A stretch of 64,000 bases of DNA from an uncultured bacterium (GCA_963699195.1 OY969420.1:570733-634732), one strand, 5' to 3'. Numbered from the stretch's first letter, positions 1 through 64,000 are shown. Notes: a model not told the origin generated them from the letters alone. Numbers and translations: made by a program.

Positions 1-10
1 GGGTACTAGA

Positions 11-1435
11 ATGAGCGCCTGGCCAAGCGTGGCTGAGCTTGCTCAGCAAGTTAAAGCCGGTAAAACAACGGCTACTCAACTGGTAGACCAAGCACTTAAG
101 ACGATAGAAGACAAAAATGAATTCAATGCAGTTATTGCAAAAATTGAAGAGCGAGCGAAGGAACGTGCTAAGCAGATTGATGAGGACGTTATAAACGGGA
201 AACCGCTAGGCAAGCTTGCTGGTGTCCCATTCATAGCAAAAGACAACTTACTTACTTTTGGCTCGGAAACCACTGCGGCAAGTAATATATTGAAAGGTTT
301 TAAAGCGCCATATCAAGCAACCGTTATTGAGCTCATTGAAGCAGAAGGTGGTATTTGTGTAGCCAAGGCAAATCTTGATGCATTTGCCCATGGAGCAAGT
401 ACTGAAAACAGTGATTTTGGTGTTACTAAAAACCCAAAAGATCAATCTAGAGTTCCTGGTGGTAGTAGTGGCGGGCCAGCTGCAGCAGTGATTTTGGAGC
501 TAGCTCCTTTTGCCCTAGGCACAGATACTGGTGGGTCAATCCGACAGCCAGCTTCATTTTGTGGCGCTGTTGGCTACAAGCCTACATATGGTTTAGTCTC
601 AAGAAATGGCGCAGTGGCGATGGCAAGTAGCACTGATGTTATTGGGCCAATAACTACTTCTGTTGATGATTCAGCATATATATTAGATATTATCGCGGGC
701 AGGGATCGTTACGACGGTACAACTATTGAACGGGACGAAACACCATATACGGATATTGATGGCTCAAATAAGGAGATGACAGTCGGAATAATTAAAGAAT
801 ATCGTGGGGAAGGTGTTGATTCTGGAGTACAGGCAAGTATAGACAGTGCAATTAAGGCCATTGAGGGCAATGGTATAAAGACGATAGAAGTTAGCATTCC
901 ATCACTTCCGCTTGCCCTAGCATGTTATTACATTATTTGCCCGGCTGAAGTCAGTAGCAATCTTAGTAGATATGATGGTCAGCGTTATGGTTTTTCTGAA
1001 AAAGACGCCAAGAGCTTAGATGAGAGTTATTTTATGTCGCGTAGTGAGGGCTTTGGTAAAGAAGCAAAGCGACGAATTATGCTGGGCACTTATGTGCTAA
1101 GTAGCGGTTACTATGACGCATATTACAAACAGGCTCAAAAACTCAGAACAAAATTAATTGAAGAATTTAATGAAGCATTCACTAAGTGTGACTTTCTAGT
1201 TGGTCCAACCTCACCTACTGTTGCTTTCGAAATTGGCAAGAAAGTAGGTGATCCACTTGCAATGTACATGTCGGACATTATGACCGTTGGAGCCAGTATG
1301 GTTGGTATACCAGCCATCAGCATACCAGCGGGGGAAAGCGACAACTTGCCTGTTGGGCTTCAGATAATGGCCCCACAAAGACACGACCGTGAACTGCTAA
1401 GTGTCTCTAAGATGATTGAAGGGTATTTAGTATGA
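11..1435 (+). CDS. gatA: Glu-tRNA(Gln)/Asp-tRNA(Asn) amidotransferase subunit A
   Basis: Intact 474-aa ORF with amidase signature (KANLDAFAHG, GGSSGGPAAAV, GTDTGGSIRQPA). gatB lies downstream. The TGA stop overlaps the next ATG. Confidence 0.93.
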   Translation: MSAWPSVAELAQQVKAGKTTATQLVDQALKTIEDKNEFNAVIAKIEERAKERAKQIDEDVINGKPLGKLAGVPFIAKDNLLTFGSETTAASNILKGFKAPYQATVIELIEAEGGICVAKANLDAFAHGASTENSDFGVTKNPKDQSRVPGGSSGGPAAAVILELAPFALGTDTGGSIRQPASFCGAVGYKPTYGLVSRNGAVAMASSTDVIGPITTSVDDSAYILDIIAGRDRYDGTTIERDETPYTDIDGSNKEMTVGIIKEYRGEGVDSGVQASIDSAIKAIEGNGIKTIEVSIPSLPLALACYYIICPAEVSSNLSRYDGQRYGFSEKDAKSLDESYFMSRSEGFGKEAKRRIMLGTYVLSSGYYDAYYKQAQKLRTKLIEEFNEAFTKCDFLVGPTSPTVAFEIGKKVGDPLAMYMSDIMTVGASMVGIPAISIPAGESDNLPVGLQIMAPQRHDRELLSVSKMIEGYLV

Positions 1436-1860
1436 GTGCAAATATTGCCCTAGCAATTGCTGTCCTGTTTTTAATCGCCGTAATTATATTTGTATATAGA
1501 TATGCACCAAGAAAGTTAAGGCAGTCTCGTTATATCAGAGGCTGGAAAGCCGCACAAAAGTATTGTAGAGATAAAGCGACTTGGCCTAAGGCTTTAGAGG
1601 AGGCTGATAAGTTATTGAAATCGGCTCTAAAAAAGAAGAAATTTAAAGGCAAAAGCATGGGCGAGAAAATGGTAGCAGCACAGCGATTATTTACCGATAA
1701 TGACTCGCTTTGGTATGCGCATAACTTATATAAGAAAGTAATAGCGAAAGATAGTAAGAAACGATTAAGAGAGTCTGAAGTTAAGGACGCTTTGGTCGGG
1801 TATAGACAAGGGTTAAGAGATTTAGGGGCTTTGCCAAAAGATGGATCAAAAACAGCTTAA
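1432..1860 (+). CDS. Hypothetical membrane-anchored protein (one N-terminal TM helix, Lys-rich soluble part)
   Basis: 142-aa ORF. Its start overlaps the gatA stop (ATGA) and its 3' end overlaps the gatB start by 20 nt. Hydrophobic N-terminus ALAIAVLFLIAVIIFVY. No family recognised. Confidence 0.55.
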   Translation: MSANIALAIAVLFLIAVIIFVYRYAPRKLRQSRYIRGWKAAQKYCRDKATWPKALEEADKLLKSALKKKKFKGKSMGEKMVAAQRLFTDNDSLWYAHNLYKKVIAKDSKKRLRESEVKDALVGYRQGLRDLGALPKDGSKTA

Positions 1861-3289
1861 CGGCTACACACCAACTATAGGAATTGAATGTCATGTCCAA
1901 TTGAAGACTAAGACGAAACTATTTGCTGCTGTAGATATTTCAGATTTAAATGCAGAGCCCAACACCTTAATTTCATGGATATGTCTGGGTATGCCAGGTG
2001 CACTGCCTGTACTAAATGAAAAGGCAGTTGAGCTAGCCGCACGTGCTGCAGTTACTCTAAACACATACCCACAAGCATTTTCTAAGTTTGATCGGAAACA
2101 TTATTTCTACCCAGATTTACCAAAGGGCTATCAGATTAGTCAGTTTGAAGAGCCAATTATTTTAGGTGGTCATGTAGATATAAAAATATCTAGCGGTCCA
2201 AAGCGGGTCAATATAACTCGTGCGCACCTAGAAGAAGATGCTGGTAAAACTATGCACCCTTCGGGGTCTGATTACAGCTTGGTTGATCTAAACCGAGCCG
2301 GTACTCCGCTGTTAGAAATTGTATCTGAACCAGATATGCACTCTGCAGAAGAGGCTAGAGCATTTGCTCACGAACTATATTTACTAATGCGTTACGCCGA
2401 AGTATCAGAAGCCGATTTATATCAAGGCAACATGCGCTTTGACGTTAACGTAAGCGTTAGTAAAAATGAGGGTGAGCTAGGCACTAGGACCGAAACAAAA
2501 AATCTTAACTCGTTTAGAAGTGTTGAAAAGGCGGTTGATTACGAAGTTAAAAGGCAGATTGAGCTGCTAGAGAAAGGTACACGAATAGTCCAAGAAACTA
2601 GAGGCTGGGATGATACAAGACAAAAAACTTTCTCGCAAAGAAGCAAGGAAGATGCTCATGACTATAGATACTTCCCTGATCCAGATATTCCGCCACTTGA
2701 TTTAAGTAAAGAATTTATTGATGAAGCAACAAAAGACATGCCAATATTACCAGGTGCACTCAGAGAGAAGCTAGGCGGCTTAGGGCTTGATGATTCTACG
2801 GTTGAAACGTTGGTCGAGGAAATTAAAGCTGGAAAGTTTACGCTTAGAATTCTCGAGACTCACGGTAACAATGTTGCAAAGCGAATCGCCAATTGGTTAA
2901 CTTCTGATGTTCAAGCGCTGATAGCTGAGGGCAAACTGACATGGGAAACGGCAATATTGGATGAGGGTGCTTTAGCAAGCCTTGCAGACATTACGCTTGA
3001 AAATAAAATAAGCTCAACTAATGCCAAAACCATTTTGTTAGAAATTGTAGTAGATGGTGGGGACCCGTTAAAAATAGCTGAATCAAAGAATTTGCTTCAA
3101 ATGTCGGACGAGTCGGGGTTAAACGAAATAGTTAAACAAGTACTAGCAGAAAATCCAAAAGCGGTTGAAGATCTTAAAAATGGCCAAGAAAAAGCTATAG
3201 GATTCCTAGTCGGTCAAGTTATGAGATTATCAAAAGGGCAAGCTAACCCAGCAGTAAGCCAAAAACTAATAAGAGAAAACATAAAGTAA
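1841..3289 (+). CDS. gatB: Glu-tRNA(Gln)/Asp-tRNA(Asn) amidotransferase subunit B
   Basis: Intact 482-aa ORF. N-terminal IGIECHVQL motif and a C-terminal GatB/YqeY-like tail (GFLVGQVMRLSKGQANP). Confidence 0.93.
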   Translation: MDQKQLNGYTPTIGIECHVQLKTKTKLFAAVDISDLNAEPNTLISWICLGMPGALPVLNEKAVELAARAAVTLNTYPQAFSKFDRKHYFYPDLPKGYQISQFEEPIILGGHVDIKISSGPKRVNITRAHLEEDAGKTMHPSGSDYSLVDLNRAGTPLLEIVSEPDMHSAEEARAFAHELYLLMRYAEVSEADLYQGNMRFDVNVSVSKNEGELGTRTETKNLNSFRSVEKAVDYEVKRQIELLEKGTRIVQETRGWDDTRQKTFSQRSKEDAHDYRYFPDPDIPPLDLSKEFIDEATKDMPILPGALREKLGGLGLDDSTVETLVEEIKAGKFTLRILETHGNNVAKRIANWLTSDVQALIAEGKLTWETAILDEGALASLADITLENKISSTNAKTILLEIVVDGGDPLKIAESKNLLQMSDESGLNEIVKQVLAENPKAVEDLKNGQEKAIGFLVGQVMRLSKGQANPAVSQKLIRENIK

Positions 3290-3310
3290 AAACGCCCAGG
3301 ATTATTTGAA

Positions 3311-3332
3311 TTTAACATCGAAAGATGTTAAA
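3311..3332 (+). terminator. AT-rich hairpin (9-bp stem, GAAA loop) between gatB and the next ORF
   Basis: TTTAACATC-GAAA-GATGTTAAA read directly from the sequence. Weak as a terminator because the stem has no GC-rich portion. It lies 8 nt upstream of the ATG at 3341. Confidence 0.3.
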
Positions 3333-3340
3333 ATATTTAA

Positions 3341-4414
3341 ATGAATGTTTCAAGTGCTGAGGCTGGGCCGAAAGTTTACTTATTACACGAGGCTTTGACT
3401 CTAAAACCAGGAATGACTGCAACAGAATACCTAGGTGTAGTCACTAGGTATCAGGAAACCGAGCATAGTTTCCCCGAAGCTGTAGTTCATGCTGTGCCGC
3501 CTGCTGAATTTGCGGAAACCGTATTCTTTGGTTTTACTCGCTTACTCCAGACAAGTCCTATCGAGGAGCTAACTAGGGTTAGGCAAGAATTAATACATTA
3601 TGGCACAGATTTAAGAGCTCAGTTTGGGGCAGATAAAAACGACCCTGACACTAATGGATACATGGACTGGATGAGTAGGTTAAGAATGTTGGCGGGGCAT
3701 TCTACTGAATGGCGGCCAAAAGAATATGATATTCCTAGAGACGGCCGTTATGTAATTAATACTAAGAATGACTTTTGGCTCCCTATTTATAGAGAATCAG
3801 CACTTCCACAGCCCGCACAAGAACAAATGCAAAGATTTGTTTTTGCCGAAGGTGTATTTATTGAAAATACGGATACAACATTTCTAGTTAATCTGAAAAA
3901 GAATATAGATAAATATGGCTTTGAGGGGGCATTCTTTGATGCGCCCTTTGTTCAAGACGCAAAACGAATGAGAGATGGATCAGCTGCCATTGTAAGTGAA
4001 ATAGTTAACCAAGCTGCAGTAGCTGGATGGCAGCATGCGAGCGAGCTAAAGGCCAGTATGGATGTACTATCATCACTTGCTGACGCTAATGCAACTAATA
4101 CAATTGTTAGATTAGGAAATGTTGCAGCCAGTATTATAAATGCAAAATTCTTTGATGGTGATAACACTAGGCCTTATAGCCCTATTTCTGAAACAGATCC
4201 AAACGGAGCACCGGATGCGATAAAGAGAATTGCAGAGTATATATTTGTTGGAGAACGTCCGCCAAAGGACATGAGCACACAACCTCCAACTGAGAAAAGT
4301 AGTGTCAACTATATTCATATGTCGGAACTTGCAATGAGAGTATTGCAGCAATCCATTCACCTGCCTGAACCCCATCGTCAATTTCAAAGAAGAGCTACAG
4401 ATAATCCCTCTTAG
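3341..4414 (+). CDS. Hypothetical protein (357 aa, no signal peptide or TM segment)
   Basis: Long intact ORF with an ATG start. No motif I recognise. Confidence 0.55.
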   Translation: MNVSSAEAGPKVYLLHEALTLKPGMTATEYLGVVTRYQETEHSFPEAVVHAVPPAEFAETVFFGFTRLLQTSPIEELTRVRQELIHYGTDLRAQFGADKNDPDTNGYMDWMSRLRMLAGHSTEWRPKEYDIPRDGRYVINTKNDFWLPIYRESALPQPAQEQMQRFVFAEGVFIENTDTTFLVNLKKNIDKYGFEGAFFDAPFVQDAKRMRDGSAAIVSEIVNQAAVAGWQHASELKASMDVLSSLADANATNTIVRLGNVAASIINAKFFDGDNTRPYSPISETDPNGAPDAIKRIAEYIFVGERPPKDMSTQPPTEKSSVNYIHMSELAMRVLQQSIHLPEPHRQFQRRATDNPS

Positions 4415-4460
4415 TGCTGATGCTTTGGTTAATCCCTGTCTGGTGTATAATTAAGCTATT

Positions 4461-4757
4461 ATGACAGTAGTCACAGTATCCAACACAGACCAGGCATTAT
4501 TGATTATATTGTGTGTATTCTTAGCTATGTTCTTACTTCTAAGTATTATTGCCTTAGTGTGGATACTACAAATTCTCAGTGAATTAAAAAAAATCATTAA
4601 ACGAGCCGAAGAACTGGCTCGAGAGACAGAAGGATCAATAAACTCATTTTTTCAGAGCACTAGACCTATAATCTCGGTCGTTAAATTATTGTCCAATATG
4701 AGTGAAGCGGTATTTAAGGCAGATAAGAATCATAAGCATAAGAAAGACGAGGAGTAA
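4461..4757 (+). CDS. Small membrane protein, DUF948-like (N-terminal TM plus coiled coil)
   Basis: 98-aa ORF with TM segment LLIILCVFLAMFLLLSIIALVWIL. It sits directly upstream of a YtxH-like gene, as in ytxG-ytxH-type pairs. Confidence 0.5.
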   Translation: MTVVTVSNTDQALLIILCVFLAMFLLLSIIALVWILQILSELKKIIKRAEELARETEGSINSFFQSTRPIISVVKLLSNMSEAVFKADKNHKHKKDEE

Positions 4758-4761
4758 TATT

Positions 4762-5175
4762 ATGGGAAAGAAAGAACGAAATATCGCAGTTGGTGCTGCA
4801 GCAGGTGTTGCTGGGGCAGCCATAGGTTACATGGCTGGTATATTAACTGCTAAAAAACCTGGAAAAGAAACTCGACAAGACATCGCTAATGCTACTATCA
4901 AGGCTAAGAAAAAGGCCGAGAGTAAGATTAAAGCTCTTCACACTACATTAGTTGAAATGCTAAAAGAAGGTAACGCACTACTAAAAGATACAAAGTCTAG
5001 TGCTAAAGAGGGCTTCGCTAAAGCACTTGAAAATGCTAAGAAGGCTCAAGAGAGCACAAGGGAAGTATTAAGCGCCATTCATGAAGGTGATGCTGACGAT
5101 AAAGATCTAGATAAAGCAATTTCTGAAGCTAATGACGCAATCGAACATCTTAAGACTTATCTAAAAAAATCCTAG
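4762..5175 (+). CDS. YtxH-like general stress protein
   Basis: ATG at 4762 is preceded by GAGGAG. N-terminal GAAAGVAGAAIGYMAGILTAKKPGKETR matches the YtxH motif, followed by a coiled-coil tail. The track ORF starting at 4702 is probably too long. Confidence 0.65.
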   Translation: MGKKERNIAVGAAAGVAGAAIGYMAGILTAKKPGKETRQDIANATIKAKKKAESKIKALHTTLVEMLKEGNALLKDTKSSAKEGFAKALENAKKAQESTREVLSAIHEGDADDKDLDKAISEANDAIEHLKTYLKKS

Positions 5176-5250
5176 AATTTAATCCTTAAAACTTAATTAA
5201 AATACCGATTAATACGGTACAATAAGTATGAATTGGAGGGTAAATTAATA

Positions 5251-8200
5251 GTGCCTAGCAAGTCTAGTCTTAGTGCCAGTGATTACGTTCATTTGCATAA
5301 TCATACAGAGTACAGCTTATTGGATGGTCTTACCAAAGTTAATCCATTGATGGAGTTTGTAAGCGGTCAAAAAATGGAAGCGATTGCTATTACCGATCAT
5401 GGTACGTTATCTGGCGCAATTGATTTTTACAAGTCTGCCAATGCCAACTCGATCAAACCAATCATTGGTATTGAAACGTATGTTGCTGCTCAAAAGCATA
5501 CCGATAAAGATCCAACTAAAGACAAGAACAGATTCCATCTGATACTGCTGGCCATGAATAATAAGGGTTATCAGAACTTGATTAAGCTCTCAACAATTGC
5601 AAATCTTGACGGTTTTTACTATTACCCCAGGGTTGACCATGAACTTCTAGAAAAGTATAACGAAGGTATCATCTGCCTTAGCGGCTGTTTGGGTGGTGAA
5701 ATCGGCAATGCTTTTACGGAAGGTCAAACACAGCAGGCAATTGAAATAGCCAAAAAGTATAAAAAGATTTTCGGTGATCGATACTACTTAGAGATTCAAG
5801 ACAGTGGCCACCCTAAAAATCCTATGCACAGCAAACAACAGGGTGAAATTAACGAGAAGGTTCTTAAGTTAGGCAAGGACCTAAATATTCCTGTTGTTCT
5901 TACTTGTGATGCTCACTATTTAAAACACGAGGATCAAGAAGCTCACGAAGTGCTGCTGTGTGTCGGAACGGCAAGTTTTTTGTCTCAAGAAAATAGAATG
6001 TCACTTAAAGACTTTCCACTTCATGTTATCCCTCCAGCTGAGTTAATTGAGAGATGGGGAAAATCAAACCCTGAAGTAATTACTAATACCAAGAAGATTG
6101 CCGACAGAGTAAATGTCGAAATTGAGTTTAATAAAATATTACTTCCTAAATTTGATGTAACTAAAGGTAAGACCGAAACTTCACAATTGACCGAGCAAGT
6201 AACTCAAGGTTTGGCTTGGCTCTACGGCGGCATTCCACCTAATAAAGCAAAGAAAATGACTGAGGCTGCAATCAAAAAAAAGCTTAGTAAAGAAGTCATC
6301 GATCGAACAGACTATGAGCTTAGTGTTATTAATAGCATGGGTTTTAGTAGTTACTTCTTAATTATTGCTGATTTTATGAATTGGGGTAAGGCTCAGGGAA
6401 TTGTATTTGGACCTGGAAGAGGCAGTGCGGCTGGATCAATTATTGCATACGCTCTTGGTATTACCGCTCTTGATCCGCTCTTATACGATTTGCAGTTTGA
6501 AAGATTCTTAAATCCAGATCGTATTAGTATGCCCGATGTTGACATAGATATTCAGGACTCACGTCGTGGGGAAGTTATTCAATACTGCATTGATAAGTAC
6601 GGAAAAGAAAAAGTTGCTAATATTGTTACTTTTGGAAGAATGTTTGCCAGAAATGCCGTTAGGGACGTCTCTAGGGTTTTAGAGGTCCCGTATGCTGAAG
6701 CGGATAGACTTGCTAAAATGTTACCTCAGCCTATTCAGGGCAGACATATACCGCTTAAACGATCCATTGAAGATGAGCCAGATCTAAAAAAAGAGTATGA
6801 GTCTAATTCGACGAGCAAACGAGTACTGGACCTTGCCGACAAGCTTGAAGGAACTGTGAGAAGCCATGGGGTTCATGCGGCCGGTGTTGTTATTGCTCCT
6901 GAAAATATAGTAGAGTATGTGCCACTTGAAATGGCCCAAAAAGGAGTGGTTGCCACTCAATATCCTCTTGGACCTATAGAAGAGCTCGGTTTACTTAAGA
7001 TGGATTTCCTTGGGCTTAGTAACCTAACAATCATTAATAATGCACTTAGAATTGTTAAAAAGGTTTATGGGAAAGATTTGGATTCGGATAAATTCCCTCT
7101 TAATGATCCGAAAACTTTCGAACTTTTCCAGAAAGGCGACACAACTGGTATCTTTCAGTTTGAATCTGCTGGCATGAAGCGCTATCTGAAGGAACTTAAG
7201 CCTACAGTCTTTGAAGATTTAGTAGCTATGAACGCTCTATATAGACCTGGCCCAATGCAGTGGATTGATGATTTTATTGCTAGGAAGACTGGTAGGAAGA
7301 AAATTGAATATCTACACCCAGCCATGGAAAATGCCATCAAAAAGACATATGGGGTCATTGTCTACCAAGAGGAAGTTATGCAGATATCAAAAGATATGTG
7401 TGGTTTCACTGGCGCGCAAGCGGACAAGCTTAGAAAAGCAATTGCCAAAAAGAAGCCAGATGAACTGGCTAAAATTCGCTCTGACTTTATAGAGGGAGCT
7501 GTCAAAACCGTGCAAGCAGATAGGGCTTTGATGGAGAAGTTCTGGGTTCAGCTAGAAGATTTTGCTGCATATTGTTTCCCTAAGTCTCACGCTGCATGCT
7601 ATGCCTACATTGCTTATCAAACAGCTTATTTAAAGGCCCATTTTCCATCTGCTTTTATGGCGGCGGTCATGACGAGTGATTATGATAATACTGATCGATT
7701 ATCTATTGAGATTTCTGAATGTCAAAGAATGGGACTAGAGGTTATGTCTCCAGATATTAATGAATCTTTTTACGAATTCGCTGTTGTTCCCAATACTAAT
7801 CAGATTCGCTTTGGTTTAATTGCTATAAAGAATGTTGGCTCTACTGCGGTTGATGATATTCTGCTAGCTCGTGAGGATGGAAAGTTTACCAGTCTGGAGA
7901 ATTTCTTTAGCAGAGTAAATTCTAGAGTAGTTAATCGAAAAACTTTGGAAAGTCTAATAAAATCTGGTGCGTTTGACGGATTTGGTGAGAGAAACTATCT
8001 ACTTGCTAATCTCGAACTACTTCTTGCTTACTCATCTAAGATTAGTAAGGATAGGCTCTCTGGTCAGACGGATCTGTTCGCGAACTTAGATGGTGAGTCT
8101 AGTCTGCCAGTAGTTGAATTAAAATTGGTTGATGGCGCAAGTCCGGCATCCCAACAGGAAAAACTTACTTGGGAGAGGGAGCTTTTGGGAATTTATATTA

Positions 8201-8859
8201 GCGAACACCCACTAGACGAATACAGAGATATATTAGCTGAAAAATCTGTGCCAATAGATAAAATTGAGCCTGAACACCACAACAAAATCGCTACAGTTGG
8301 CGGGGCTATAAAAACTATTAGAAGCATAAATACGAAGAATGGGCAGAAAATGGCTTTTGTGCAAATTGAAGATCATTTTGGGGACATGGAGTTAGTCTTT
8401 TTTCCGTCAGTTTATCAAACTTACAGCCCAATATTAGTTCAAGATAAAGTGTTCATAGCTACTGGTAAGCTTACAACTCAAGATCGAAGTGGCAATGTTA
8501 CAGAGCCCAAAATGTTAGTTGAAACACTTCTCGAAATTAATTCAGATGAGGTTGCAGGTTTTAAGCCAAAAAAGATTAGAAAACCAAAAGTAAAAACCGT
8601 TGCAGCGAAATCGAATACAAGCGACTCAATAGCCGAAAAAAGACTTTTTATTAGGTTGGAAAATAGTCAAAACCAGGATTTACTTAAAACGCTAAAACAA
8701 ACAATAGATGATAATGGTGGCCCCACCGATGTATTACTCGTTTTAGGTGCGGACGACGAAAAACAAGTAATTAAATTGCCTATGAAAATTAATTATGACG
8801 AGAAAAGTAAATCTAAACTAACAGAGCTAGTCGGTGCTGATAATATAAGGTTACACTAA
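5251..8859 (+). CDS. dnaE: DNA polymerase III alpha subunit
   Basis: Intact ORF of about 1200 aa. PHP domain (HLHNHTEYSLLDG) and polymerase core present. I prefer the GTG at 5251, which lies 11 nt after GGAGG, over the track start at 5233. Confidence 0.92.
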   Translation: MPSKSSLSASDYVHLHNHTEYSLLDGLTKVNPLMEFVSGQKMEAIAITDHGTLSGAIDFYKSANANSIKPIIGIETYVAAQKHTDKDPTKDKNRFHLILLAMNNKGYQNLIKLSTIANLDGFYYYPRVDHELLEKYNEGIICLSGCLGGEIGNAFTEGQTQQAIEIAKKYKKIFGDRYYLEIQDSGHPKNPMHSKQQGEINEKVLKLGKDLNIPVVLTCDAHYLKHEDQEAHEVLLCVGTASFLSQENRMSLKDFPLHVIPPAELIERWGKSNPEVITNTKKIADRVNVEIEFNKILLPKFDVTKGKTETSQLTEQVTQGLAWLYGGIPPNKAKKMTEAAIKKKLSKEVIDRTDYELSVINSMGFSSYFLIIADFMNWGKAQGIVFGPGRGSAAGSIIAYALGITALDPLLYDLQFERFLNPDRISMPDVDIDIQDSRRGEVIQYCIDKYGKEKVANIVTFGRMFARNAVRDVSRVLEVPYAEADRLAKMLPQPIQGRHIPLKRSIEDEPDLKKEYESNSTSKRVLDLADKLEGTVRSHGVHAAGVVIAPENIVEYVPLEMAQKGVVATQYPLGPIEELGLLKMDFLGLSNLTIINNALRIVKKVYGKDLDSDKFPLNDPKTFELFQKGDTTGIFQFESAGMKRYLKELKPTVFEDLVAMNALYRPGPMQWIDDFIARKTGRKKIEYLHPAMENAIKKTYGVIVYQEEVMQISKDMCGFTGAQADKLRKAIAKKKPDELAKIRSDFIEGAVKTVQADRALMEKFWVQLEDFAAYCFPKSHAACYAYIAYQTAYLKAHFPSAFMAAVMTSDYDNTDRLSIEISECQRMGLEVMSPDINESFYEFAVVPNTNQIRFGLIAIKNVGSTAVDDILLAREDGKFTSLENFFSRVNSRVVNRKTLESLIKSGAFDGFGERNYLLANLELLLAYSSKISKDRLSGQTDLFANLDGESSLPVVELKLVDGASPASQQEKLTWERELLGIYISEHPLDEYRDILAEKSVPIDKIEPEHHNKIATVGGAIKTIRSINTKNGQKMAFVQIEDHFGDMELVFFPSVYQTYSPILVQDKVFIATGKLTTQDRSGNVTEPKMLVETLLEINSDEVAGFKPKKIRKPKVKTVAAKSNTSDSIAEKRLFIRLENSQNQDLLKTLKQTIDDNGGPTDVLLVLGADDEKQVIKLPMKINYDEKSKSKLTELVGADNIRLH

Positions 8860-9764
8860 CGTATAAAGCCTATAGTTTGGGTTAGGCTTGCTAGCCCGAC
8901 AATTACAAATGCTATACCTACATCCAAAAATGGGTGCTTAACAATTAATTCTTCACTTTGAAATGCGAATTTTTTAAGCATTAATCCGTGTCTGACTATT
9001 AAGAAACAGGCAAGTATACCAACCGCTAAACCACCAATAAATACAACTAATTTATTATTAGTTTTGGTGATGGCCTCAATTCTAGTTATTGTTTGACCAT
9101 TAGGCTGTGACACAGATGCACTGGTATAAGGCTGATTTTCCGAATGGCTAGGGAGTGATAACGGTCCAAGTTTCTGATCGGCCGCATATAATGCAACTAC
9201 TACCGTCTCGGGACCCTTGCCGAGATAGTTATCAGATTTAGCGATGCCAAAACCTACATCATCGTAGTCCTTATTAACCATATTGGCTTTATGACTCTCG
9301 CTACTAACCCAGGCAGAAAACAGTTGCGAGCTATCAGAGAAACCATACGCCAGGTTTTCTCCAGCTGTGTCGAAATTGTATCCGTTTGACTGAATAACCT
9401 GCCAAGGCGATTGCCCGGTGGGGCTTATTGGTGACCAGTAGTTTTTAGTAACCATATCATTAGCCTTAGCTTGAGCAGCCTCCGATAAGGCTGTTGTTTC
9501 GTTTAATGGCTTCGCACCAACCGATTTACGCAGTGCATTTGTTTGGTCTATTAGGGTAGGAGCTGAGATAGTGGCTGATGCCACTGAGTTTACTGGTTTA
9601 TATAAAAGTATAGTTATACTTGCAATTACGCCGAGTATCACGATAGCGAGAACAGGGAGATATGGCCAGTAGACCTTTAAATAGCGGTCGCTGTGTTTAT
9701 GGTGAAGTCCATGCTGTTTTTTGTATCTGGTCTGTAATGATCCAGGTTTCTTTTTATGTGCCAT
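8856..9764 (-). CDS. CAP/SCP (YkwD-like) domain protein with N- and C-terminal TM segments
   Basis: 302-aa ORF. CAP-like core (NETTALSEAAQAKANDM ... HKANMVNKDYDDVGFG) flanked by hydrophobic helices. Its stop overlaps the dnaE stop by 4 nt (convergent). Confidence 0.7.
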   Translation of the reverse strand: MAHKKKPGSLQTRYKKQHGLHHKHSDRYLKVYWPYLPVLAIVILGVIASITILLYKPVNSVASATISAPTLIDQTNALRKSVGAKPLNETTALSEAAQAKANDMVTKNYWSPISPTGQSPWQVIQSNGYNFDTAGENLAYGFSDSSQLFSAWVSSESHKANMVNKDYDDVGFGIAKSDNYLGKGPETVVVALYAADQKLGPLSLPSHSENQPYTSASVSQPNGQTITRIEAITKTNNKLVVFIGGLAVGILACFLIVRHGLMLKKFAFQSEELIVKHPFLDVGIAFVIVGLASLTQTIGFIR

Positions 9765-9804
9765 ATTTTTGTTTCTTAAACTATAGAAATTATACTATAA
9801 ATGA

Positions 9805-10302
9805 TCAAAAATAACGAAATCTATAGGTGGCTATTGCCGCTGCTTGAACTACATTAAAAGACTCTTTACTACCGAGCATAGGAATTGAAATTATGTCATC
9901 CACCTCACCAAGTACATCATCTTCGATCCCTTCGACCTCTCTTCCAACTATCAAGGCGATTTTTGTTGGTGATTTATATTTTTCTAAACTCACTGATTTA
10001 TTTGATTGCTCCAGAGCTGTAATTCTATAACCTTCATGACGTAATTTTGCTAACACGTCATTTATATCAGAGTTTTGTTGCCAGTCTACTGAAGATTCAG
10101 CACCGAGAGATGTTTTTTCAATCTTACGGCTCACTCTATTTCTTATGTGTGGCAAGCGTTTGTCATCTTTCAATATTGGATAGGGTGTGTACCCCGTAAG
10201 GTAAACTCCATTTACGGCTAATCCATCAGCAGTTCGAAGAAGTGAGCCAATGTTGTTACAACTCCGTAAATTATGAGCAATTAAAACTATTTTTCTATCC
10301 AT
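9805..10302 (-). CDS. SpoU/TrmH-family RNA 2'-O-methyltransferase
   Basis: 165-aa ORF with SpoU motifs (HNLRSCNNIGSLLRTADG; LIVGREVEGI; IPMLGSKESFNV). Confidence 0.8.
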   Translation of the reverse strand: MDRKIVLIAHNLRSCNNIGSLLRTADGLAVNGVYLTGYTPYPILKDDKRLPHIRNRVSRKIEKTSLGAESSVDWQQNSDINDVLAKLRHEGYRITALEQSNKSVSLEKYKSPTKIALIVGREVEGIEDDVLGEVDDIISIPMLGSKESFNVVQAAAIATYRFRYF

Positions 10303-10368
10303 CTTAAATATATGATAACAGGCCTACTTCTCTTTTAGAGATGGCACTGCTTATGGTTTAATAGATGT

Positions 10369-11970
10369 ATGACAGAAAATCTCCGGCAGACCGACGAGGC
10401 GAATACTTTAAAGCGCGCCAGAATACTTGGACTTCAATATATAGATACATCTAGTATCGTTGATAAAAAAATTAATAAGGATTTTTTAACCAACCAAGAA
10501 CTATACAGTTTAAAAGTTGTCCCGATTATTTTTGATGCGCACAATATAACCTTTGGAATCACTAATACCACCTCTCCACGTACTCTAGTTGATCTAAGGA
10601 ATAGATTCCCGGACTTTAACGTTACCTTTGCCTTGATCTCTGACCAGGGCTATGACGATTACATGAGATTGTACGACCCACCCAAACAAGTCGTTTACCA
10701 TAACATTGAAATTAATAAAACAAATGCTGTAGAGCAAGTCAGTTCAATTTCATCTATTCTTGAACAAGTTAAGGCGGACGACATCCTTGCTTATCTAGTA
10801 GAACAGGCGCATAGATTAAATGCTTCAGATATTCATATTGAGACTCAGCTATCATCTGCGAGGGTTAGATTTAGAATTGATGGCGTTCTTCATCCGGTGG
10901 CAGAACTAACTATCGATAAGTACCGAACACTAATTCAATCAATAGCCAGCGCTGGAAATATCTCTACGTCTTCAAGCGAAGCACAACAGGGGCATATTTC
11001 TCAGCAGGTAAGAATGGCTAACAACGCACTAGTTAACATAAACATACGTCTAGAGAGCACCCCAACAATCAATGGCATGGATGTCGTTATGCGACTGTTT
11101 AATATGGACTCAAAGATGTTTACTCTTGATCGATTAGGCTTGTCTCCGGGTCAGCGGGCAGTTGTTGACGATATTATTAAAAAACCAAGTGGGCTTGTTT
11201 TGGTTGTTGGCCCAACTGGATCTGGTAAAACGACTACGCTGTATTCAATACTCAATACTTTATCCAATCCAGAACGTAAGATTATTACTATTGAAGACCC
11301 AGTTGAGTTTCAGTTCCCAGGAGTTACCCAAATATCGGTGACGTCATCGACCGCACAGGAAACAAACTTCGCAAATGGTCTTAGGGCGGTTCTAAGGCTG
11401 GACCCAGATATAGTTATGGTTGGTGAGATTAGGGATAACGATACCGCTAAAACCGCTTTGCAAGCAGCCTTGACCGGTCATTTAGTGCTTTCAACTTTCC
11501 ACGCATCCTCAGCCTCAGCAGCCTTAACTAGGCTGCTGGATATTATTGGTGAAAATCCATTATTTATCTCATCAATAAGATTAGTTATGGCACAACGACT
11601 GATCCGGCGACTTGATGACAAAATAAAGACCCCTTATGTCCCTGATGAAATTCAAATGGCTAAAATTAAGGAAGTAATTGAGAGTCTTCCCGTAAACGTT
11701 CCTAAACCGAGTTTAGATAATCTTCAAATATTTAAAGAGGGACACTCAACTGAGAACCCATATGGTTTTACAGGTCAACTTGCTATACGTGAACAATTCT
11801 TAATGACTGGCGAAATTCTAAAACTACTTCAAACTACAAAAGTCTCAACGACCCAACAAATAGAGCAAGCGGCAATAAATAGCGGGATGCTTACTATGCT
11901 TCAGGATGGAATATTGAAGGTTGTAGCTGGAGAGACTACATTTGAGGAAGTATTTAGAGTAGTTGATTAA
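10369..11970 (+). CDS. pilB: Type IV pilus / type II secretion assembly ATPase (GspE/PilB family)
   Basis: 533-aa ORF. Walker A GPTGSGKTTT, Asp box and Walker B (DPDIVMVGEIRD), His box (TGHLVLSTFH). Confidence 0.85.
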   Translation: MTENLRQTDEANTLKRARILGLQYIDTSSIVDKKINKDFLTNQELYSLKVVPIIFDAHNITFGITNTTSPRTLVDLRNRFPDFNVTFALISDQGYDDYMRLYDPPKQVVYHNIEINKTNAVEQVSSISSILEQVKADDILAYLVEQAHRLNASDIHIETQLSSARVRFRIDGVLHPVAELTIDKYRTLIQSIASAGNISTSSSEAQQGHISQQVRMANNALVNINIRLESTPTINGMDVVMRLFNMDSKMFTLDRLGLSPGQRAVVDDIIKKPSGLVLVVGPTGSGKTTTLYSILNTLSNPERKIITIEDPVEFQFPGVTQISVTSSTAQETNFANGLRAVLRLDPDIVMVGEIRDNDTAKTALQAALTGHLVLSTFHASSASAALTRLLDIIGENPLFISSIRLVMAQRLIRRLDDKIKTPYVPDEIQMAKIKEVIESLPVNVPKPSLDNLQIFKEGHSTENPYGFTGQLAIREQFLMTGEILKLLQTTKVSTTQQIEQAAINSGMLTMLQDGILKVVAGETTFEEVFRVVD

Positions 11971-12001
11971 GCTTATAATCACCGCGTACTTGCATATGAT
12001 C

Positions 12002-12028
12002 AGTATGTATAGTATGATAAGTATGTAA
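12002..12028 (+). promoter_or_regulatory. Three tandem 9-bp direct repeats (AGTATGNAN) abutting the start codon of the AbrB-like gene
   Basis: AGTATGTAT AGTATGATA AGTATGTAA followed by TG, read directly. A TATAAT box lies at 11974-11979. Function as an operator is inference only. Confidence 0.3.
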
Positions 12029-12306
12029 TGGATAAAACTGACTCAATCAAACCAGATTTCTTTGGTATCACTACGGTTGCAGAACGTGGGCAAGTGGTAA
12101 TACCCAAGGAAGCACGTGATGCACTAGCTCTGGCTGCTGGAGATAAGTTAGTAGTCCTTCCCAGCAAAAGAGGTGACGGGATACTTCTGATGAAGGAAGC
12201 AGATATAAAAAAGATTGCTCAGCAAATGAGCGAAAAGGCCGATCATATAATTGAAAGGTCTAAAAAACTTCAACAAAAATTAGAGGAAGCAGAAGACGAC
12301 AAATAG
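12028..12306 (+). CDS. AbrB/SpoVT/MazE-type DNA-binding domain protein
   Basis: 92-aa ORF. N-terminal swapped-hairpin motif (TVAERGQVVIPKEARDALALAAGDKLVV) and an acidic coiled-coil tail. Confidence 0.7.
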   Translation: MDKTDSIKPDFFGITTVAERGQVVIPKEARDALALAAGDKLVVLPSKRGDGILLMKEADIKKIAQQMSEKADHIIERSKKLQQKLEEAEDDK

Positions 12307-12318
12307 TTAACTTAAAAT

Positions 12319-14007
12319 ATGTCAAAGCCAAACATAGTACCAAAAGATAATTACAAATGGACCGCTCTTGCTAACACGACAATGGGCGTTATTATGGCTA
12401 CCATTGATTCCTCGATAATGCTAATTGCATTGCCAAATATATTTAGAGGTATCAAATTAAACCCGTTATTGCCCGGCAACAGTTTTTATTTACTTTGGTT
12501 AATTCTAAGTTTCCTGATTGTCAGTAGCGTATTAGTAGTCAGCTTCGGACGTCTAGGAGATATGTACGGTAGGGTAAAAATGTATACGTTAGGATTTGCT
12601 ATATACACACTCTCCTCGATTATGTTGACCATAACATGGATGGACGGAACGCACGCTGCCCTTTATCTTGTAATTATGAGAGTATTCCAAGGAGTTGGTG
12701 CGGCCTTTTTACTTGCAAATTCTGGAGCTATTTTAACTGATGCATTCCCGCCAAACCAGCGAGGACTGGCACTTGGAATTAATAATGTGGCTGCAATCAG
12801 TGGTGTGTTTATTGGCTTGATACTAGGTGGTATTCTTGGCCCAATTGATTGGCGATTAATATTCCTTGTATCAGTGCCATTTGGCATAGCAGGAACACTA
12901 TGGTCCCATTACAAACTCGTTGATAAACATGACACAAAGTCTGGGGGCGGTATTGACTGGCCAGGTAACATTACTTTTGCCATTGGTTTAATACTTGTAA
13001 TGATAGGTATTACTTATGGAATTGAACCGCACGCTGGTCATACTATGGGCTGGACAGGCCCGGCCGTCATTACTGAGTTGTCTGCCGGTATTGCGTTCTT
13101 AATTGCATTCGCCTTTATTGAGTTAAACGTTAAAGAACCAATGTTTAGGTTGCATTTGTTTAAAATTAGAGCTTTTACGGCTGGTGTGTTTTCAAGTTTT
13201 CTTGCGGCAATTGCTCGTGGCGGGCTTATGTTTATGTTAATTATTTGGCTACAAGGTATATGGTTGCCTCAACATGGATATAGTTTTGAGAGAACCCCAC
13301 TTTGGGCGGGAATATTTATGCTACCACTAACGGCTGGATTTCTAATAGCAGGGCCAATATCCGGTATTTTATCTGATAAATATGGAGCACGGCCATTTGC
13401 TACGGCAGGAATGATTGGGTCCGCAATATCTTTTATTCTTCTAGATCTTATGCCAATCAATTTTAATTATATGGCCTTTGGAGCAATCTTACTTTTGAAT
13501 GGTTTATCTATGGGCTTTTTTGCTGCACCAAATCGTGCTGGAGTTATGAATAGTTTGCCGGCTAAAGACAGAGGAGCTGGCGGTGGAATGAATGCAACAT
13601 TTCAGAATTCCGCCCAAGTTCTATCAATCGGTATATTCTTTACATTAATGATCGTCGGTTTAGCGGCTTCATTGCCTGGAAGATTATATGCTGGGCTTAC
13701 TGCTCACGGAGTCTCGGCTGCAGCGGCTGCGGGAGTTGCGCATTTGCCACCAGTATCGGTTCTATTTGCGGCCTTTTTAGGATACAACCCCATTCAAGAG
13801 CTTCTTAAGCCTGCAGTCTTAAATTCTATGAGTGCGCAAAATAGGGCCATTGTTGTAGGCCACGGATTCTTCCCTAATCTTATAAGTTACTCATTTAGAG
13901 CAGGGCTTCATGAAGCGTTTGCTTTTGCTATCTTTGCTTGTTTAATTGCGGCGGCAGCATCTTGGCTTAGAGGCAAGAGATATGTTGATGGAGAAATTGC
14001 AAGCTAA
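12319..14007 (+). CDS. MFS transporter, DHA2 (EmrB/QacA-like, 14-TMS) family
   Basis: 562-aa highly hydrophobic ORF. MFS motif GRLGDMYGRVKMY after TM2. Length and TM count fit DHA2. Confidence 0.85.
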   Translation: MSKPNIVPKDNYKWTALANTTMGVIMATIDSSIMLIALPNIFRGIKLNPLLPGNSFYLLWLILSFLIVSSVLVVSFGRLGDMYGRVKMYTLGFAIYTLSSIMLTITWMDGTHAALYLVIMRVFQGVGAAFLLANSGAILTDAFPPNQRGLALGINNVAAISGVFIGLILGGILGPIDWRLIFLVSVPFGIAGTLWSHYKLVDKHDTKSGGGIDWPGNITFAIGLILVMIGITYGIEPHAGHTMGWTGPAVITELSAGIAFLIAFAFIELNVKEPMFRLHLFKIRAFTAGVFSSFLAAIARGGLMFMLIIWLQGIWLPQHGYSFERTPLWAGIFMLPLTAGFLIAGPISGILSDKYGARPFATAGMIGSAISFILLDLMPINFNYMAFGAILLLNGLSMGFFAAPNRAGVMNSLPAKDRGAGGGMNATFQNSAQVLSIGIFFTLMIVGLAASLPGRLYAGLTAHGVSAAAAAGVAHLPPVSVLFAAFLGYNPIQELLKPAVLNSMSAQNRAIVVGHGFFPNLISYSFRAGLHEAFAFAIFACLIAAAASWLRGKRYVDGEIAS

Positions 14008-14258
14008 AAGAGCTTGAACATATCCTTAAAAGCGGATTTAACTTCCTTAAAGTCATCAACAAAAGAACTAAGCTCTTCTTTAGTATCAATTACTTCTTTT
14101 TTTAAATCCGTAGCGAGAGTGGTTATGTCATCTTTGGCAGTATTAAATTCTTTTTTCATGGCCGGTAGTTCATCTTTAACAAATTTATTAATGCCATCTA
14201 TACTGGCTGTGACTAGGTTGTCGTCATCACTAGATTTGTTATCGTCTGTATCACTCAT
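14004..14258 (-). CDS. Hypothetical small acidic coiled-coil protein
   Basis: 84-aa ORF, convergent with the MFS gene and overlapping it by 4 nt. The opposite-strand ORF 14014..14283 is Ser/Leu-rich and looks like an antisense artefact. Confidence 0.4.
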   Translation of the reverse strand: MSDTDDNKSSDDDNLVTASIDGINKFVKDELPAMKKEFNTAKDDITTLATDLKKEVIDTKEELSSFVDDFKEVKSAFKDMFKLF

Positions 14259-14269
14259 TCTATTATGTT

Positions 14270-14293
14270 ATGCCTATGGTTAGGTTCTTGCAA
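14270..14293 (+). repeat. Possible degenerate copy (R0) of the cassette-boundary repeat, variant B
   Basis: ATGCCTATGGTTAGGTTCTTGCAA compared with ATAGGCTATGGTACAGGTTCAGAACA gives about 17 of 26 matches by hand alignment. Confidence 0.3.
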
Positions 14294-14388
14294 GCAAGTA
14301 AATAATATGTGCTAGATTGGGTCAATACTCAATAAATATACTAGCACCATAGAGCGACAATGCCATTACAGCAAGTAAATAGCGAGAA

Positions 14389-14409
14389 CATCCAGTCCGA
14401 GTTCCAAAC
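14389..14409 (+). repeat. Cassette-boundary repeat R1 (right half only)
   Basis: CATCCAGTCCGAGTTCCAAAC matches the right arm of the consensus. Confidence 0.65.
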
Positions 14410-14455
14410 TCTATAGTTCAGACTTCTCGTATATTTTGCTAGAATTTAGGAATAA

Positions 14456-14827
14456 TTGTATAATATGAATATGGATAGACTGCCAGACCCTAACGATTTA
14501 TCAATTGCCGCTATACATGCAAGAGTAGAGGCTGATAGACCAGCCTTAATGGCTCGCCTTGAACACGCCAGACAACATGAACTACCAGCTATAAGAGCTA
14601 GGATAGAGGCAGACAGGCCCGCTCTAATGGAACGTATAGAATGGGCAAGACAACATGAACTACCAGCTATACGCGAACGTATAGAAGCCGATCGAGCTGC
14701 TAGAGGTCTTACTAGTAGCAGTACTGCCATTAGTGCATCTGAAGCTTTTGCCGAGGCACAAGCTCATACTAGTCGAGCAAGCGCAGGTTTAAGCGTTGCT
14801 AGAACTGTAATGAATTTTTTGCGTTAA
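14456..14827 (+). CDS. Hypothetical protein containing 2.4 tandem 26-aa repeats
   Basis: 123-aa ORF. Units are HARVEADRPALMARLEHARQHELPAI, then RARIEADRPALMERIEWARQHELPAI, then RERIEADRAARG. The antisense ORF 14446..14730 is also open, so strand choice is uncertain. Confidence 0.45.
   Translation: MYNMNMDRLPDPNDLSIAAIHARVEADRPALMARLEHARQHELPAIRARIEADRPALMERIEWARQHELPAIRERIEADRAARGLTSSSTAISASEAFAEAQAHTSRASAGLSVARTVMNFLR
14516..14704 (+). repeat. 78-nt tandem repeat, about 2.4 units, inside the ORF
   Basis: CAACATGAACTACCAGCTATA recurs at 14573 and 14651, giving a 78-nt period. The units differ by scattered substitutions. Confidence 0.85.
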
Positions 14828-14862
14828 GTTAAATAATCACGCGACAAATATTTAAAATTTAT

Positions 14863-14895
14863 CTGGGCATCCAATCCGAGTTACGAACCGCTTTG
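14863..14895 (+). repeat. Cassette-boundary repeat R2
   Basis: CTGGGCATCCAATCCGAGTTACGAACCGCTTTG. It begins 36 nt after the stop of ORF 14456..14827 and ends 25 nt before the stop of minus-strand ORF 14920..15171. Confidence 0.8.
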
Positions 14896-14919
14896 TATAA
14901 TTCGTGAGTTGTTAGTTTT

Positions 14920-15171
14920 CTATGCTGCTTCTAGATGAGTAACCCGTTGTTCGAGTTTGTTATGTTGGGCTGTTTGCTCAATAATTGCCGCCTGCATCGC
15001 TGGAATCAAGTCAGTTTTTGTCTCTATTCTTTCAACTCTACCCTTTATATCTATCACATTATCATTTACTACTGACACTGCTTCAACCAATCCGTCAATT
15101 TTGCCCCTCATACCTTCTAGTAGAACTTCTGTATAATTTGGTGGGTTATTGTCTTTGGGCATATCATTCAT
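14920..15171 (-). CDS. Hypothetical small coiled-coil protein
   Basis: 83-aa ORF with a heptad-like sequence. No family recognised. Confidence 0.4.
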   Translation of the reverse strand: MNDMPKDNNPPNYTEVLLEGMRGKIDGLVEAVSVVNDNVIDIKGRVERIETKTDLIPAMQAAIIEQTAQHNKLEQRVTHLEAA

Positions 15172-15278
15172 GTTCTAGTTATTCATAGTGTATTCTATCA
15201 TAAGCTTTGCTTGAGCTTAACTCCTATATTTAAACGCCTAAACTATAGCATAAAAGGTTTGATTTAGCAGCCCTTAAC

Positions 15279-15323
15279 CTGCTTATGCTTGGCTGGGTAT
15301 AGGCTATGTCACAACTTCAGAAC
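15279..15323 (+). repeat. Cassette-boundary repeat R3 (full length, variant B-like)
   Basis: CTGCTTATGCTTGGCTGGGTATAGGCTATGTCACAACTTCAGAAC. It ends about 12 nt from the racemase stop codon. Confidence 0.85.
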
Positions 15324-15334
15324 AATTTAACTCC

Positions 15335-16024
15335 TTAGCTGTAACAGAATTCGGTAATACCGTCAGCCAATATCTCATCGGAGCTTAATATGCGCTTTCC
15401 AAGAGCCTCATAGTCTAAAACAAGGGGTAATTCAGTGCAACCAAGAATAATGGCATCAGCACCCTGATCTAACATTGACGATAGAACTTCAACATATCCT
15501 GAACGATTTGGGATCTCGCTACTTCCTGCTATAACACTACGGATAACGTTGTCACATATCTCAATCTGTTCTTCAGATGGTTTAATTAGTTCAATGTTCT
15601 TCTGTTTGAGTGATTCATCATACAATCCGGAGCTAAGTAGAACAGGCGTACCAAGTAATGCTATCTTTGAGTAACCAAATTCCTTACATTTGTCACCAAC
15701 AAGCTCAACCATAGATATAAATGGGATACTAACCTCATCTTTAATATCATTTAATAGTACGTGAACGGTATTACTTCCAATACATAAAGCTAAACAACCA
15801 GCTTTCTCTAAGCCCTTTGCAGATTCTATTAGCATTTGCTTTGCTTCTTCTAGATGCTCTTTACTTGATATGAAATCAGGTACGGGAACAGAAGCTATGA
15901 CTAGATCTGGATAATCATCATTATTCTTGGCATTATGGTTACGTTGGGCTGACGCTATAATCTTTTGATATATAAAAGCTGTAGCCTGTGGTCCTACACC
16001 CCCTAGTATTCCTATTTTCTTCAT
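15335..16024 (-). CDS. Aspartate/glutamate racemase family protein
   Basis: 229-aa ORF. GILGGVGPQAT N-terminus and two catalytic-Cys contexts (LCIGSNTVH, ILGCTELPLV). Confidence 0.85.
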   Translation of the reverse strand: MKKIGILGGVGPQATAFIYQKIIASAQRNHNAKNNDDYPDLVIASVPVPDFISSKEHLEEAKQMLIESAKGLEKAGCLALCIGSNTVHVLLNDIKDEVSIPFISMVELVGDKCKEFGYSKIALLGTPVLLSSGLYDESLKQKNIELIKPSEEQIEICDNVIRSVIAGSSEIPNRSGYVEVLSSMLDQGADAIILGCTELPLVLDYEALGKRILSSDEILADGITEFCYS

Positions 16025-17052
16025 TTACTAATGATAACAAAGTCAGCAAATTTTTCGGGGTGATATTTTTCCTGGTATTTTAAATCGTTCTCTGCCCAAA
16101 GATCCCACATCTTTGCATTTTCATTACTTCCGTCTCTTGCATGACCTCGTTCTTTAGCTATTGCCATAGGTGTATCTATCCATATCTTGAAATCATAATA
16201 TTTGGCAATATCCGGATGGTAACAAGAAATGCCCTCAATAATCAGATAGTCTACCTTTGATACAGTTATTGGTTCGCTTAGTGTATTGGTTTGCCATATA
16301 AGTTTCTGATAACTAATTGGTTTATTAATGGTGGCAGGGATAAGTACTTGTTTTTCTAGCCTATTACGATCAAAACCGCCTTTATCCCAAGAATCTTCAT
16401 TTATCTTTTCTTTAACTATAAAGTCATCAATGCTAATAACGTAGGCATTAACCAGTCTATTATTTAGTTCATTAGCGAAAGTTGTTTTACCTGAACCGCC
16501 ATATCCTTCTATGCCTATCAGTACTGGCTTATTCTCTAGGTTAGAATTCGTAACAGCTTTAACTACTTGATCTAATGAACTCTCCTTAATAGTTAATAAG
16601 ATCTTCTCAACAGTTTCTTCTAGGCTTATCGCGGAATTGTTTATTACTTTACCGAAATCAGGATTGGCAATTCCTGTATCGTAATGATGTTTGACCCTGT
16701 TAACTTCCCATTCAGTTAACTCTCTGTTTCCTCTGTTTGATTGAGCCACATCAATTCTTGGTGCTAGGGTTACAAAAATAGTATTTTTATCTTTTAGGCT
16801 ATCTATTATCTGATAATAATCTTCTTTTCCAATCACATAGCTAACAACCACGGAATGTCCACTCTCAGTTAATTTATTTATGTCTTCAACTGCTAACGCA
16901 ATACCTTTTGATATGTCTTTTGATAAATCAAAGTTCGGAATTCTGTCGTTTACGTCATCAATATCCATAAACTTAGCATTCAATTTTTTAGCTAAAGCTC
17001 TGCCTGTTGTTGTTTTACCGGAGTTTATACTCCCGCTTATGAAAATTACCAT
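16021..17052 (-). CDS. Fusion of two P-loop kinase-like domains (AAA_33/CPT-like N-terminal, uridine-kinase/PRK-like C-terminal)
   Basis: 343-aa ORF with two Walker A motifs (GSINSGKTTTG and GYGGSGKTTFA). The second half has a PRK-like IIEGI motif. Its stop overlaps the racemase start (ATGA). Confidence 0.65.
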   Translation of the reverse strand: MVIFISGSINSGKTTTGRALAKKLNAKFMDIDDVNDRIPNFDLSKDISKGIALAVEDINKLTESGHSVVVSYVIGKEDYYQIIDSLKDKNTIFVTLAPRIDVAQSNRGNRELTEWEVNRVKHHYDTGIANPDFGKVINNSAISLEETVEKILLTIKESSLDQVVKAVTNSNLENKPVLIGIEGYGGSGKTTFANELNNRLVNAYVISIDDFIVKEKINEDSWDKGGFDRNRLEKQVLIPATINKPISYQKLIWQTNTLSEPITVSKVDYLIIEGISCYHPDIAKYYDFKIWIDTPMAIAKERGHARDGSNENAKMWDLWAENDLKYQEKYHPEKFADFVIISK

Positions 17053-17076
17053 TGTCTAATAATACCAAACGAACCC

Positions 17077-19041
17077 CTACTTACTTTTAGCTAGTAGGTT
17101 TTCTCTCATTTCTTTAAATCTTTGTTTGTCAACTTCGGCTTTATTATTAGGCATAGTGTCTTTAGGCTTCTTATTTATTACATTAACAACTGGAATAACT
17201 ATTGGACTATGACCAGTATTATCAAAAAGGAAGTGGGTAGCAAAATCTCTAATTTCTATCTTAAACCTGTCATTGTCTATACGTTTAAATCTTTGCTGAA
17301 CCGCTCTTGCTAGTTCTGAGCGAAACAGCTTCATGAGTTCTGTTGAATCACGCATGGCAATAAATCCTCGACTTATAATGTCTGGACTACTGAGTAATTT
17401 GCCGGACTTACTATCTATAGTTAGAACTAACGCTAATATTCCTTCTTCGCTAAGCATTAAACGGTCTTTAAGGACAACTCCATTTACGATTGATCCAGTT
17501 TGATCTACTAGTAGACTTCCATCTGAGATCTTCTCACCAGGTTCTACGGAATGCTTAGTGAAATAAAAACTGTCTCCATTGTCTGGCAGAAGTACCTTAT
17601 TTCTGGCTACACCTTCTTCTATGCCAAGCTCAGCGTGATATCTACGTTTAAGTGTACCGGCGTGAACTGGTATGAAGAACTCAGGTCTTGTTAGTTGCAA
17701 CATTTCCCTCAGCTCATCTCTCCTAGCATGCCCTGATACGTGTAGGGGTCCACAACCATCTAATTCATGGGTGGGATGACGAAAAAGAAACACACCCTTA
17801 CTACTCAATCTGTTACTAATTTGATCATAAGATATTTCGTTTCCGGGTATAGGGGATGAACTGATTACTACTGTGTCACCCTGTTTTAGGTTTATGTACT
17901 TATGTTCACCTTGACTCATACGCTGAAGTGCGGCATTGGGTTCGCCTTGACCACCAGTACACATAACAAGTAGTTTATTCTCGTCTATATTGGCGGTTTC
18001 TTGCATTGGTATAATAGAGCCTTTAGGTACTTTTAAAACCCCTTGGCGAACAGCAATCTCAATGTAGCCAAGCATGCTTCGTCCATCTAAGCTGACTTTG
18101 CGTCCTGATGCTACTGCAGCGTCAATTATCATTTGAATACGGTTAATGTTACTAGAAAAACTGGCTACCATTATCCGTCCTGGTGAATTAGTTATAATGT
18201 CATGAAAACTCTTTTGAAGTGTATGTTCTGTTGGTGTTCTTCCTTCTGAATCAGCATAACTACTGTCACTCATTAGTAGCAGCACTCCTTCATCACCGAG
18301 TTGTTTCAAGCGAGTCTTATCACTGGTTTGATTATCTAATGGTTCTGGATCAAGACGAAAATCACCAGTAGCAATTATTCGACCAACCGGTGTATCTATA
18401 CAAATAGCTGTTGGATCGGGAATAGAATGAGTAACCCGAATGAACTCAATAAAGAATTCGCCAATCTTCAATCTTTCGTGATTATCGATGTTTACTATAT
18501 TAAGCGCTGGTTTAAAATTAGCGTCTGAGCTAAGAATATCTTCAAAGTTCCTCTCAATTACTCCAATAGTATATCTAGAACCGTATATAGGTGCTGGATA
18601 CTTGTGTACGGTATGTTTTAGTCCACCAATATGATCTAAATGCCCATGTGTGATTACATAAGCTTTAATTTTGTGCTTAATAGTGTCAAGGTAGGCGGTA
18701 TCGTTTATGGCGTAGTTAATGCCCGGCAAGTCTATGCTCAGGTCAATACCGCAATCAAGCACTAAAGCCTGGTTTTGATATTCAATAATTGCCATGTTCT
18801 TCTCGCCTACGTCTTCAAGACCACCCAAGAAAGTGATCTTTAGTTTATTAAATTTATCCGTAATGACGTTGGATTTCTGACTTTTATTAATTGTAGAGTC
18901 ACTATATTTGCTGACAATCTTTTCAGCATCATCAGTTGTGCGTCTCTGTGCTCTAATAGCAGCTCCACGTGTCTTCTTAGACGGCTTTGTATTGGCTATT
19001 GAGTTAACATTAGCCGGATTTGGTTTATGATTTTGATTCAT
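17077..19041 (-). CDS. rnj: Ribonuclease J
   Basis: 654-aa intact ORF. Metallo-beta-lactamase motif HGHLDHIGG, beta-CASP and C-terminal domain. Basic N-terminal extension. Confidence 0.9.
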   Translation of the reverse strand: MNQNHKPNPANVNSIANTKPSKKTRGAAIRAQRRTTDDAEKIVSKYSDSTINKSQKSNVITDKFNKLKITFLGGLEDVGEKNMAIIEYQNQALVLDCGIDLSIDLPGINYAINDTAYLDTIKHKIKAYVITHGHLDHIGGLKHTVHKYPAPIYGSRYTIGVIERNFEDILSSDANFKPALNIVNIDNHERLKIGEFFIEFIRVTHSIPDPTAICIDTPVGRIIATGDFRLDPEPLDNQTSDKTRLKQLGDEGVLLLMSDSSYADSEGRTPTEHTLQKSFHDIITNSPGRIMVASFSSNINRIQMIIDAAVASGRKVSLDGRSMLGYIEIAVRQGVLKVPKGSIIPMQETANIDENKLLVMCTGGQGEPNAALQRMSQGEHKYINLKQGDTVVISSSPIPGNEISYDQISNRLSSKGVFLFRHPTHELDGCGPLHVSGHARRDELREMLQLTRPEFFIPVHAGTLKRRYHAELGIEEGVARNKVLLPDNGDSFYFTKHSVEPGEKISDGSLLVDQTGSIVNGVVLKDRLMLSEEGILALVLTIDSKSGKLLSSPDIISRGFIAMRDSTELMKLFRSELARAVQQRFKRIDNDRFKIEIRDFATHFLFDNTGHSPIVIPVVNVINKKPKDTMPNNKAEVDKQRFKEMRENLLAKSK

Positions 19042-19321
19042 ATATTTCCTTTTATTATTTTTTAGTTAAATTATTAAAATTTTGATTAGCCCATGACTTA
19101 ATCGCCATATAGCTAAAAAGAATTGAAATTTCTTGTTAAGACTTAGTTATAGAAAGGTACTGATTGGGACTCCAAAAGGGTTGAAGTGGTTCATTTATCA
19201 AGAGAAAATAACTTAGTGAACACTATTATAGCAAATAATAATGCTAATGTCAATAGCCTAATCTGTTAGTGGCTAAACCTATCTCTACATAGATACTTTT
19301 CATTTCTGTTAACATAAGTTA

Positions 19322-19495
19322 ATGAAAATAGATAACATAAAGAAGCTCTATATAGCCAACTTTCTTACGGGTTTTGTCTTCTGGTATGGCATAGAGAAAT
19401 TATTCCTAAAGTCACTTGGTATAAGTACAGTTGGCATTGCCGTTAATGCTATTGCATTCATAGTTATATCAGTAATATTTAATGTCCCAACTGGC
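19322..19495 (+). pseudogene. 5' fragment of a membrane (MFS-like) transporter gene, truncated at repeat R4
   Basis: The first ~58 codons encode two hydrophobic helices (YIANFLTGFVFWYGIEKLF; VGIAVNAIAFIVISVIF). From 19496 the reading frame runs into the repeat and becomes non-membrane junk. Confidence 0.5.
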
Positions 19496-19525
19496 ATAGG
19501 CTATGGTACAGGTTCAGAACATTTT
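19491..19525 (+). repeat. Cassette-boundary repeat R4 (variant B, right part)
   Basis: CTGGCATAGGCTATGGTACAGGTTCAGAACATTTT. The 26-mer at 19496-19521 is identical to those at 20160 and 23419. Confidence 0.85.
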
Positions 19526-19545
19526 AGGTTGTATAATATGTTCAT

Positions 19546-20145
19546 ATGTCAGTGCCATTTGAAATCGAAACAGTTCCTGAAATTTATGATCCAGAGGAAG
19601 TGGCTGATTTTCTTCAACGTATGCAAACAGACGGGTTACCAGCGTTCGTTATTCACTCTACTGACTTGTCTGACGTCCTTAGCAGCATAACTGAAAATGG
19701 CTTTGATGTTCGTAGCGATGCAGCATACTTAAGTATAATTGGCCCACACACAGAAAGACGGAAAGATGATTGGCAATATCCACATATCAGCATCGCCTAT
19801 GACAAACCCATGCATGTCGATACATTACCTACCGATAACATCCTAGACCACATATACATTCACAATACTTCTAGGGGTGGCCATAATGCTCACTTTTTTG
19901 TCCCAACAGATGAGTGGCTTGCTAACAGAACCAAAAAACTTCCTGAAGGAACTCAAGAGCTTTTTGAGGCTGGGCAAGTTGATCCAAATGTCCTTATACC
20001 GATTGACCATCTTGCCCCAGTAAAGAAAGATTCTACAGTTATATTTAGACACCAAGGACGTCGTCCTCTAGCTCACTACTTCCAGAGCACAGAGTTTCCA
20101 AGGAGATCGTCTACACATCTCGGCAAAGTAAAGAGAAATAAATAA
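19546..20145 (+). CDS. Hypothetical protein (199 aa)
   Basis: Intact ORF filling the unit between R4 and R5. No family recognised. Confidence 0.55.
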   Translation: MSVPFEIETVPEIYDPEEVADFLQRMQTDGLPAFVIHSTDLSDVLSSITENGFDVRSDAAYLSIIGPHTERRKDDWQYPHISIAYDKPMHVDTLPTDNILDHIYIHNTSRGGHNAHFFVPTDEWLANRTKKLPEGTQELFEAGQVDPNVLIPIDHLAPVKKDSTVIFRHQGRRPLAHYFQSTEFPRRSSTHLGKVKRNK

Positions 20146-20184
20146 TGCTTATGCTTCGGATAGGCTATGGTACAGGTTCAGAAC
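20146..20184 (+). repeat. Cassette-boundary repeat R5 (variant B, full)
   Basis: TGCTTATGCTTCGGATAGGCTATGGTACAGGTTCAGAAC. It starts at the stop codon of ORF 19546..20145. Confidence 0.9.
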
Positions 20185-20264
20185 AATTTATACGAAATTG
20201 ATCATTGAGTTAAGTCGCCGCAGGATATGTCATATTCTTTTCTTGAATACTAATTTAACCCTTG

Positions 20265-20891
20265 CTAACAATCAACAATATATTTTAATTCAGCTATCGA
20301 AAATGCGTTAGTTATATCTACCGTAGGAACAACTTTACCAACATTATTTCGTTCGTCAAAAAGTATAATATTTGTTGCTAATTCTAATGCTGGAACATTT
20401 ATTTGTATCTCGGAAACTAGCCCATACAAATAAGTGTCACTGGCAATGTCTGGAGTCAGTACTGTCTTTTTCTTAGTTGGATTCCAAGTGATGTCCATTA
20501 ACTCCGAAAATCCATAAGAATTTGCAGGTTTCCAGAAAAAGCCTGTTATTTGCCAATATACGCCCTTACTTGTAGTAACCGCAGTCTTACAACCATAAAT
20601 GTTCCAACTTGGTGTGGGACCACCGGTAATATGTGAAAGGTTCATTGCGCTTGCTGAAGGCACTATACTACCTAGTGATTTACCTGCGATATTAATTGAT
20701 TCTCCATTAACCGAGCTACCTAATATGGGTTTTGCAGTGTCGGTTCCCATAGAACTCATAGATTTATTGTCTTGATGGTGTTTGTAGACAAATACACCTA
20801 CTCCAGCAATAGCTACTATTACTACTAGTGCTATTATCATCTCTACATGGCTAAAGCCTTTAGAGTTTAGTTTTGGTTTTTTAAATTTCAT
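20265..20891 (-). CDS. Prepilin-type N-terminal cleavage/methylation domain protein (type IV pilin-like)
   Basis: MKFKKPKLNSKGFSHVEMIIALVVIVAIAGVGVFVY is a class III signal (G/F-x-x-x-E plus hydrophobic helix). I prefer the Met at 20891 over the track start at 20966. Confidence 0.65.
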   Translation of the reverse strand: MKFKKPKLNSKGFSHVEMIIALVVIVAIAGVGVFVYKHHQDNKSMSSMGTDTAKPILGSSVNGESINIAGKSLGSIVPSASAMNLSHITGGPTPSWNIYGCKTAVTTSKGVYWQITGFFWKPANSYGFSELMDITWNPTKKKTVLTPDIASDTYLYGLVSEIQINVPALELATNIILFDERNNVGKVVPTVDITNAFSIAELKYIVDC

Positions 20892-21010
20892 AGTATTTGG
20901 ATTTACCTTATTTTTTGTTTTAAATATTATGCTTAAAATTATCCAGGAGTAACAGGGTAAAGTCAAGGAAATTTACAGGTAGTGCGCATTCGGACAGAGG
21001 TCTGAATTCT

Positions 21011-21667
21011 TTACTTATAAGTGGCTTGGTTTAAACAATTTAATACAAAGTTATCAACTTGCTGTATTGCTGATGGAGTCTTGGCGGTATCCGAGCTGAC
21101 CATTTCTCCTCCTTCAGCACTATAAGTTGTTGACCATTCGTGTGTACTCACGTAATAGTTTGCTTGAGCGAAACCATCACAACCATTTTTATCTATAAAA
21201 ACTCCACTGAAGTTGTCTGTATACTGTCCTTCGTTGTCCACTAATGTGTCGGCGCCGACCTGCATATCTTCGCCTCCATATTGAGGGTTATGTTGCACGT
21301 TGCAAGTATCACCAGGTTTCGGGACGTAACCTTGAGATTTCCAGCCTTGTTGACCTGTCGAAGTCTGGTAACAATAGGCATCAAAAGGCGCCCATGTATT
21401 TTCACTATTTTTGGATGCTTCAAGCACTTTTTGTCCAAAACCCATAACCGCCGCGGCTATTGTATGATTACGCCTAGCACTCTTTTCATAATTAAGCGCG
21501 GCTTGTTGAGGGTTAGTTTCTGGAGTAGCTGTAGGGATCTGAACTATAGCGTTGGGTACTGGCTCGCTCGAGGTGTTAGATGAACAACCTGCTAGTAATG
21601 CAGCAGCTGCGACTAGACTAGTAACGCCTGCTTTAATTCCTTTGGATGACCTTCTTCTTTCAGACAT
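21011..21667 (-). CDS. Putative lipoprotein
   Basis: 218-aa ORF with a signal peptide and lipobox (LVAAAALLAGCSS). The mature part is unrecognised. Confidence 0.6.
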   Translation of the reverse strand: MSERRRSSKGIKAGVTSLVAAAALLAGCSSNTSSEPVPNAIVQIPTATPETNPQQAALNYEKSARRNHTIAAAVMGFGQKVLEASKNSENTWAPFDAYCYQTSTGQQGWKSQGYVPKPGDTCNVQHNPQYGGEDMQVGADTLVDNEGQYTDNFSGVFIDKNGCDGFAQANYYVSTHEWSTTYSAEGGEMVSSDTAKTPSAIQQVDNFVLNCLNQATYK

Positions 21668-21783
21668 TACACAAAAACTCCCATAGAATAGTTATTTTAG
21701 AGTTATAGTATAACATTAATTTAAATTTTAGTCAATAATGCTTAAGGCACGTCTTTACCATAACGGCAAGTATATAGTTAGGC

Positions 21784-21809
21784 CATAGGCTACAGTCCGA
21801 TTTTAGAAC
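21784..21809 (+). repeat. Cassette-boundary repeat R6 (hybrid of variants A and B, degenerate)
   Basis: CATAGGCTACAGTCCGATTTTAGAAC. A possible displaced left arm AATGCTTAAGGC lies at 21736. Confidence 0.6.
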
Positions 21810-21830
21810 TTTTTAACTTCTTTCGAATCA

Positions 21831-22430
21831 TTAATTTAGTAGAATTCCAGCACCAACTATACATACTGCAATAGCAGTACTCCCTATAATTGCAGCTTTT
21901 TGTCTAGTTTTTTCATATTCAAAAGTATGAACAGTAATAATGCCAGCAAATAGATAGAGTGGAAGCACTTGAACCGAAGTTATATGCCATAAATCACCCG
22001 GAATATAGTAGAAGATAAAGCTATTGAAGAAGGCTAGGTATGACAAGTTAGCTAAGGCCTCAAAAATAATGGCGTCAACACAGAATATTGTCGCTAAAAC
22101 TAGCCCTGAAGTGACGCGTTTCTTCTTAAGAGTACCGTGCAACATATAGAGATAGAAGCCTACAGATCCCCATAAGTACAATGAATAGACTGAGGTATAG
22201 CCCTGATGAATAGGATAAATCTGGTAAAGCCAGAGCGGGTGTCGAAATAGACGGTTATATACGGTATCAAAGACTACTTCGCCAAGTACTCCTAGTGCAG
22301 CCATCGTTGTTATGTAGAGTAATGCTTTAACTGGCTGAATCTTTAAGGGCTTGCCAGCGAACCAACGATTAAATGCATAGATTACTACTAGCCAAACTGC
22401 GCTATATATAATCAGATAGAAAAGGTGCAT
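21831..22430 (-). CDS. Integral membrane protein (about 6 TM helices)
   Basis: 199-aa strongly hydrophobic ORF. Family uncertain. Confidence 0.55.
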   Translation of the reverse strand: MHLFYLIIYSAVWLVVIYAFNRWFAGKPLKIQPVKALLYITTMAALGVLGEVVFDTVYNRLFRHPLWLYQIYPIHQGYTSVYSLYLWGSVGFYLYMLHGTLKKKRVTSGLVLATIFCVDAIIFEALANLSYLAFFNSFIFYYIPGDLWHITSVQVLPLYLFAGIITVHTFEYEKTRQKAAIIGSTAIAVCIVGAGILLN

Positions 22431-22500
22431 ATTGGCTTCAATATAGCAAAAAAGTATGTTTAATAACAGATATCAAAGTGTTTATGCTGTAGACTTTATT

Positions 22501-23214
22501 TCAATAGGGACTTAGTACTAAATCTGGTTTGATAGTCCCAGTAAGTATTTGGTCTTGCTGTTTTTCAGCTTTTAGTAGCTCTTTCCCAGAAGGATCAACT
22601 AAATACGACATTAACTCTTGAGGCTCAGCGGCATTATTAACACTACATACAAATACTGAGTTTTCAACTGCTCTAGCTATAACTATATGTTCCCATATAT
22701 TATCGTAAGGCTTAATTGCATTATTGATATGAAAGATTACTTGAGCTCCTTGATCTTTAAGCTTAGCCCAAGCTAATGGGAAAAGTAGCTCTCGACATAT
22801 TTGTACTCCAAACGTTATCCCACCCATTTCATAGATTGGTAATTCATCACCTTTGTTGAAGTGGTTCTTGTCTATGTCTGATAACTCTATTTTCTTATAT
22901 ACTTGTCTATCCTTGTCATGGCTAAACATCACGACAGAGTTGTGCCAGACATCATCTATATATAAAGCTGTACCAAGTAAGCAGTAACATTTCTTTTCTT
23001 TCACTTTTTGAACAATCTCATTTATTATTTGATCTATTTGATTAGGATCTACGTCTTTTAGAAATCCTTCTTCTTCTGGAAAGTAGCCGGTTAATGCACA
23101 TTCTGGAAATACTACCCATTCTTCTGGGTTAGCGCTATTTAAGGCAGAAAGTATTTTTTGTTTATTTTCTTCAACGCCATGACTAACTACTATTTGCGCC
23201 ATTTTTATTAACAT
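22501..23214 (-). CDS. Carbon-nitrogen hydrolase (nitrilase superfamily)
   Basis: 237-aa ORF. Catalytic Glu context (VVFPECALTGY), Lys (YKKIEL) and Cys (GVQICRELLFP). Confidence 0.8.
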   Translation of the reverse strand: MLIKMAQIVVSHGVEENKQKILSALNSANPEEWVVFPECALTGYFPEEEGFLKDVDPNQIDQIINEIVQKVKEKKCYCLLGTALYIDDVWHNSVVMFSHDKDRQVYKKIELSDIDKNHFNKGDELPIYEMGGITFGVQICRELLFPLAWAKLKDQGAQVIFHINNAIKPYDNIWEHIVIARAVENSVFVCSVNNAAEPQELMSYLVDPSGKELLKAEKQQDQILTGTIKPDLVLSPY

Positions 23215-23418
23215 AACTGAATTATATCAAAAATTCAGACTAAATTTGATTTATTTTCGAACTCTTGCATAATTGTCTAATAAACTGGGGTGGTAATGGG
23301 GAAATTAAGTTAGAATGTATTATTTATCGGAAAATGGCAATTTGAGTTTTCGAACCCAATTTTATGCGTAATTAACAGGGGCGAACTGAACGAAAATAAA
23401 CCGTTTGGACTATTTCAT

Positions 23419-23446
23419 ATAGGCTATGGTACAGGTTCAGAACACT
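23419..23446 (+). repeat. Cassette-boundary repeat R7 (variant B, right part)
   Basis: ATAGGCTATGGTACAGGTTCAGAACAC. The 26-mer is identical to R4 and R5. A weak extra remnant GAGTTTTCGAACCC lies at 23344-23357. Confidence 0.85.
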
Positions 23447-23508
23447 CTAAGCGTTTAATTGGTTTTAAGATTCTAGTTATAAGCATAATCCCATATACTA
23501 TTAAGGTT

Positions 23509-24783
23509 GTGTATATAAATAAATCAAAGGAACGTATAAAATTCAATAAAAAGTTTTTTGGTATTTTTATTTTATTGCTGTTGCTTTTAACAGTGACAGC
23601 ACCGGAAGCTCTTGCTGTAGGAGGATATACCTGGCTTAATTCGACATCAGGGACACCAATGAGTGGTCTTTCTTGGTATGGCATTGCATCCTCAGCAAAC
23701 GGACAGGATGTTACAGCAGTTGCGGCGGGTGGTGGTGATGTATGGACATCGATAGATGGTGGAGTTACATGGACCGATGACGTAATAAATAATCCTAGCA
23801 TGAGTGGCCAAAATTGGGTCTCTGTTGCATCCTCGGCAAACGGACAGGATTTAGTTGCCGTAGCACAATATAATGACATATGGACATCGACTGATGGTGG
23901 AGTTACGTGGACAGACATATCACTTACCGATGTCAGTACTGGCAGCCAAGCTTGGGTGGGTGTAGCTTCGTCATCTAACGGCCAAGATTTAGCCGCAATT
24001 AATAATCCTGGAGACATATGGACATCAACAAATGGCGGAAATACATGGAACAACGATACAAGCTCCAATGTTTCTATGACCGGAAAAGCATGGGCTTCTA
24101 TTAGCTCGTCATCTAACGGCCAAGATTTAGCCGCTGTAGTTTATAACGGTGACGTTTGGACATCAACAAATGGCGGATCTTCTTGGACTGACACATCTCT
24201 GATAACTACTGCTATGCAAGGTCAACAGTGGGTGGGCGTAACTTCATCTTCAGACGCTACTCATATAACTGCCGTGGCAGCAAACAACCAGGTATGGACT
24301 TCAATAAATGGCGGTACCAGCTGGCATAATGACACAAGCAGTATTAGTGGTACCAGCCAAATTTATTATCCCGTAACCTCATCGGCTAACGGGCAAGTTG
24401 TAACTGTAGGTGCAGTCAGTGGTGACTTATGGACTTCATATGATGGTGGTACTACCTGGACCGATGATTCGACTGGTAATGCAAACTTAACTTCGCAAAG
24501 CTGGTGGGCGTTGGGATCATCGGCAGATGGCAGTAGACTTTTTGGAGCCGAAGTGGGTGGAGACCTATTCGTAGGGTATAACCCCGCACTAGTGGTTGTC
24601 CCAAGCACTACCCCGGCAACCCAAACCACTACAAGCTCTATTAAAGTAAGTGCTCCTGACACTGGTTTTGGAGAACCAGCTCAAAGTAATTATTTCAGTA
24701 TTTTCACAGTCACTACATTATCTTTAGCACTTACGCTTGCCGGCTGCTCATTTCTTAAGTTTCAAAATAAAAAGGGAAATTGA
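23509..24783 (+). CDS. Secreted BNR/Asp-box-like beta-propeller repeat protein with a probable sortase-type C-terminal anchor
   Basis: 424-aa ORF. Signal peptide, then about 8 repeats of the pattern SS(A/S)NGQDL.AV...GD(I/V)WTS.(D/N)GG.(T/S)W. C-terminus is SAPDTG plus a hydrophobic stretch plus KKGN. Confidence 0.7.
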   Translation: MYINKSKERIKFNKKFFGIFILLLLLLTVTAPEALAVGGYTWLNSTSGTPMSGLSWYGIASSANGQDVTAVAAGGGDVWTSIDGGVTWTDDVINNPSMSGQNWVSVASSANGQDLVAVAQYNDIWTSTDGGVTWTDISLTDVSTGSQAWVGVASSSNGQDLAAINNPGDIWTSTNGGNTWNNDTSSNVSMTGKAWASISSSSNGQDLAAVVYNGDVWTSTNGGSSWTDTSLITTAMQGQQWVGVTSSSDATHITAVAANNQVWTSINGGTSWHNDTSSISGTSQIYYPVTSSANGQVVTVGAVSGDLWTSYDGGTTWTDDSTGNANLTSQSWWALGSSADGSRLFGAEVGGDLFVGYNPALVVVPSTTPATQTTTSSIKVSAPDTGFGEPAQSNYFSIFTVTTLSLALTLAGCSFLKFQNKKGN

Positions 24784-24795
24784 GATTGATTAAAA

Positions 24796-24830
24796 CCGCT
24801 TATGGTTGGTATCCAGTCCGAATTCCGAAC
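24796..24830 (+). repeat. Cassette-boundary repeat R8 (variant A)
   Basis: CCGCTTATGGTTGGTATCCAGTCCGAATTCCGAAC, 13 nt after the stop of the surface-protein gene. Confidence 0.85.
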
Positions 24831-24842
24831 CAATGTAAATCA

Positions 24843-24895
24843 TTGACAGATTAGTACGTTTAATAGTACAATAATATGTACAAGGAGAAGTACAT
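24843..24895 (+). promoter_or_regulatory. Predicted yefM-yoeB promoter with TGTACA-type operator palindrome
   Basis: TTGACA (24843-24848), 18-nt spacer, TACAAT (24867-24872). The inverted repeat ATGTAC-N8-GTACAT (24876-24895) brackets the AGGAG RBS. Confidence 0.5.
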
Positions 24896-25150
24896 ATGAA
24901 AATTGCATCAATATCAAATTTCAGAAAAGAAATTAAAAGATATGTTGACGAAGTCGACAAAGACCAAGAACCATTGGTCGTAACTCGCTCAGATAACGTT
25001 TCGGTGGTGATTATACCTTTAAACACTTATAACTCTTACTCAGAAACCGAATATCTACTACGTAGTCCTGCAAACGCTGAACGGCTAAAACGATCTGTTA
25101 AGAAAGCTCAAGAAGGTCAAGTTGAAAAGCACGATCTTATAACAAAATAA
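24896..25150 (+). CDS. yefM: Type II antitoxin, Phd/YefM family
   Basis: 84-aa ORF. The ...YNSYSETEYLLRSPANAERLKRS motif closely parallels E. coli YefM. Confidence 0.88.
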   Translation: MKIASISNFRKEIKRYVDEVDKDQEPLVVTRSDNVSVVIIPLNTYNSYSETEYLLRSPANAERLKRSVKKAQEGQVEKHDLITK

Positions 25151-25152
25151 TA

Positions 25153-25413
25153 ATGAGCCGTGCATTAACCTTTACATCTGAGGCCTGGGAAGACTATTTA
25201 TACTGGCAGTCCACCGATAAACAAATACTTAAAAAGATCAATCAGCTAATAAAAGACTGTCAACGTGACCCTTTTGTTGGTGTTGGGAAGCCTGAACCGC
25301 TAAGGAACGAACTTGCAGGTTCCTGGTCACGGAGAATAAATGATGAACATCGGTTAATATATATTGTTACTGATCAAGAAATCCGTATTGCGGCTTGCCG
25401 TTATCACTACTAG
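25153..25413 (+). CDS. yoeB: Type II toxin, YoeB/Txe mRNA interferase
   Basis: 86-aa ORF. WEDYLYWQSTDKQILKKINQLIKD ... GKPEPL ... WSRRINDEHRLIY ... IAACRYHY is near-colinear with E. coli YoeB. Confidence 0.9.
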   Translation: MSRALTFTSEAWEDYLYWQSTDKQILKKINQLIKDCQRDPFVGVGKPEPLRNELAGSWSRRINDEHRLIYIVTDQEIRIAACRYHY

Positions 25414-25426
25414 CAAGAATCCAAAT

Positions 25427-25466
25427 CCGCTTATACTTGGCTGGGCATCCAGTCCGAGTTCCGAAC
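25427..25466 (+). repeat. Cassette-boundary repeat R9 (variant A, full)
   Basis: CCGCTTATACTTGGCTGGGCATCCAGTCCGAGTTCCGAAC, 14 nt after the yoeB stop. Confidence 0.9.
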
Positions 25467-25510
25467 GCTTTGATTAATAGACTAAAACGTATATATGGTA
25501 TAAAATAGAT

Positions 25511-25801
25511 ATGAAAAGTAACGTTGTTGGTAAAGAGCCAAATCCACTTGGACCTCGTGTCCGAAAGTTTCACGATAACCGGCACATTCCCTACCGAAAT
25601 CTAAATGAAATTAGAACGGCAATGGTTGAAGATGACAAGTTGCTCATTGGGTTTATTGGTTCAAGGATTATGGAGGATCACTGGCTAGAACCGGTTGCTG
25701 ATCTCTCCGCATCAGCACGTAACAATGTAGGAAAGATGGCCGAGGTGCTAGGCCAGGACATGCCGGCTTCCCGCAGCTCGTTGAGGCAGTATATGAAGTA
25801 A
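25511..25801 (+). CDS. Hypothetical protein (96 aa)
   Basis: An ORF only. GC looks higher than the surroundings by eye. Confidence 0.4.
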   Translation: MKSNVVGKEPNPLGPRVRKFHDNRHIPYRNLNEIRTAMVEDDKLLIGFIGSRIMEDHWLEPVADLSASARNNVGKMAEVLGQDMPASRSSLRQYMK

Positions 25802-25881
25802 TAGCTCCGGAGGCATCACCGTTAATAGGCACCATTGATCAAGCAATAGTCACCACAATTGCATCACGAACCGGAAAAGCC

Positions 25882-26163
25882 ATGCTTGCAACTGTCTTTA
25901 AGTATGATCGTGGCGAAGGAATTGCCCGAGCTCAGCAGGCTATAAATCAGACCCGAGCTGTTCAGATTGCTGAAGATCCTGAGTTTACTATCCCCGTGGG
26001 TTACAGGGAGCTTTCGCCCGTAGTTCACGATACATACGGTATCCTTGTTCCATTTACAGCAAATGTTCTTCAGCAGGCTATGTTCAGCGAAACATGTATT
26101 GATGACTGGGATTCGGCGCTAGCGGACGTTTTTAGAGATCTTAAGCCGGATCTAACTAGATAA
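25882..26163 (+). CDS. Hypothetical protein (93 aa)
   Basis: An ORF only. The frame is open upstream to 25723 without an ATG, so the start is uncertain. Confidence 0.4.
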   Translation: MLATVFKYDRGEGIARAQQAINQTRAVQIAEDPEFTIPVGYRELSPVVHDTYGILVPFTANVLQQAMFSETCIDDWDSALADVFRDLKPDLTR

Positions 26164-26175
26164 TATATTTCGAAA

Positions 26176-26215
26176 ACGCTTATGCTTGGCTGGGCATCCA
26201 GTCCGAGTTCAGAGC
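26176..26215 (+). repeat. Cassette-boundary repeat R10 (variant A, full)
   Basis: ACGCTTATGCTTGGCTGGGCATCCAGTCCGAGTTCAGAGC. It lies between the stops of ORF 25882..26163 (+) and ORF 26215..26541 (-). Confidence 0.9.
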
Positions 26216-26541
26216 TATCTAGAACGGCTAGCTTTTTTTAACAATTCGGGTATTATTTCGTCAAAACCTTCGTGAAGTGCTACACCCTTTTCTGTAAGCG
26301 TTGAGTTACCTAGTGGATTAGTGGGTAAGGGTTGGGTTAGACCCATATCATGCATTGATACAAGCATATTTGCTACTGCAATAACTGGGGTTTCAGTTGA
26401 TTCAGCAACTTCTTGGATAACCTGACTATTGCTACTACCTTCTGGATTAAGAGACATTGCTCCTAGCGTAGATCTTAGTAGACCTAAAAATTCTCTTTCG
26501 GTTTCTGGTGCTTTATGCCATCTACCTGGGTCTTTATTCAT
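26215..26541 (-). CDS. Hypothetical protein (108 aa)
   Basis: An ORF only. Confidence 0.4.
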   Translation of the reverse strand: MNKDPGRWHKAPETEREFLGLLRSTLGAMSLNPEGSSNSQVIQEVAESTETPVIAVANMLVSMHDMGLTQPLPTNPLGNSTLTEKGVALHEGFDEIIPELLKKASRSR

Positions 26542-26594
26542 AACTAAATAATACCATTTAAAGCAGTATTTGTAAAGCTTGCTATCAGAATATA

Positions 26595-26622
26595 CCGATT
26601 AGGTGTGGAATCCAGTCCGAAC
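26595..26622 (+). repeat. Cassette-boundary repeat R11 (variant A, diverged left arm)
   Basis: CCGATTAGGTGTGGAATCCAGTCCGAAC. Confidence 0.7.
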
Positions 26623-26645
26623 TTGTCCTTATTAAGTTGGTTTCT

Positions 26646-26852
26646 CTAACTAAGCTTCTTGCAATCATCGCATTTTGGGCGACCTGCAGTACCTTGTGTA
26701 CGGTGTTCGGGCTTTATTCGTCTACCGGCAGGGCATTTGCTTCTGTCGTGGTAGACATTCCGTTCGCCACCATATTCTGGGACGCTTGTGTGATATGGGC
26801 TTATTAACGCCATTCTAATTCCTTCCTCCCAAAGTGCTTTTATATTCACCAC
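26646..26852 (-). CDS. Hypothetical small Cys-containing protein (68 aa)
   Basis: An ORF with the pattern YHDRSKCPAGRRI ... GRPKCDDCKK, which is CxxG...CxxC-like and could bind metal. Inference only. Confidence 0.4.
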   Translation of the reverse strand: MVNIKALWEEGIRMALISPYHTSVPEYGGERNVYHDRSKCPAGRRIKPEHRTQGTAGRPKCDDCKKLS

Positions 26853-26918
26853 CCCGAGAATTATTAAAAGTACTTTTATTTAATCACAAATTAGCGGATT
26901 TATAAACTACATTTTAAA

Positions 26919-26952
26919 GCATAAGCGTAATGCGTCCTGTCTGAGTTTCGAA
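26919..26952 (+). repeat. Cassette-boundary repeat R12 (diverged)
   Basis: GCATAAGCGTAATGCGTCCTGTCTGAGTTTCGAA. The right arm resembles TCCAGTCCGAGTTCCGAA. The left arm is a near-palindromic variant of GCTTATGC. Confidence 0.5.
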
Positions 26953-27012
26953 TTTTCTAGACTATAGTTCAATATTAGGTTATGGCCGTGTCCAATACAG
27001 GCTATAATATTA

Positions 27013-27582
27013 ATGATGAGTAGGATTGTTTATGTTTTCATTGACGCATCTAACCTTTGGCAGGCTCAAAAAGCTAAAGGAAAGTTTTTAGATTTTGCGA
27101 AACTGACAAAGTATTTAAAAAATCGTTATAATGCCACTGAAATAAAAGTATTTTATTATACAGCCTATCCCGCTGAGGGTACTAGAGATTACAGCCTAGA
27201 TGGCAAACACAAATTCTATACATATCTAAAAAAAGGCTTAGGCTTTGAAGTTAGAAAAAAAGAATTAAAGCAAATCAAAGTAGATACTGATGACGGTTTA
27301 GCGATGGAAGAAAAAGGAAACATGGACGTTGAGATGACTATTGATGCAGTTCATCTGGTTAATAAATATGCATGTGCGATTCTGTTTACTGGTGACTCAG
27401 ATTTTCTGGGTTTGGTTAAGTACATTAGGGCTAGGCACAAAAAAGTTCACATTTTTTCATCGCGCAACAATGTATCATCTGAATTGCGCACTGGTGCGGA
27501 TGGCTACACTGATATATTAATGGTAGAAGATGATATATGGGGAAATGAGCTTAAATATAGAAGTCAGGGGAAAACACAGTAA
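27013..27582 (+). CDS. NYN/LabA-like domain protein (predicted RNase fold)
   Basis: 189-aa ORF. VFIDASNLW at the N-terminus and ILFTGDSDF match the NYN/DUF88 acidic motifs. Confidence 0.78.
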   Translation: MMSRIVYVFIDASNLWQAQKAKGKFLDFAKLTKYLKNRYNATEIKVFYYTAYPAEGTRDYSLDGKHKFYTYLKKGLGFEVRKKELKQIKVDTDDGLAMEEKGNMDVEMTIDAVHLVNKYACAILFTGDSDFLGLVKYIRARHKKVHIFSSRNNVSSELRTGADGYTDILMVEDDIWGNELKYRSQGKTQ

Positions 27583-27588
27583 TTAAAA

Positions 27589-27610
27589 CGACCCTCCGCA
27601 AAGAGGGTCG
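27589..27610 (+). other. GC-rich hairpin just after the NYN gene
   Basis: CGACCCTC-CGCAAA-GAGGGTCG. On the plus strand it has an A-tract before it and no T-tract after it, so a terminator role on the plus strand is doubtful. Confidence 0.35.
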
Positions 27611-27750
27611 TCCTTAGATGTGATTCCCTTTCAGTTCGAAAGGTGAACTAAAAGACTATATTATTGTAGCATGCACCATAAAAACTAGCAATATCATATT
27701 ATTGACAAATAATATTTAATATTATGAAAAGATTATGTCTATATGTCAAA

Positions 27751-27785
27751 CCGCTTATGCTTGGCTGGGTATATGGGATTCGAAC
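27751..27785 (+). repeat. Cassette-boundary repeat R13 (terminal copy, with tRNA T-loop-like right arm)
   Basis: CCGCTTATGCTTGGCTGGGTATATGGGATTCGAAC. The reverse complement contains GGTTCGAATCC followed 13 nt later by CCA. Confidence 0.85.
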
Positions 27786-27895
27786 CAAGGGCTGAGTTAC
27801 TTCCAGTGATGGGATAATCACCCACTATAGATATTCCAAAACTACTCAACATATGTTATACTTTACAAAATAAGTTAAATATTGGGCAGGATTTA

Positions 27896-28436
27896 TTGGT
27901 GTCTAACACTGCAATTGATCAGATTAATAAAAAATATATGAAGCCACAAGTTGTCGATGTACACAGTGGTGATACCGTTAAAGTCCACCAAAAAATTCGC
28001 GAGGGAAACAAAGAACGAACTCAGATATTCCAAGGTTTGGTTATTAGAGTTGACCGCAAAAATAGTCACACTAGCCGAATCACGGTTCGAAGAATCTCTA
28101 GTGATATAGGTGTTGAGAAAAGTTTCTTACTTCACAGTCCGCTAATTCTAAAAGTTGAAGTTAGTAAAAAGAAGCAAGGTTCGCCGAAACTATCTTTCAT
28201 ACATGCGTGAGAGAACAGGTAAGGCCACAAGACTAAGTGCAATTGGATTTGATAGTGCCGCGGTTAATACTATCCCTGAACCAGAAGTTTTAGAGCCAGA
28301 AGTTGAAAAAGCAGAAGAGTCTACAGAAGAAGTAGTGGAAGTCAAAGAGGCAGTATCTGAAGAGCCTAAAAAAGAAGAGAAAGTTGAAGCTGAAGCTGAA
28401 GCCGAACCGACTGAAGAAAAATCAGACAAAGAATAG
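27896..28436 (+). pseudogene. rplS: 50S ribosomal protein L19, split by one +1 frameshift near 28163; carries a long acidic C-terminal tail
   Basis: The frame starting at 27896 encodes the L19 core up to ...LILKVEV. The rest (VKRSKVRRNYLSYMRERTGKATRL...) continues in the frame of ORF 28155..28436. Removing base 28163 restores one ORF. Confidence 0.8.
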
Positions 28437-28470
28437 ATAAAATCGCTTGTTTAAACTATTATTACCTCAA

Positions 28471-29046
28471 ATGGCAGGTAATTTTTTTATAGTTGGGGTG
28501 GATGAGGTTGGTAGAGGATGTTTGGCAGGGCCACTAGTTGCAGCTGCGGTTGTGCTTGAAAAGCCGATAGAAGGCCTAATGGATTCGAAAAAACTATCTA
28601 AACGTCGCAGACAGGAGCTTGATAAGATCATTAAGGCTAAAGCCGTAGCTTTTGGAATAGGTTGGACGGAAATCGCTGATATTAATAAACACGGTTTAAC
28701 TTACTCGGTTTCAAATGCAATGAGAAAGGCTGTTTATGCGTTAAAACTCAATGTTGGCAAAGTAATAATTGATGGAAATTATAATTTCCTACCCGAACTT
28801 ACTAATGTGGAACTTATAGTTAAAGCCGATAATCTAATCCCCGAAGTGAGCGCTGCAAGTATTATTGCCAAGGTGTACAGAGACAAATGGATGTCAGACT
28901 TGTCGATTGAATACCCAGAATATGGTTTTGATAAAAATGCTGGATATGGAACGAAATTTCATATGGAGATGATTGAAAAACATGGGCCATGTAAACAGCA
29001 CAGAATGTTTTATAAACCCTTAGCAAAATACATAGCTAATTTTTAG
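28471..29046 (+). CDS. rnhB: Ribonuclease HII
   Basis: VGVDEVGRGCLAGPLVAAAV catalytic motif, with DSKKLS downstream. The ATG at 28471 is preferred over the TTG at 28447. Confidence 0.88.
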   Translation: MAGNFFIVGVDEVGRGCLAGPLVAAAVVLEKPIEGLMDSKKLSKRRRQELDKIIKAKAVAFGIGWTEIADINKHGLTYSVSNAMRKAVYALKLNVGKVIIDGNYNFLPELTNVELIVKADNLIPEVSAASIIAKVYRDKWMSDLSIEYPEYGFDKNAGYGTKFHMEMIEKHGPCKQHRMFYKPLAKYIANF

Positions 29047-31648
29047 TTTGACCAAAAAATGTCTTAACTTCTTCTAGCGATCGGTTACGCCAAGCACTTT
29101 GAAATTCCATTATTTCTAAACCTTGCTTAAAGGACCTATCCATTGCTGGGTTTAATCGTGGCACAAAGAATTTTTTGTATTTATCAATAAACTTTGCTTC
29201 GCTAAATGATCTAGCTGCGTATATCGGCAGCCTGTAAAAAGCTAAATCATTTCCTAGGTTTTTTTCTAGCCAACCCCAATTATCTTTAAGCCATTCCCAG
29301 GTCAAGTGCTTCGAGTGCCTATTCATAAAACTAAAAGCAATCCAATACGTAACATCTTGTAATCGGACGTTATCAGACGTTATTTGCTCTAACGATCGTT
29401 TTATTAAACTTGGTTGCTTAAACCCAGTAAGAGCACCTACAAGGGTTGTTCGTTCTTCACTCATTGTCGAGTTATTATGTAGTTTCAAGAGCTTGTCATA
29501 CTCCTTTTCACCACCGAGTCGTGCAACGGTTCCAAAAACTGTGCCTCTAAGATCTGGGTCTAGGAGGCCACGTTTTACTTTCTTGGACTAGGCATGGAAC
29601 GCAGGTCTGCACTTACGTCATTCACCTCGTCAATTTTTTTAAATACATCTTTGCAGTAAGCAACAATTTTTGGCTCATCAGCAGCTGCAGCCATACTAAG
29701 AATTATTGGTCGTAGTAATCTGTCAAAATGACTATCATTGTCTTTTCTTTTGACACCAAGTCGCGCTAACTCTATTTTAACTAGTTCACGCACGTATGGC
29801 TTCATGTCTTCTCTTAGCTCATCATCGTCCATAACTGCCCTCACACTCCCAACCGAAGATGAGATAATGTCCCAAACAGCGAAATTATTCTCTTGTTTGA
29901 AGAAACTTAGAAAATGGAGGGCTTCAGCGGTATCAAATTTTCCAGCTTTTGCAGTTTCAAAAACGTCACTGAGAATACCAAGGCGATCAATAGGTTTAAA
30001 TTTACCACGGCTTATTAATTCACCTAGTCTTTCTAAGTGACTTGGATTATAAGTAGTCCTATAAAAACCAGTCTGTCCCATATTAAGTTTCAAATCTGCA
30101 TAAGTTTCATTGAGGACTTTGATGTTTCTTGTCAAAATCATCTTCAATTTTAGCGCTATTAGGAAATAGAGCAATTGGCCAGACAGTATGAATCCTTGAG
30201 TTTGTTTTTAGGGTTAATAAAGAATCTTTCCTGGGCAAGTGTGACATGCTTTTCATCAACATTACATTCAACCATCGGAAAACCCGAAGACGTTGTCCAT
30301 TTATGCATGAAGTTTTTTACAGGTTTTTTTGAAACGTCTTCAAGCGCTTTCCAAAGATCAACTGTGTCAGTATTTGAATACGCATTTTTTTCTAGGTAAT
30401 AGCGCAAACCCATTTTAAAATTTTCGGCTCCAACAAACTGGTGAAGCATGTTAATAACACTGGCCCCTTTAGAATAACTAATTGCATCGAAAATTGTCCT
30501 AATTTCGTCGGGATGTTTAACAGGTACTTCGATTGGGTGTGTGTTTTCAAGGGCATCTAGGCAAGTGCTTGATGCTGCTCGTCAACCGCAAACTGTATCC
30601 AAAGCTGCCATTCTGGAAAAATTTTGTCAATGGCTAAGTATTCCATCCAACTGGCAAAGCCTTCGTTCAGCCATAAATCAGTCCACCATCGCATCGTTAC
30701 TAAGTTGCCAAACCATTGATGTGCAAGCTCGTGAGCAACAACTAATGCTACATACTGTTTATTGGCTAGAGAAGTGTTCTTGGTATCAACTAATAGTGCT
30801 TGCTCACGGAAGGTGATACACCCCCAATTTTCCATAGCACCGGCAGCAAAATCTGGGAGCGCAATAAGGTCACATTTTTCCAGTGGATAGTCTATCCCGA
30901 AATAAGAATTATAAAAATCCAAACACTTAACAGCCATCTCAAGCGCAAAATCAACGTGTTCTATTTTATCCGAAGTAGCATAGGTTCTAACGGTCACACC
31001 CTGTTTTGTTTTGGCTTCTTTAAATTTAAGATCTCCTGTAACAAATGCCAAAAGGTATGTGCTCATTTTTGGTGTGGTTTCAAAAGTAGTAGTTTTCATA
31101 TTATTTTGAACAACCTCTGTTGCAACTTTAGTGTTGCCAATCACTACGTCTTCTTTTGGGGTATGTAGTATTAACTCAAATGTTGCTTTTGCTGCTGGTT
31201 CATCAATGCATGGGAAAACTTCACGGGCGTGGTGACTTTCAAACTGTGTGGCAATTAGCTCCTTGTCTTTTTTACCTTCTTTATAAAAGCAAGGATATAT
31301 ACCATTCATTTGACGGGTTATTTTACCGTTAAAGCTGAGCTCAATTGTGTATTTTCCGGGTCTAAGTTTGTCTGCGGTATGTAGTCTAAGTTCTTGTAAT
31401 TTTTCATGGGTGTTAATACTAGTTACTTTAATATCATATGTGGTTTTCTTGTCGTTGTAACTCAAGGTGGCTTTAGTCACTTTTAGCGATGATTGATGAA
31501 ACACTATACGTTGACTGGTCGGACCGACTTTGATGCCCTCAATAGTAACCTTACCTTTAAAAGTTTTTTTTAATTTGTCCGGCTGAATGCTTAATAGGTA
31601 GTGTTTTGGCTTAAATTGGTCATATAACTGTTTTACAGAAGTCTTCAT
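29036..31648 (-). pseudogene. pepN: Aminopeptidase N (M1 family), interrupted by about 3 frameshifts
   Basis: Four colinear ORF pieces: 30557..31648, 30159..30449, 29575..30174 and 29036..29488. They carry GAMENWG, HELAHQWFGNLVT...WLNEGFA and ERAP1-like C-terminal repeats. The bridging peptide DALENTHPIEVPVKHPDEIRTIFDAISYSKGASVINMLHQFVG spans 30430-30558; its start overlaps the end of the first ORF in a different frame and its end runs into the second ORF, so the frameshift lies near 30550. Confidence 0.85.
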
Positions 31649-31780
31649 TTAATTAATTCTAGCATGGCTTCCGCAGAAGTGCGAGTTGCAATAAACACTA
31701 CACTGGGGTATAATTAGGTTGTTCAGGTCGGCCAATCAGGTCGACTTTTTTCATAAAAACATCGTGAAAGGAAATAAATT

Positions 31781-33010
31781 ATGGAACTTGATATGAAACA
31801 GTTAGCCGTGGCTATAAAGTCTATTGCTGAAGAGAAAAACTTACCTGAAGATGTAGTCCAAGAAGCAGTTGAGCAAGCTCTAGCTGCTGCATATCGACGT
31901 GATTATGGTGAGCGTGAACAAGAAGTTCGCGTCACTATGAATCTAAATACTGGCCAAGTTGATGCATTTGTTACTGAAAACAGTTGTTGACAAAGTAGAT
32001 GATCCCGATAGTTCAAATTAGCTTTGGCTGATGCTAAGAAAATTAATCCTGATGTGAAGATTGGAGAGACGGTTGAAGTACACGAAAATATCACTCAATT
32101 TGGTCGTGTAGCTGCTCAAACTGCTAAACAAGTTATTCTTCAAAGACTTACGTGAAGCTGAGCGTGAAATAATCATGAACGAGTATGAAGATAAGATTGG
32201 TACAGTAATAAATGGTATAGTTGCTCGAGTTGAAGGACGAATTGTTCGAGTGGATCTAGGAAAAGCTCAAGGCATTATGCCTCAAAGTGAGCAAATCCAA
32301 AATGAGCGATATTATCCAGGACAAAGAGTCAAAGTTTTCTTAAAAGATGTAGAACGTGGTTTTAGAGGCCCTCAACTTAGTCGTGTCTCGTGGAAGCACT
32401 CAATTTATTGAATGGCTATTTAGCGCAGAAGTTCCTGAAATGGAGAGTGGAGCAGTAGAAATAAAAGGTATTGCCAGAGAAGCGGGTATTAGAACCAAAA
32501 TAGCAGTTCATTAGTACAGTCCCTGGAGTGGACCCAGTTGGTACATTTGTGGGCGGACATGGTACACGAGTAAATGCTGTTATGAGTGAGATTGGTGACC
32601 AAGAAAAAATCGATATTGTAGTTTGGGATGAACAACCAATTCCTTATATAACTAACGCACTAAGCCCAACCAAAGTACAAAAGTAGTACTGAATGAAGCT
32701 AATAAGAAAGCTGAAGTGTATGTGCCAGAGGATCAACTAAGTGTCGCAATCGGTAAAAACGGACAGAATGTTCGACTTGCTAGTAAACTAACCGGCTATG
32801 ATATAGATATAATCTCGGATGAACAGTCCAATGCTCCTGCTGAAACAGCGGAAGTATAAAAGTACCGAATCAGACATTGAGACAAAACCGGAAGCTAAAC
32901 AAGTAACTCAAAAATTGAAGAAAAAAGAGCAACTTGAGAGTAGCTTACTTGATGCCATAAACGAACATGGCGAAGAATCAGATGCCAAAGAAGCCCCAGA
33001 AGAAAAATAA
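31781..33010 (+). pseudogene. nusA: Transcription termination/antitermination factor NusA, at least 7 single-base frameshifts
   Basis: The pieces read colinearly across three frames: FGRVAAQTAKQVILQRL / REAEREIIMNEYEDKIG... / FIEWLFSAEVPEMESGAVEIKGIAREAGIRTKIAV / VPGVDPVGTFVGGHGTRV / [26 protein letters not shown]. Confidence 0.85.
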
Positions 33011-33016
33011 CTAAAC

Positions 33017-33307
33017 TTACTGACCCATTTGCTTAAAACCTGCTACGACTTGATCGTAAATGCTGTTATGACCCCTAGTGAACATCCAAGCATCCAAGGT
33101 TAAGAAAGTGCCCATACATATAGCCATGCCAAGAGAGTGTACTCTTTCTTTCATTCTATGATGTTCGAGTGGATTGGGATGTGCAAGTAAATCTGTAGCC
33201 TCGTTGACTACGTTTTGCAGTTCAGCTTGGTTAATGCTTGAATCAACTACGCTGCCTTTTATATTCCCGACGGCCCAATATTTGGTTGGCTCTGGTATTT
33301 CTGCCAT
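33017..33307 (-). CDS. Hypothetical protein (96 aa)
   Basis: Intact ORF. No family recognised. Confidence 0.4.
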   Translation of the reverse strand: MAEIPEPTKYWAVGNIKGSVVDSSINQAELQNVVNEATDLLAHPNPLEHHRMKERVHSLGMAICMGTFLTLDAWMFTRGHNSIYDQVVAGFKQMGQ

Positions 33308-33463
33308 ATAAAACCTCAGTGTTATGATGAGCTATGTAACCATATTAATAAGACTAATTCAATGGTATTTAATTAAAAATCTACCCTATTAAATGTTAAT
33401 TGTTATTAGAGTAGTTTGGAAAAACCATAAAAATAATCTAAAATATAGCCATAAGTTACTTAT

Positions 33464-34906
33464 ATGACAAAGAAGAAACAGCGAGACTTAAAAAGAGTCA
33501 ATAAGAAGCCACAAATTATTATAATTTTTGTTTTGGCTATTATAGGGGTCAGGATACTTACCCTTAGTCATGCACAGCCCCCAGCAGCTTCGGTCGAAGC
33601 GGAGTCGGGTAGTCTTACGGCACCGGCGGTCAAAGTTCCTAATCCAGGCGCCTCAGGAGATTTAGCAGTACAATTCGGTACAGCTTGTATTTCGCCCCTT
33701 GTTGATATTCATGCAACTTGTTTTTATGGCGGACCGGTTGCATCATCCGCGGAACCTGGAACATGTAATCTAAGCGTGCCGGCAAATCCACTGACCGCAG
33801 CAGGCCTAGCAACGCCTTATGTGATGTCTGGTGATTTAGCGGACTGTCAACAGTCAAATATTGATGACAGTGCGTTTATTCAAGCCGTAATACTTGCCCC
33901 GAATGGCTCTGTTTCTATATATGATCCGTTGATAGTTAATGCCGGCCAAAGCCCGGCGATTCCCCCTGCGACGCCATCTGTCCCTGCGGGATCTACTGTA
34001 GCAATATGGTTTGGATTTAATAATATTTATCTACACCTGATAGGCGCAGGAGCAGGCTCATGTACAAATGGACTACCAAACAGTGACTTTGGGCAGTATG
34101 TTGAATGTAATGCTCCTGCTTGGTTCGCAGCAGCTAATGCTGATGTATCCAGCGGAAAGCTCGTAGTACCTCCTCTTGGCACTTCTAATATTGGTCAAAC
34201 CTGCCCAACAGTTAATAGTTTTGAAATTGTCGATCAGGACCCTAATGACAATGTCCAGACATCTTACCTAGCAAACTTAGGTACAAATGCTATTGCCCAG
34301 AATAGTGCAGCCAACGCCGCCCAACTAAAAGGGGACGCTGTTCTAGCCAATCCATCTGACAATGCGCTACTATCACTTCATGTTGACCCAGCGATCGGCT
34401 GTACTCCTTGGCTAGCACCTGTTCAAGAGAATCCAGGGGCAGTTTCACCATCATTAGCACTTGATCAACTACAGGCCGCAAAAGAACAACCTGCTCCAGC
34501 AGCATACGTAGAACTAACTGATGAAATGACTCTAGTAGCTCCAGGCAAAGCAAATGATAATGACGGCACAACAACGTCAATGTCCAAAACCAATCTTTAT
34601 CGAACTGGAGTTGATCAGCCGGCTGATATAAATGCTGATGAAAAATATTTCTGCACCAATTTGGCAAAAGTTTTCCCATCATGGCTTCAGGCAAATAGAG
34701 TTGCATTTACCGCAGCCGCCTCACCGGACCCAGCTGCTGCAAATAGTTTATATACATTCCTTGGTGGACGATTCATTGGAACTTATGAAATGCAACTTCC
34801 TGCTCCTGGAGTGGTTCCGACTTGTGATAAGGCTACAGGCATCAAAGACCCTCTATCTATGGTGGCAAATGCCGCAGGTGTTACCACGTCAATCAGCATT
34901 CACTAA
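33464..34906 (+). CDS. Secreted hypothetical protein (480 aa)
   Basis: Intact ORF with an N-terminal signal/anchor (IIIIFVLAIIGVRILTLSHA). Ala/Pro/Gly-rich. GC looks higher than neighbours by eye. Confidence 0.6.
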   Translation: MTKKKQRDLKRVNKKPQIIIIFVLAIIGVRILTLSHAQPPAASVEAESGSLTAPAVKVPNPGASGDLAVQFGTACISPLVDIHATCFYGGPVASSAEPGTCNLSVPANPLTAAGLATPYVMSGDLADCQQSNIDDSAFIQAVILAPNGSVSIYDPLIVNAGQSPAIPPATPSVPAGSTVAIWFGFNNIYLHLIGAGAGSCTNGLPNSDFGQYVECNAPAWFAAANADVSSGKLVVPPLGTSNIGQTCPTVNSFEIVDQDPNDNVQTSYLANLGTNAIAQNSAANAAQLKGDAVLANPSDNALLSLHVDPAIGCTPWLAPVQENPGAVSPSLALDQLQAAKEQPAPAAYVELTDEMTLVAPGKANDNDGTTTSMSKTNLYRTGVDQPADINADEKYFCTNLAKVFPSWLQANRVAFTAAASPDPAAANSLYTFLGGRFIGTYEMQLPAPGVVPTCDKATGIKDPLSMVANAAGVTTSISIH

Positions 34907-34925
34907 GGAAACGTCGTTCTTAAAT

Positions 34926-35894
34926 CTAATTAAGTTTGAAATACTCTAGTATTGGTTTGGTAATTTCCTGCATCAAGATGGCTCTATTTGTCCAGTCGTA
35001 GGCACCATTGCCATTTGTAAATATAACGAGACTTATAGTCTGCTTTCCATTTGTAATAATGGTTGCGTCATTAACATTATCAGTGTAGAAGCCAACTTTA
35101 TGGTAAACAGTATCTGTTGAAGGTATAGCTGGTAGTATGAAATTACGGTAGTTTGCTTGTTTTAGGTAACCTAGTAGTAATTGCGTATCCGAACTATTAA
35201 TCAAACTACCTTGATAAAGTGACGTCATTAAGTCAGCCGTGTCTCGTGCACTCAAAGTATTATCTCCATAGTTAAAACTAGTTATACCTAAGTTATTTGC
35301 ATAATCTTGAATTTGATTTGGTGTAAGCTGATCTTCTAGCGCTTGCCATGCAGTATCACTGCTTACTACAATCATTGACTGCATGTCTACATCAGCGGTA
35401 TTTCCATCGTCTAACGTTTCGTCCATAGTCAAATTACCATCTTCAACCTGATCAAAGTAATCGGTCGCAGTTAGTATCTTGGCTACACTTGCTGCAGTCA
35501 TTGGCCCAGACTGACCAAAATTATATTGATCCCCGTTGTTTATATTATTTATTGCTACTTCAAAAGTTATATTAGAATTTTGTTGAATTATCGCATTTAC
35601 TTGGCTTTTCATGCTTGCTAAAGCTGCTTGATCGGCCGCGGAAACATGAGGTTGATTCTCAGATTCTGGTTTTGGTTTAACAATGGCCTTCTTTATATCG
35701 TCTATATCTTTTTTTGGAGTATGTAGATAGTGCCAGCTTCCAAAACCAATTAATATCAAAACCAAAAAGGTAATAAATACTTTAAGCTTTTTAGATTTTT
35801 TAGGTTTGGGCTGTAATTGATATGGTTGCCTATTAACACCTCGATAATAGTTATTGTAAATATATTTTGGGGTCTGATTTTGTTTATTTTCCAT
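34926..35894 (-). CDS. Membrane-anchored serine hydrolase, class A beta-lactamase-like
   Basis: 322-aa intact ORF with an N-terminal TM. S-x-x-K (ASVAKI), SDT (in place of SDN) and KVG (in place of KTG) motifs occur in the right order. Confidence 0.6.
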   Translation of the reverse strand: MENKQNQTPKYIYNNYYRGVNRQPYQLQPKPKKSKKLKVFITFLVLILIGFGSWHYLHTPKKDIDDIKKAIVKPKPESENQPHVSAADQAALASMKSQVNAIIQQNSNITFEVAINNINNGDQYNFGQSGPMTAASVAKILTATDYFDQVEDGNLTMDETLDDGNTADVDMQSMIVVSSDTAWQALEDQLTPNQIQDYANNLGITSFNYGDNTLSARDTADLMTSLYQGSLINSSDTQLLLGYLKQANYRNFILPAIPSTDTVYHKVGFYTDNVNDATIITNGKQTISLVIFTNGNGAYDWTNRAILMQEITKPILEYFKLN

Positions 35895-36008
35895 CTCTAA
35901 TATTGAACCATTATAAACTATCCTTAAGCCTATTATATTGATTTAGCTGCACTTAGGCTGTCAGATTCATGAAATTATCTTAAAATTAATACCTAAACTA
36001 TCTGTAAA

Positions 36009-36035
36009 TTAGCACTCTTGACTCACGAGTGCTAA
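36009..36035 (+). promoter_or_regulatory. CIRCE element (HrcA operator) overlapping the predicted clpC promoter
   Basis: TTAGCACTC-TTGACTCAC-GAGTGCTAA is a perfect match to TTAGCACTC-N9-GAGTGCTAA. TTGACT in the spacer (36018-36023) and TATTAT 16 nt downstream. It lies 66 nt upstream of the clpC ATG. Confidence 0.85.
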
Positions 36036-36100
36036 ATGGTATTATGGATATAGCGATAAATAATAAAATAATTCGCTAGATAAGGTGGTAAAGAAAAATT

Positions 36101-38562
36101 ATGATTCCAAATTCTCCAGATTTTCAAGACTTTATTAATCATTTAACTGACAATGCGCTTCAAAGCTTAAAGCATGCCGATGCTATTGCTAGAGGTTTTG
36201 GTAGTGCATATATTGGTACAGAGCACTTATTATTGGGTGTATTAGCTCAAGATAAGTCAATGGGAGCTAAGATATTAGAAGGAGCAGGCGTAACACTAGA
36301 TCGTGCAAGACTAGCGCTTAATATAACCCCAAAAACATTAGTTATTAACCCGGCTACTAAAAATCTTAAGTGAGACAGCTAAGTTAACTCTTAAAATGGC
36401 TCAAGAATTTGCTCAAGATTATAACCAAGAATTTACTGGCACAGAGCATATTATTTTCAGCATTTTAAGCCAAAAAAATGCTACGAGCAACGATATTACT
36501 TAGAGACATGAACGTAGATGTAGATAACCTAACTAGTGAAGTTGAGAGTTCTTAAATAGACAAAACTATGATGATAGTAGTGAATATGCCACTGAAGGTC
36601 GAAGACACACTAAAAGACAGCGAAAAACTACACTTAGATTTTTATGGAGTAGATATGACTCACAAGCCCGAGCTGGTAAATTAGACCCGGTCGTTGGTCG
36701 AGAAGCACAAATTAGACGAGTAGTAACAATATTAAATCGAAGAACTAAAAATAACCCAGTTCTAATTGGTGAGCCTGGTGTTGGAAAAACTGCTATTGTA
36801 GAAGGACTGGCTCAGCGAATAATTACTGAAGATGTACCAGATTCATTACTTGAAAAGAGAATCGTAATGCTTGATTTAGCTGGAATGATTGCTGGTACTA
36901 AGTATCGAGGTGAATTTGAAGAGCGACTTAAAAAAGTCATGACTGAACTTGAAAACGATAACAACACAATATTATTTATTGATGAGCTTACATTTAATTG
37001 TTGGTGCTGGTGCAGCTGAGGGTGCAATGGATGCTGGAAATATTCTAAAGCCAGCATTAGCTCGAGGTAAAATCCAAGTAATTGGTGCAACTACAACTGA
37101 TGAATATACTAAACATATTGAAAAAGATGCAGCACTTGAGCGACGTTTTCAGCCAATTCAAGTGCCTGAGGCAACATCCCTGAAACAGTTGCAATACTAA
37201 AGGGACTTACGTAAGCACTATGAAGCCTTTCACGGAGTAAAGATTAGTGATGAAGTTATTGAAGATACAGTTAACTTTGCAAATCGATATGTAAATGATC
37301 GATATATGCCAGATAAAGCTATTGATCTACTAGATGAAACTTCGGCCTATCTTAGAATTGATAAAGGTAAGACTCCACCTGAGGTTAGACGATTACAAAA
37401 AGAGCTAAAACTAGTTAATACTCGAATTGATGAAGCGGTTGATGCTGAAAATTATGAAAATGCCGCTAAGTATAAGACAACGAGCTAGTCAAATTAATGA
37501 AGAACTTAAAAAGCTACAAGCCGGCGGAAAAGGGCGAAGTAAGCTACGCTCTAACAAGCGATGATATTGCTGAAGTTGTAGCCAGGATGACTGGTGTACC
37601 TGTTAAGAAAGTTATTCGATCTGAGGCTAAGTATCTACTTAAATCTAGAAAAAACTATTGGTAAGCATGTAATTGGCCAATCTGAGGCAGTTGAAGCAGT
37701 AGCAAAAGCTATTAGACGAAATCGAGTAGGTGTTGGTAGTGGAAAACGACCAATTGGTTCATTTATTTTCTTGGCCCAACTGGAGTTGGTAAAACAGAAC
37801 TAGCTAGAGTACTTGCAAAAGAATTCTTTGGTAGCGAATCTGCACTTATTAAAGATTGATATGAGTGAATTTGGTGAACGACACACAGTTGCACGACTAG
37901 TTGGTGCTCCAGCTGGTTATGTTGGCTATGACGAAGGTGGTCAATTAACTGATAAGATTCGAAGCAACCATACAGTTTAGTTTTATTTGATGAAATTGAA
38001 AAAGCTCATCCAGAAGTATTTAATATGTTGCTTCAAATTCTAGAAGATGGAGTTCTAACTGATGCTAAAGGTCAGACAGATAGATTTTACTAATACGATA
38101 GTTATTATGACTAGTAATATTGGTGCGGAAAAACTTCAAAAAGAAGCTTCACTTGGCTTTCAAGCAACTGCACCTGATGAGCTTAAAGGACTTAGATAAA
38201 CTACACGCTGCCAATAAAGATAAAGTTCAAGAAGAGCTTAAGAAGATGATGCGGCCTGAATTACTAAATCGAATTGATAAGATAATAGTTTTTAGAGCTC
38301 TTAACAAAAGCTGATATTTTAAAGATTCTAGATCTTCAAATTGATGAACTAAAACAGCGATTAATAAAACACGGGATATCAGTGAAGTTGACTGATTCTG
38401 CTAAGAAGTATCTTACTTGAAAAAGGCTATGATGCCCATAATGGTGTAAGACCAATGCGTCGACTAATTCAGGATACCATTGAAGATGACATTGCATCAA
38501 GTATATTAGACGATAAACTTCCAAAAGGCAGTATAATTCAAGTTAGCTGCACAAAAAGATAA
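36101..38562 (+). pseudogene. clpC: ATP-dependent Clp protease ATPase subunit ClpC, more than 10 frameshifts
   Basis: Clp_N repeats, both AAA+ modules ([15 protein letters not shown]; [11 protein letters not shown]), a UVR-like linker and the C-terminal D2-small domain can all be read by switching frames about every 100-250 nt. Confidence 0.85.
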
Positions 38563-38689
38563 GCTAACTTATAAAACAGTAACTGAATAATTATAATAAT
38601 ATAAGGCGTATAGGCTGGTTAATATAGTCTGCTAGCTGTTATAGCTATTGTCTTTTGGTTGGTTAATCGTTATAATATATATGACGAAT

Positions 38690-39590
38690 ATCGGCTTTAT
38701 AACTACACCCCGCCTCAGCAATAGTCACACTTGGCTAATCAAACACAATGACTCCCTATGCGCGAAAACTATTTTATGTATATCATCCAACAATAGAAGG
38801 ATAGCGCAGCATTTAATCAAGATTGTAATGTAACCGAAGCAGCAATTGTGCTCGGCTGTACGGCTATTAATAAAGGAATTTGGCTTATATAACGTACAGA
38901 CCCATCAGCTAAATGGTGTAGAACAAGTAACAGCAGCTCATGAAATGCTACATGTTGCATACTCAAGATTAAGTCGCATCAGAGCTTAAATATATAAATA
39001 ATCTGGTTATGACGACTTACAATAATCTTGCCCCAACATGATCCACTACTTAAAACTGAATATCAATCATATTTAAAAACCGAAGGCCAAGGGGCGGTTA
39101 CTAAACGAAATGCATTCAGTTCTTGGAACTGAAGTAGCCAATTTACCACCAGCTTTAGAAAATTATTACAAACAGTATTTTACTAATAGACAGGCGATAG
39201 TTAATTATGCGAATCAATATGAAGGCGTCATTTACAGCAACAGCAAACATGTTCGTGAACCAGATGATCAGCAGCTAAGCAACTTGGCAGCAACAAATAA
39301 ACTACTAATGAAGCAGACACTTACAAGACCGAAATCAACAAATTCAGGCTCAGTAGCTCAACTAAATCAGTTAAAAGCTCTGGGCAGATATTAGTGCATA
39401 TAATAGTGAAGTAGATAGCTATAATCAATTAGTCAACAATTATAATAACCTTGGTAATCAAACAAAAGCAATTAATAGACCAATATAACCAACTTAGTAG
39501 CTTCACGAAATGCATGGCTGTTCAAGAAGATAACTTAATCCAATCAATCAGTAGTCTACCAAGTACATTACTACTCAGTAGCTGATAGAA
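38690..39590 (+). pseudogene. Frameshifted hypothetical protein with an HEXXH motif (possible metalloprotease)
   Basis: The fragments include ...NGVEQVTAAHEMLHVAYSRLS... and ORF 39110..39394. Boundaries and function are uncertain. Confidence 0.3.
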
Positions 39591-39610
39591 TATAGATAAG
39601 AAGAGGAATT

Positions 39611-40959
39611 ATGGCAAAAAAACCGAGTGTTCAATATGTATGTAGTAATTGTGGTGCAACTAGCAGTAGCTGGAGTGGACGTTGCTATAATTGTGGTGAA
39701 TGGAATACTCTTCAGGAACAAACATTGCTTGGCAGTAACGATGCAACCAAAGGCAAGAAAACTATAATGCTGAAACAGTTAGACAGGCTTAAAACAAGAT
39801 TTACCAAGAATGATATCTGGCATGAAAGAAGTTGATAATGTCATTTGGTGGAGGCATTGTGGCTGGTAGTGTTATTTTACTAGCTGGCCAACCGGGAATT
39901 GGTAAAAGTACTATTTTAATGCAGATAGCTAATGCAATGGCTAAAAGAATAAAGTTCTATATGTTAGTGGTGAAGAATCAGCTCATCAAATTAGTATGAG
40001 AGCATCAAGATTAGGTGCTAACTCAAAAAAACTAGAAATTGCTAACTCAAACTCAACCGACGATATTGTTGCAAACAATTAATGAAGATGAATATCAAAT
40101 TGGTCATTGTTGATTCAATTCAGACAGTTACTTGTAATGGTGTTACCTCGGCTGCCGGTAGTGTTAATCAAATAACTAACTCGACATATCTATTAAGTGC
40201 GGCCGCCAAACAAACAAACACTGCAGTTAATATTAGTTGGTCATGTTACTAAAGAAGGAAATATTGCTGGACCAAAGCTACTGGAGCATATGGTAGATGT
40301 TGTGTTGCAGATTGAAGGCGATAGATATGGTGGCTTTAAGGTTCTTAGAGCAAGTAAAAATCGTTATGGCTCAATTGAAGAAGCCGGAATATTTGAAATG
40401 GTGGATAAGGGTTTTAAGGTCGTAGAAAATCCATCAGCGGCCTTACTGTCTGAGCGACAAGTAAGTGATGGTTCGGTCGTGCTTGCAACAATGGAAGGTA
40501 GTCGGCCAATATTAGTAGAAGTTCAAGCATTAGTAAATAAAACTAGTTATGGCTATCCAAAACGGACTGCCAGTGGCTTTGATTTAAATCGACTAAATTT
40601 ATTAGTAGCAATGCTGGAGAGACGAACCAAACTTAATCTATCGAATAGTGATATTTATATAAATATTGTTGGTGGAATAAAGATAAATGAACCGGCTGCT
40701 GATTTGGCTGTATGTATGGCAATTGCTTCAGCCACTAAGAATATGCAACTTAAAAACAGATGCGGTAGTATTTGGTGAGGTTGGATTATCAGGAGAAGTC
40801 AGACATGTCCCATTTATTGAAAAACGACTAGCTGAAGCTAATAAACTAGGCTTTAATAGTACAATTGGACCAAATTCAAAAACAATTAAAAGAAAAGTTA
40901 AACATCATGGAGTTAAAGATATAAGAACTGCACTAAATTCATTTTTAGAAAAGGAATAA
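39611..40959 (+). pseudogene. radA: DNA repair protein RadA/Sms, several frameshifts
   Basis: Zn-ribbon (CSNCGATSSSWSGRCYNCGEWNT), Walker A (GQPGIGKST, in a shifted frame), KNRYG motif and a Lon-like C-terminal domain, spread over three frames. Confidence 0.85.
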
Positions 40960-40961
40960 AT

Positions 40962-41661
40962 ATGCAAATAATAGAAATTATTTTATTGGTAGGATAATCG
41001 TATACTACTAATAAAACAAAAACCAAAAAATTAACAAAATAAATCATTCAAGAAAAGTAATATTAGATACATGTGCATTAATTGACGGTAGAATTGTCGA
41101 TCTTAGTAATACAGGATTTGTGCCTGACCAGCTAATAGTGCCTGAGTTTATAATTAGTGAGCTTCAAATGTTGGCAGATGGCAACGATTCACATAAACGT
41201 GAACGAGCTAGATTTGGTCTCGATGTAGTTAAAGAACTTACAAAACAGTAAGTATTGTTAAGTAATAGTAGATAAATCATTTGTAAGAGAAAAAATGCCT
41301 AACAGATGATAAATTAGTTGCTCTAGCCTAAAACTAAATTGCCCACTTTATACAACTGACTTTAACCTAAATAAAGTCGCTGATATTAAAGGTGTAAAAG
41401 TATTAAATGTTAATGAATTAGCTCAACAATTAAGACCGCAGTTTTACCAGGAGAGCAAAGAAATATTAAGATACTACAAAAGGGTAGTAATCCATCACAA
41501 GGCGTTGGTTATTTAGATGACGGAACTATGATAGTAGTTGAGAATGGTGCAAAACTTATGGTAAAACTGTTGAAGTTGAAATTGAGAGATCATTTCAAAC
41601 AGTTGCAGGTAAAATGCTATTCGCACAGCTAACCAAGAAACCAAATTTAGAACCAATTTAA
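40962..41661 (+). pseudogene. PIN/TRAM domain protein (YacL-like), frameshifted
   Basis: ILDTCALIDGRIVDLSNTGFVPDQLIVPEFIISELQMLADGNDSHKRERARFGLDV (PIN), then a TRAM-like end (...[15 protein letters not shown]...). The clpC-radA-PIN/TRAM order is a conserved synteny in Firmicutes-like genomes. Confidence 0.65.
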
Positions 41662-41679
41662 GACATCGCGGCGTTGCTG

Positions 41680-44600
41680 CTAAGAATAACTAGCTAATTG
41701 TAACTGTCTCGCTAGAACTAAAGTTACCGTCCGAGTATCTTCAACTCTTATCACATAGTTGCCAGGAGTTGTCAGGGAATTTCCGCTACAACTTCCTACG
41801 CCAACGCCAGAAGAACAATAAGTTTGGCCATTAGCTGTCACTGTATAAGGCCCTGTACCGCCTGACCAAGTAATTGTTGGATTTGGACCTAGGTTTGTCC
41901 CGAAGTTAAGACGGGGCATTTACGGTAACAGTTGCTGATGTTGCTGAATACAAGACACTATCAACTACTTGCATCTGGACACTTGTTGAGCCGCCTCCGT
42001 AAGGGAATCTACATTCACCGGTTGCGGCACTAGGTGAGCTATTAATGGCTGGTGAGAAGTTACAGGTTGCTGCAATTGATTTCCCGCCAACGATTGCATT
42101 AATTTGGGTAGGAAAGCTGAAGAATATAGTGGGTGAGTTCCTTGAGCCACATTAACACCAATACTACAGCTCGTACCATTACAAGATATGTTTGATGACT
42201 GTAAGCTAATTGTCGGTAGTTGGTCGCCACACTGATGAATTGTGTCATTTGTCGTTATGGTAGCTTGTGCTCCCGAAGTCTTGGTCCCAATCGGCCAGAA
42301 TAAATCGATAGAGTATCTATTCTCGTTTTGACTTCCAACTGTTTCTTTAGCAAGTGCTGGCGTACAGCTTGTAGCAAGGTCACCTGATACCTTATCTATT
42401 ACCTGAGAAACGCTCTTAATACTGTTAGGTTCCACATACCAAGAAGGATACAGATCAGACTTGGTCCAGGCTCTACATCGCCATAATCAATATGGGTTGT
42501 TTGTTCAAATGCCGGTAAGGACTTTTATGTCAGCTGGCTGAACCCAGTTTACAGGTTTTCTTAAGACATCTTCAGAGCATCTTCAATAAATCTTCTTGTA
42601 TTGGCTCAGTTACTGCTTCAGATAGTCCGGCAGTAAGTGCAACATTTCTAGTGTGATAGCCAACCCAACTTAGAACTGCATATTTTGTAGTCCAAGCTGT
42701 CATTAATGCGTCATATTCATCGTTAGTTGTTCCAGTTTTTACAGCAATATCCCATCCATTATAATGTTTGGAATTTTTGAGAGCTGGTAAGATATGAAGC
42801 ATTTGGATCGCTAAGCATATTATCAATTATGTAGGCAGTATCTGGCTTGAATAACTTGGTACCTTTCGGTTGTGTCCAGTTATATATAACCTTACCATGA
42901 TGAATCAGTAATTTTTATAATATAAAGTTTGAGGAATAGCTACACCTAATCTGCCCAATGTAGCTAGTCCATTTACATGATTAGTTAAGAGTTAAGTAAG
43001 CACCATCTCCAATAGCTGAAGAAGAATAACATTGGGTGGTTTCAGTAAGGCAGCATCGGCGTAACACTGATATGCATTTTGGCAGTCCATCATTGCATCG
43101 GCGTGTTGAAATAACTTTATTAATCGAAGGAACACAACCGGATAGGATTACCTGCATCGCATTGCTTATTAGGTATAACGGAAAGCATTGCTTTAACTGC
43201 TGGGACATTTCTAGATCCAGCAAAGGCATAGCGTAGCTCTTCTGCGCCCAGGAAATTTAAAGTCATAGTCTTCAAGACAGTTACCACCTTGAAGAGGTGT
43301 AAGGTTACCAGTAGTACAAGGATACCCAGGTAATGGTTGTCTGACATCATATAGAAGTGAACCTGCTCCTACATTGTTAGTATCATTTATTAAAGTTGAA
43401 TAATCATATGGTTTAAAACTCGATCCTGGAGGGATTGTGAGTCTCAGCATAATTAATTTGTCCATACGTTGGATTATTAAAGTTAACTCCACCGACAAGG
43501 CATCGACTTGCCCGTTTGCGTACTCTTCAGCCACCATAGCTTCTTCGTCACCATGGGCGCTTTTACATTGGGTAGGTTCTTTTGCAACTAATCTGTTAGC
43601 TAAATTTTGAAGAGGCATATTTAGTGTAGTAATAACTTTCCAGCCACCTCGATTTACTGTAGCAGCACCATAAGTATTTTCAAGTTGTTGTTTGGCGGAT
43701 AAACAAAATATGGATCTAGTAATTCCATTATATTTAGTTTGCTAGAGGTTGAATTTGGGCCAGAACATTAACTTGTTTAGCGGCAGTAGCTTGAGCTTGT
43801 GTATATATAACCTTGTTTAGCCATTTGATCAAGAATATATTGTGCTCGATCTGTTAATGCCTGTTCGCCAAATAAGTTAGTCACTTGCAGCAGAGTTATA
43901 AACTGGGCTACTATACGGAGAATAATAGGTGGGTGCTTGGGGAATAGCGGCTAGCATTGCTGATTGGGCAAGCGTTAGTTGACTGGCGGGTTCTCTGAAG
44001 TAATCTTCTGCTGCAGACTGTACGCCATAATCCACCCCCCATATGGGGCAATATTAAGATACCCGTTAGAATATCAGTCCTTGGAATAATCTCTTTCAAC
44101 TTCACTAGCCAAAATAATTTCTTTTACTTTGTGGCAATTGTTCTACTACCGTTATACCCGGCGTTTAATTTAACTAATTGTTCGGTAATAGTTGATGCTC
44201 CTTGAAGGCTGCCGCCACCACCAAATACGTCATGTAATACCAGCTCTAACAATTCCAGATATACTAAAGGCACCTTCATGGTAAAAGTTCTTATCCTCAA
44301 TAGCAACTGTAGCTTCTTTCATATATGGAGAAATATTCGATAGCCAGAAACCGGTACACGTTTTACGGCGTTATAATCTTGCCAATAGAACTGTTGTCCA
44401 GTGCTGTCGTAATAAGTAATACTTCCACCAAGATTTTGGCCATATATATTATTAATAGAAGGTAGATCTTTACGTAAGAAAGGCAAAAGCACCAACTAGC
44501 ATTATGAATAGAACAACTATATGCATACCCAAAACTTTAAGGGCCATAATTGCACCTTCTCGACTAAACCAGTAGTGATATAGGTTTGAAGGTTTTAAGC

Positions 44601-44851
44601 GATATAAGAATCGTTTAAGATGAGTCTTAGGCATGCCGGCAAGTCTGAGCTGCCTTATGTTGTTTCCACGTGTCTTTCAGTCCTTTCATTCTTTGTGACA
44701 TATTTCGGTTTAACTTTATAGTTTGACCACTTTTGGTTATATAAGTATTTCGACTTCTTCTTCCAGTACTAGTACCAGCGTTCGAACCAGACCCAGGATT
44801 GTTTTGGTTTTGCCATTTAAAAATTAATACCTCTCGAATAAACGTATTCAT
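41680..44851 (-). pseudogene. Class A penicillin-binding protein (transglycosylase/transpeptidase) with a C-terminal extension, many frameshifts
   Basis: The GT51 motif GASTITEQLVKL is in ORF 44124..44306. Transpeptidase pieces are in 42572..43618 (KTGTTND). An N-terminal basic tail plus TM lies near 44450-44851. Confidence 0.75.
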
Positions 44852-44950
44852 TATTGTAGATTAATTATAGCAAATAGTTTGGTAATTAGCTGCAAAAATC
44901 CTGTTAAACAAATGTAAACTTATAAGAAAATTAAGTTATACTGTTAATAT

Positions 44951-46211
44951 ATGAGTAATATGACACATTTCAGAAGAGTTAAAATGGCGTGGACTTTGTA
45001 AAAGACAACACCTATCTAAACTAGAAGATATAAATGGCTAGATACACCTAAAGCTTTTATCATGGTTACGATGCATCGTTCCGATCAGTTAACAATTGGT
45101 AATCTTGCAGCAGTCTATGATGGCACAAAGACTTTATTAAAGCATGGCTGGCAAAGCGTATTACTGTGGCTGGTGGAGCAACCAGTATAATCGGTGATCC
45201 AGGAGGAAAAGACAGAAGAGCGACAACTAATGAGCCGTGAACAAGTTGAGAAAAATGTTGAAGGTATTGAAGCTGCAAGTTAAAAAATTATTTAGGCAAG
45301 AAGAATTTACCTTAGTAGACAACTCGATTGGTTTAAAGATATGAACGTATCTAGAATTTTTACGAGATGTTGGTAAATACTTTTCAGCATGACGAGTCTT
45401 ATTCAGAGAGATTACATTGCTAAGCGAATGGGTGAAGGTGGTAGCTGGAATTAGTTATACAGAGTTTAGTTACTCACTTACTCCAAGGATATGATTTTCT
45501 ATCATTTATATAGAATCATGAAGTGCGTAATATGCAGATTGGTGGTAGTGATCAATGGGGCAATATGACTATCAGGCGTTCAATTAATTAAGAGAAAAAA
45601 GAATGAACAGTTCATGCAATGACTTGCCTCTTGTAATTAATAAGACAACTGGTAAAAAATTTGGTAAAAGTGAAGAGGGGCGCAGTCTGGCTAGACCCTA
45701 ATAAGACTTCAGTTTTAGATTTTTATCAATTTTGGATAAAATTAGATGACGATGGAGTAGAAGATTATCTTAAAGATATATACGAACCTGAGTAAAGACG
45801 AGATAGATGAATGTAATAGATAAACATAGAAAAAATCCATCAAGCAGACATGCTCAAACAGTATTAGCTGATGAAGTTACTAAACTTGTTCATGGTGAAG
45901 ATGGAACTTGAGAAGGCTAAGCAAGCCACTGCAGCCTTAGTTAGCGGGGGAATTGCAGATGATAGTAGTCTGAATACATAACATAAAACTACTCTACCTA
46001 GTACAACTTGTAGATTTATTGGTTAAGTTGGTCTATGTTAGTTCAAAAAGTGATGCACGGCGATTAATTGGGGTAACGGTGTATATGTAAATGATAATCA
46101 GATTTACAAAAGAAATTATTGATAGATGAAGATTTTAAAGATGGAAAATTTATCCTGAGTACGAGGAAAGGCAATCTAAAAGACTCAGTTTTAATTGAGC
46201 TTGAAGACTAG
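44951..46211 (+). pseudogene. tyrS: Tyrosine--tRNA ligase, many frameshifts
   Basis: Readable by frame switching: LTIGNLAA (HIGH region), GGATSIIGDPGGK, QIGGSDQWGNM, KFGKSEEG (KMSKS) and a C-terminal S4 domain (SKSDARRLI). Confidence 0.8.
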
Positions 46212-46236
46212 TCTGATATACTAGTTTTTAGAATTT

Positions 46237-47019
46237 ATGGCCAAAACTAAGAACCAAATCGAAAAGCCGACCAGTATAATGATCCAAACCATAATTACCT
46301 AGATTATTGGAATGGTAGGGAATATGAGAATGCTGCAGAGGAAATTGCAATTAGAAGATTTCTAAAAGGCAAACATTTTAAACATGCTGTTGATATTGGT
46401 GGTGGTTATGGACGGCTTTGCGTTCGTGTTAGAAGATTATGCCGATAAAGTTACTTTGGCCGAACCATCTGACCAACAACTAGAATTGGCTGCAGATTAT
46501 TTAAAAGATCAATCCGGAAATTGAACGAAGACAAATTCAGGCTGTCAAACTTAGGATTATCCCAGATGATTCAATTGATTTATTGTCAATGGTCAGAGTA
46601 ATGCATCATTTACCAGATCCTATGCCAGAATTTAAAGAGCTTGCCAGAGTTTTATCTGATGATGGTTATTTAATTTTCGAAATTGCGAACTATACCCATT
46701 TTGAAAATCGGATTAAAGCACATATCCAAGGATAAAAAATTTCCAGTTGAACCAGTTGATATTAGATCACAAAAGAATAAAGAGCAGACGAAATCGCATT
46801 TGTTAATCACAATCCCAAGAACTGTTATTAAAACAGTTAGTCTCACGTAAATCTTAAAGTTGAGAAAAGTATTGTCAGTATCTAATTTAAGAAGTCCGGG
46901 TCTTAAGAAAATAGTCCCAGAGTCCTTGATGTTAAAAGTCAGAAAATATAATGCAGCCGACTATGGCTAAAAGTTATTTTGGCCCAAGTATCTTTTTCCT
47001 CATTAAAAAAGCCCACTAA
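46237..47019 (+). pseudogene. Class I SAM-dependent methyltransferase, frameshifted
   Basis: Motif I VDIGGGYGRL and post-I LAEPS, then a DLLSMVRVMHHLPDP-type motif. At least 3 frame changes. Confidence 0.6.
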
Positions 47020-47543
47020 CCATCTAAACAACGTGCATTAACTCCTGGAGAACTAAGCTGTGCAATCCACCAAACTACCTCGAAATCAGAAGAATTTTTG
47101 TTGCCAGCACAATCTTGCCCAAATATATAGGCTGCTTGTAGATTATCGGCTATGTTGGTCCCACAAGGGTTAAGTGCATAATCAATGCAATTTGTACCAT
47201 AATGAACACCCACCCCAACACACTGAAATCCAGGGTCACATTTTGCTTGAGCAGCAGGGTCTGTAGCGGAAAATATACTTAATTCCGACGGTGTTATATC
47301 TAGATTTGTGGGTGTGGAACAATAGTTCTGGTTATCTCCAGAGTTACCTAAACACTCTTGTATTGCGGCATCTATAATTGTTGCATCATGAAGCCTCTCA
47401 CTGTTGCGCTGACTTACTTTTAGGGCTGGTACAGCTAGAAATACGATTATTAGAATTAATCCTGCAATAGCAATAACTATCATGATTTCTAATATCGTAA
47501 AACCCTTATTGTTTTTCATTTTTCGGAAATGTCTTTTTTGCAT
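47016..47543 (-). CDS. Type IV pilin-like protein (prepilin-type N-terminal methylation domain)
   Basis: Intact 175-aa ORF. KGFTILEIMIVIAIAGLILIIVFLAV is a class III signal. Cys-rich C-terminal globular part. Met9 (47519) is an alternative start. Confidence 0.75.
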   Translation of the reverse strand: MQKRHFRKMKNNKGFTILEIMIVIAIAGLILIIVFLAVPALKVSQRNSERLHDATIIDAAIQECLGNSGDNQNYCSTPTNLDITPSELSIFSATDPAAQAKCDPGFQCVGVGVHYGTNCIDYALNPCGTNIADNLQAAYIFGQDCAGNKNSSDFEVVWWIAQLSSPGVNARCLDG

Positions 47544-47669
47544 AGAACATTAGTTAAATACTAATGGTTTATATTTTAACCCAAGCGTCATCAGACTACT
47601 ACGGGTTGGAGTTGAGTTTACGTATGCGTATCTTAATTAATAAATTAACCCTTCCAATTATAAAAGAGC

Positions 47670-48431
47670 CTATGATACCTCGCTTTTATGCTCTTTGAGG
47701 CTAAATGTCATGTAGGCAACAATAAAAATAATCAAAACTGTTAATACTAGACTTACGTGACCGTCGCCATAACCGAGGCCACCTGCGCTTTTTGGCTTAC
47801 CAAGCCAGTCAGCAAACGATGCACCAATTGGCCTTGTTAGAATGTAGGCGGCCCAAAAAGCTATAATTTCGTTTAATCCAAAAAAATAGTAGCCGATTAT
47901 AGGAATGGCAATCAGACCAATAAATAGTAACGCCGAAGTAAAATAACCTAGCCCTAGTGTTGTTGCGGTTAGATCTCCTGCAGCTGTTCCAAGCGCAAAG
48001 GTTGCGAGGACTGTTGCCCAATAGAACATTTCACGCCTGCGCGTATTAATACTGTGTATAGATAGAGTACCTTCAACCTTATTCCAGAAAATAAAAACTA
48101 TGGCTAGAACGATTGCAAAGAATATACTTGATTCTACGTAAGGTATGCTCAACTGGATATGCATTGCATCAGCTGCCATAGTGCCAAATACAGCCACCAT
48201 TGCAACAGCTAGCCAATATATCCATGGTCTATATTTGTTTGCCCTAAATTGGATAGTTAAAGCAACTAAAAGAGCTACGCCACCTAAGAAGACAGCAAGG
48301 TATGAATTAATCCTAAAAACAAGGAAATCTGAGGTTGCCTCACCCATCGCAGTAGTTAGTAATTTTGCTATCCAGAATATTAATGTGATTTCTGGTACTT
48401 TTCTTAAGGCGTAAGTACGATTTCTAAGCAT
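47670..48431 (-). CDS. Integral membrane protein (about 8 TM helices)
   Basis: Intact 253-aa hydrophobic ORF. Family not recognised with confidence. Confidence 0.55.
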   Translation of the reverse strand: MLRNRTYALRKVPEITLIFWIAKLLTTAMGEATSDFLVFRINSYLAVFLGGVALLVALTIQFRANKYRPWIYWLAVAMVAVFGTMAADAMHIQLSIPYVESSIFFAIVLAIVFIFWNKVEGTLSIHSINTRRREMFYWATVLATFALGTAAGDLTATTLGLGYFTSALLFIGLIAIPIIGYYFFGLNEIIAFWAAYILTRPIGASFADWLGKPKSAGGLGYGDGHVSLVLTVLIIFIVAYMTFSLKEHKSEVS

Positions 48432-48544
48432 ATAATTATTTTACTATCACAAACATACATTCAGAACTCGATTTGATTATTTCTGCAAGTGTTGATTGTT
48501 ACGAATAGTAACTCTTAAAACGTTCTTGATCTATAATAATAGAA

Positions 48545-50523
48545 ATGGAGTTATCAGATAAATTGACGGTACTGAGTGGAGTTGGTGATGTTGTTGCGCG
48601 TAAATTTACGTCCCTAGGGATTAATAGCGTAGAAGAATTACTAACATACTATCCTCGAAAATATAATGATTTTTCTCAGGTAGTCCCAATTAACAAAACA
48701 AAACCTGGTGCGGTAACAATTAAAGCAAAATTACCAATGCAAAGCCAGACGAGCTAGACATGGGCTTCATATAACCGAGGCGATAGCCAGTGATGATACT
48801 GGTAGTATATATCTGGTGTGGTTCAATCAACCCTATCGAGCAGCGGCATTAAAGATGATGCCGAATATTATATTTCGGGTGAGTTTGGGCTTCATCGACA
48901 ACGGATGAGCATGATAAATCCATCAGTTGAACATGGTTAGTAGCTTTCCTATAAACACAGCTCAGGATTGTACCCGTTTATAAAGAAACAAAGGGATTAA
49001 GCTCAATACAGATTAGAAGAGCAATAAAACCTGCTCTGGCATACTTAAAACTAGTTAAAGAGAGCTTGCCTGAGTGGATGCTAAAAGAATATCATTAATG
49101 CCCGATACTCAAGCAATTGAGATCATGCATTTTCCTGATATCAAACGAAGAACTATCAAAGGCTAAACATCGAATAGCATTTGAAGAAGTATTTGATCTT
49201 AGTCTTGCGGCTCTTATTGAATAAAAATGAATTATTAAGTGAAAAAGCACTAAGTATAAAATTTAATAACAAATTAGCAAAAGAATTTGTAGCGAATTTG
49301 CCGTTTAAATTAACTGACTGAGCAAAGAACAGTTGCTTGGCAAATCCTACAAGATATTGAAAAAACTGTACCAATGAATCGATTACTAGAAGGCGACGTT
49401 GGTACTGGTAAAACGGTTGTTGCGACTATGGCGGCATATATGACTATGAACGAGGGATTTCAAGTAGCTCTTATGGCACCAACCGAGCTATTAGCACGAC
49501 AGCATGCAGACACGATTTACAGAAATATTAAAACCGTTTAAACTATGATCAACAAAGTTGGGCTATTAATAGGTAGTCATAAATCTGCACAAAAGACTCA
49601 GGTGATTGAAAGAACTAAATAGTGGACGAAATTGGTTTTATTATTGGCACGCATAGTCTTAATTCAAGAAAAAGTTAGCCTAAAAAAACTTGGATTAATA
49701 ATTGTTGACGAACAGCATCGTTTCGGCGTTAAACAAAGGCAGGCTTTAATGCTTAAAGCTGGTCATATGCCACATTTACTATCAATGACTGCAACACCGA
49801 TACCAAGGAGTCTTCAGCTAACACTATATGGTGATTTGATGTATCAGTAATTAGAAAAAAACCATACACTGATTTAGCCAGTAAAAACTAAAATAATTTC
49901 TCTAAATAAAAGATACTGATTTATATAAATCAGTTAATTCCAAGTGATAAAAAACAAAAAACAGATATTTGTGGTCTGTCCGCTTATCTCCGACTCAGAT
50001 AGTTTGCCTTTAGATCAGCAGAAAAAGTATATGAAGAACTTTCAGTAAAGGAGTATATAAAGACTTTAGCGTAGGACTTCTTCATAGCAAGCTAAAGACA
50101 GAAGAAAAAGAAAAAATTATGAAAGATTTCGTTGACCATAAAATTGATGTGCTGGTGGCCACGACGATTATTGAGGTTGGCGTAAACATCCCAAATGCCA
50201 GCGTAATGGTGATAGAAAGTGCTGAGAGATTTGGTTTGGCTCAGACACATCAACTAAGGGGTAGGGTTGGACGAAATCACGAACAAGGCTACTGCTATTT
50301 ACTGCTTGATGATAACAATCAGCCAAGCGCTAGGTTAAGAGCACTTGAAACTACAACTGATGGCTTTAAGCTGGCTGAGCTTGACTTAAAGATACGTGGT
50401 CCAGGAGTTATTTATGGAACTATGCAACATGGTCATGATGGATTGGATTTAAAAGTAGCTAGATTAACTGATCAAGATTTAATAATCGAGGCTCGAAGAG
50501 CGGCCAGAGAGTTTATCAGATAG
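48545..50523 (+). pseudogene. recG: ATP-dependent DNA helicase RecG. Frameshifts throughout the 5' three-quarters; the last ~460 nt are clean
   Basis: Wedge domain start (LSGVGDVVARKFTSLGI), Walker A (GDVGTGKT), [17 protein letters not shown], then an intact helicase C-terminal part (VATTIIEVGVNIPNASVMV ... QLRGRVGR). The last frame change I can place is near 50060. Confidence 0.8.
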
Positions 50524-50624
50524 AGGCGAAAATTTGTTACAATATGTACAGCTTAATAAGCGAGTCGAACGAATTAGATCAGTGACAAATTTGAACTAAG
50601 CCTCGTTTATTATTCAAACTAAAA

Positions 50625-51452
50625 ATGTACTCCGGAACAACCTTAACTCGCTTTTCTGGCAGAGTCATTGGTACTCACCAGAAAGTTGATCGAGTTGCTA
50701 GAAAACAGCTAGCGACCTTAGTTAAAAATCGCAATATTTTCCCAAGTGCAACTAAAATTCTTGTTTTTGAAGGTAAGAACGGACCTGATGCGATTAAACG
50801 AAAAAGCCCGGCTAAGAGATGAACCATGGCATTTTTATAGCCCTTTTGATGAAGATGATTCTAGGCTTAATCGAGCTTATCAAAGAGCATTATAAAAACC
50901 TAGTTAAAGAATTACAGGCTAATAATAGTGAGAGAATTTCATTTGAAGCAGCCTGGCTAGCTCATGCAATTGTTGATGGCTTGACGCCGGCCCATCATTA
51001 TCCGTATGAAGCAGAAACTAAACGAGATAGGTGATGGTGAAAGCATTGAGAACCGAACGTCAATAAGAAAGAAATGGTTACCCAAGGGGCCAACCGCACG
51101 AGGGACGGTTAAAAATACTTGGAAGATGTGGGGGCCAAAGGGATTAATTAGTACTCATAGTTATTTTGAATTTGGAGTTGCAATATTACTTGCTCCGCTC
51201 TCGGTTGAAGCTGCTGACATAACAAAAGCTGAGATTGATAACATGCTAAAAATTGGGATTATCGAAGTATTTAAAAATACTGCTAGGGAAATTGCCGTAT
51301 TGGATATTTACCATGATTATATTAGGCGTGGCTGGACGCCTCGAAGTGCGTATCAGGTCAGGCAAAAGCTATACCCAGCACTAGTTAAAACGGTAGCTCT
51401 TGCTTGGTATAGCGCATTAATTGATGCGGATATAGTAAAAGTAAAAAAATGA
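50625..51452 (+). pseudogene. Hypothetical protein in three frames (2 frameshifts near 50820 and 51020)
   Basis: ORFs 50625..50822, 50819..51034 and 51006..51452 are colinear. The His/Asp-rich motif WLAHAIVDGLTPAHH hints at a zinc-dependent phospholipase C / P1-nuclease-like fold. Low confidence. Confidence 0.35.
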
Positions 51453-51964
51453 GAATAATAGCTGGCAAACTTGGGTGGTAGAAATTTTGATACTACAGCC
51501 AAAGCTACTCATCCAATGAGCGAGAAAATGCGTGGTGCTATATTTAGTGCGTTAGGAGATATCGAAGGATTACTATCTTAGACGTTTGCTCCGGGACCGG
51601 TGCAATTTCGTTTGAGGCTATCAGTAGAGGTGCGATTAGTGCTGTTGCGGTAGAGTCTAATAAGCGAGCTCAAGAGGATATTGCCCTGAACATAAAAAAG
51701 TTGGGCTTAGGTGATTCAGTTAAGCTGGTGAGCGCTAATTTTTATTCTTGGCAGCAATATAACTACGATAAATTTGATATTGTAGTAGTCGATCCTCCAT
51801 ATAATGATCCTCAGGTCTATCAGATTGGGTTTTTAGAGACAAAGCTTGAGCATGACGGAATTATTATACTGTCTCTACCGCCAGATTCAGAATTACCTGA
51901 GTTTAAAAATCTAGAAAAGATATCAGAAAAGAATTATGGTGATAGTAAGCTAGTGTTTTTATAA
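51449..51964 (+). pseudogene. rsmD: 16S rRNA (guanine966-N2)-methyltransferase RsmD-like, 2-3 frameshifts
   Basis: MRIIAGKLGG..., HPMSEKMRGAIFSALG, and GSGAISFEAISRGA in a shifted frame. DIVVVDPPY is in the intact 3' ORF 51701..51964. Confidence 0.7.
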
Positions 51965-51990
51965 AAATAATCTGTAAAATAGCTTATATC

Positions 51991-52075
51991 GGGCGAGTGG
52001 TGGAATTGGTAGACACGCATGCCTTAGGAGCATGTGCCGCAAGGCGTGAAGGTTCAAGTCCTTTCTCGCCCACCA
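51991..52075 (+). tRNA. tRNA-Leu (anticodon UAG), type II with long variable arm, CCA encoded
   Basis: Hand-folded. Acceptor GGGCGAG/CTCGCCC, anticodon stem CATGC/GCATG with loop CTTAGGA, variable arm GCC-GCAA-GGC, T arm GAAGG-TTCAAGT-CCTTT, discriminator A, then CCA. Confidence 0.9.
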
Positions 52076-52092
52076 AGATTACGAAAAACAAA

Positions 52093-53784
52093 CTATTTTT
52101 CAACCGGTTGAGCTATACCGGTTTTTTTCGGTAAGAATAGTGTTAGCACCAGAGTGAGCGCCAGTAGGAAGACTCCATATATAGACGACCACCTAAATGC
52201 ATTGGCGAAGTTATCAGCGTTGGCTTGCAGGGCATCCTTGGATACAGCCTGGGTTATTGCGTTGTTAACCTTAGTGCTAGAAACCTCATTACAGCTTGGA
52301 GGTACTACACTGGAATCTTTCTCAGTTGATCTGTCAACAAAACATTCTCTAGTATTATTAATTATGTCAGTCTGAGCCGCAGCGGGAACATGAAGAGAAG
52401 TTAGGGTTGATCTAATATTTGGGTTAACTTTACTAAAGCTTGCGGTTGAGGCATGGCTGAGTTGTCCGAAAAATATTACGCCAATAACAGCAACACCGAT
52501 AGCTCCGCCTAGTTGTTGGACTGCATTTAATGTACCGGAAGCTGATCCGGCGTGAGTAGGGTCAACACCGTTTAATACAATCGCAAATAGTGACCCGAAA
52601 ACAAAGCCCATGCCTACGCCCATAATTAGGAGCCCAGGTATTAGTTGCCATGAATGAATGTAGAGACTGTAGTGGTAAATGGTGTAGGTGGTAATAGCTA
52701 TACCAGTAGACATAACAATTGTCCCAAATATAGTAGCTTTCTTACCGATCTTAGATATTTTGTTGCCAAATACTGCCATGGCTACTGTGATACCGATAGC
52801 AAGTGGTATACCAGTTATTGCTGCATGAAGTGGGCTGTAAAGTGCACCAATTTGTAGGAACAGCCCAAACGTCAGAAAGAAACCTATCATAGCCATTTCA
52901 AAGATGGTATTAATGCCCAGCCCCAGTTTAAATGCTAGCTTTTTGAGTAGTGAAGGGAGTATTAACGGTGAACTGTCTTTCTTCATTTTCACTTTTTGCC
53001 ACCAGTTAAATATAACGAACATAGGTATAGACAGTGCCATCATGATAAATGTCCAGATTGGCCAGTCAAGTTCCCTACCTTCAATTAGTGGAAACATTAA
53101 CAGAAGTAAGGCAATTACTATTAAAATGGTACCAGTAATATCTAGCTTAAGAGGATGTGGTGACTTACCGTTTGGAAGGTACTTTACCGCCATTACAAGT
53201 CCAAAAATACCAACGGGAACATTAATTAGAAAAATTGGTCGCCAATGCAATCCCCAAATATTGGCTTGAATAAGTAGCCCGCCAACGATTGGACCCAGAG
53301 TCGCAGCTACGCCTGCCAATCCCCCGAAGAGCCCATTAATTGGGCCTCGTTCTTCCGGTTTATACATAACCTGCATTAACGACATAACTTGTGGCACCAT
53401 AAGGGCTGCCATTGAACCTTGAAGTATACGGGAAGCTATCAACATCTGCGGGTCTTGGGCCAGGCCACTAAGTAGCGACGCAATCGTAAATCCGCCAACT
53501 CCAACCATGAACAGCTTTTTGTAACCAAAAACATCGCCCATTCTTCCGCCAGTTACAAGCAGCACGGCAAAGGCCAGGGAATACCCGGCGATAATCCATT
53601 GAATATCTGAATAACTGGCACCTAGGCTAATACGGATTGACGGAATTGCAATGTTAACAATAGTTGAATCCAAAAGATCCATAATAAAAGCTAGGGATAC
53701 TATTATTAATGCGATGGTTCGTTGTTTGTGGCTGAATGAGGAAGCGTGTTCCTGGGCTGACATCGTAGTTTCGGCGGTAGCCAT
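52093..53784 (-). CDS. MFS transporter, DHA2 (EmrB/QacA-like) family
   Basis: Intact 563-aa hydrophobic ORF. GGRMGDVFGYKKLF motif. Paralogous in architecture to the MFS gene at 12319..14007. Confidence 0.85.
   Translation of the reverse strand: MATAETTMSAQEHASSFSHKQRTIALIIVSLAFIMDLLDSTIVNIAIPSIRISLGASYSDIQWIIAGYSLAFAVLLVTGGRMGDVFGYKKLFMVGVGGFTIASLLSGLAQDPQMLIASRILQGSMAALMVPQVMSLMQVMYKPEERGPINGLFGGLAGVAATLGPIVGGLLIQANIWGLHWRPIFLINVPVGIFGLVMAVKYLPNGKSPHPLKLDITGTILIVIALLLLMFPLIEGRELDWPIWTFIMMALSIPMFVIFNWWQKVKMKKDSSPLILPSLLKKLAFKLGLGINTIFEMAMIGFFLTFGLFLQIGALYSPLHAAITGIPLAIGITVAMAVFGNKISKIGKKATIFGTIVMSTGIAITTYTIYHYSLYIHSWQLIPGLLIMGVGMGFVFGSLFAIVLNGVDPTHAGSASGTLNAVQQLGGAIGVAVIGVIFFGQLSHASTASFSKVNPNIRSTLTSLHVPAAAQTDIINNTRECFVDRSTEKDSSVVPPSCNEVSSTKVNNAITQAVSKDALQANADNFANAFRWSSIYGVFLLALTLVLTLFLPKKTGIAQPVEK
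52102..52128 (+). terminator. Rho-independent terminator for tRNA-Leu, embedded in the 3' end of the convergent MFS gene
   Basis: AACCGGT-TGAGCTAT-ACCGGTT followed by a T-run, read on the plus strand. The same bases encode ...KKTGIAQPVEK* on the minus strand. Confidence 0.5.
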
Positions 53785-53832
53785 CTAGTTTTTACCTGTT
53801 TTCTTCATGGATTTTATATTATAGCGTTAGGG

Positions 53833-54330
53833 TTATTTTTCATCAATTAGCTTAGATAGCTTATCTTTAGTTTCTTTGAATATCTTCTTAACTTCTTCAT
53901 TTTTCTTATCATCATTTTGAGCAGCAATCTGTCTCAGTATAATCATAGATTCAAAAAAGGTTACTTTTAATTCTTTGAAATTCTTGGCATTCTTAGGCTT
54001 TTCTTCCCAGGGTGCTTTAAATTCTTCTGCCTGTGCGGCGTCTTCTTTGCCTTTGTCAGTTAGGCTATAGACCTTCTTACCATTAATTTCTTTACTGGTA
54101 ACAAGCTCTTGTTCCTCTAGTAGTTGAAGAGTTGGATAAACTGATCCAGCGCTAGGGCGCCACATCCCGTGACTTTTTTCTTCTAGCTGGCTAATTATTT
54201 CATAGCCATGCATTGGCTTGGATTGAAGCAAACGTAGAATTATTGGTTTCATATCACCTCGTCTAGCGCGATGTCCGCCGTGCCATCCTCTCATTCCTCC
54301 AAAATCAGCCCAAGTCTCATTGTTATACAT
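53833..54330 (-). CDS. PadR-family transcriptional regulator
   Basis: ILRLLQSKPMHGYEIISQLEEKSHGMWRPSAGSVYPTLQLLEEQELV is a PadR winged helix. It lies upstream of the MFS gene on the same strand. Confidence 0.85.
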   Translation of the reverse strand: MYNNETWADFGGMRGWHGGHRARRGDMKPIILRLLQSKPMHGYEIISQLEEKSHGMWRPSAGSVYPTLQLLEEQELVTSKEINGKKVYSLTDKGKEDAAQAEEFKAPWEEKPKNAKNFKELKVTFFESMIILRQIAAQNDDKKNEEVKKIFKETKDKLSKLIDEK

Positions 54331-54472
54331 ATAAATTCCTTTCTAGTGCGATATAACGCGATATATCTTTACGGGCTTTAGTATATTAACGATATATCTT
54401 TATGTCAATACTTTTTTTCTCCAACAATGGACACCTTCACTTGGTACAATGGTATGTATTAGGAGGGAAAGT

Positions 54473-54805
54473 ATGACATTTGATGAGTATCAAAAACACG
54501 CACTAACTACAGCGTATGACAATAAAGACGCCCTTATGAATAAAACCATATGGGCTATGGGTGTGGCCGGCGAAGCCGGAGAGGTTATAGAGAAATGGAA
54601 GAAGATAGTCGCCTATAAAGATGGGGCTGTCAGTGAAGAAGATAAGCTAGACCTTAGCAAAGAACTAGGCGATGTAGTTTGGTATATAACTGTGTTTGCA
54701 GATTCTCTGGGCGTTCGTCTTGAGGATGTTATGCAACTCAATGTGGCTAAGTTAAAAGATCGTAAAAAACGCAAAGTTATTATGGGCAAAGGCGATAATA
54801 GATAA
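54473..54805 (+). CDS. MazG-like nucleoside triphosphate pyrophosphohydrolase
   Basis: FDEYQKHALTTA ... GEAGEVIEKWKK ... ELGDVVWYI (EEXX(E/D) motifs). The ATG at 54473 is preceded by AGGAGGG. Confidence 0.8.
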   Translation: MTFDEYQKHALTTAYDNKDALMNKTIWAMGVAGEAGEVIEKWKKIVAYKDGAVSEEDKLDLSKELGDVVWYITVFADSLGVRLEDVMQLNVAKLKDRKKRKVIMGKGDNR

Positions 54806-54816
54806 TAGGAGAATTT

Positions 54817-55320
54817 ATGATGACAAACGAAGTATTAATAGACGCATTTAATCGCATCAATAAGGTTGTTCATCAGACGCTCAAAGGCCTAAGCGACAAT
54901 GATCTACTATTTATTATGGATAAAGTCCCAAATTCAATTGCCTGGCTTACCTGGCATTTAACTCGAATACAAGATGATCATATTGCCGGTGCATTTAATA
55001 TTGACCAAGTTTGGACAAGCAAAGGCTGGTACGAAAAATTTGATTTGCCTTTTGATAAGCTTGCAACCGGCTGGAGCCAGACATCAAAAGAGACTAGGCA
55101 GGTCATTGTCGGCTCTAAGTTACTACTAGGATATCTTGATGAGGTAACGGAAGTTACAATTAAGTGCATTAAGGGGCTGAAAGATTCTGACTATAAAAAA
55201 GTAGTTGATGAGCACTGGGATCCGCCGGTAACTATGGCGGTAAGGTTAATAAGCGTTATATCTGATGATCTTCAGCACGCAGGTCAAGCGGCATACCTTA
55301 GGGGAATTATTAAAAATTAA
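54817..55320 (+). CDS. DinB-family (DinB_2-like) four-helix-bundle protein
   Basis: 167-aa ORF with spaced His residues (WLTWHLTRIQDDHI ... DDLQHAGQAAYLRG), as in DinB/YfiT-like proteins. Confidence 0.7.
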   Translation: MMTNEVLIDAFNRINKVVHQTLKGLSDNDLLFIMDKVPNSIAWLTWHLTRIQDDHIAGAFNIDQVWTSKGWYEKFDLPFDKLATGWSQTSKETRQVIVGSKLLLGYLDEVTEVTIKCIKGLKDSDYKKVVDEHWDPPVTMAVRLISVISDDLQHAGQAAYLRGIIKN

Positions 55321-56306
55321 CCTTGGGTCACCGTAAAACCGCTGCCATTGCCGGTTATAGAAGATGGTGTAACAATTGGCTGGTCAGCGTTATTTACCAT
55401 GGTTACGCTGGACGAACTAGCATTGAATATATTAACGGAGTTACCGTTGTCTATGGTAGATCCGCCACTAAACGTAACTGATCCAAAGTTATCGAGCGGA
55501 GCTAGGCTACCGCCTGCGAAACTCGGATCTTCTTCTATCCATTCTGCAGAGCTATTAGTTGAGGCATAGCTAACATTATGTGTCCAAGTTTGCCCATCAG
55601 TATGATCAACAATACTAAATGTCCAAATATTAGTAGAAATTTCATTTATCGATGCACTAATTGAATCACCTGCACTTACACTAACGCCTGGAACTAATTC
55701 GGCTTGAGTTGGCAGCATTTCAAAGAATGGCTCATAAGTTACTTGTCCACCTGCACTAACGTCTTCTAAAGTACCAATTTGAATAAGGTCATCACTCGTT
55801 ACTCCGCCAATGCCGATCCAGGCTGTATCGGCGGATTCTGTAGACCCGTTGCCTGTTACATGTGGGATTGTCCATGAGCCAGAAATGGATGTAAACTTTC
55901 CAGTCGTTGCTAGATAGCCGGACCAATTGGTTGAACTATAGCTAACATTGGAAGATTGACCTCCAGAGCCACCAGACTGTGAACCGCCAGAGCCTGAGCC
56001 AGTTGGTGTAAGGGTGTTAACGCTGCTTTGTGGCGCAGGAGTAACAGCCACGGTCGTTTTAGGAATAACCGTAGTTTTTTTCACTGGCGCTGTTGGTGCT
56101 GGTGTAGTTGAAACGGAAGTGTTAGGAACTGCGGTGTGGTCTGGAACTTTCGAAATAGTCTGTCTAACGGGTTGTTGGATAGTCGGAGTTTGTACTATGG
56201 CGTTTTTCTTGGACATTGGTCTGCCAATTAAACCAACAACTATAACTATTGCTAAACCTTCTAATATTAGTGTTAATTTTTGGTGTCGTTTTGTAAATCC
56301 GTACAT
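55317..56306 (-). CDS. Secreted/anchored protein with a peptidase G1 (A4, eqolisin)-like concanavalin-fold domain
   Basis: 329-aa ORF. N-terminal TM, Thr/Pro/Ser/Gly-rich linker, then SSTNWSGYLA...FTSISGSWTIPHV...TAWIGIGG...LIQIGT, reminiscent of the glutamic peptidase family. The assignment is from memory of the family motif. Confidence 0.55.
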   Translation of the reverse strand: MYGFTKRHQKLTLILEGLAIVIVVGLIGRPMSKKNAIVQTPTIQQPVRQTISKVPDHTAVPNTSVSTTPAPTAPVKKTTVIPKTTVAVTPAPQSSVNTLTPTGSGSGGSQSGGSGGQSSNVSYSSTNWSGYLATTGKFTSISGSWTIPHVTGNGSTESADTAWIGIGGVTSDDLIQIGTLEDVSAGGQVTYEPFFEMLPTQAELVPGVSVSAGDSISASINEISTNIWTFSIVDHTDGQTWTHNVSYASTNSSAEWIEEDPSFAGGSLAPLDNFGSVTFSGGSTIDNGNSVNIFNASSSSVTMVNNADQPIVTPSSITGNGSGFTVTQG

Positions 56307-56346
56307 TTTTCCATTTTGTATTTATCAGATACTTATATTCTAACAA

Positions 56347-56811
56347 CTATTTTGATAAATAGGAAAAAATAGTTACGGGTGACTTGTTACTAATCTTTTC
56401 AGTAATTGGTTCAGTCATTAAAAACTTTGGCCATAGATCTATAGTAGTTGGGTCAACAAATTCTATTTTCTCTATCTCTTGTTCGCCATGGGTAGTGCTG
56501 GAGATGTCGATATTTAAGAAATCTTCTCCGTTCTTAATATGAAAGAAGAACTCTAAGTGATCGGTGTTTCTTTCTTCTAGGCTGTATTGCTGAATATATA
56601 GAAGCTCACCAATCTCACCCTCAACACCTGTTTCTTCCAATATCTCTCTTTTAACTCCGTCGATTAATGACTCTTGTTCTTCAAGACCGCCACCAGGTAC
56701 TGCCCATATGTTTCTGTGCGTAGAATGGAAAGAATTGTATGGTTTATGTACTAAGCAAAGTAGCTTACCTTCGTGCATTATTATCGCCCTTACTGCGATA
56801 CGTCTCTTCAT
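56347..56811 (-). CDS. NUDIX hydrolase
   Basis: Nudix box GGGLEEQESLIDGVKREILEETGV. Confidence 0.85.
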   Translation of the reverse strand: MKRRIAVRAIIMHEGKLLCLVHKPYNSFHSTHRNIWAVPGGGLEEQESLIDGVKREILEETGVEGEIGELLYIQQYSLEERNTDHLEFFFHIKNGEDFLNIDISSTTHGEQEIEKIEFVDPTTIDLWPKFLMTEPITEKISNKSPVTIFSYLSK

Positions 56812-56891
56812 GAAGTTAATAATATCAGAGATATAGATCTATTTTTGGTAGATGTGGCAATTATATTTAGTTTTTGTTAAAGTTAACTCCT

Positions 56892-58190
56892 ATGCAGGTA
56901 AAACGAACTAATAAATCAGACAACGAAGTTGTCCTCTTAATTACTGGTGACCTTGTTGAGCTTGGTCCACTTAGGGAACATATTCTAAAGGATCACTTTG
57001 CTCAAGATGTTAAACTACCAGGCTTTCGGCAAGGTAAGGCTCCCCTAAATCTAGTTGAAAAAAACATAAATCAACAGGAATTCCAGACTAAATTCTTGGA
57101 TGAAGCTCTAAACAACTTATATGGAGCAGCAATAGATCAAGAAAAGATACGCGCAATTGATCAACCTAAAGTTGAAGTTAAGAAATTTGTGCCATATACT
57201 TTGGTTGAATTTGAAGTAGTTATTCCAGTGCTTGGAAAAGTTACTCTTCCTGATTACAAGAAAATTAAGCTAGCAAAACCGTTACCCAAGCCAGTTACCC
57301 CACAAGAAATTGATCAAGTCCTGAAAAGATTGCAAATTCAGCTTGCAGAAAAAAAGGACGTTAATCGAGCGGCCAAGAATGAGGATCAAGTATATATTGA
57401 CTTCAAAGGAGTTGACGATAAGGGCAACGCTGTTTCTGGGGCAGAAGGCAGAGATTTCCCATTAGTTCTAGGCAGTGATAGTTTTATACCTGGTTTTGAA
57501 AAGAATTTAGTTGGCCTTAAGCCCGGGGCTGAAAAGACATTTACGCTTAAATTCCCAAAAGACTACTTAGTTAGTGCATTGGCCAGTAAAAACGTCACAT
57601 TTACGGTTACGGTAATAAAAGTACAAGAAGTTAGTGACCCAAAGCTAGATGATGAATTTGCTAAGAAGGTCGGTAGTTTTGAGACAATGGCTGAGCTTAA
57701 GAAAAGCATTAAAGCCCAGCTAACAGAAGAAAAAGAAAATACTGAGAATAGAGAATATGAATCAAAGCTACTAGAGCAAATCACAGATAAAAGTAAGGTA
57801 ACGATTCCAGACTTACTAGTTGACGCCGAAGTTGAGAATAGATTATCTAGCTTTAAGACGGAATTAGGCTATCAGGGGCGAACATTTGATGAATTTTTAA
57901 AGGGTGAAGGTCAAACCGAAGCTGAATATATTGAAAAAGTAGTAAAACCAGATTCAATAAAAAGACTGAAAGCATCAATTGTACTATCTGAAATATCTGA
58001 TATAGAGCAGATACCCCTATCCAATGAAGAAGTTGATGCTCGACTCCAACAAATGAATGCCCAGTATCAAGACGCAAGATCACAGGCGGATCTAGCTAAA
58101 CCAGAAGCTAGACGTGAAGTAGCTAGTAGATTGTTGGCTGAAAAAACTATCGCAAAACTAGTCGATTACGCAACCAGATCCACTAAGTAA
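56892..58190 (+). CDS. tig: Trigger factor
   Basis: MQVKRT... N-terminus with GFRQGKAP, a central FKBP-type PPIase region and a C-terminal arm domain. The ATG at 56892 is preferred over the TTG at 56874. Confidence 0.9.
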   Translation: MQVKRTNKSDNEVVLLITGDLVELGPLREHILKDHFAQDVKLPGFRQGKAPLNLVEKNINQQEFQTKFLDEALNNLYGAAIDQEKIRAIDQPKVEVKKFVPYTLVEFEVVIPVLGKVTLPDYKKIKLAKPLPKPVTPQEIDQVLKRLQIQLAEKKDVNRAAKNEDQVYIDFKGVDDKGNAVSGAEGRDFPLVLGSDSFIPGFEKNLVGLKPGAEKTFTLKFPKDYLVSALASKNVTFTVTVIKVQEVSDPKLDDEFAKKVGSFETMAELKKSIKAQLTEEKENTENREYESKLLEQITDKSKVTIPDLLVDAEVENRLSSFKTELGYQGRTFDEFLKGEGQTEAEYIEKVVKPDSIKRLKASIVLSEISDIEQIPLSNEEVDARLQQMNAQYQDARSQADLAKPEARREVASRLLAEKTIAKLVDYATRSTK

Positions 58191-58210
58191 CAGAGACTAA
58201 GCATAATAAA

Positions 58211-58237
58211 TTAGCACTCTTGACTCACGAGTGCTAA
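58211..58237 (+). promoter_or_regulatory. CIRCE element (HrcA operator) overlapping the predicted clpP promoter
   Basis: TTAGCACTC-TTGACTCAC-GAGTGCTAA, identical to the copy at 36009 including spacer and flanks. -35 TTGACT (58220-58225), 17-nt spacer, -10 TATTAT (58243-58248), ATG at 58255. Confidence 0.85.
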
Positions 58238-58254
58238 TTGTCTATTATGTATAT

Positions 58255-58860
58255 ATGACACAACGAACAAATTCTCTACTTATACCCACAGTTATCGAAC
58301 AAGAAGGTCAGATGGAGCGAGCCTATGATATATATTCAAGGCTCTTAAAAGACCGAATCATATTCCTTGGCGAAACCATCGACGAACACTCAGCTAACTT
58401 AATAGTTGCACAACTGCTTTTTCTAGACAGCCAGGATACTAAGAAAGATATTTCAATTTATATTAATAGTCCCGGTGGCAGCGTTTACGATGCATTCGCA
58501 ATTTATGACACAATTAATTACATAAAATCAGATGTATCAACTATAGCTGTTGGTATGGCCGCAAGTGCTGCCGCATTTCTACTAAGCAGTGGGACTAAAG
58601 GTAAAAGATTTGCCCTACCCCATAGTAAGATTATGATTCACCAGCCTTCAAGCGGAACTAGGGGTAAGGTTACCGACATGGAAATTGACCTAGAGGAGTC
58701 CATTAAACTTAAAAAACAACTCGAGGAAATACTTGCAAAGAATACTGGCCAAAAGGCTTCAAAGATTCACCAAGATATGGAGCGAGATTATTATATGGGT
58801 GCAGATGAAGCTAATAAATACGGCCTAGTTGACAAAGTCATTAAGTCAATAAAAGCTTAA
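58255..58860 (+). CDS. clpP: ATP-dependent Clp protease proteolytic subunit
   Basis: Intact [16 protein letters not shown], catalytic Ser context ([11 protein letters not shown]), His (IMIHQP) and Asp (DMERD). The ATG at 58255 is preferred over the track start at 58231. Confidence 0.92.
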
Positions 58861-58908
58861 AAAGTAAGACCTCAAAGAGTTGATAACATAACACTAAAGT
58901 GTTATAAT

Positions 58909-59268
58909 ATGATAATGAATAAGAAGGAACTTCTAGAGTCCATCGATGATTTAAATCATGATAGATTGTACCGGATAAAAAGTGGATTAGTTTACGCTGC
59001 TTTAGCCGGAGCTGATATGCTAGCCGCCAATGTAATAAGCGGAGATGCAAGGTATTTATTTTGGTTACCTGCTGTCGTTACTTCTCTGACTTCCACTAGT
59101 TACTTTCTTCGAGGACATGATGATGCGGGTGTCATCCATGCTTATAGGGATCAGCTTAATGATACGAGTCAAGCTGAACCTTATATTGTTGCAAAGAAAG
59201 CTCCATTAGAAATTCCAGAACTTGTCCGTCTTGCTCCACAAACAGTTCCAGAACTAGTGCTAAGTTAA
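58909..59268 (+). CDS. Hypothetical protein (119 aa, two central hydrophobic segments)
   Basis: An ORF only. Confidence 0.4.
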   Translation: MIMNKKELLESIDDLNHDRLYRIKSGLVYAALAGADMLAANVISGDARYLFWLPAVVTSLTSTSYFLRGHDDAGVIHAYRDQLNDTSQAEPYIVAKKAPLEIPELVRLAPQTVPELVLS

Positions 59269-59462
59269 GAATAAAAAAGTCTTGACATTAGCGTGAAGAT
59301 TGCTCACACTATAATCTAAAGAAGTAGTATACGTCGGCCTGTGTTTAATTTACCAAAATTGCACCAAAAAATACCCAATGTAGTGATCTTCGTGCACGAA
59401 AGAACAAATCAAATTATTAAATATAACTAATTAATTAAATATAGATGGGAGTTAATTAGAGT

Positions 59463-63020
<3,558 letters not shown>

Positions 63021-63064
63021 GAATGATAACTATTCAGAAGACGAAATTAAGGAGGACTGCATAA

Positions 63065-64000
63065 ATGAGAAACTACACACCACGGCACAAATATTGCAGA
63101 TTTTGATGCTGTAAGACTTGCAGTTGCTAGCCCTGAAGACATACTTGAATGGAGTTACGGTGAAGTTACAAAGCCTGAAACTATTAACTATCGAACTCAG
63201 AAACCTGAGCGAGATGGTCTATTCTGTGAGCGAATTTTTGGACCAGTTAAAGACATAAACCCACACGACGCTAAATATAAGGGTATGCGAAGCCGTGAAG
63301 CAGCTGTTGATAAGAACGGTGAGATTGTAACTAAGTCTATTGTTCGACGTGAACGAATGGGCCACATTACTCTAGCTAGCACCTGTTGCTCACATTTGGT
63401 TCCTCCGTGGAACTCCATCAGCTATTGGTCTAATTCTTGGTATGACTGTTAAGAACTTAGAGCGAGTTGTTTACTTTGCTAGCTTACATTATTAAGATCA
63501 GTTGACACTGAAAAGCGTGATAAGATGCTTGACTGATAAAGAAGCTGAGTTTAATGCTGCTAAAGAAGCTATTAAGATTCGATATGAAGCTGAATCAAAA
63601 GCCGAAGACGCTAATGTTAAAGCATTAGCTGAAATGCAAACTAAAGAAATTGAGCGAAGTTACTAAAGAATTTGACACTGAACTTAGAGATCAACTACTA
63701 GCTACTAGAGAAGTTAAACTTAATCTCTGAAAAAGATTATCGAGAATCTACCTGAAGAAGTTCAAGAAGCTCATTACAGTTGGTATGGGTGGAACTGCAA
63801 TTAGAGAACTACTAGAAGAAATTGATCTTGGTGAATTAATTGAAGATCTATCAATAGAATCTGAAGAACTTAAAGGTCAGAGAAAGAAGAAAATAACTAA
63901 GCGATTAAGACTACTTGAGAACATGTATGAGGCTGGGATTAAGCCAGCTAGCATGTGCTTCAGCGTTCTTCCAGTTATTCCTCCAGATCTTCGACCAATG
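63065..64000 (+). pseudogene. rpoC: DNA-directed RNA polymerase beta' subunit, 5' part (runs off the window), several frameshifts
   Basis: AAGGAGG RBS, then ATG at 63065. [49 protein letters not shown] ... [11 protein letters not shown] ... VAHIWFLRG ... LPVIPPDLRP, read in changing frames. Confidence 0.85.

Follow-up and report, generated by a model that had tools for sequence, protein, structure and literature searches.

Genes and repeats at the locus

The region lies between an MFS gene and rplS in the window, the whole 64-kb stretch of DNA analysed, and consists of short genes punctuated by sites of a repeat family. A site (29–45 nt) is built on a 9-nt core, TGGCTGGGG on the + strand, followed by a conserved T-arm-like arm of constant length (20 nt) whose 3' end is TTNGAAC; an 8-mer, GCTTATGC, is frequently found just before the core. 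The features are listed below in map order, the cargo extending from 14456 to 27582. E values are from nhmmer.

14389–14409, + strand: partial site, variant A arm only (CATCCAGTCCGAGTTCCAAAC), without core and 8-mer (repeat family D7; E = 0.15)
14456–14827, + strand: cargo ORF
14863–14888, + strand: partial site, core remnant CTGGG and variant A arm (E = 0.0015)
14920–15171, − strand: cargo ORF
15279–15323, + strand: full site, GCTTATGCT, core TGGCTGGGT, a second degenerate core and arm; A/B hybrid, 5 nt longer (E = 6e-11)
15335–19041, − strand: racemase, double P-loop kinase and RNase J (Pfam)
19322–19498, + strand: MFS-type transporter fragment, N-terminal 59 codons of ~400 aa; homology stops where the site begins
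19491–19520, + strand: partial site, variant B, degenerate core GGCTATGG and arm; the left flank is the truncated MFS gene (E = 2.5e-4)
19546–20145, + strand: cargo ORF, an ORFan
20146–20184, + strand: full site, variant B, immediately past the stop codon of ORF 19546–20145 (E = 7e-10)
20265–20966, − strand: cargo ORF
21011–21667, − strand: cargo ORF
21784–21809, + strand: partial site, B/A hybrid arm (E = 0.017)
21831–22430, − strand: cargo ORF
22501–23214, − strand: cargo, CN_hydrolase (Pfam)
23419–23443, + strand: partial site, variant B (E = 0.0016)
23509–24783, + strand: cargo, BNR-like
24796–24830, + strand: full site, variant A, core with a 5-nt deletion (E = 9.5e-10)
24896–25150, + strand: cargo, YefM (Pfam)
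25153–25413, + strand: cargo, YoeB (Pfam)
25427–25466, + strand: full site, variant A, GCTTATACT, TGGCTGGGC and ATCCAGTCCGAGTTCCGAAC (E = 4e-13)
25511–25801, + strand: cargo ORF
25882–26163, + strand: cargo ORF
26176–26215, + strand: full site, variant A (E = 2.6e-14)
26215–26541, − strand: cargo ORF
26595–26622, + strand: degenerate site, weak (repeat family D13; E = 2.9)
26917–26953, + strand: site with inverted 10-mer AAGCATAAGC, a 4-nt gap, then degenerate core and arm; 'L2' class (sequence comparison)
27013–27582, + strand: cargo, NYN (Pfam)
27751–27787, + strand: terminal site, GCTTATGCT, core and true tRNA-Gln T-arm, adjoining rplS (E = 2.3e-10)

An nhmmer profile of six copies, searched against the whole window, recovered 11 copies between 14389 and 27799, all on the + strand. 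E values for the best six were 2.6e-14 to 9.5e-10 and for the next four 2.5e-4 to 0.017, with the copy at 14389 at 0.15; outside 14–28 kb no match was better than E ~8. The single orientation of the copies and their confinement to the MFS–rplS interval, both noted in an earlier reading of the sequence alone (the sequence-only reading), are thereby borne out. Of the at least 13 copies counted there, the profile found 11; those at 26595 and 26919 are weak (E > 2), yet align with the family in a repeat-family search (families D7 and D13), while additional remnants suggested at 14270, 20990 and 23344 lack statistical support. The sequence GTTCNGAAC occurs four times, against 0.54 expected. Variants A and B and their hybrids (15279 and 21784) are as originally described, and a stop codon lies 0–40 nt from eight of the 13 copies, in keeping with the statement that most are so placed. 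That all copies are intergenic does not hold for the origin of 19491, which is located where a truncated gene breaks off. The core and arm of site 25427 recur identically in a metagenome contig, and 'L2' sites like that at 26917 are also present in other genomes. Two independent short-read contigs from run ERR11523675 match 15671–19524 and 26181–27878 at 100% identity and both begin or stop within a repeat, which excludes an artefact of assembly.

The units of the window have a median length of ~700 nt. Their cassette layout, with one-way sites, lengths of 0.3–1.6 kb and accessory or orphan cargo, is as first reported, and Pfam confirms the racemase, kinase, RNase J, CN_hydrolase, YefM, YoeB and NYN annotations. 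The supposed 4.2-kb unit carrying rnj, by contrast, is more likely core DNA: the racemase, kinase and RNase J stretch (15335–19041) probably represents core genes enclosed by sub-arrays, bounded by the truncated gene. Its kinase has homologues in tRNA-Gln-linked regions of two other loci (L047 and L058). Homology of the adjacent ORF 19322 stops at residue 59–61, whereas its full-length transporter relatives have 385–410 residues; the break in the MFS gene falls exactly at the core, and one insertion at a core-like sequence would have produced it.

The core is the end of tRNA-Gln

The core is the reverse complement of the tRNA-Gln 3' end, CCCCAGCCA, and comprises the final nine bases of that tRNA, CCA included. 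The tRNA-Gln and T-arm-like nature of the repeat does not figure in the sequence-only reading. At the terminal site, 27751, only the 3' 26 nt of tRNA-Gln are present, on the minus strand (tRNA-Gln profile positions 50–75, E = 0.006), and ARAGORN finds no tRNA, hence no intact tRNA-Gln, in the window. True partial copies of tRNA-Gln are found here (27762–27787) and at positions 2548 and 2952 of another locus, L050. Most internal sites are not such copies and form a family of their own, in which the aligned arms carry a fixed 5-nt insertion with respect to the true T-arm. By its sequence the arm resembles the T-arm, from which it probably descends.

The resident tRNA and the internal sites have in common only the core, together with the 8-mer where present. 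Since the arm differs from the T-arm by the 5-nt insertion, any exchange would have to fall at the core or inside it. Homology begins abruptly at TGGCTGGGG in over 15 partial copies. About half of the internal sites are without the 8-mer and partial copies occur mid-array as well, so that simple serial insertion cannot account for everything.

The same sites in other Saccharibacteria

A scan with the 17-mer GCTTATGCTTGGCTGGG fetched 116 eight-kb blocks, at least 60 of which bear a Saccharibacteria or Patescibacteria label; because the fetch pattern contained the 8-mer and core, the frequency of sites at tRNA genes is overestimated in this set. The tRNA-Gln genes (CTG or TTG) that ARAGORN calls in these loci have their 3' end exactly on the 17-mer. 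In all 16 loci where internal copies accompany an intact tRNA-Gln, the array abuts the tRNA 3' end and the copies lie downstream in the same orientation, whereas the window keeps only the 26-nt remnant. The uniform orientation of the window copies is repeated in 18 of the loci with two or more copies, and two such loci are mixed. A pattern search over 1.09 Mb turned up 83 internal sites; shuffled sequence yielded 3.

The units in these loci have a median length of 618 nt (range 333–3383, n = 47) and hold one or two accessory genes, mostly a single intact one. Their cargo includes NUDIX, HAD, GNAT, APH(6), ParE and HD proteins and many unknown proteins. The tRNA-sense strand holds 50 of 63 cargo ORFs (p = 3e-6). 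Across species, synteny holds on the 5' side of the tRNA, which aligns over 1–2 kb at 67–74% identity, while the 3' side has in common only the sites themselves (39–50 nt, 88–100% identity). Just two gene families are found in the arrays of more than one species, and one of these runs in opposite orientations with respect to the sites of the two genomes that have it.

The closest relative, L118 (RNase J 76% identical), has the 8-mer and arm of the window joined to the 3' end of a tRNA-Arg, which reads TGGTGCACC at the gene and TGGTGCATC in the copy; its cassette genes are all on the tRNA-sense strand. The rnj loci L118–L121 (44 kb) gave no copy better than E ~0.4, the faint arm-like copies in L118 coming from a separate pattern search, and loci L132–L134 (64 kb) have no copies.

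Recombinases and mobile carriers

In agreement with the statement that no recombinase was in view, a XerD query, validated against PDB entry 1A0P and also able to detect IntI4 in PDB, gave no match in the window or across the 116 blocks. Pfam revealed no recombinase among 20 flanking and 20 region ORFs of the window, nor are recombinase families among the 25 listed of the 41 Pfam families found in 57 cargo ORFs of other loci. A search of the window and the 116 blocks with an unvalidated resolvase query gave a single match, in L050, where Pfam confirmed the Resolvase domain. This large serine recombinase, whose relatives target tRNA-Met, and a weak terS-like gene are situated 2 kb away from fragments of tRNA-Gln. 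Neither circular cassettes nor a phage or plasmid with the site were found, nor were presence/absence differences between strains, the nearest relatives being only 71–76% identical in RNase J.

Comparison with known systems

Like chromosomal integrons and CALINs (attC clusters without an integrase), the arrays consist of ~0.6-kb units of one or two genes with sites in one orientation and homogeneous within a genome; toxin-antitoxin pairs, small enzymes and orphan genes are typical cargo; in the other loci genes run mostly one way from a fixed insertion point (50:13, against 9:8 in the window), and units seem to enter at one end. The attC site is an imperfect palindrome of ~55–140 nt that folds as a single strand and has R'' (RYYYAAC) and R' (GTTRRRY) boxes. 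The present sites are shorter and without a hairpin: single-strand folding of seven sites on both strands (14 folds) gave z values of −1.3 to +1.2, none significant. The hairpin proposed for variant A is thus not supported, and the analogy with folded attC was drawn from that one variant. Box pairs at 35–125 nt spacing number 0 against 2.7 expected (14.2–27.9 kb, both strands), and Rfam scans of the window and region yielded neither attC nor any other relevant family. Integrons insert at attI beside intI and encode an IntI-type recombinase nearby; here the point of insertion is a tRNA gene's CCA end, and the XerD and Pfam searches find no such enzyme beside the arrays. From the hairpin and box results we reject an integron or CALIN identity and agree that the sites are non-canonical for attC. 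Literature searches on Saccharibacteria or Patescibacteria together with integrons, tRNA-Gln, integrases or gene cassettes turned up no account of such arrays in the lineage.

The repeat consists of the tRNA-Gln 3' end and a T-arm-like arm, which places the arrays nearer to tRNA-gene islands. The tycheposon islands of Prochlorococcus are hypervariable, lie directly 3' of a tRNA gene and have repeats carrying the tRNA 3' end (10.1101/2020.12.28.424599). Direct repeats containing the tRNA end, an outward push of older insertions (here proposed) and accessory cargo are common to both, as is a place directly 3' of the tRNA in the other loci, the window having only the tRNA remnant. Tycheposons, however, span several kb and encode replication functions along with a recombinase of the tyrosine or large serine type, none of which occur in the ~0.6-kb units described here, and internal sites here match the tRNA over 9 nt only and possess their own conserved arm. 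In Streptococcus thermophilus, cis-mobilizable elements without an integrase, flanked by att sites, accrete in tandem. There too the array forms at a conserved gene end with the enzyme presumably encoded elsewhere; the present units are much smaller and more numerous, no cognate integrase element was found, and conservation of the sites extends over an entire bacterial class. The XerC/XerD sites called pdif on Acinetobacter plasmids measure 28 bp (11-6-11 design) and alternate in orientation. Their modules are likewise small, with accessory or toxin-antitoxin genes but no recombinase of their own, and have short sites for a host recombinase. Inspection of the aligned sites shows no dyad symmetry, their two ends being unrelated to each other, and Xer-dependent dif modules were rejected on this ground together with the single orientation and tRNA derivation of the sites. 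The same unrelated ends and the want of a significant hairpin leave no palindrome or terminal-inverted-repeat structure of the REP, BIME or MITE kind, and the dispersal in both orientations typical of such elements is seen neither in the window nor in 18 of the 20 loci with several copies.

Origin of the arrays

A different site-specific recombination system, as the sequence-only reading suggested, is still the best reading. On balance we think it probable that the region is an integron-like cassette array, assembled at a tRNA gene's 3' end through site-specific recombination by an enzyme whose gene lies elsewhere. In this scheme small circles with one or two genes would each bring one site, which would recombine with the core at the tRNA gene end or with that of a resident site. 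Insertion would occur just beyond CCA, leaving the tRNA intact and displacing older units outward. The recombinase would act in trans, supplied from outside the arrays and their flanks, because it is not encoded in or beside them. Read-through from the tRNA promoter may aid expression of the cassette genes, since four fifths of these share the tRNA direction in other genomes.

The repeats might instead be att scars which, with bits of cargo, remain from decayed integrase-bearing elements (phage-like, tycheposon-like or conjugative) inserted repeatedly at tRNA-Gln, the small units never having been mobile themselves. Scattered partial tRNA copies and tandem integrations are indeed seen in the tRNA-adjacent islands of Prochlorococcus (10.1101/2020.12.28.424599), true partial tRNA-Gln copies occur in the window and in L050, elements with large serine recombinases at tRNA genes (tRNA-Met) exist in Saccharibacteria, and L050 has its recombinase and weak terS-like gene close to tRNA-Gln fragments. 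Yet the 116 blocks hold no tyrosine integrase or fragment of one and just one serine recombinase, the units are uniformly small and mostly of one intact gene, and the fixed insertion and interspecies conservation of the internal sites are unlike random decay; we regard this origin as unlikely. Slightly less likely still is a small non-coding element kept or spread for a function of its own, in transcript ends, RNA processing or binding of a chromosome-organising protein, with ordinary neighbours as the genes between. The proximity of eight of 13 window copies to stop codons, their strong orientation bias and a conservation far above that of the surroundings would suit such an element, but neither strand forms a stable hairpin, no Rfam family matches, and the copies are clustered, being missing from the remaining 50 kb of the window and from L132–L134 and reaching no better than E ~0.4 in L118–L121. 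Such an element would also have to switch its core with the anchoring tRNA (Gln or Arg), break a gene and separate content that differs wholly between species while the opposite side of the tRNA stays syntenic.

In Neisseria, minimal mobile elements are swapped via homology anchors by RecA-dependent recombination after transformation. That the sites are short anchors of this sort, needing no dedicated recombinase, would fit the empty XerD searches of the window and loci, the pilus ATPase (T2SSE, 10369–11970) and pilin-like protein (N_methyl, 47016–47543) encoded in the window and the competence reported for Saccharibacteria. An anchor of 29–40 nt is very short for homologous exchange, and the fixed-length conserved arm, sharp CCA-end boundary, tRNA polarity and target-dependent core would be left unexplained, making this quite improbable and the weakest of the three.

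Returning to site-specific recombination at the tRNA end, the array of the window is an orphaned and rearranged example, with a reduced anchor and with two site variants and their hybrids. More tentatively, and with somewhat less than an even chance of being right, Saccharibacteria may possess a gene-cassette system of their own, independent of integrons in evolution, in which a predicted recombinase, encoded elsewhere, recognises the tRNA end and the 20-nt arm and captures and shuffles one-gene units at the CCA terminus of tRNA-Gln (tRNA-Arg in some lineages). If so, flexible genes in these very small genomes would be kept chiefly in the arrays.

The repeat family and its tRNA origin

Repeat finding and a profile search, both over the whole window, yielded one repeat family with 11 copies at E ≤0.15, six of them at E <1e-9. 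As the sequence-only reading had proposed, the family is confined to 14389-27799 and to one strand (+), with none in the other 50 kb, and no second copy of the array was found elsewhere in the window. The copies placed by that reading at 26595 and 26919 do align with the family, albeit weakly, while its supposed remnants at 14270, 20990 and 23344 are without support. Two contigs from a short-read assembly (run ERR11523675) match 15671-19524 and 26181-27878 at 100% identity, so that the array sequence must be real; both break inside repeats, whose length thus suffices to halt assembly from short reads.

The reverse complement of the terminal copy at 27751, GGTTCGAATCCCATATACCCAGCCA, corresponds to the T-arm and acceptor end of a tRNA. 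A full decayed tRNA was rejected here, the match being limited to positions 50-75 of the tRNA-Gln profile. The window itself lacks a tRNA-Gln, a tRNA-Leu at 51991 being the sole ARAGORN match. Scanning one genome per species for GCTTATGCTTGGCTGGG gave at least 116 stretches, with about 69 chance matches expected in the whole collection, and at least 60 of the stretches listed belong to records labelled Saccharibacteria, Saccharimonadales or Patescibacteria. ARAGORN predicts a tRNA-Gln (CTG or TTG) there whose 3' end coincides exactly with the motif; TGGCTGGGG is therefore the reverse complement of CCCCAGCCA, the final nine bases of tRNA-Gln, encoded CCA included. Directly after the tRNA-Gln gene comes GCTTATGC(T), and in internal copies an arm with a constant length of 20 nt lies next to this nine-base core. 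The arm reads CTAGTGGACGTACTTCGAAC in many species and CATCCAGTCCGAGTTCCGAAC in variant A of the window; further variants exist, all with ..ACG.. in mid-arm and TTNGAAC at the terminus. The core of variant B is degenerate (GGCTATGG), and both cores are present in the copy at 15279. The arm can be aligned with the tRNA T-arm, but with a 5-nt insertion, which would make it unable to take the place of the 3' end that the tRNA already has. Readings of the 8-mer that often accompanies the site as a promoter or as a dif-like element were weighed by eye and given up as a poor fit.

Sixteen loci combine an intact tRNA-Gln with one or more internal sites, and in every one of these the sites are found downstream of the 3' end of the tRNA, in the same orientation. 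Across the fetched loci (1.09 Mb), the core-plus-arm pattern matches 83 internal sites, versus 3 in shuffled sequence, and among multi-copy loci the orientation is uniform in 18 and mixed in 2. Sites are spaced by a median of 618 nt in the fetched loci (range 333-3383, n=47) and by some 700 nt in the window, plus one interval of 4.2 kb. The tRNA-sense strand carries 50 of the 63 ORFs inside 47 units (p = 3e-6), and an origin of the units by tRNA-primed reverse transcription was rejected on account of this strand preference; in the window itself cargo orientation is mixed, with a split of 9 to 8.

The core follows the target tRNA

The closest available relative, a locus whose RNase J is 76% identical to that of the window, has an array at a different tRNA gene:

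L118, 4400-8160: array anchored at tRNA-Arg(GCG), with further arm copies at 5047 and 4432 and rnj at the far end

Its tRNA-Arg ends ...GGTGCACCA, followed by CGCTTATGCT, and about 2.3 kb downstream lies a copy reading AAGCATAAGCA-TGGTGCATC-GCAGTCAGTGAAGTCAGAAC, that is, the tRNA-Arg 3' end together with an arm and an 8-mer of the type described above. The genes between the arm copies, all tRNA-sense, encode PemK, an RHH pair, Peptidase_S51, GrpB and an AAA protein. With a tRNA-dependent centre and a fixed arm and 8-mer, the site behaves as an attachment site would, and not as a regulatory or structural repeat.

A breakpoint coinciding with a site is seen in the ORF at 19322 of the window, which continues into the copy at 19491. 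In an exhaustive protein search it has relatives for its first 59-61 residues only, these being the N-termini of transporters of 385-410 aa (E down to 4e-16), and the match runs as far as ...NVPTG (encoded by CCAACTGGC), the point at which the site starts. The remainder of the transporter gene is absent from the window. Recombination at a core-like secondary site would produce just such a truncation.

Gene content turns over from the tRNA end

On the 5' side of tRNA-Gln, the pairs of loci L011/L027, L012/L097, L032/L105 and L073/L097 align over 1-2 kb at 67-74% identity, whereas on the 3' side these pairs, like many unrelated ones, have in common only sites of 39-50 nt at 88-100% identity (L088 and L105, for example, have 41 nt in common at 100%); from the tRNA end onward, the turnover of content is therefore complete. 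The core plus arm of variant A recurs identically on a metagenome contig (L130) and at 27/29 positions in L096, and the flanks do not align. It is the sites that are kept constant or spread horizontally while gene content turns over. The only identical copy of the window's RNase J is on one other contig, itself a 100% copy; in the nearest further relatives, at 71-76% identity, rnj has a different neighbourhood. Repeat-bounded differences between strains were not found in the pair L137 and L138, which are 99.95% identical with zero indels, the other relatives being at 71-76% in RNase J.

Cargo genes

Pfam bore out the gene calls of the sequence-only reading for the racemase, double kinase, RNase J, CN_hydrolase, YefM, YoeB and NYN proteins, and assigned no family to the other ORFs of the array region. 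At other loci the arrays carry small enzymes and toxins (NUDIX, HAD, GNAT, APH(6), HD, ParE, M23, HIT and ASCH) along with many proteins without a family. The ORF at 19546-20145 is an ORFan with zero relatives among 5.8 billion proteins, no exact match of the window's YoeB was found elsewhere, and its NYN protein recurs only on a 100% identical contig. Defence-system models run on the region gave only generic P-loop and NYN matches.

Internal repetition is present in two cargo ORFs of the window: the BNR-like ORF at 23509-24783 contains six repeats of ~138 nt (propeller blades) at 23684-24474 and ends in a hydrophobic tail, and that at 14456-14827 has a 78-nt tandem duplication at 14510-14665, with the repeated peptide motif ...IEADRPALM...ARQHELPAI. 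An rve-type (IS3/IS481-like) transposase fragment lies at 5527-6150 of L039, inside the unit adjoining tRNA-Gln.

Search for structure and for a recombinase

Single-strand folds of seven sites, on both strands, were no better than those of shuffled sequence, no RYYYAAC...GTTRRRY pairs occur in the array region, and Rfam gave no relevant family at the gathering threshold or at E up to 10. These three results led us to reject an attC array, a REP-type hairpin repeat and a terminator; the hairpin suggested for variant A from sequence alone is not significant in the folds.

The window had also been described as lacking a tyrosine recombinase, and this holds: a XerD query, checked against the PDB (1A0P, E = 2e-190) and able to detect IntI4, XerH and XerA, had no relative in any stop-to-stop ORF of the window or of 117 loci. 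Genes 5' of tRNA-Gln are housekeeping, the 20 window ORFs flanking the array are by Pfam housekeeping or unknown with no recombinase, and no recombinase family is present among the 25 Pfam families listed of the 41 found in cargo. A resolvase query gave a single match, a 506-aa protein in L050, belonging to a widespread family of large serine recombinases with 959 members:

L050, 2548-7664: serine recombinase, with a weak terS-like gene and a Fic gene next to it and two partial tRNA-Gln copies 2 kb away
L132, L133 and L134, ~10000-11610: family members at an element end, the 3' end of the gene overlapping tRNA-Met(CAT)

Between the two partial tRNA-Gln copies of L050 is a 400-nt unit encoding a coiled-coil protein. 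Since serine recombinase, terS-like and Fic genes adjoin these copies, the stretch may be a small satellite-like element. At the other three loci the recombinase gene borders a run of non-housekeeping genes, its neighbours in L133 being a reverse transcriptase, a Replic_Relax protein, DUF6829 and an IS1595 transposase; a 15-nt match in L132 suggests an element of about 6.5 kb. No core-plus-arm sites were found at L132, L133 or L134, and, the family sitting at tRNA-Met, the L050 enzyme was rejected as that of the arrays. This shows that Saccharibacteria have recombinases targeting tRNA genes, with none of them linked to arrays by the XerD and resolvase queries or by Pfam on flanks, genes 5' of the tRNA and cargo. 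Viral contigs likewise yielded no site or phage attP, only a chance match and phage tRNA-Gln genes.

Other features of the window

The rplS gene (27896-28436) lies in two overlapping frames, 27896-28210 and 28155-28436; as the gene is essential, the frameshift is probably an assembly indel error. An M1 aminopeptidase (pepN-like; 29036-31648, minus strand) is split into three ORFs matching ERAP1_C, ERAP1_C and Peptidase_M1, and is either a pseudogene or the product of further indel errors. The eleven kb at 35900-47000 contain short ORFs only, none >200 aa, which is unusual in so compact a genome and could reflect frameshifts, many small genes or non-coding DNA.

Interpretation

We consider it somewhat more probable than otherwise that the array arose through site-specific recombination at a tRNA gene's CCA end, from small recombinase-less units served by an enzyme in trans; circular intermediates, a crossover point at the site and the trans-acting enzyme would be its steps. 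Several observations are awkward for this reading. Half of the internal sites are without the 8-mer, arrays contain partial copies, and a one-gene unit of the same small protein family (63% identity; L014 2015-2272 and L050 2567-2917) has opposite orientations relative to the flanking sites in the two genomes. Moreover, a minority of the sites, as well as some tRNA genes, have the 10-mer/8-mer beside the core inverted (AAGCATAAGC) with a 1-4-nt spacer, the motif being near-palindromic (GCWTAWGC):

Window, 26917-26926: inverted 10-mer; also in L035, L073, L088, L105 and L118

That the arrays are the remains of conventional elements in decay seems unlikely to us. A functional non-coding repeat, to be weighed against absent folding and a core that changes with the tRNA, we regard as quite improbable. 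Swapping of cassettes by homology after DNA uptake we hold to be very unlikely; a type IV pilus/secretion ATPase (10369-11970) and a pilin-like protein whose N-terminus carries a methylation motif (47016-47543) in the window fit a capacity for DNA uptake.

If built by site-specific recombination, the array would be an analogue of the integron in function, and is nearer in ancestry to islands built up at tRNA genes (10.1101/2020.12.28.424599). The principle of tRNA-end-derived repeats in a hypervariable island is already known from that work. We found no description in the literature of such arrays in Saccharibacteria or Patescibacteria, and the integron-like grain of the units, the conserved site arm and the lack, throughout a bacterial class, of a recombinase nearby appear to be new. 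Conserved and directional in dozens of species, such arrays would represent a second, independent answer to what integrons achieve.

In Saccharibacteria, ultra-small epibionts whose genomes are <1 Mb, gene gain and loss are to our knowledge little understood. Because the arrays break short-read assemblies, metagenome-assembled genomes probably contain too few of the group's flexible genes. The 29-40 nt site, with a core that tracks the target tRNA, offers a handle for further work, being searchable in genomes, making excision testable in cultivable strains and giving a route to the recombinase. If the reading is true, a directional array at a tRNA end would be, in dozens of species, a compact mechanism of gene flux.
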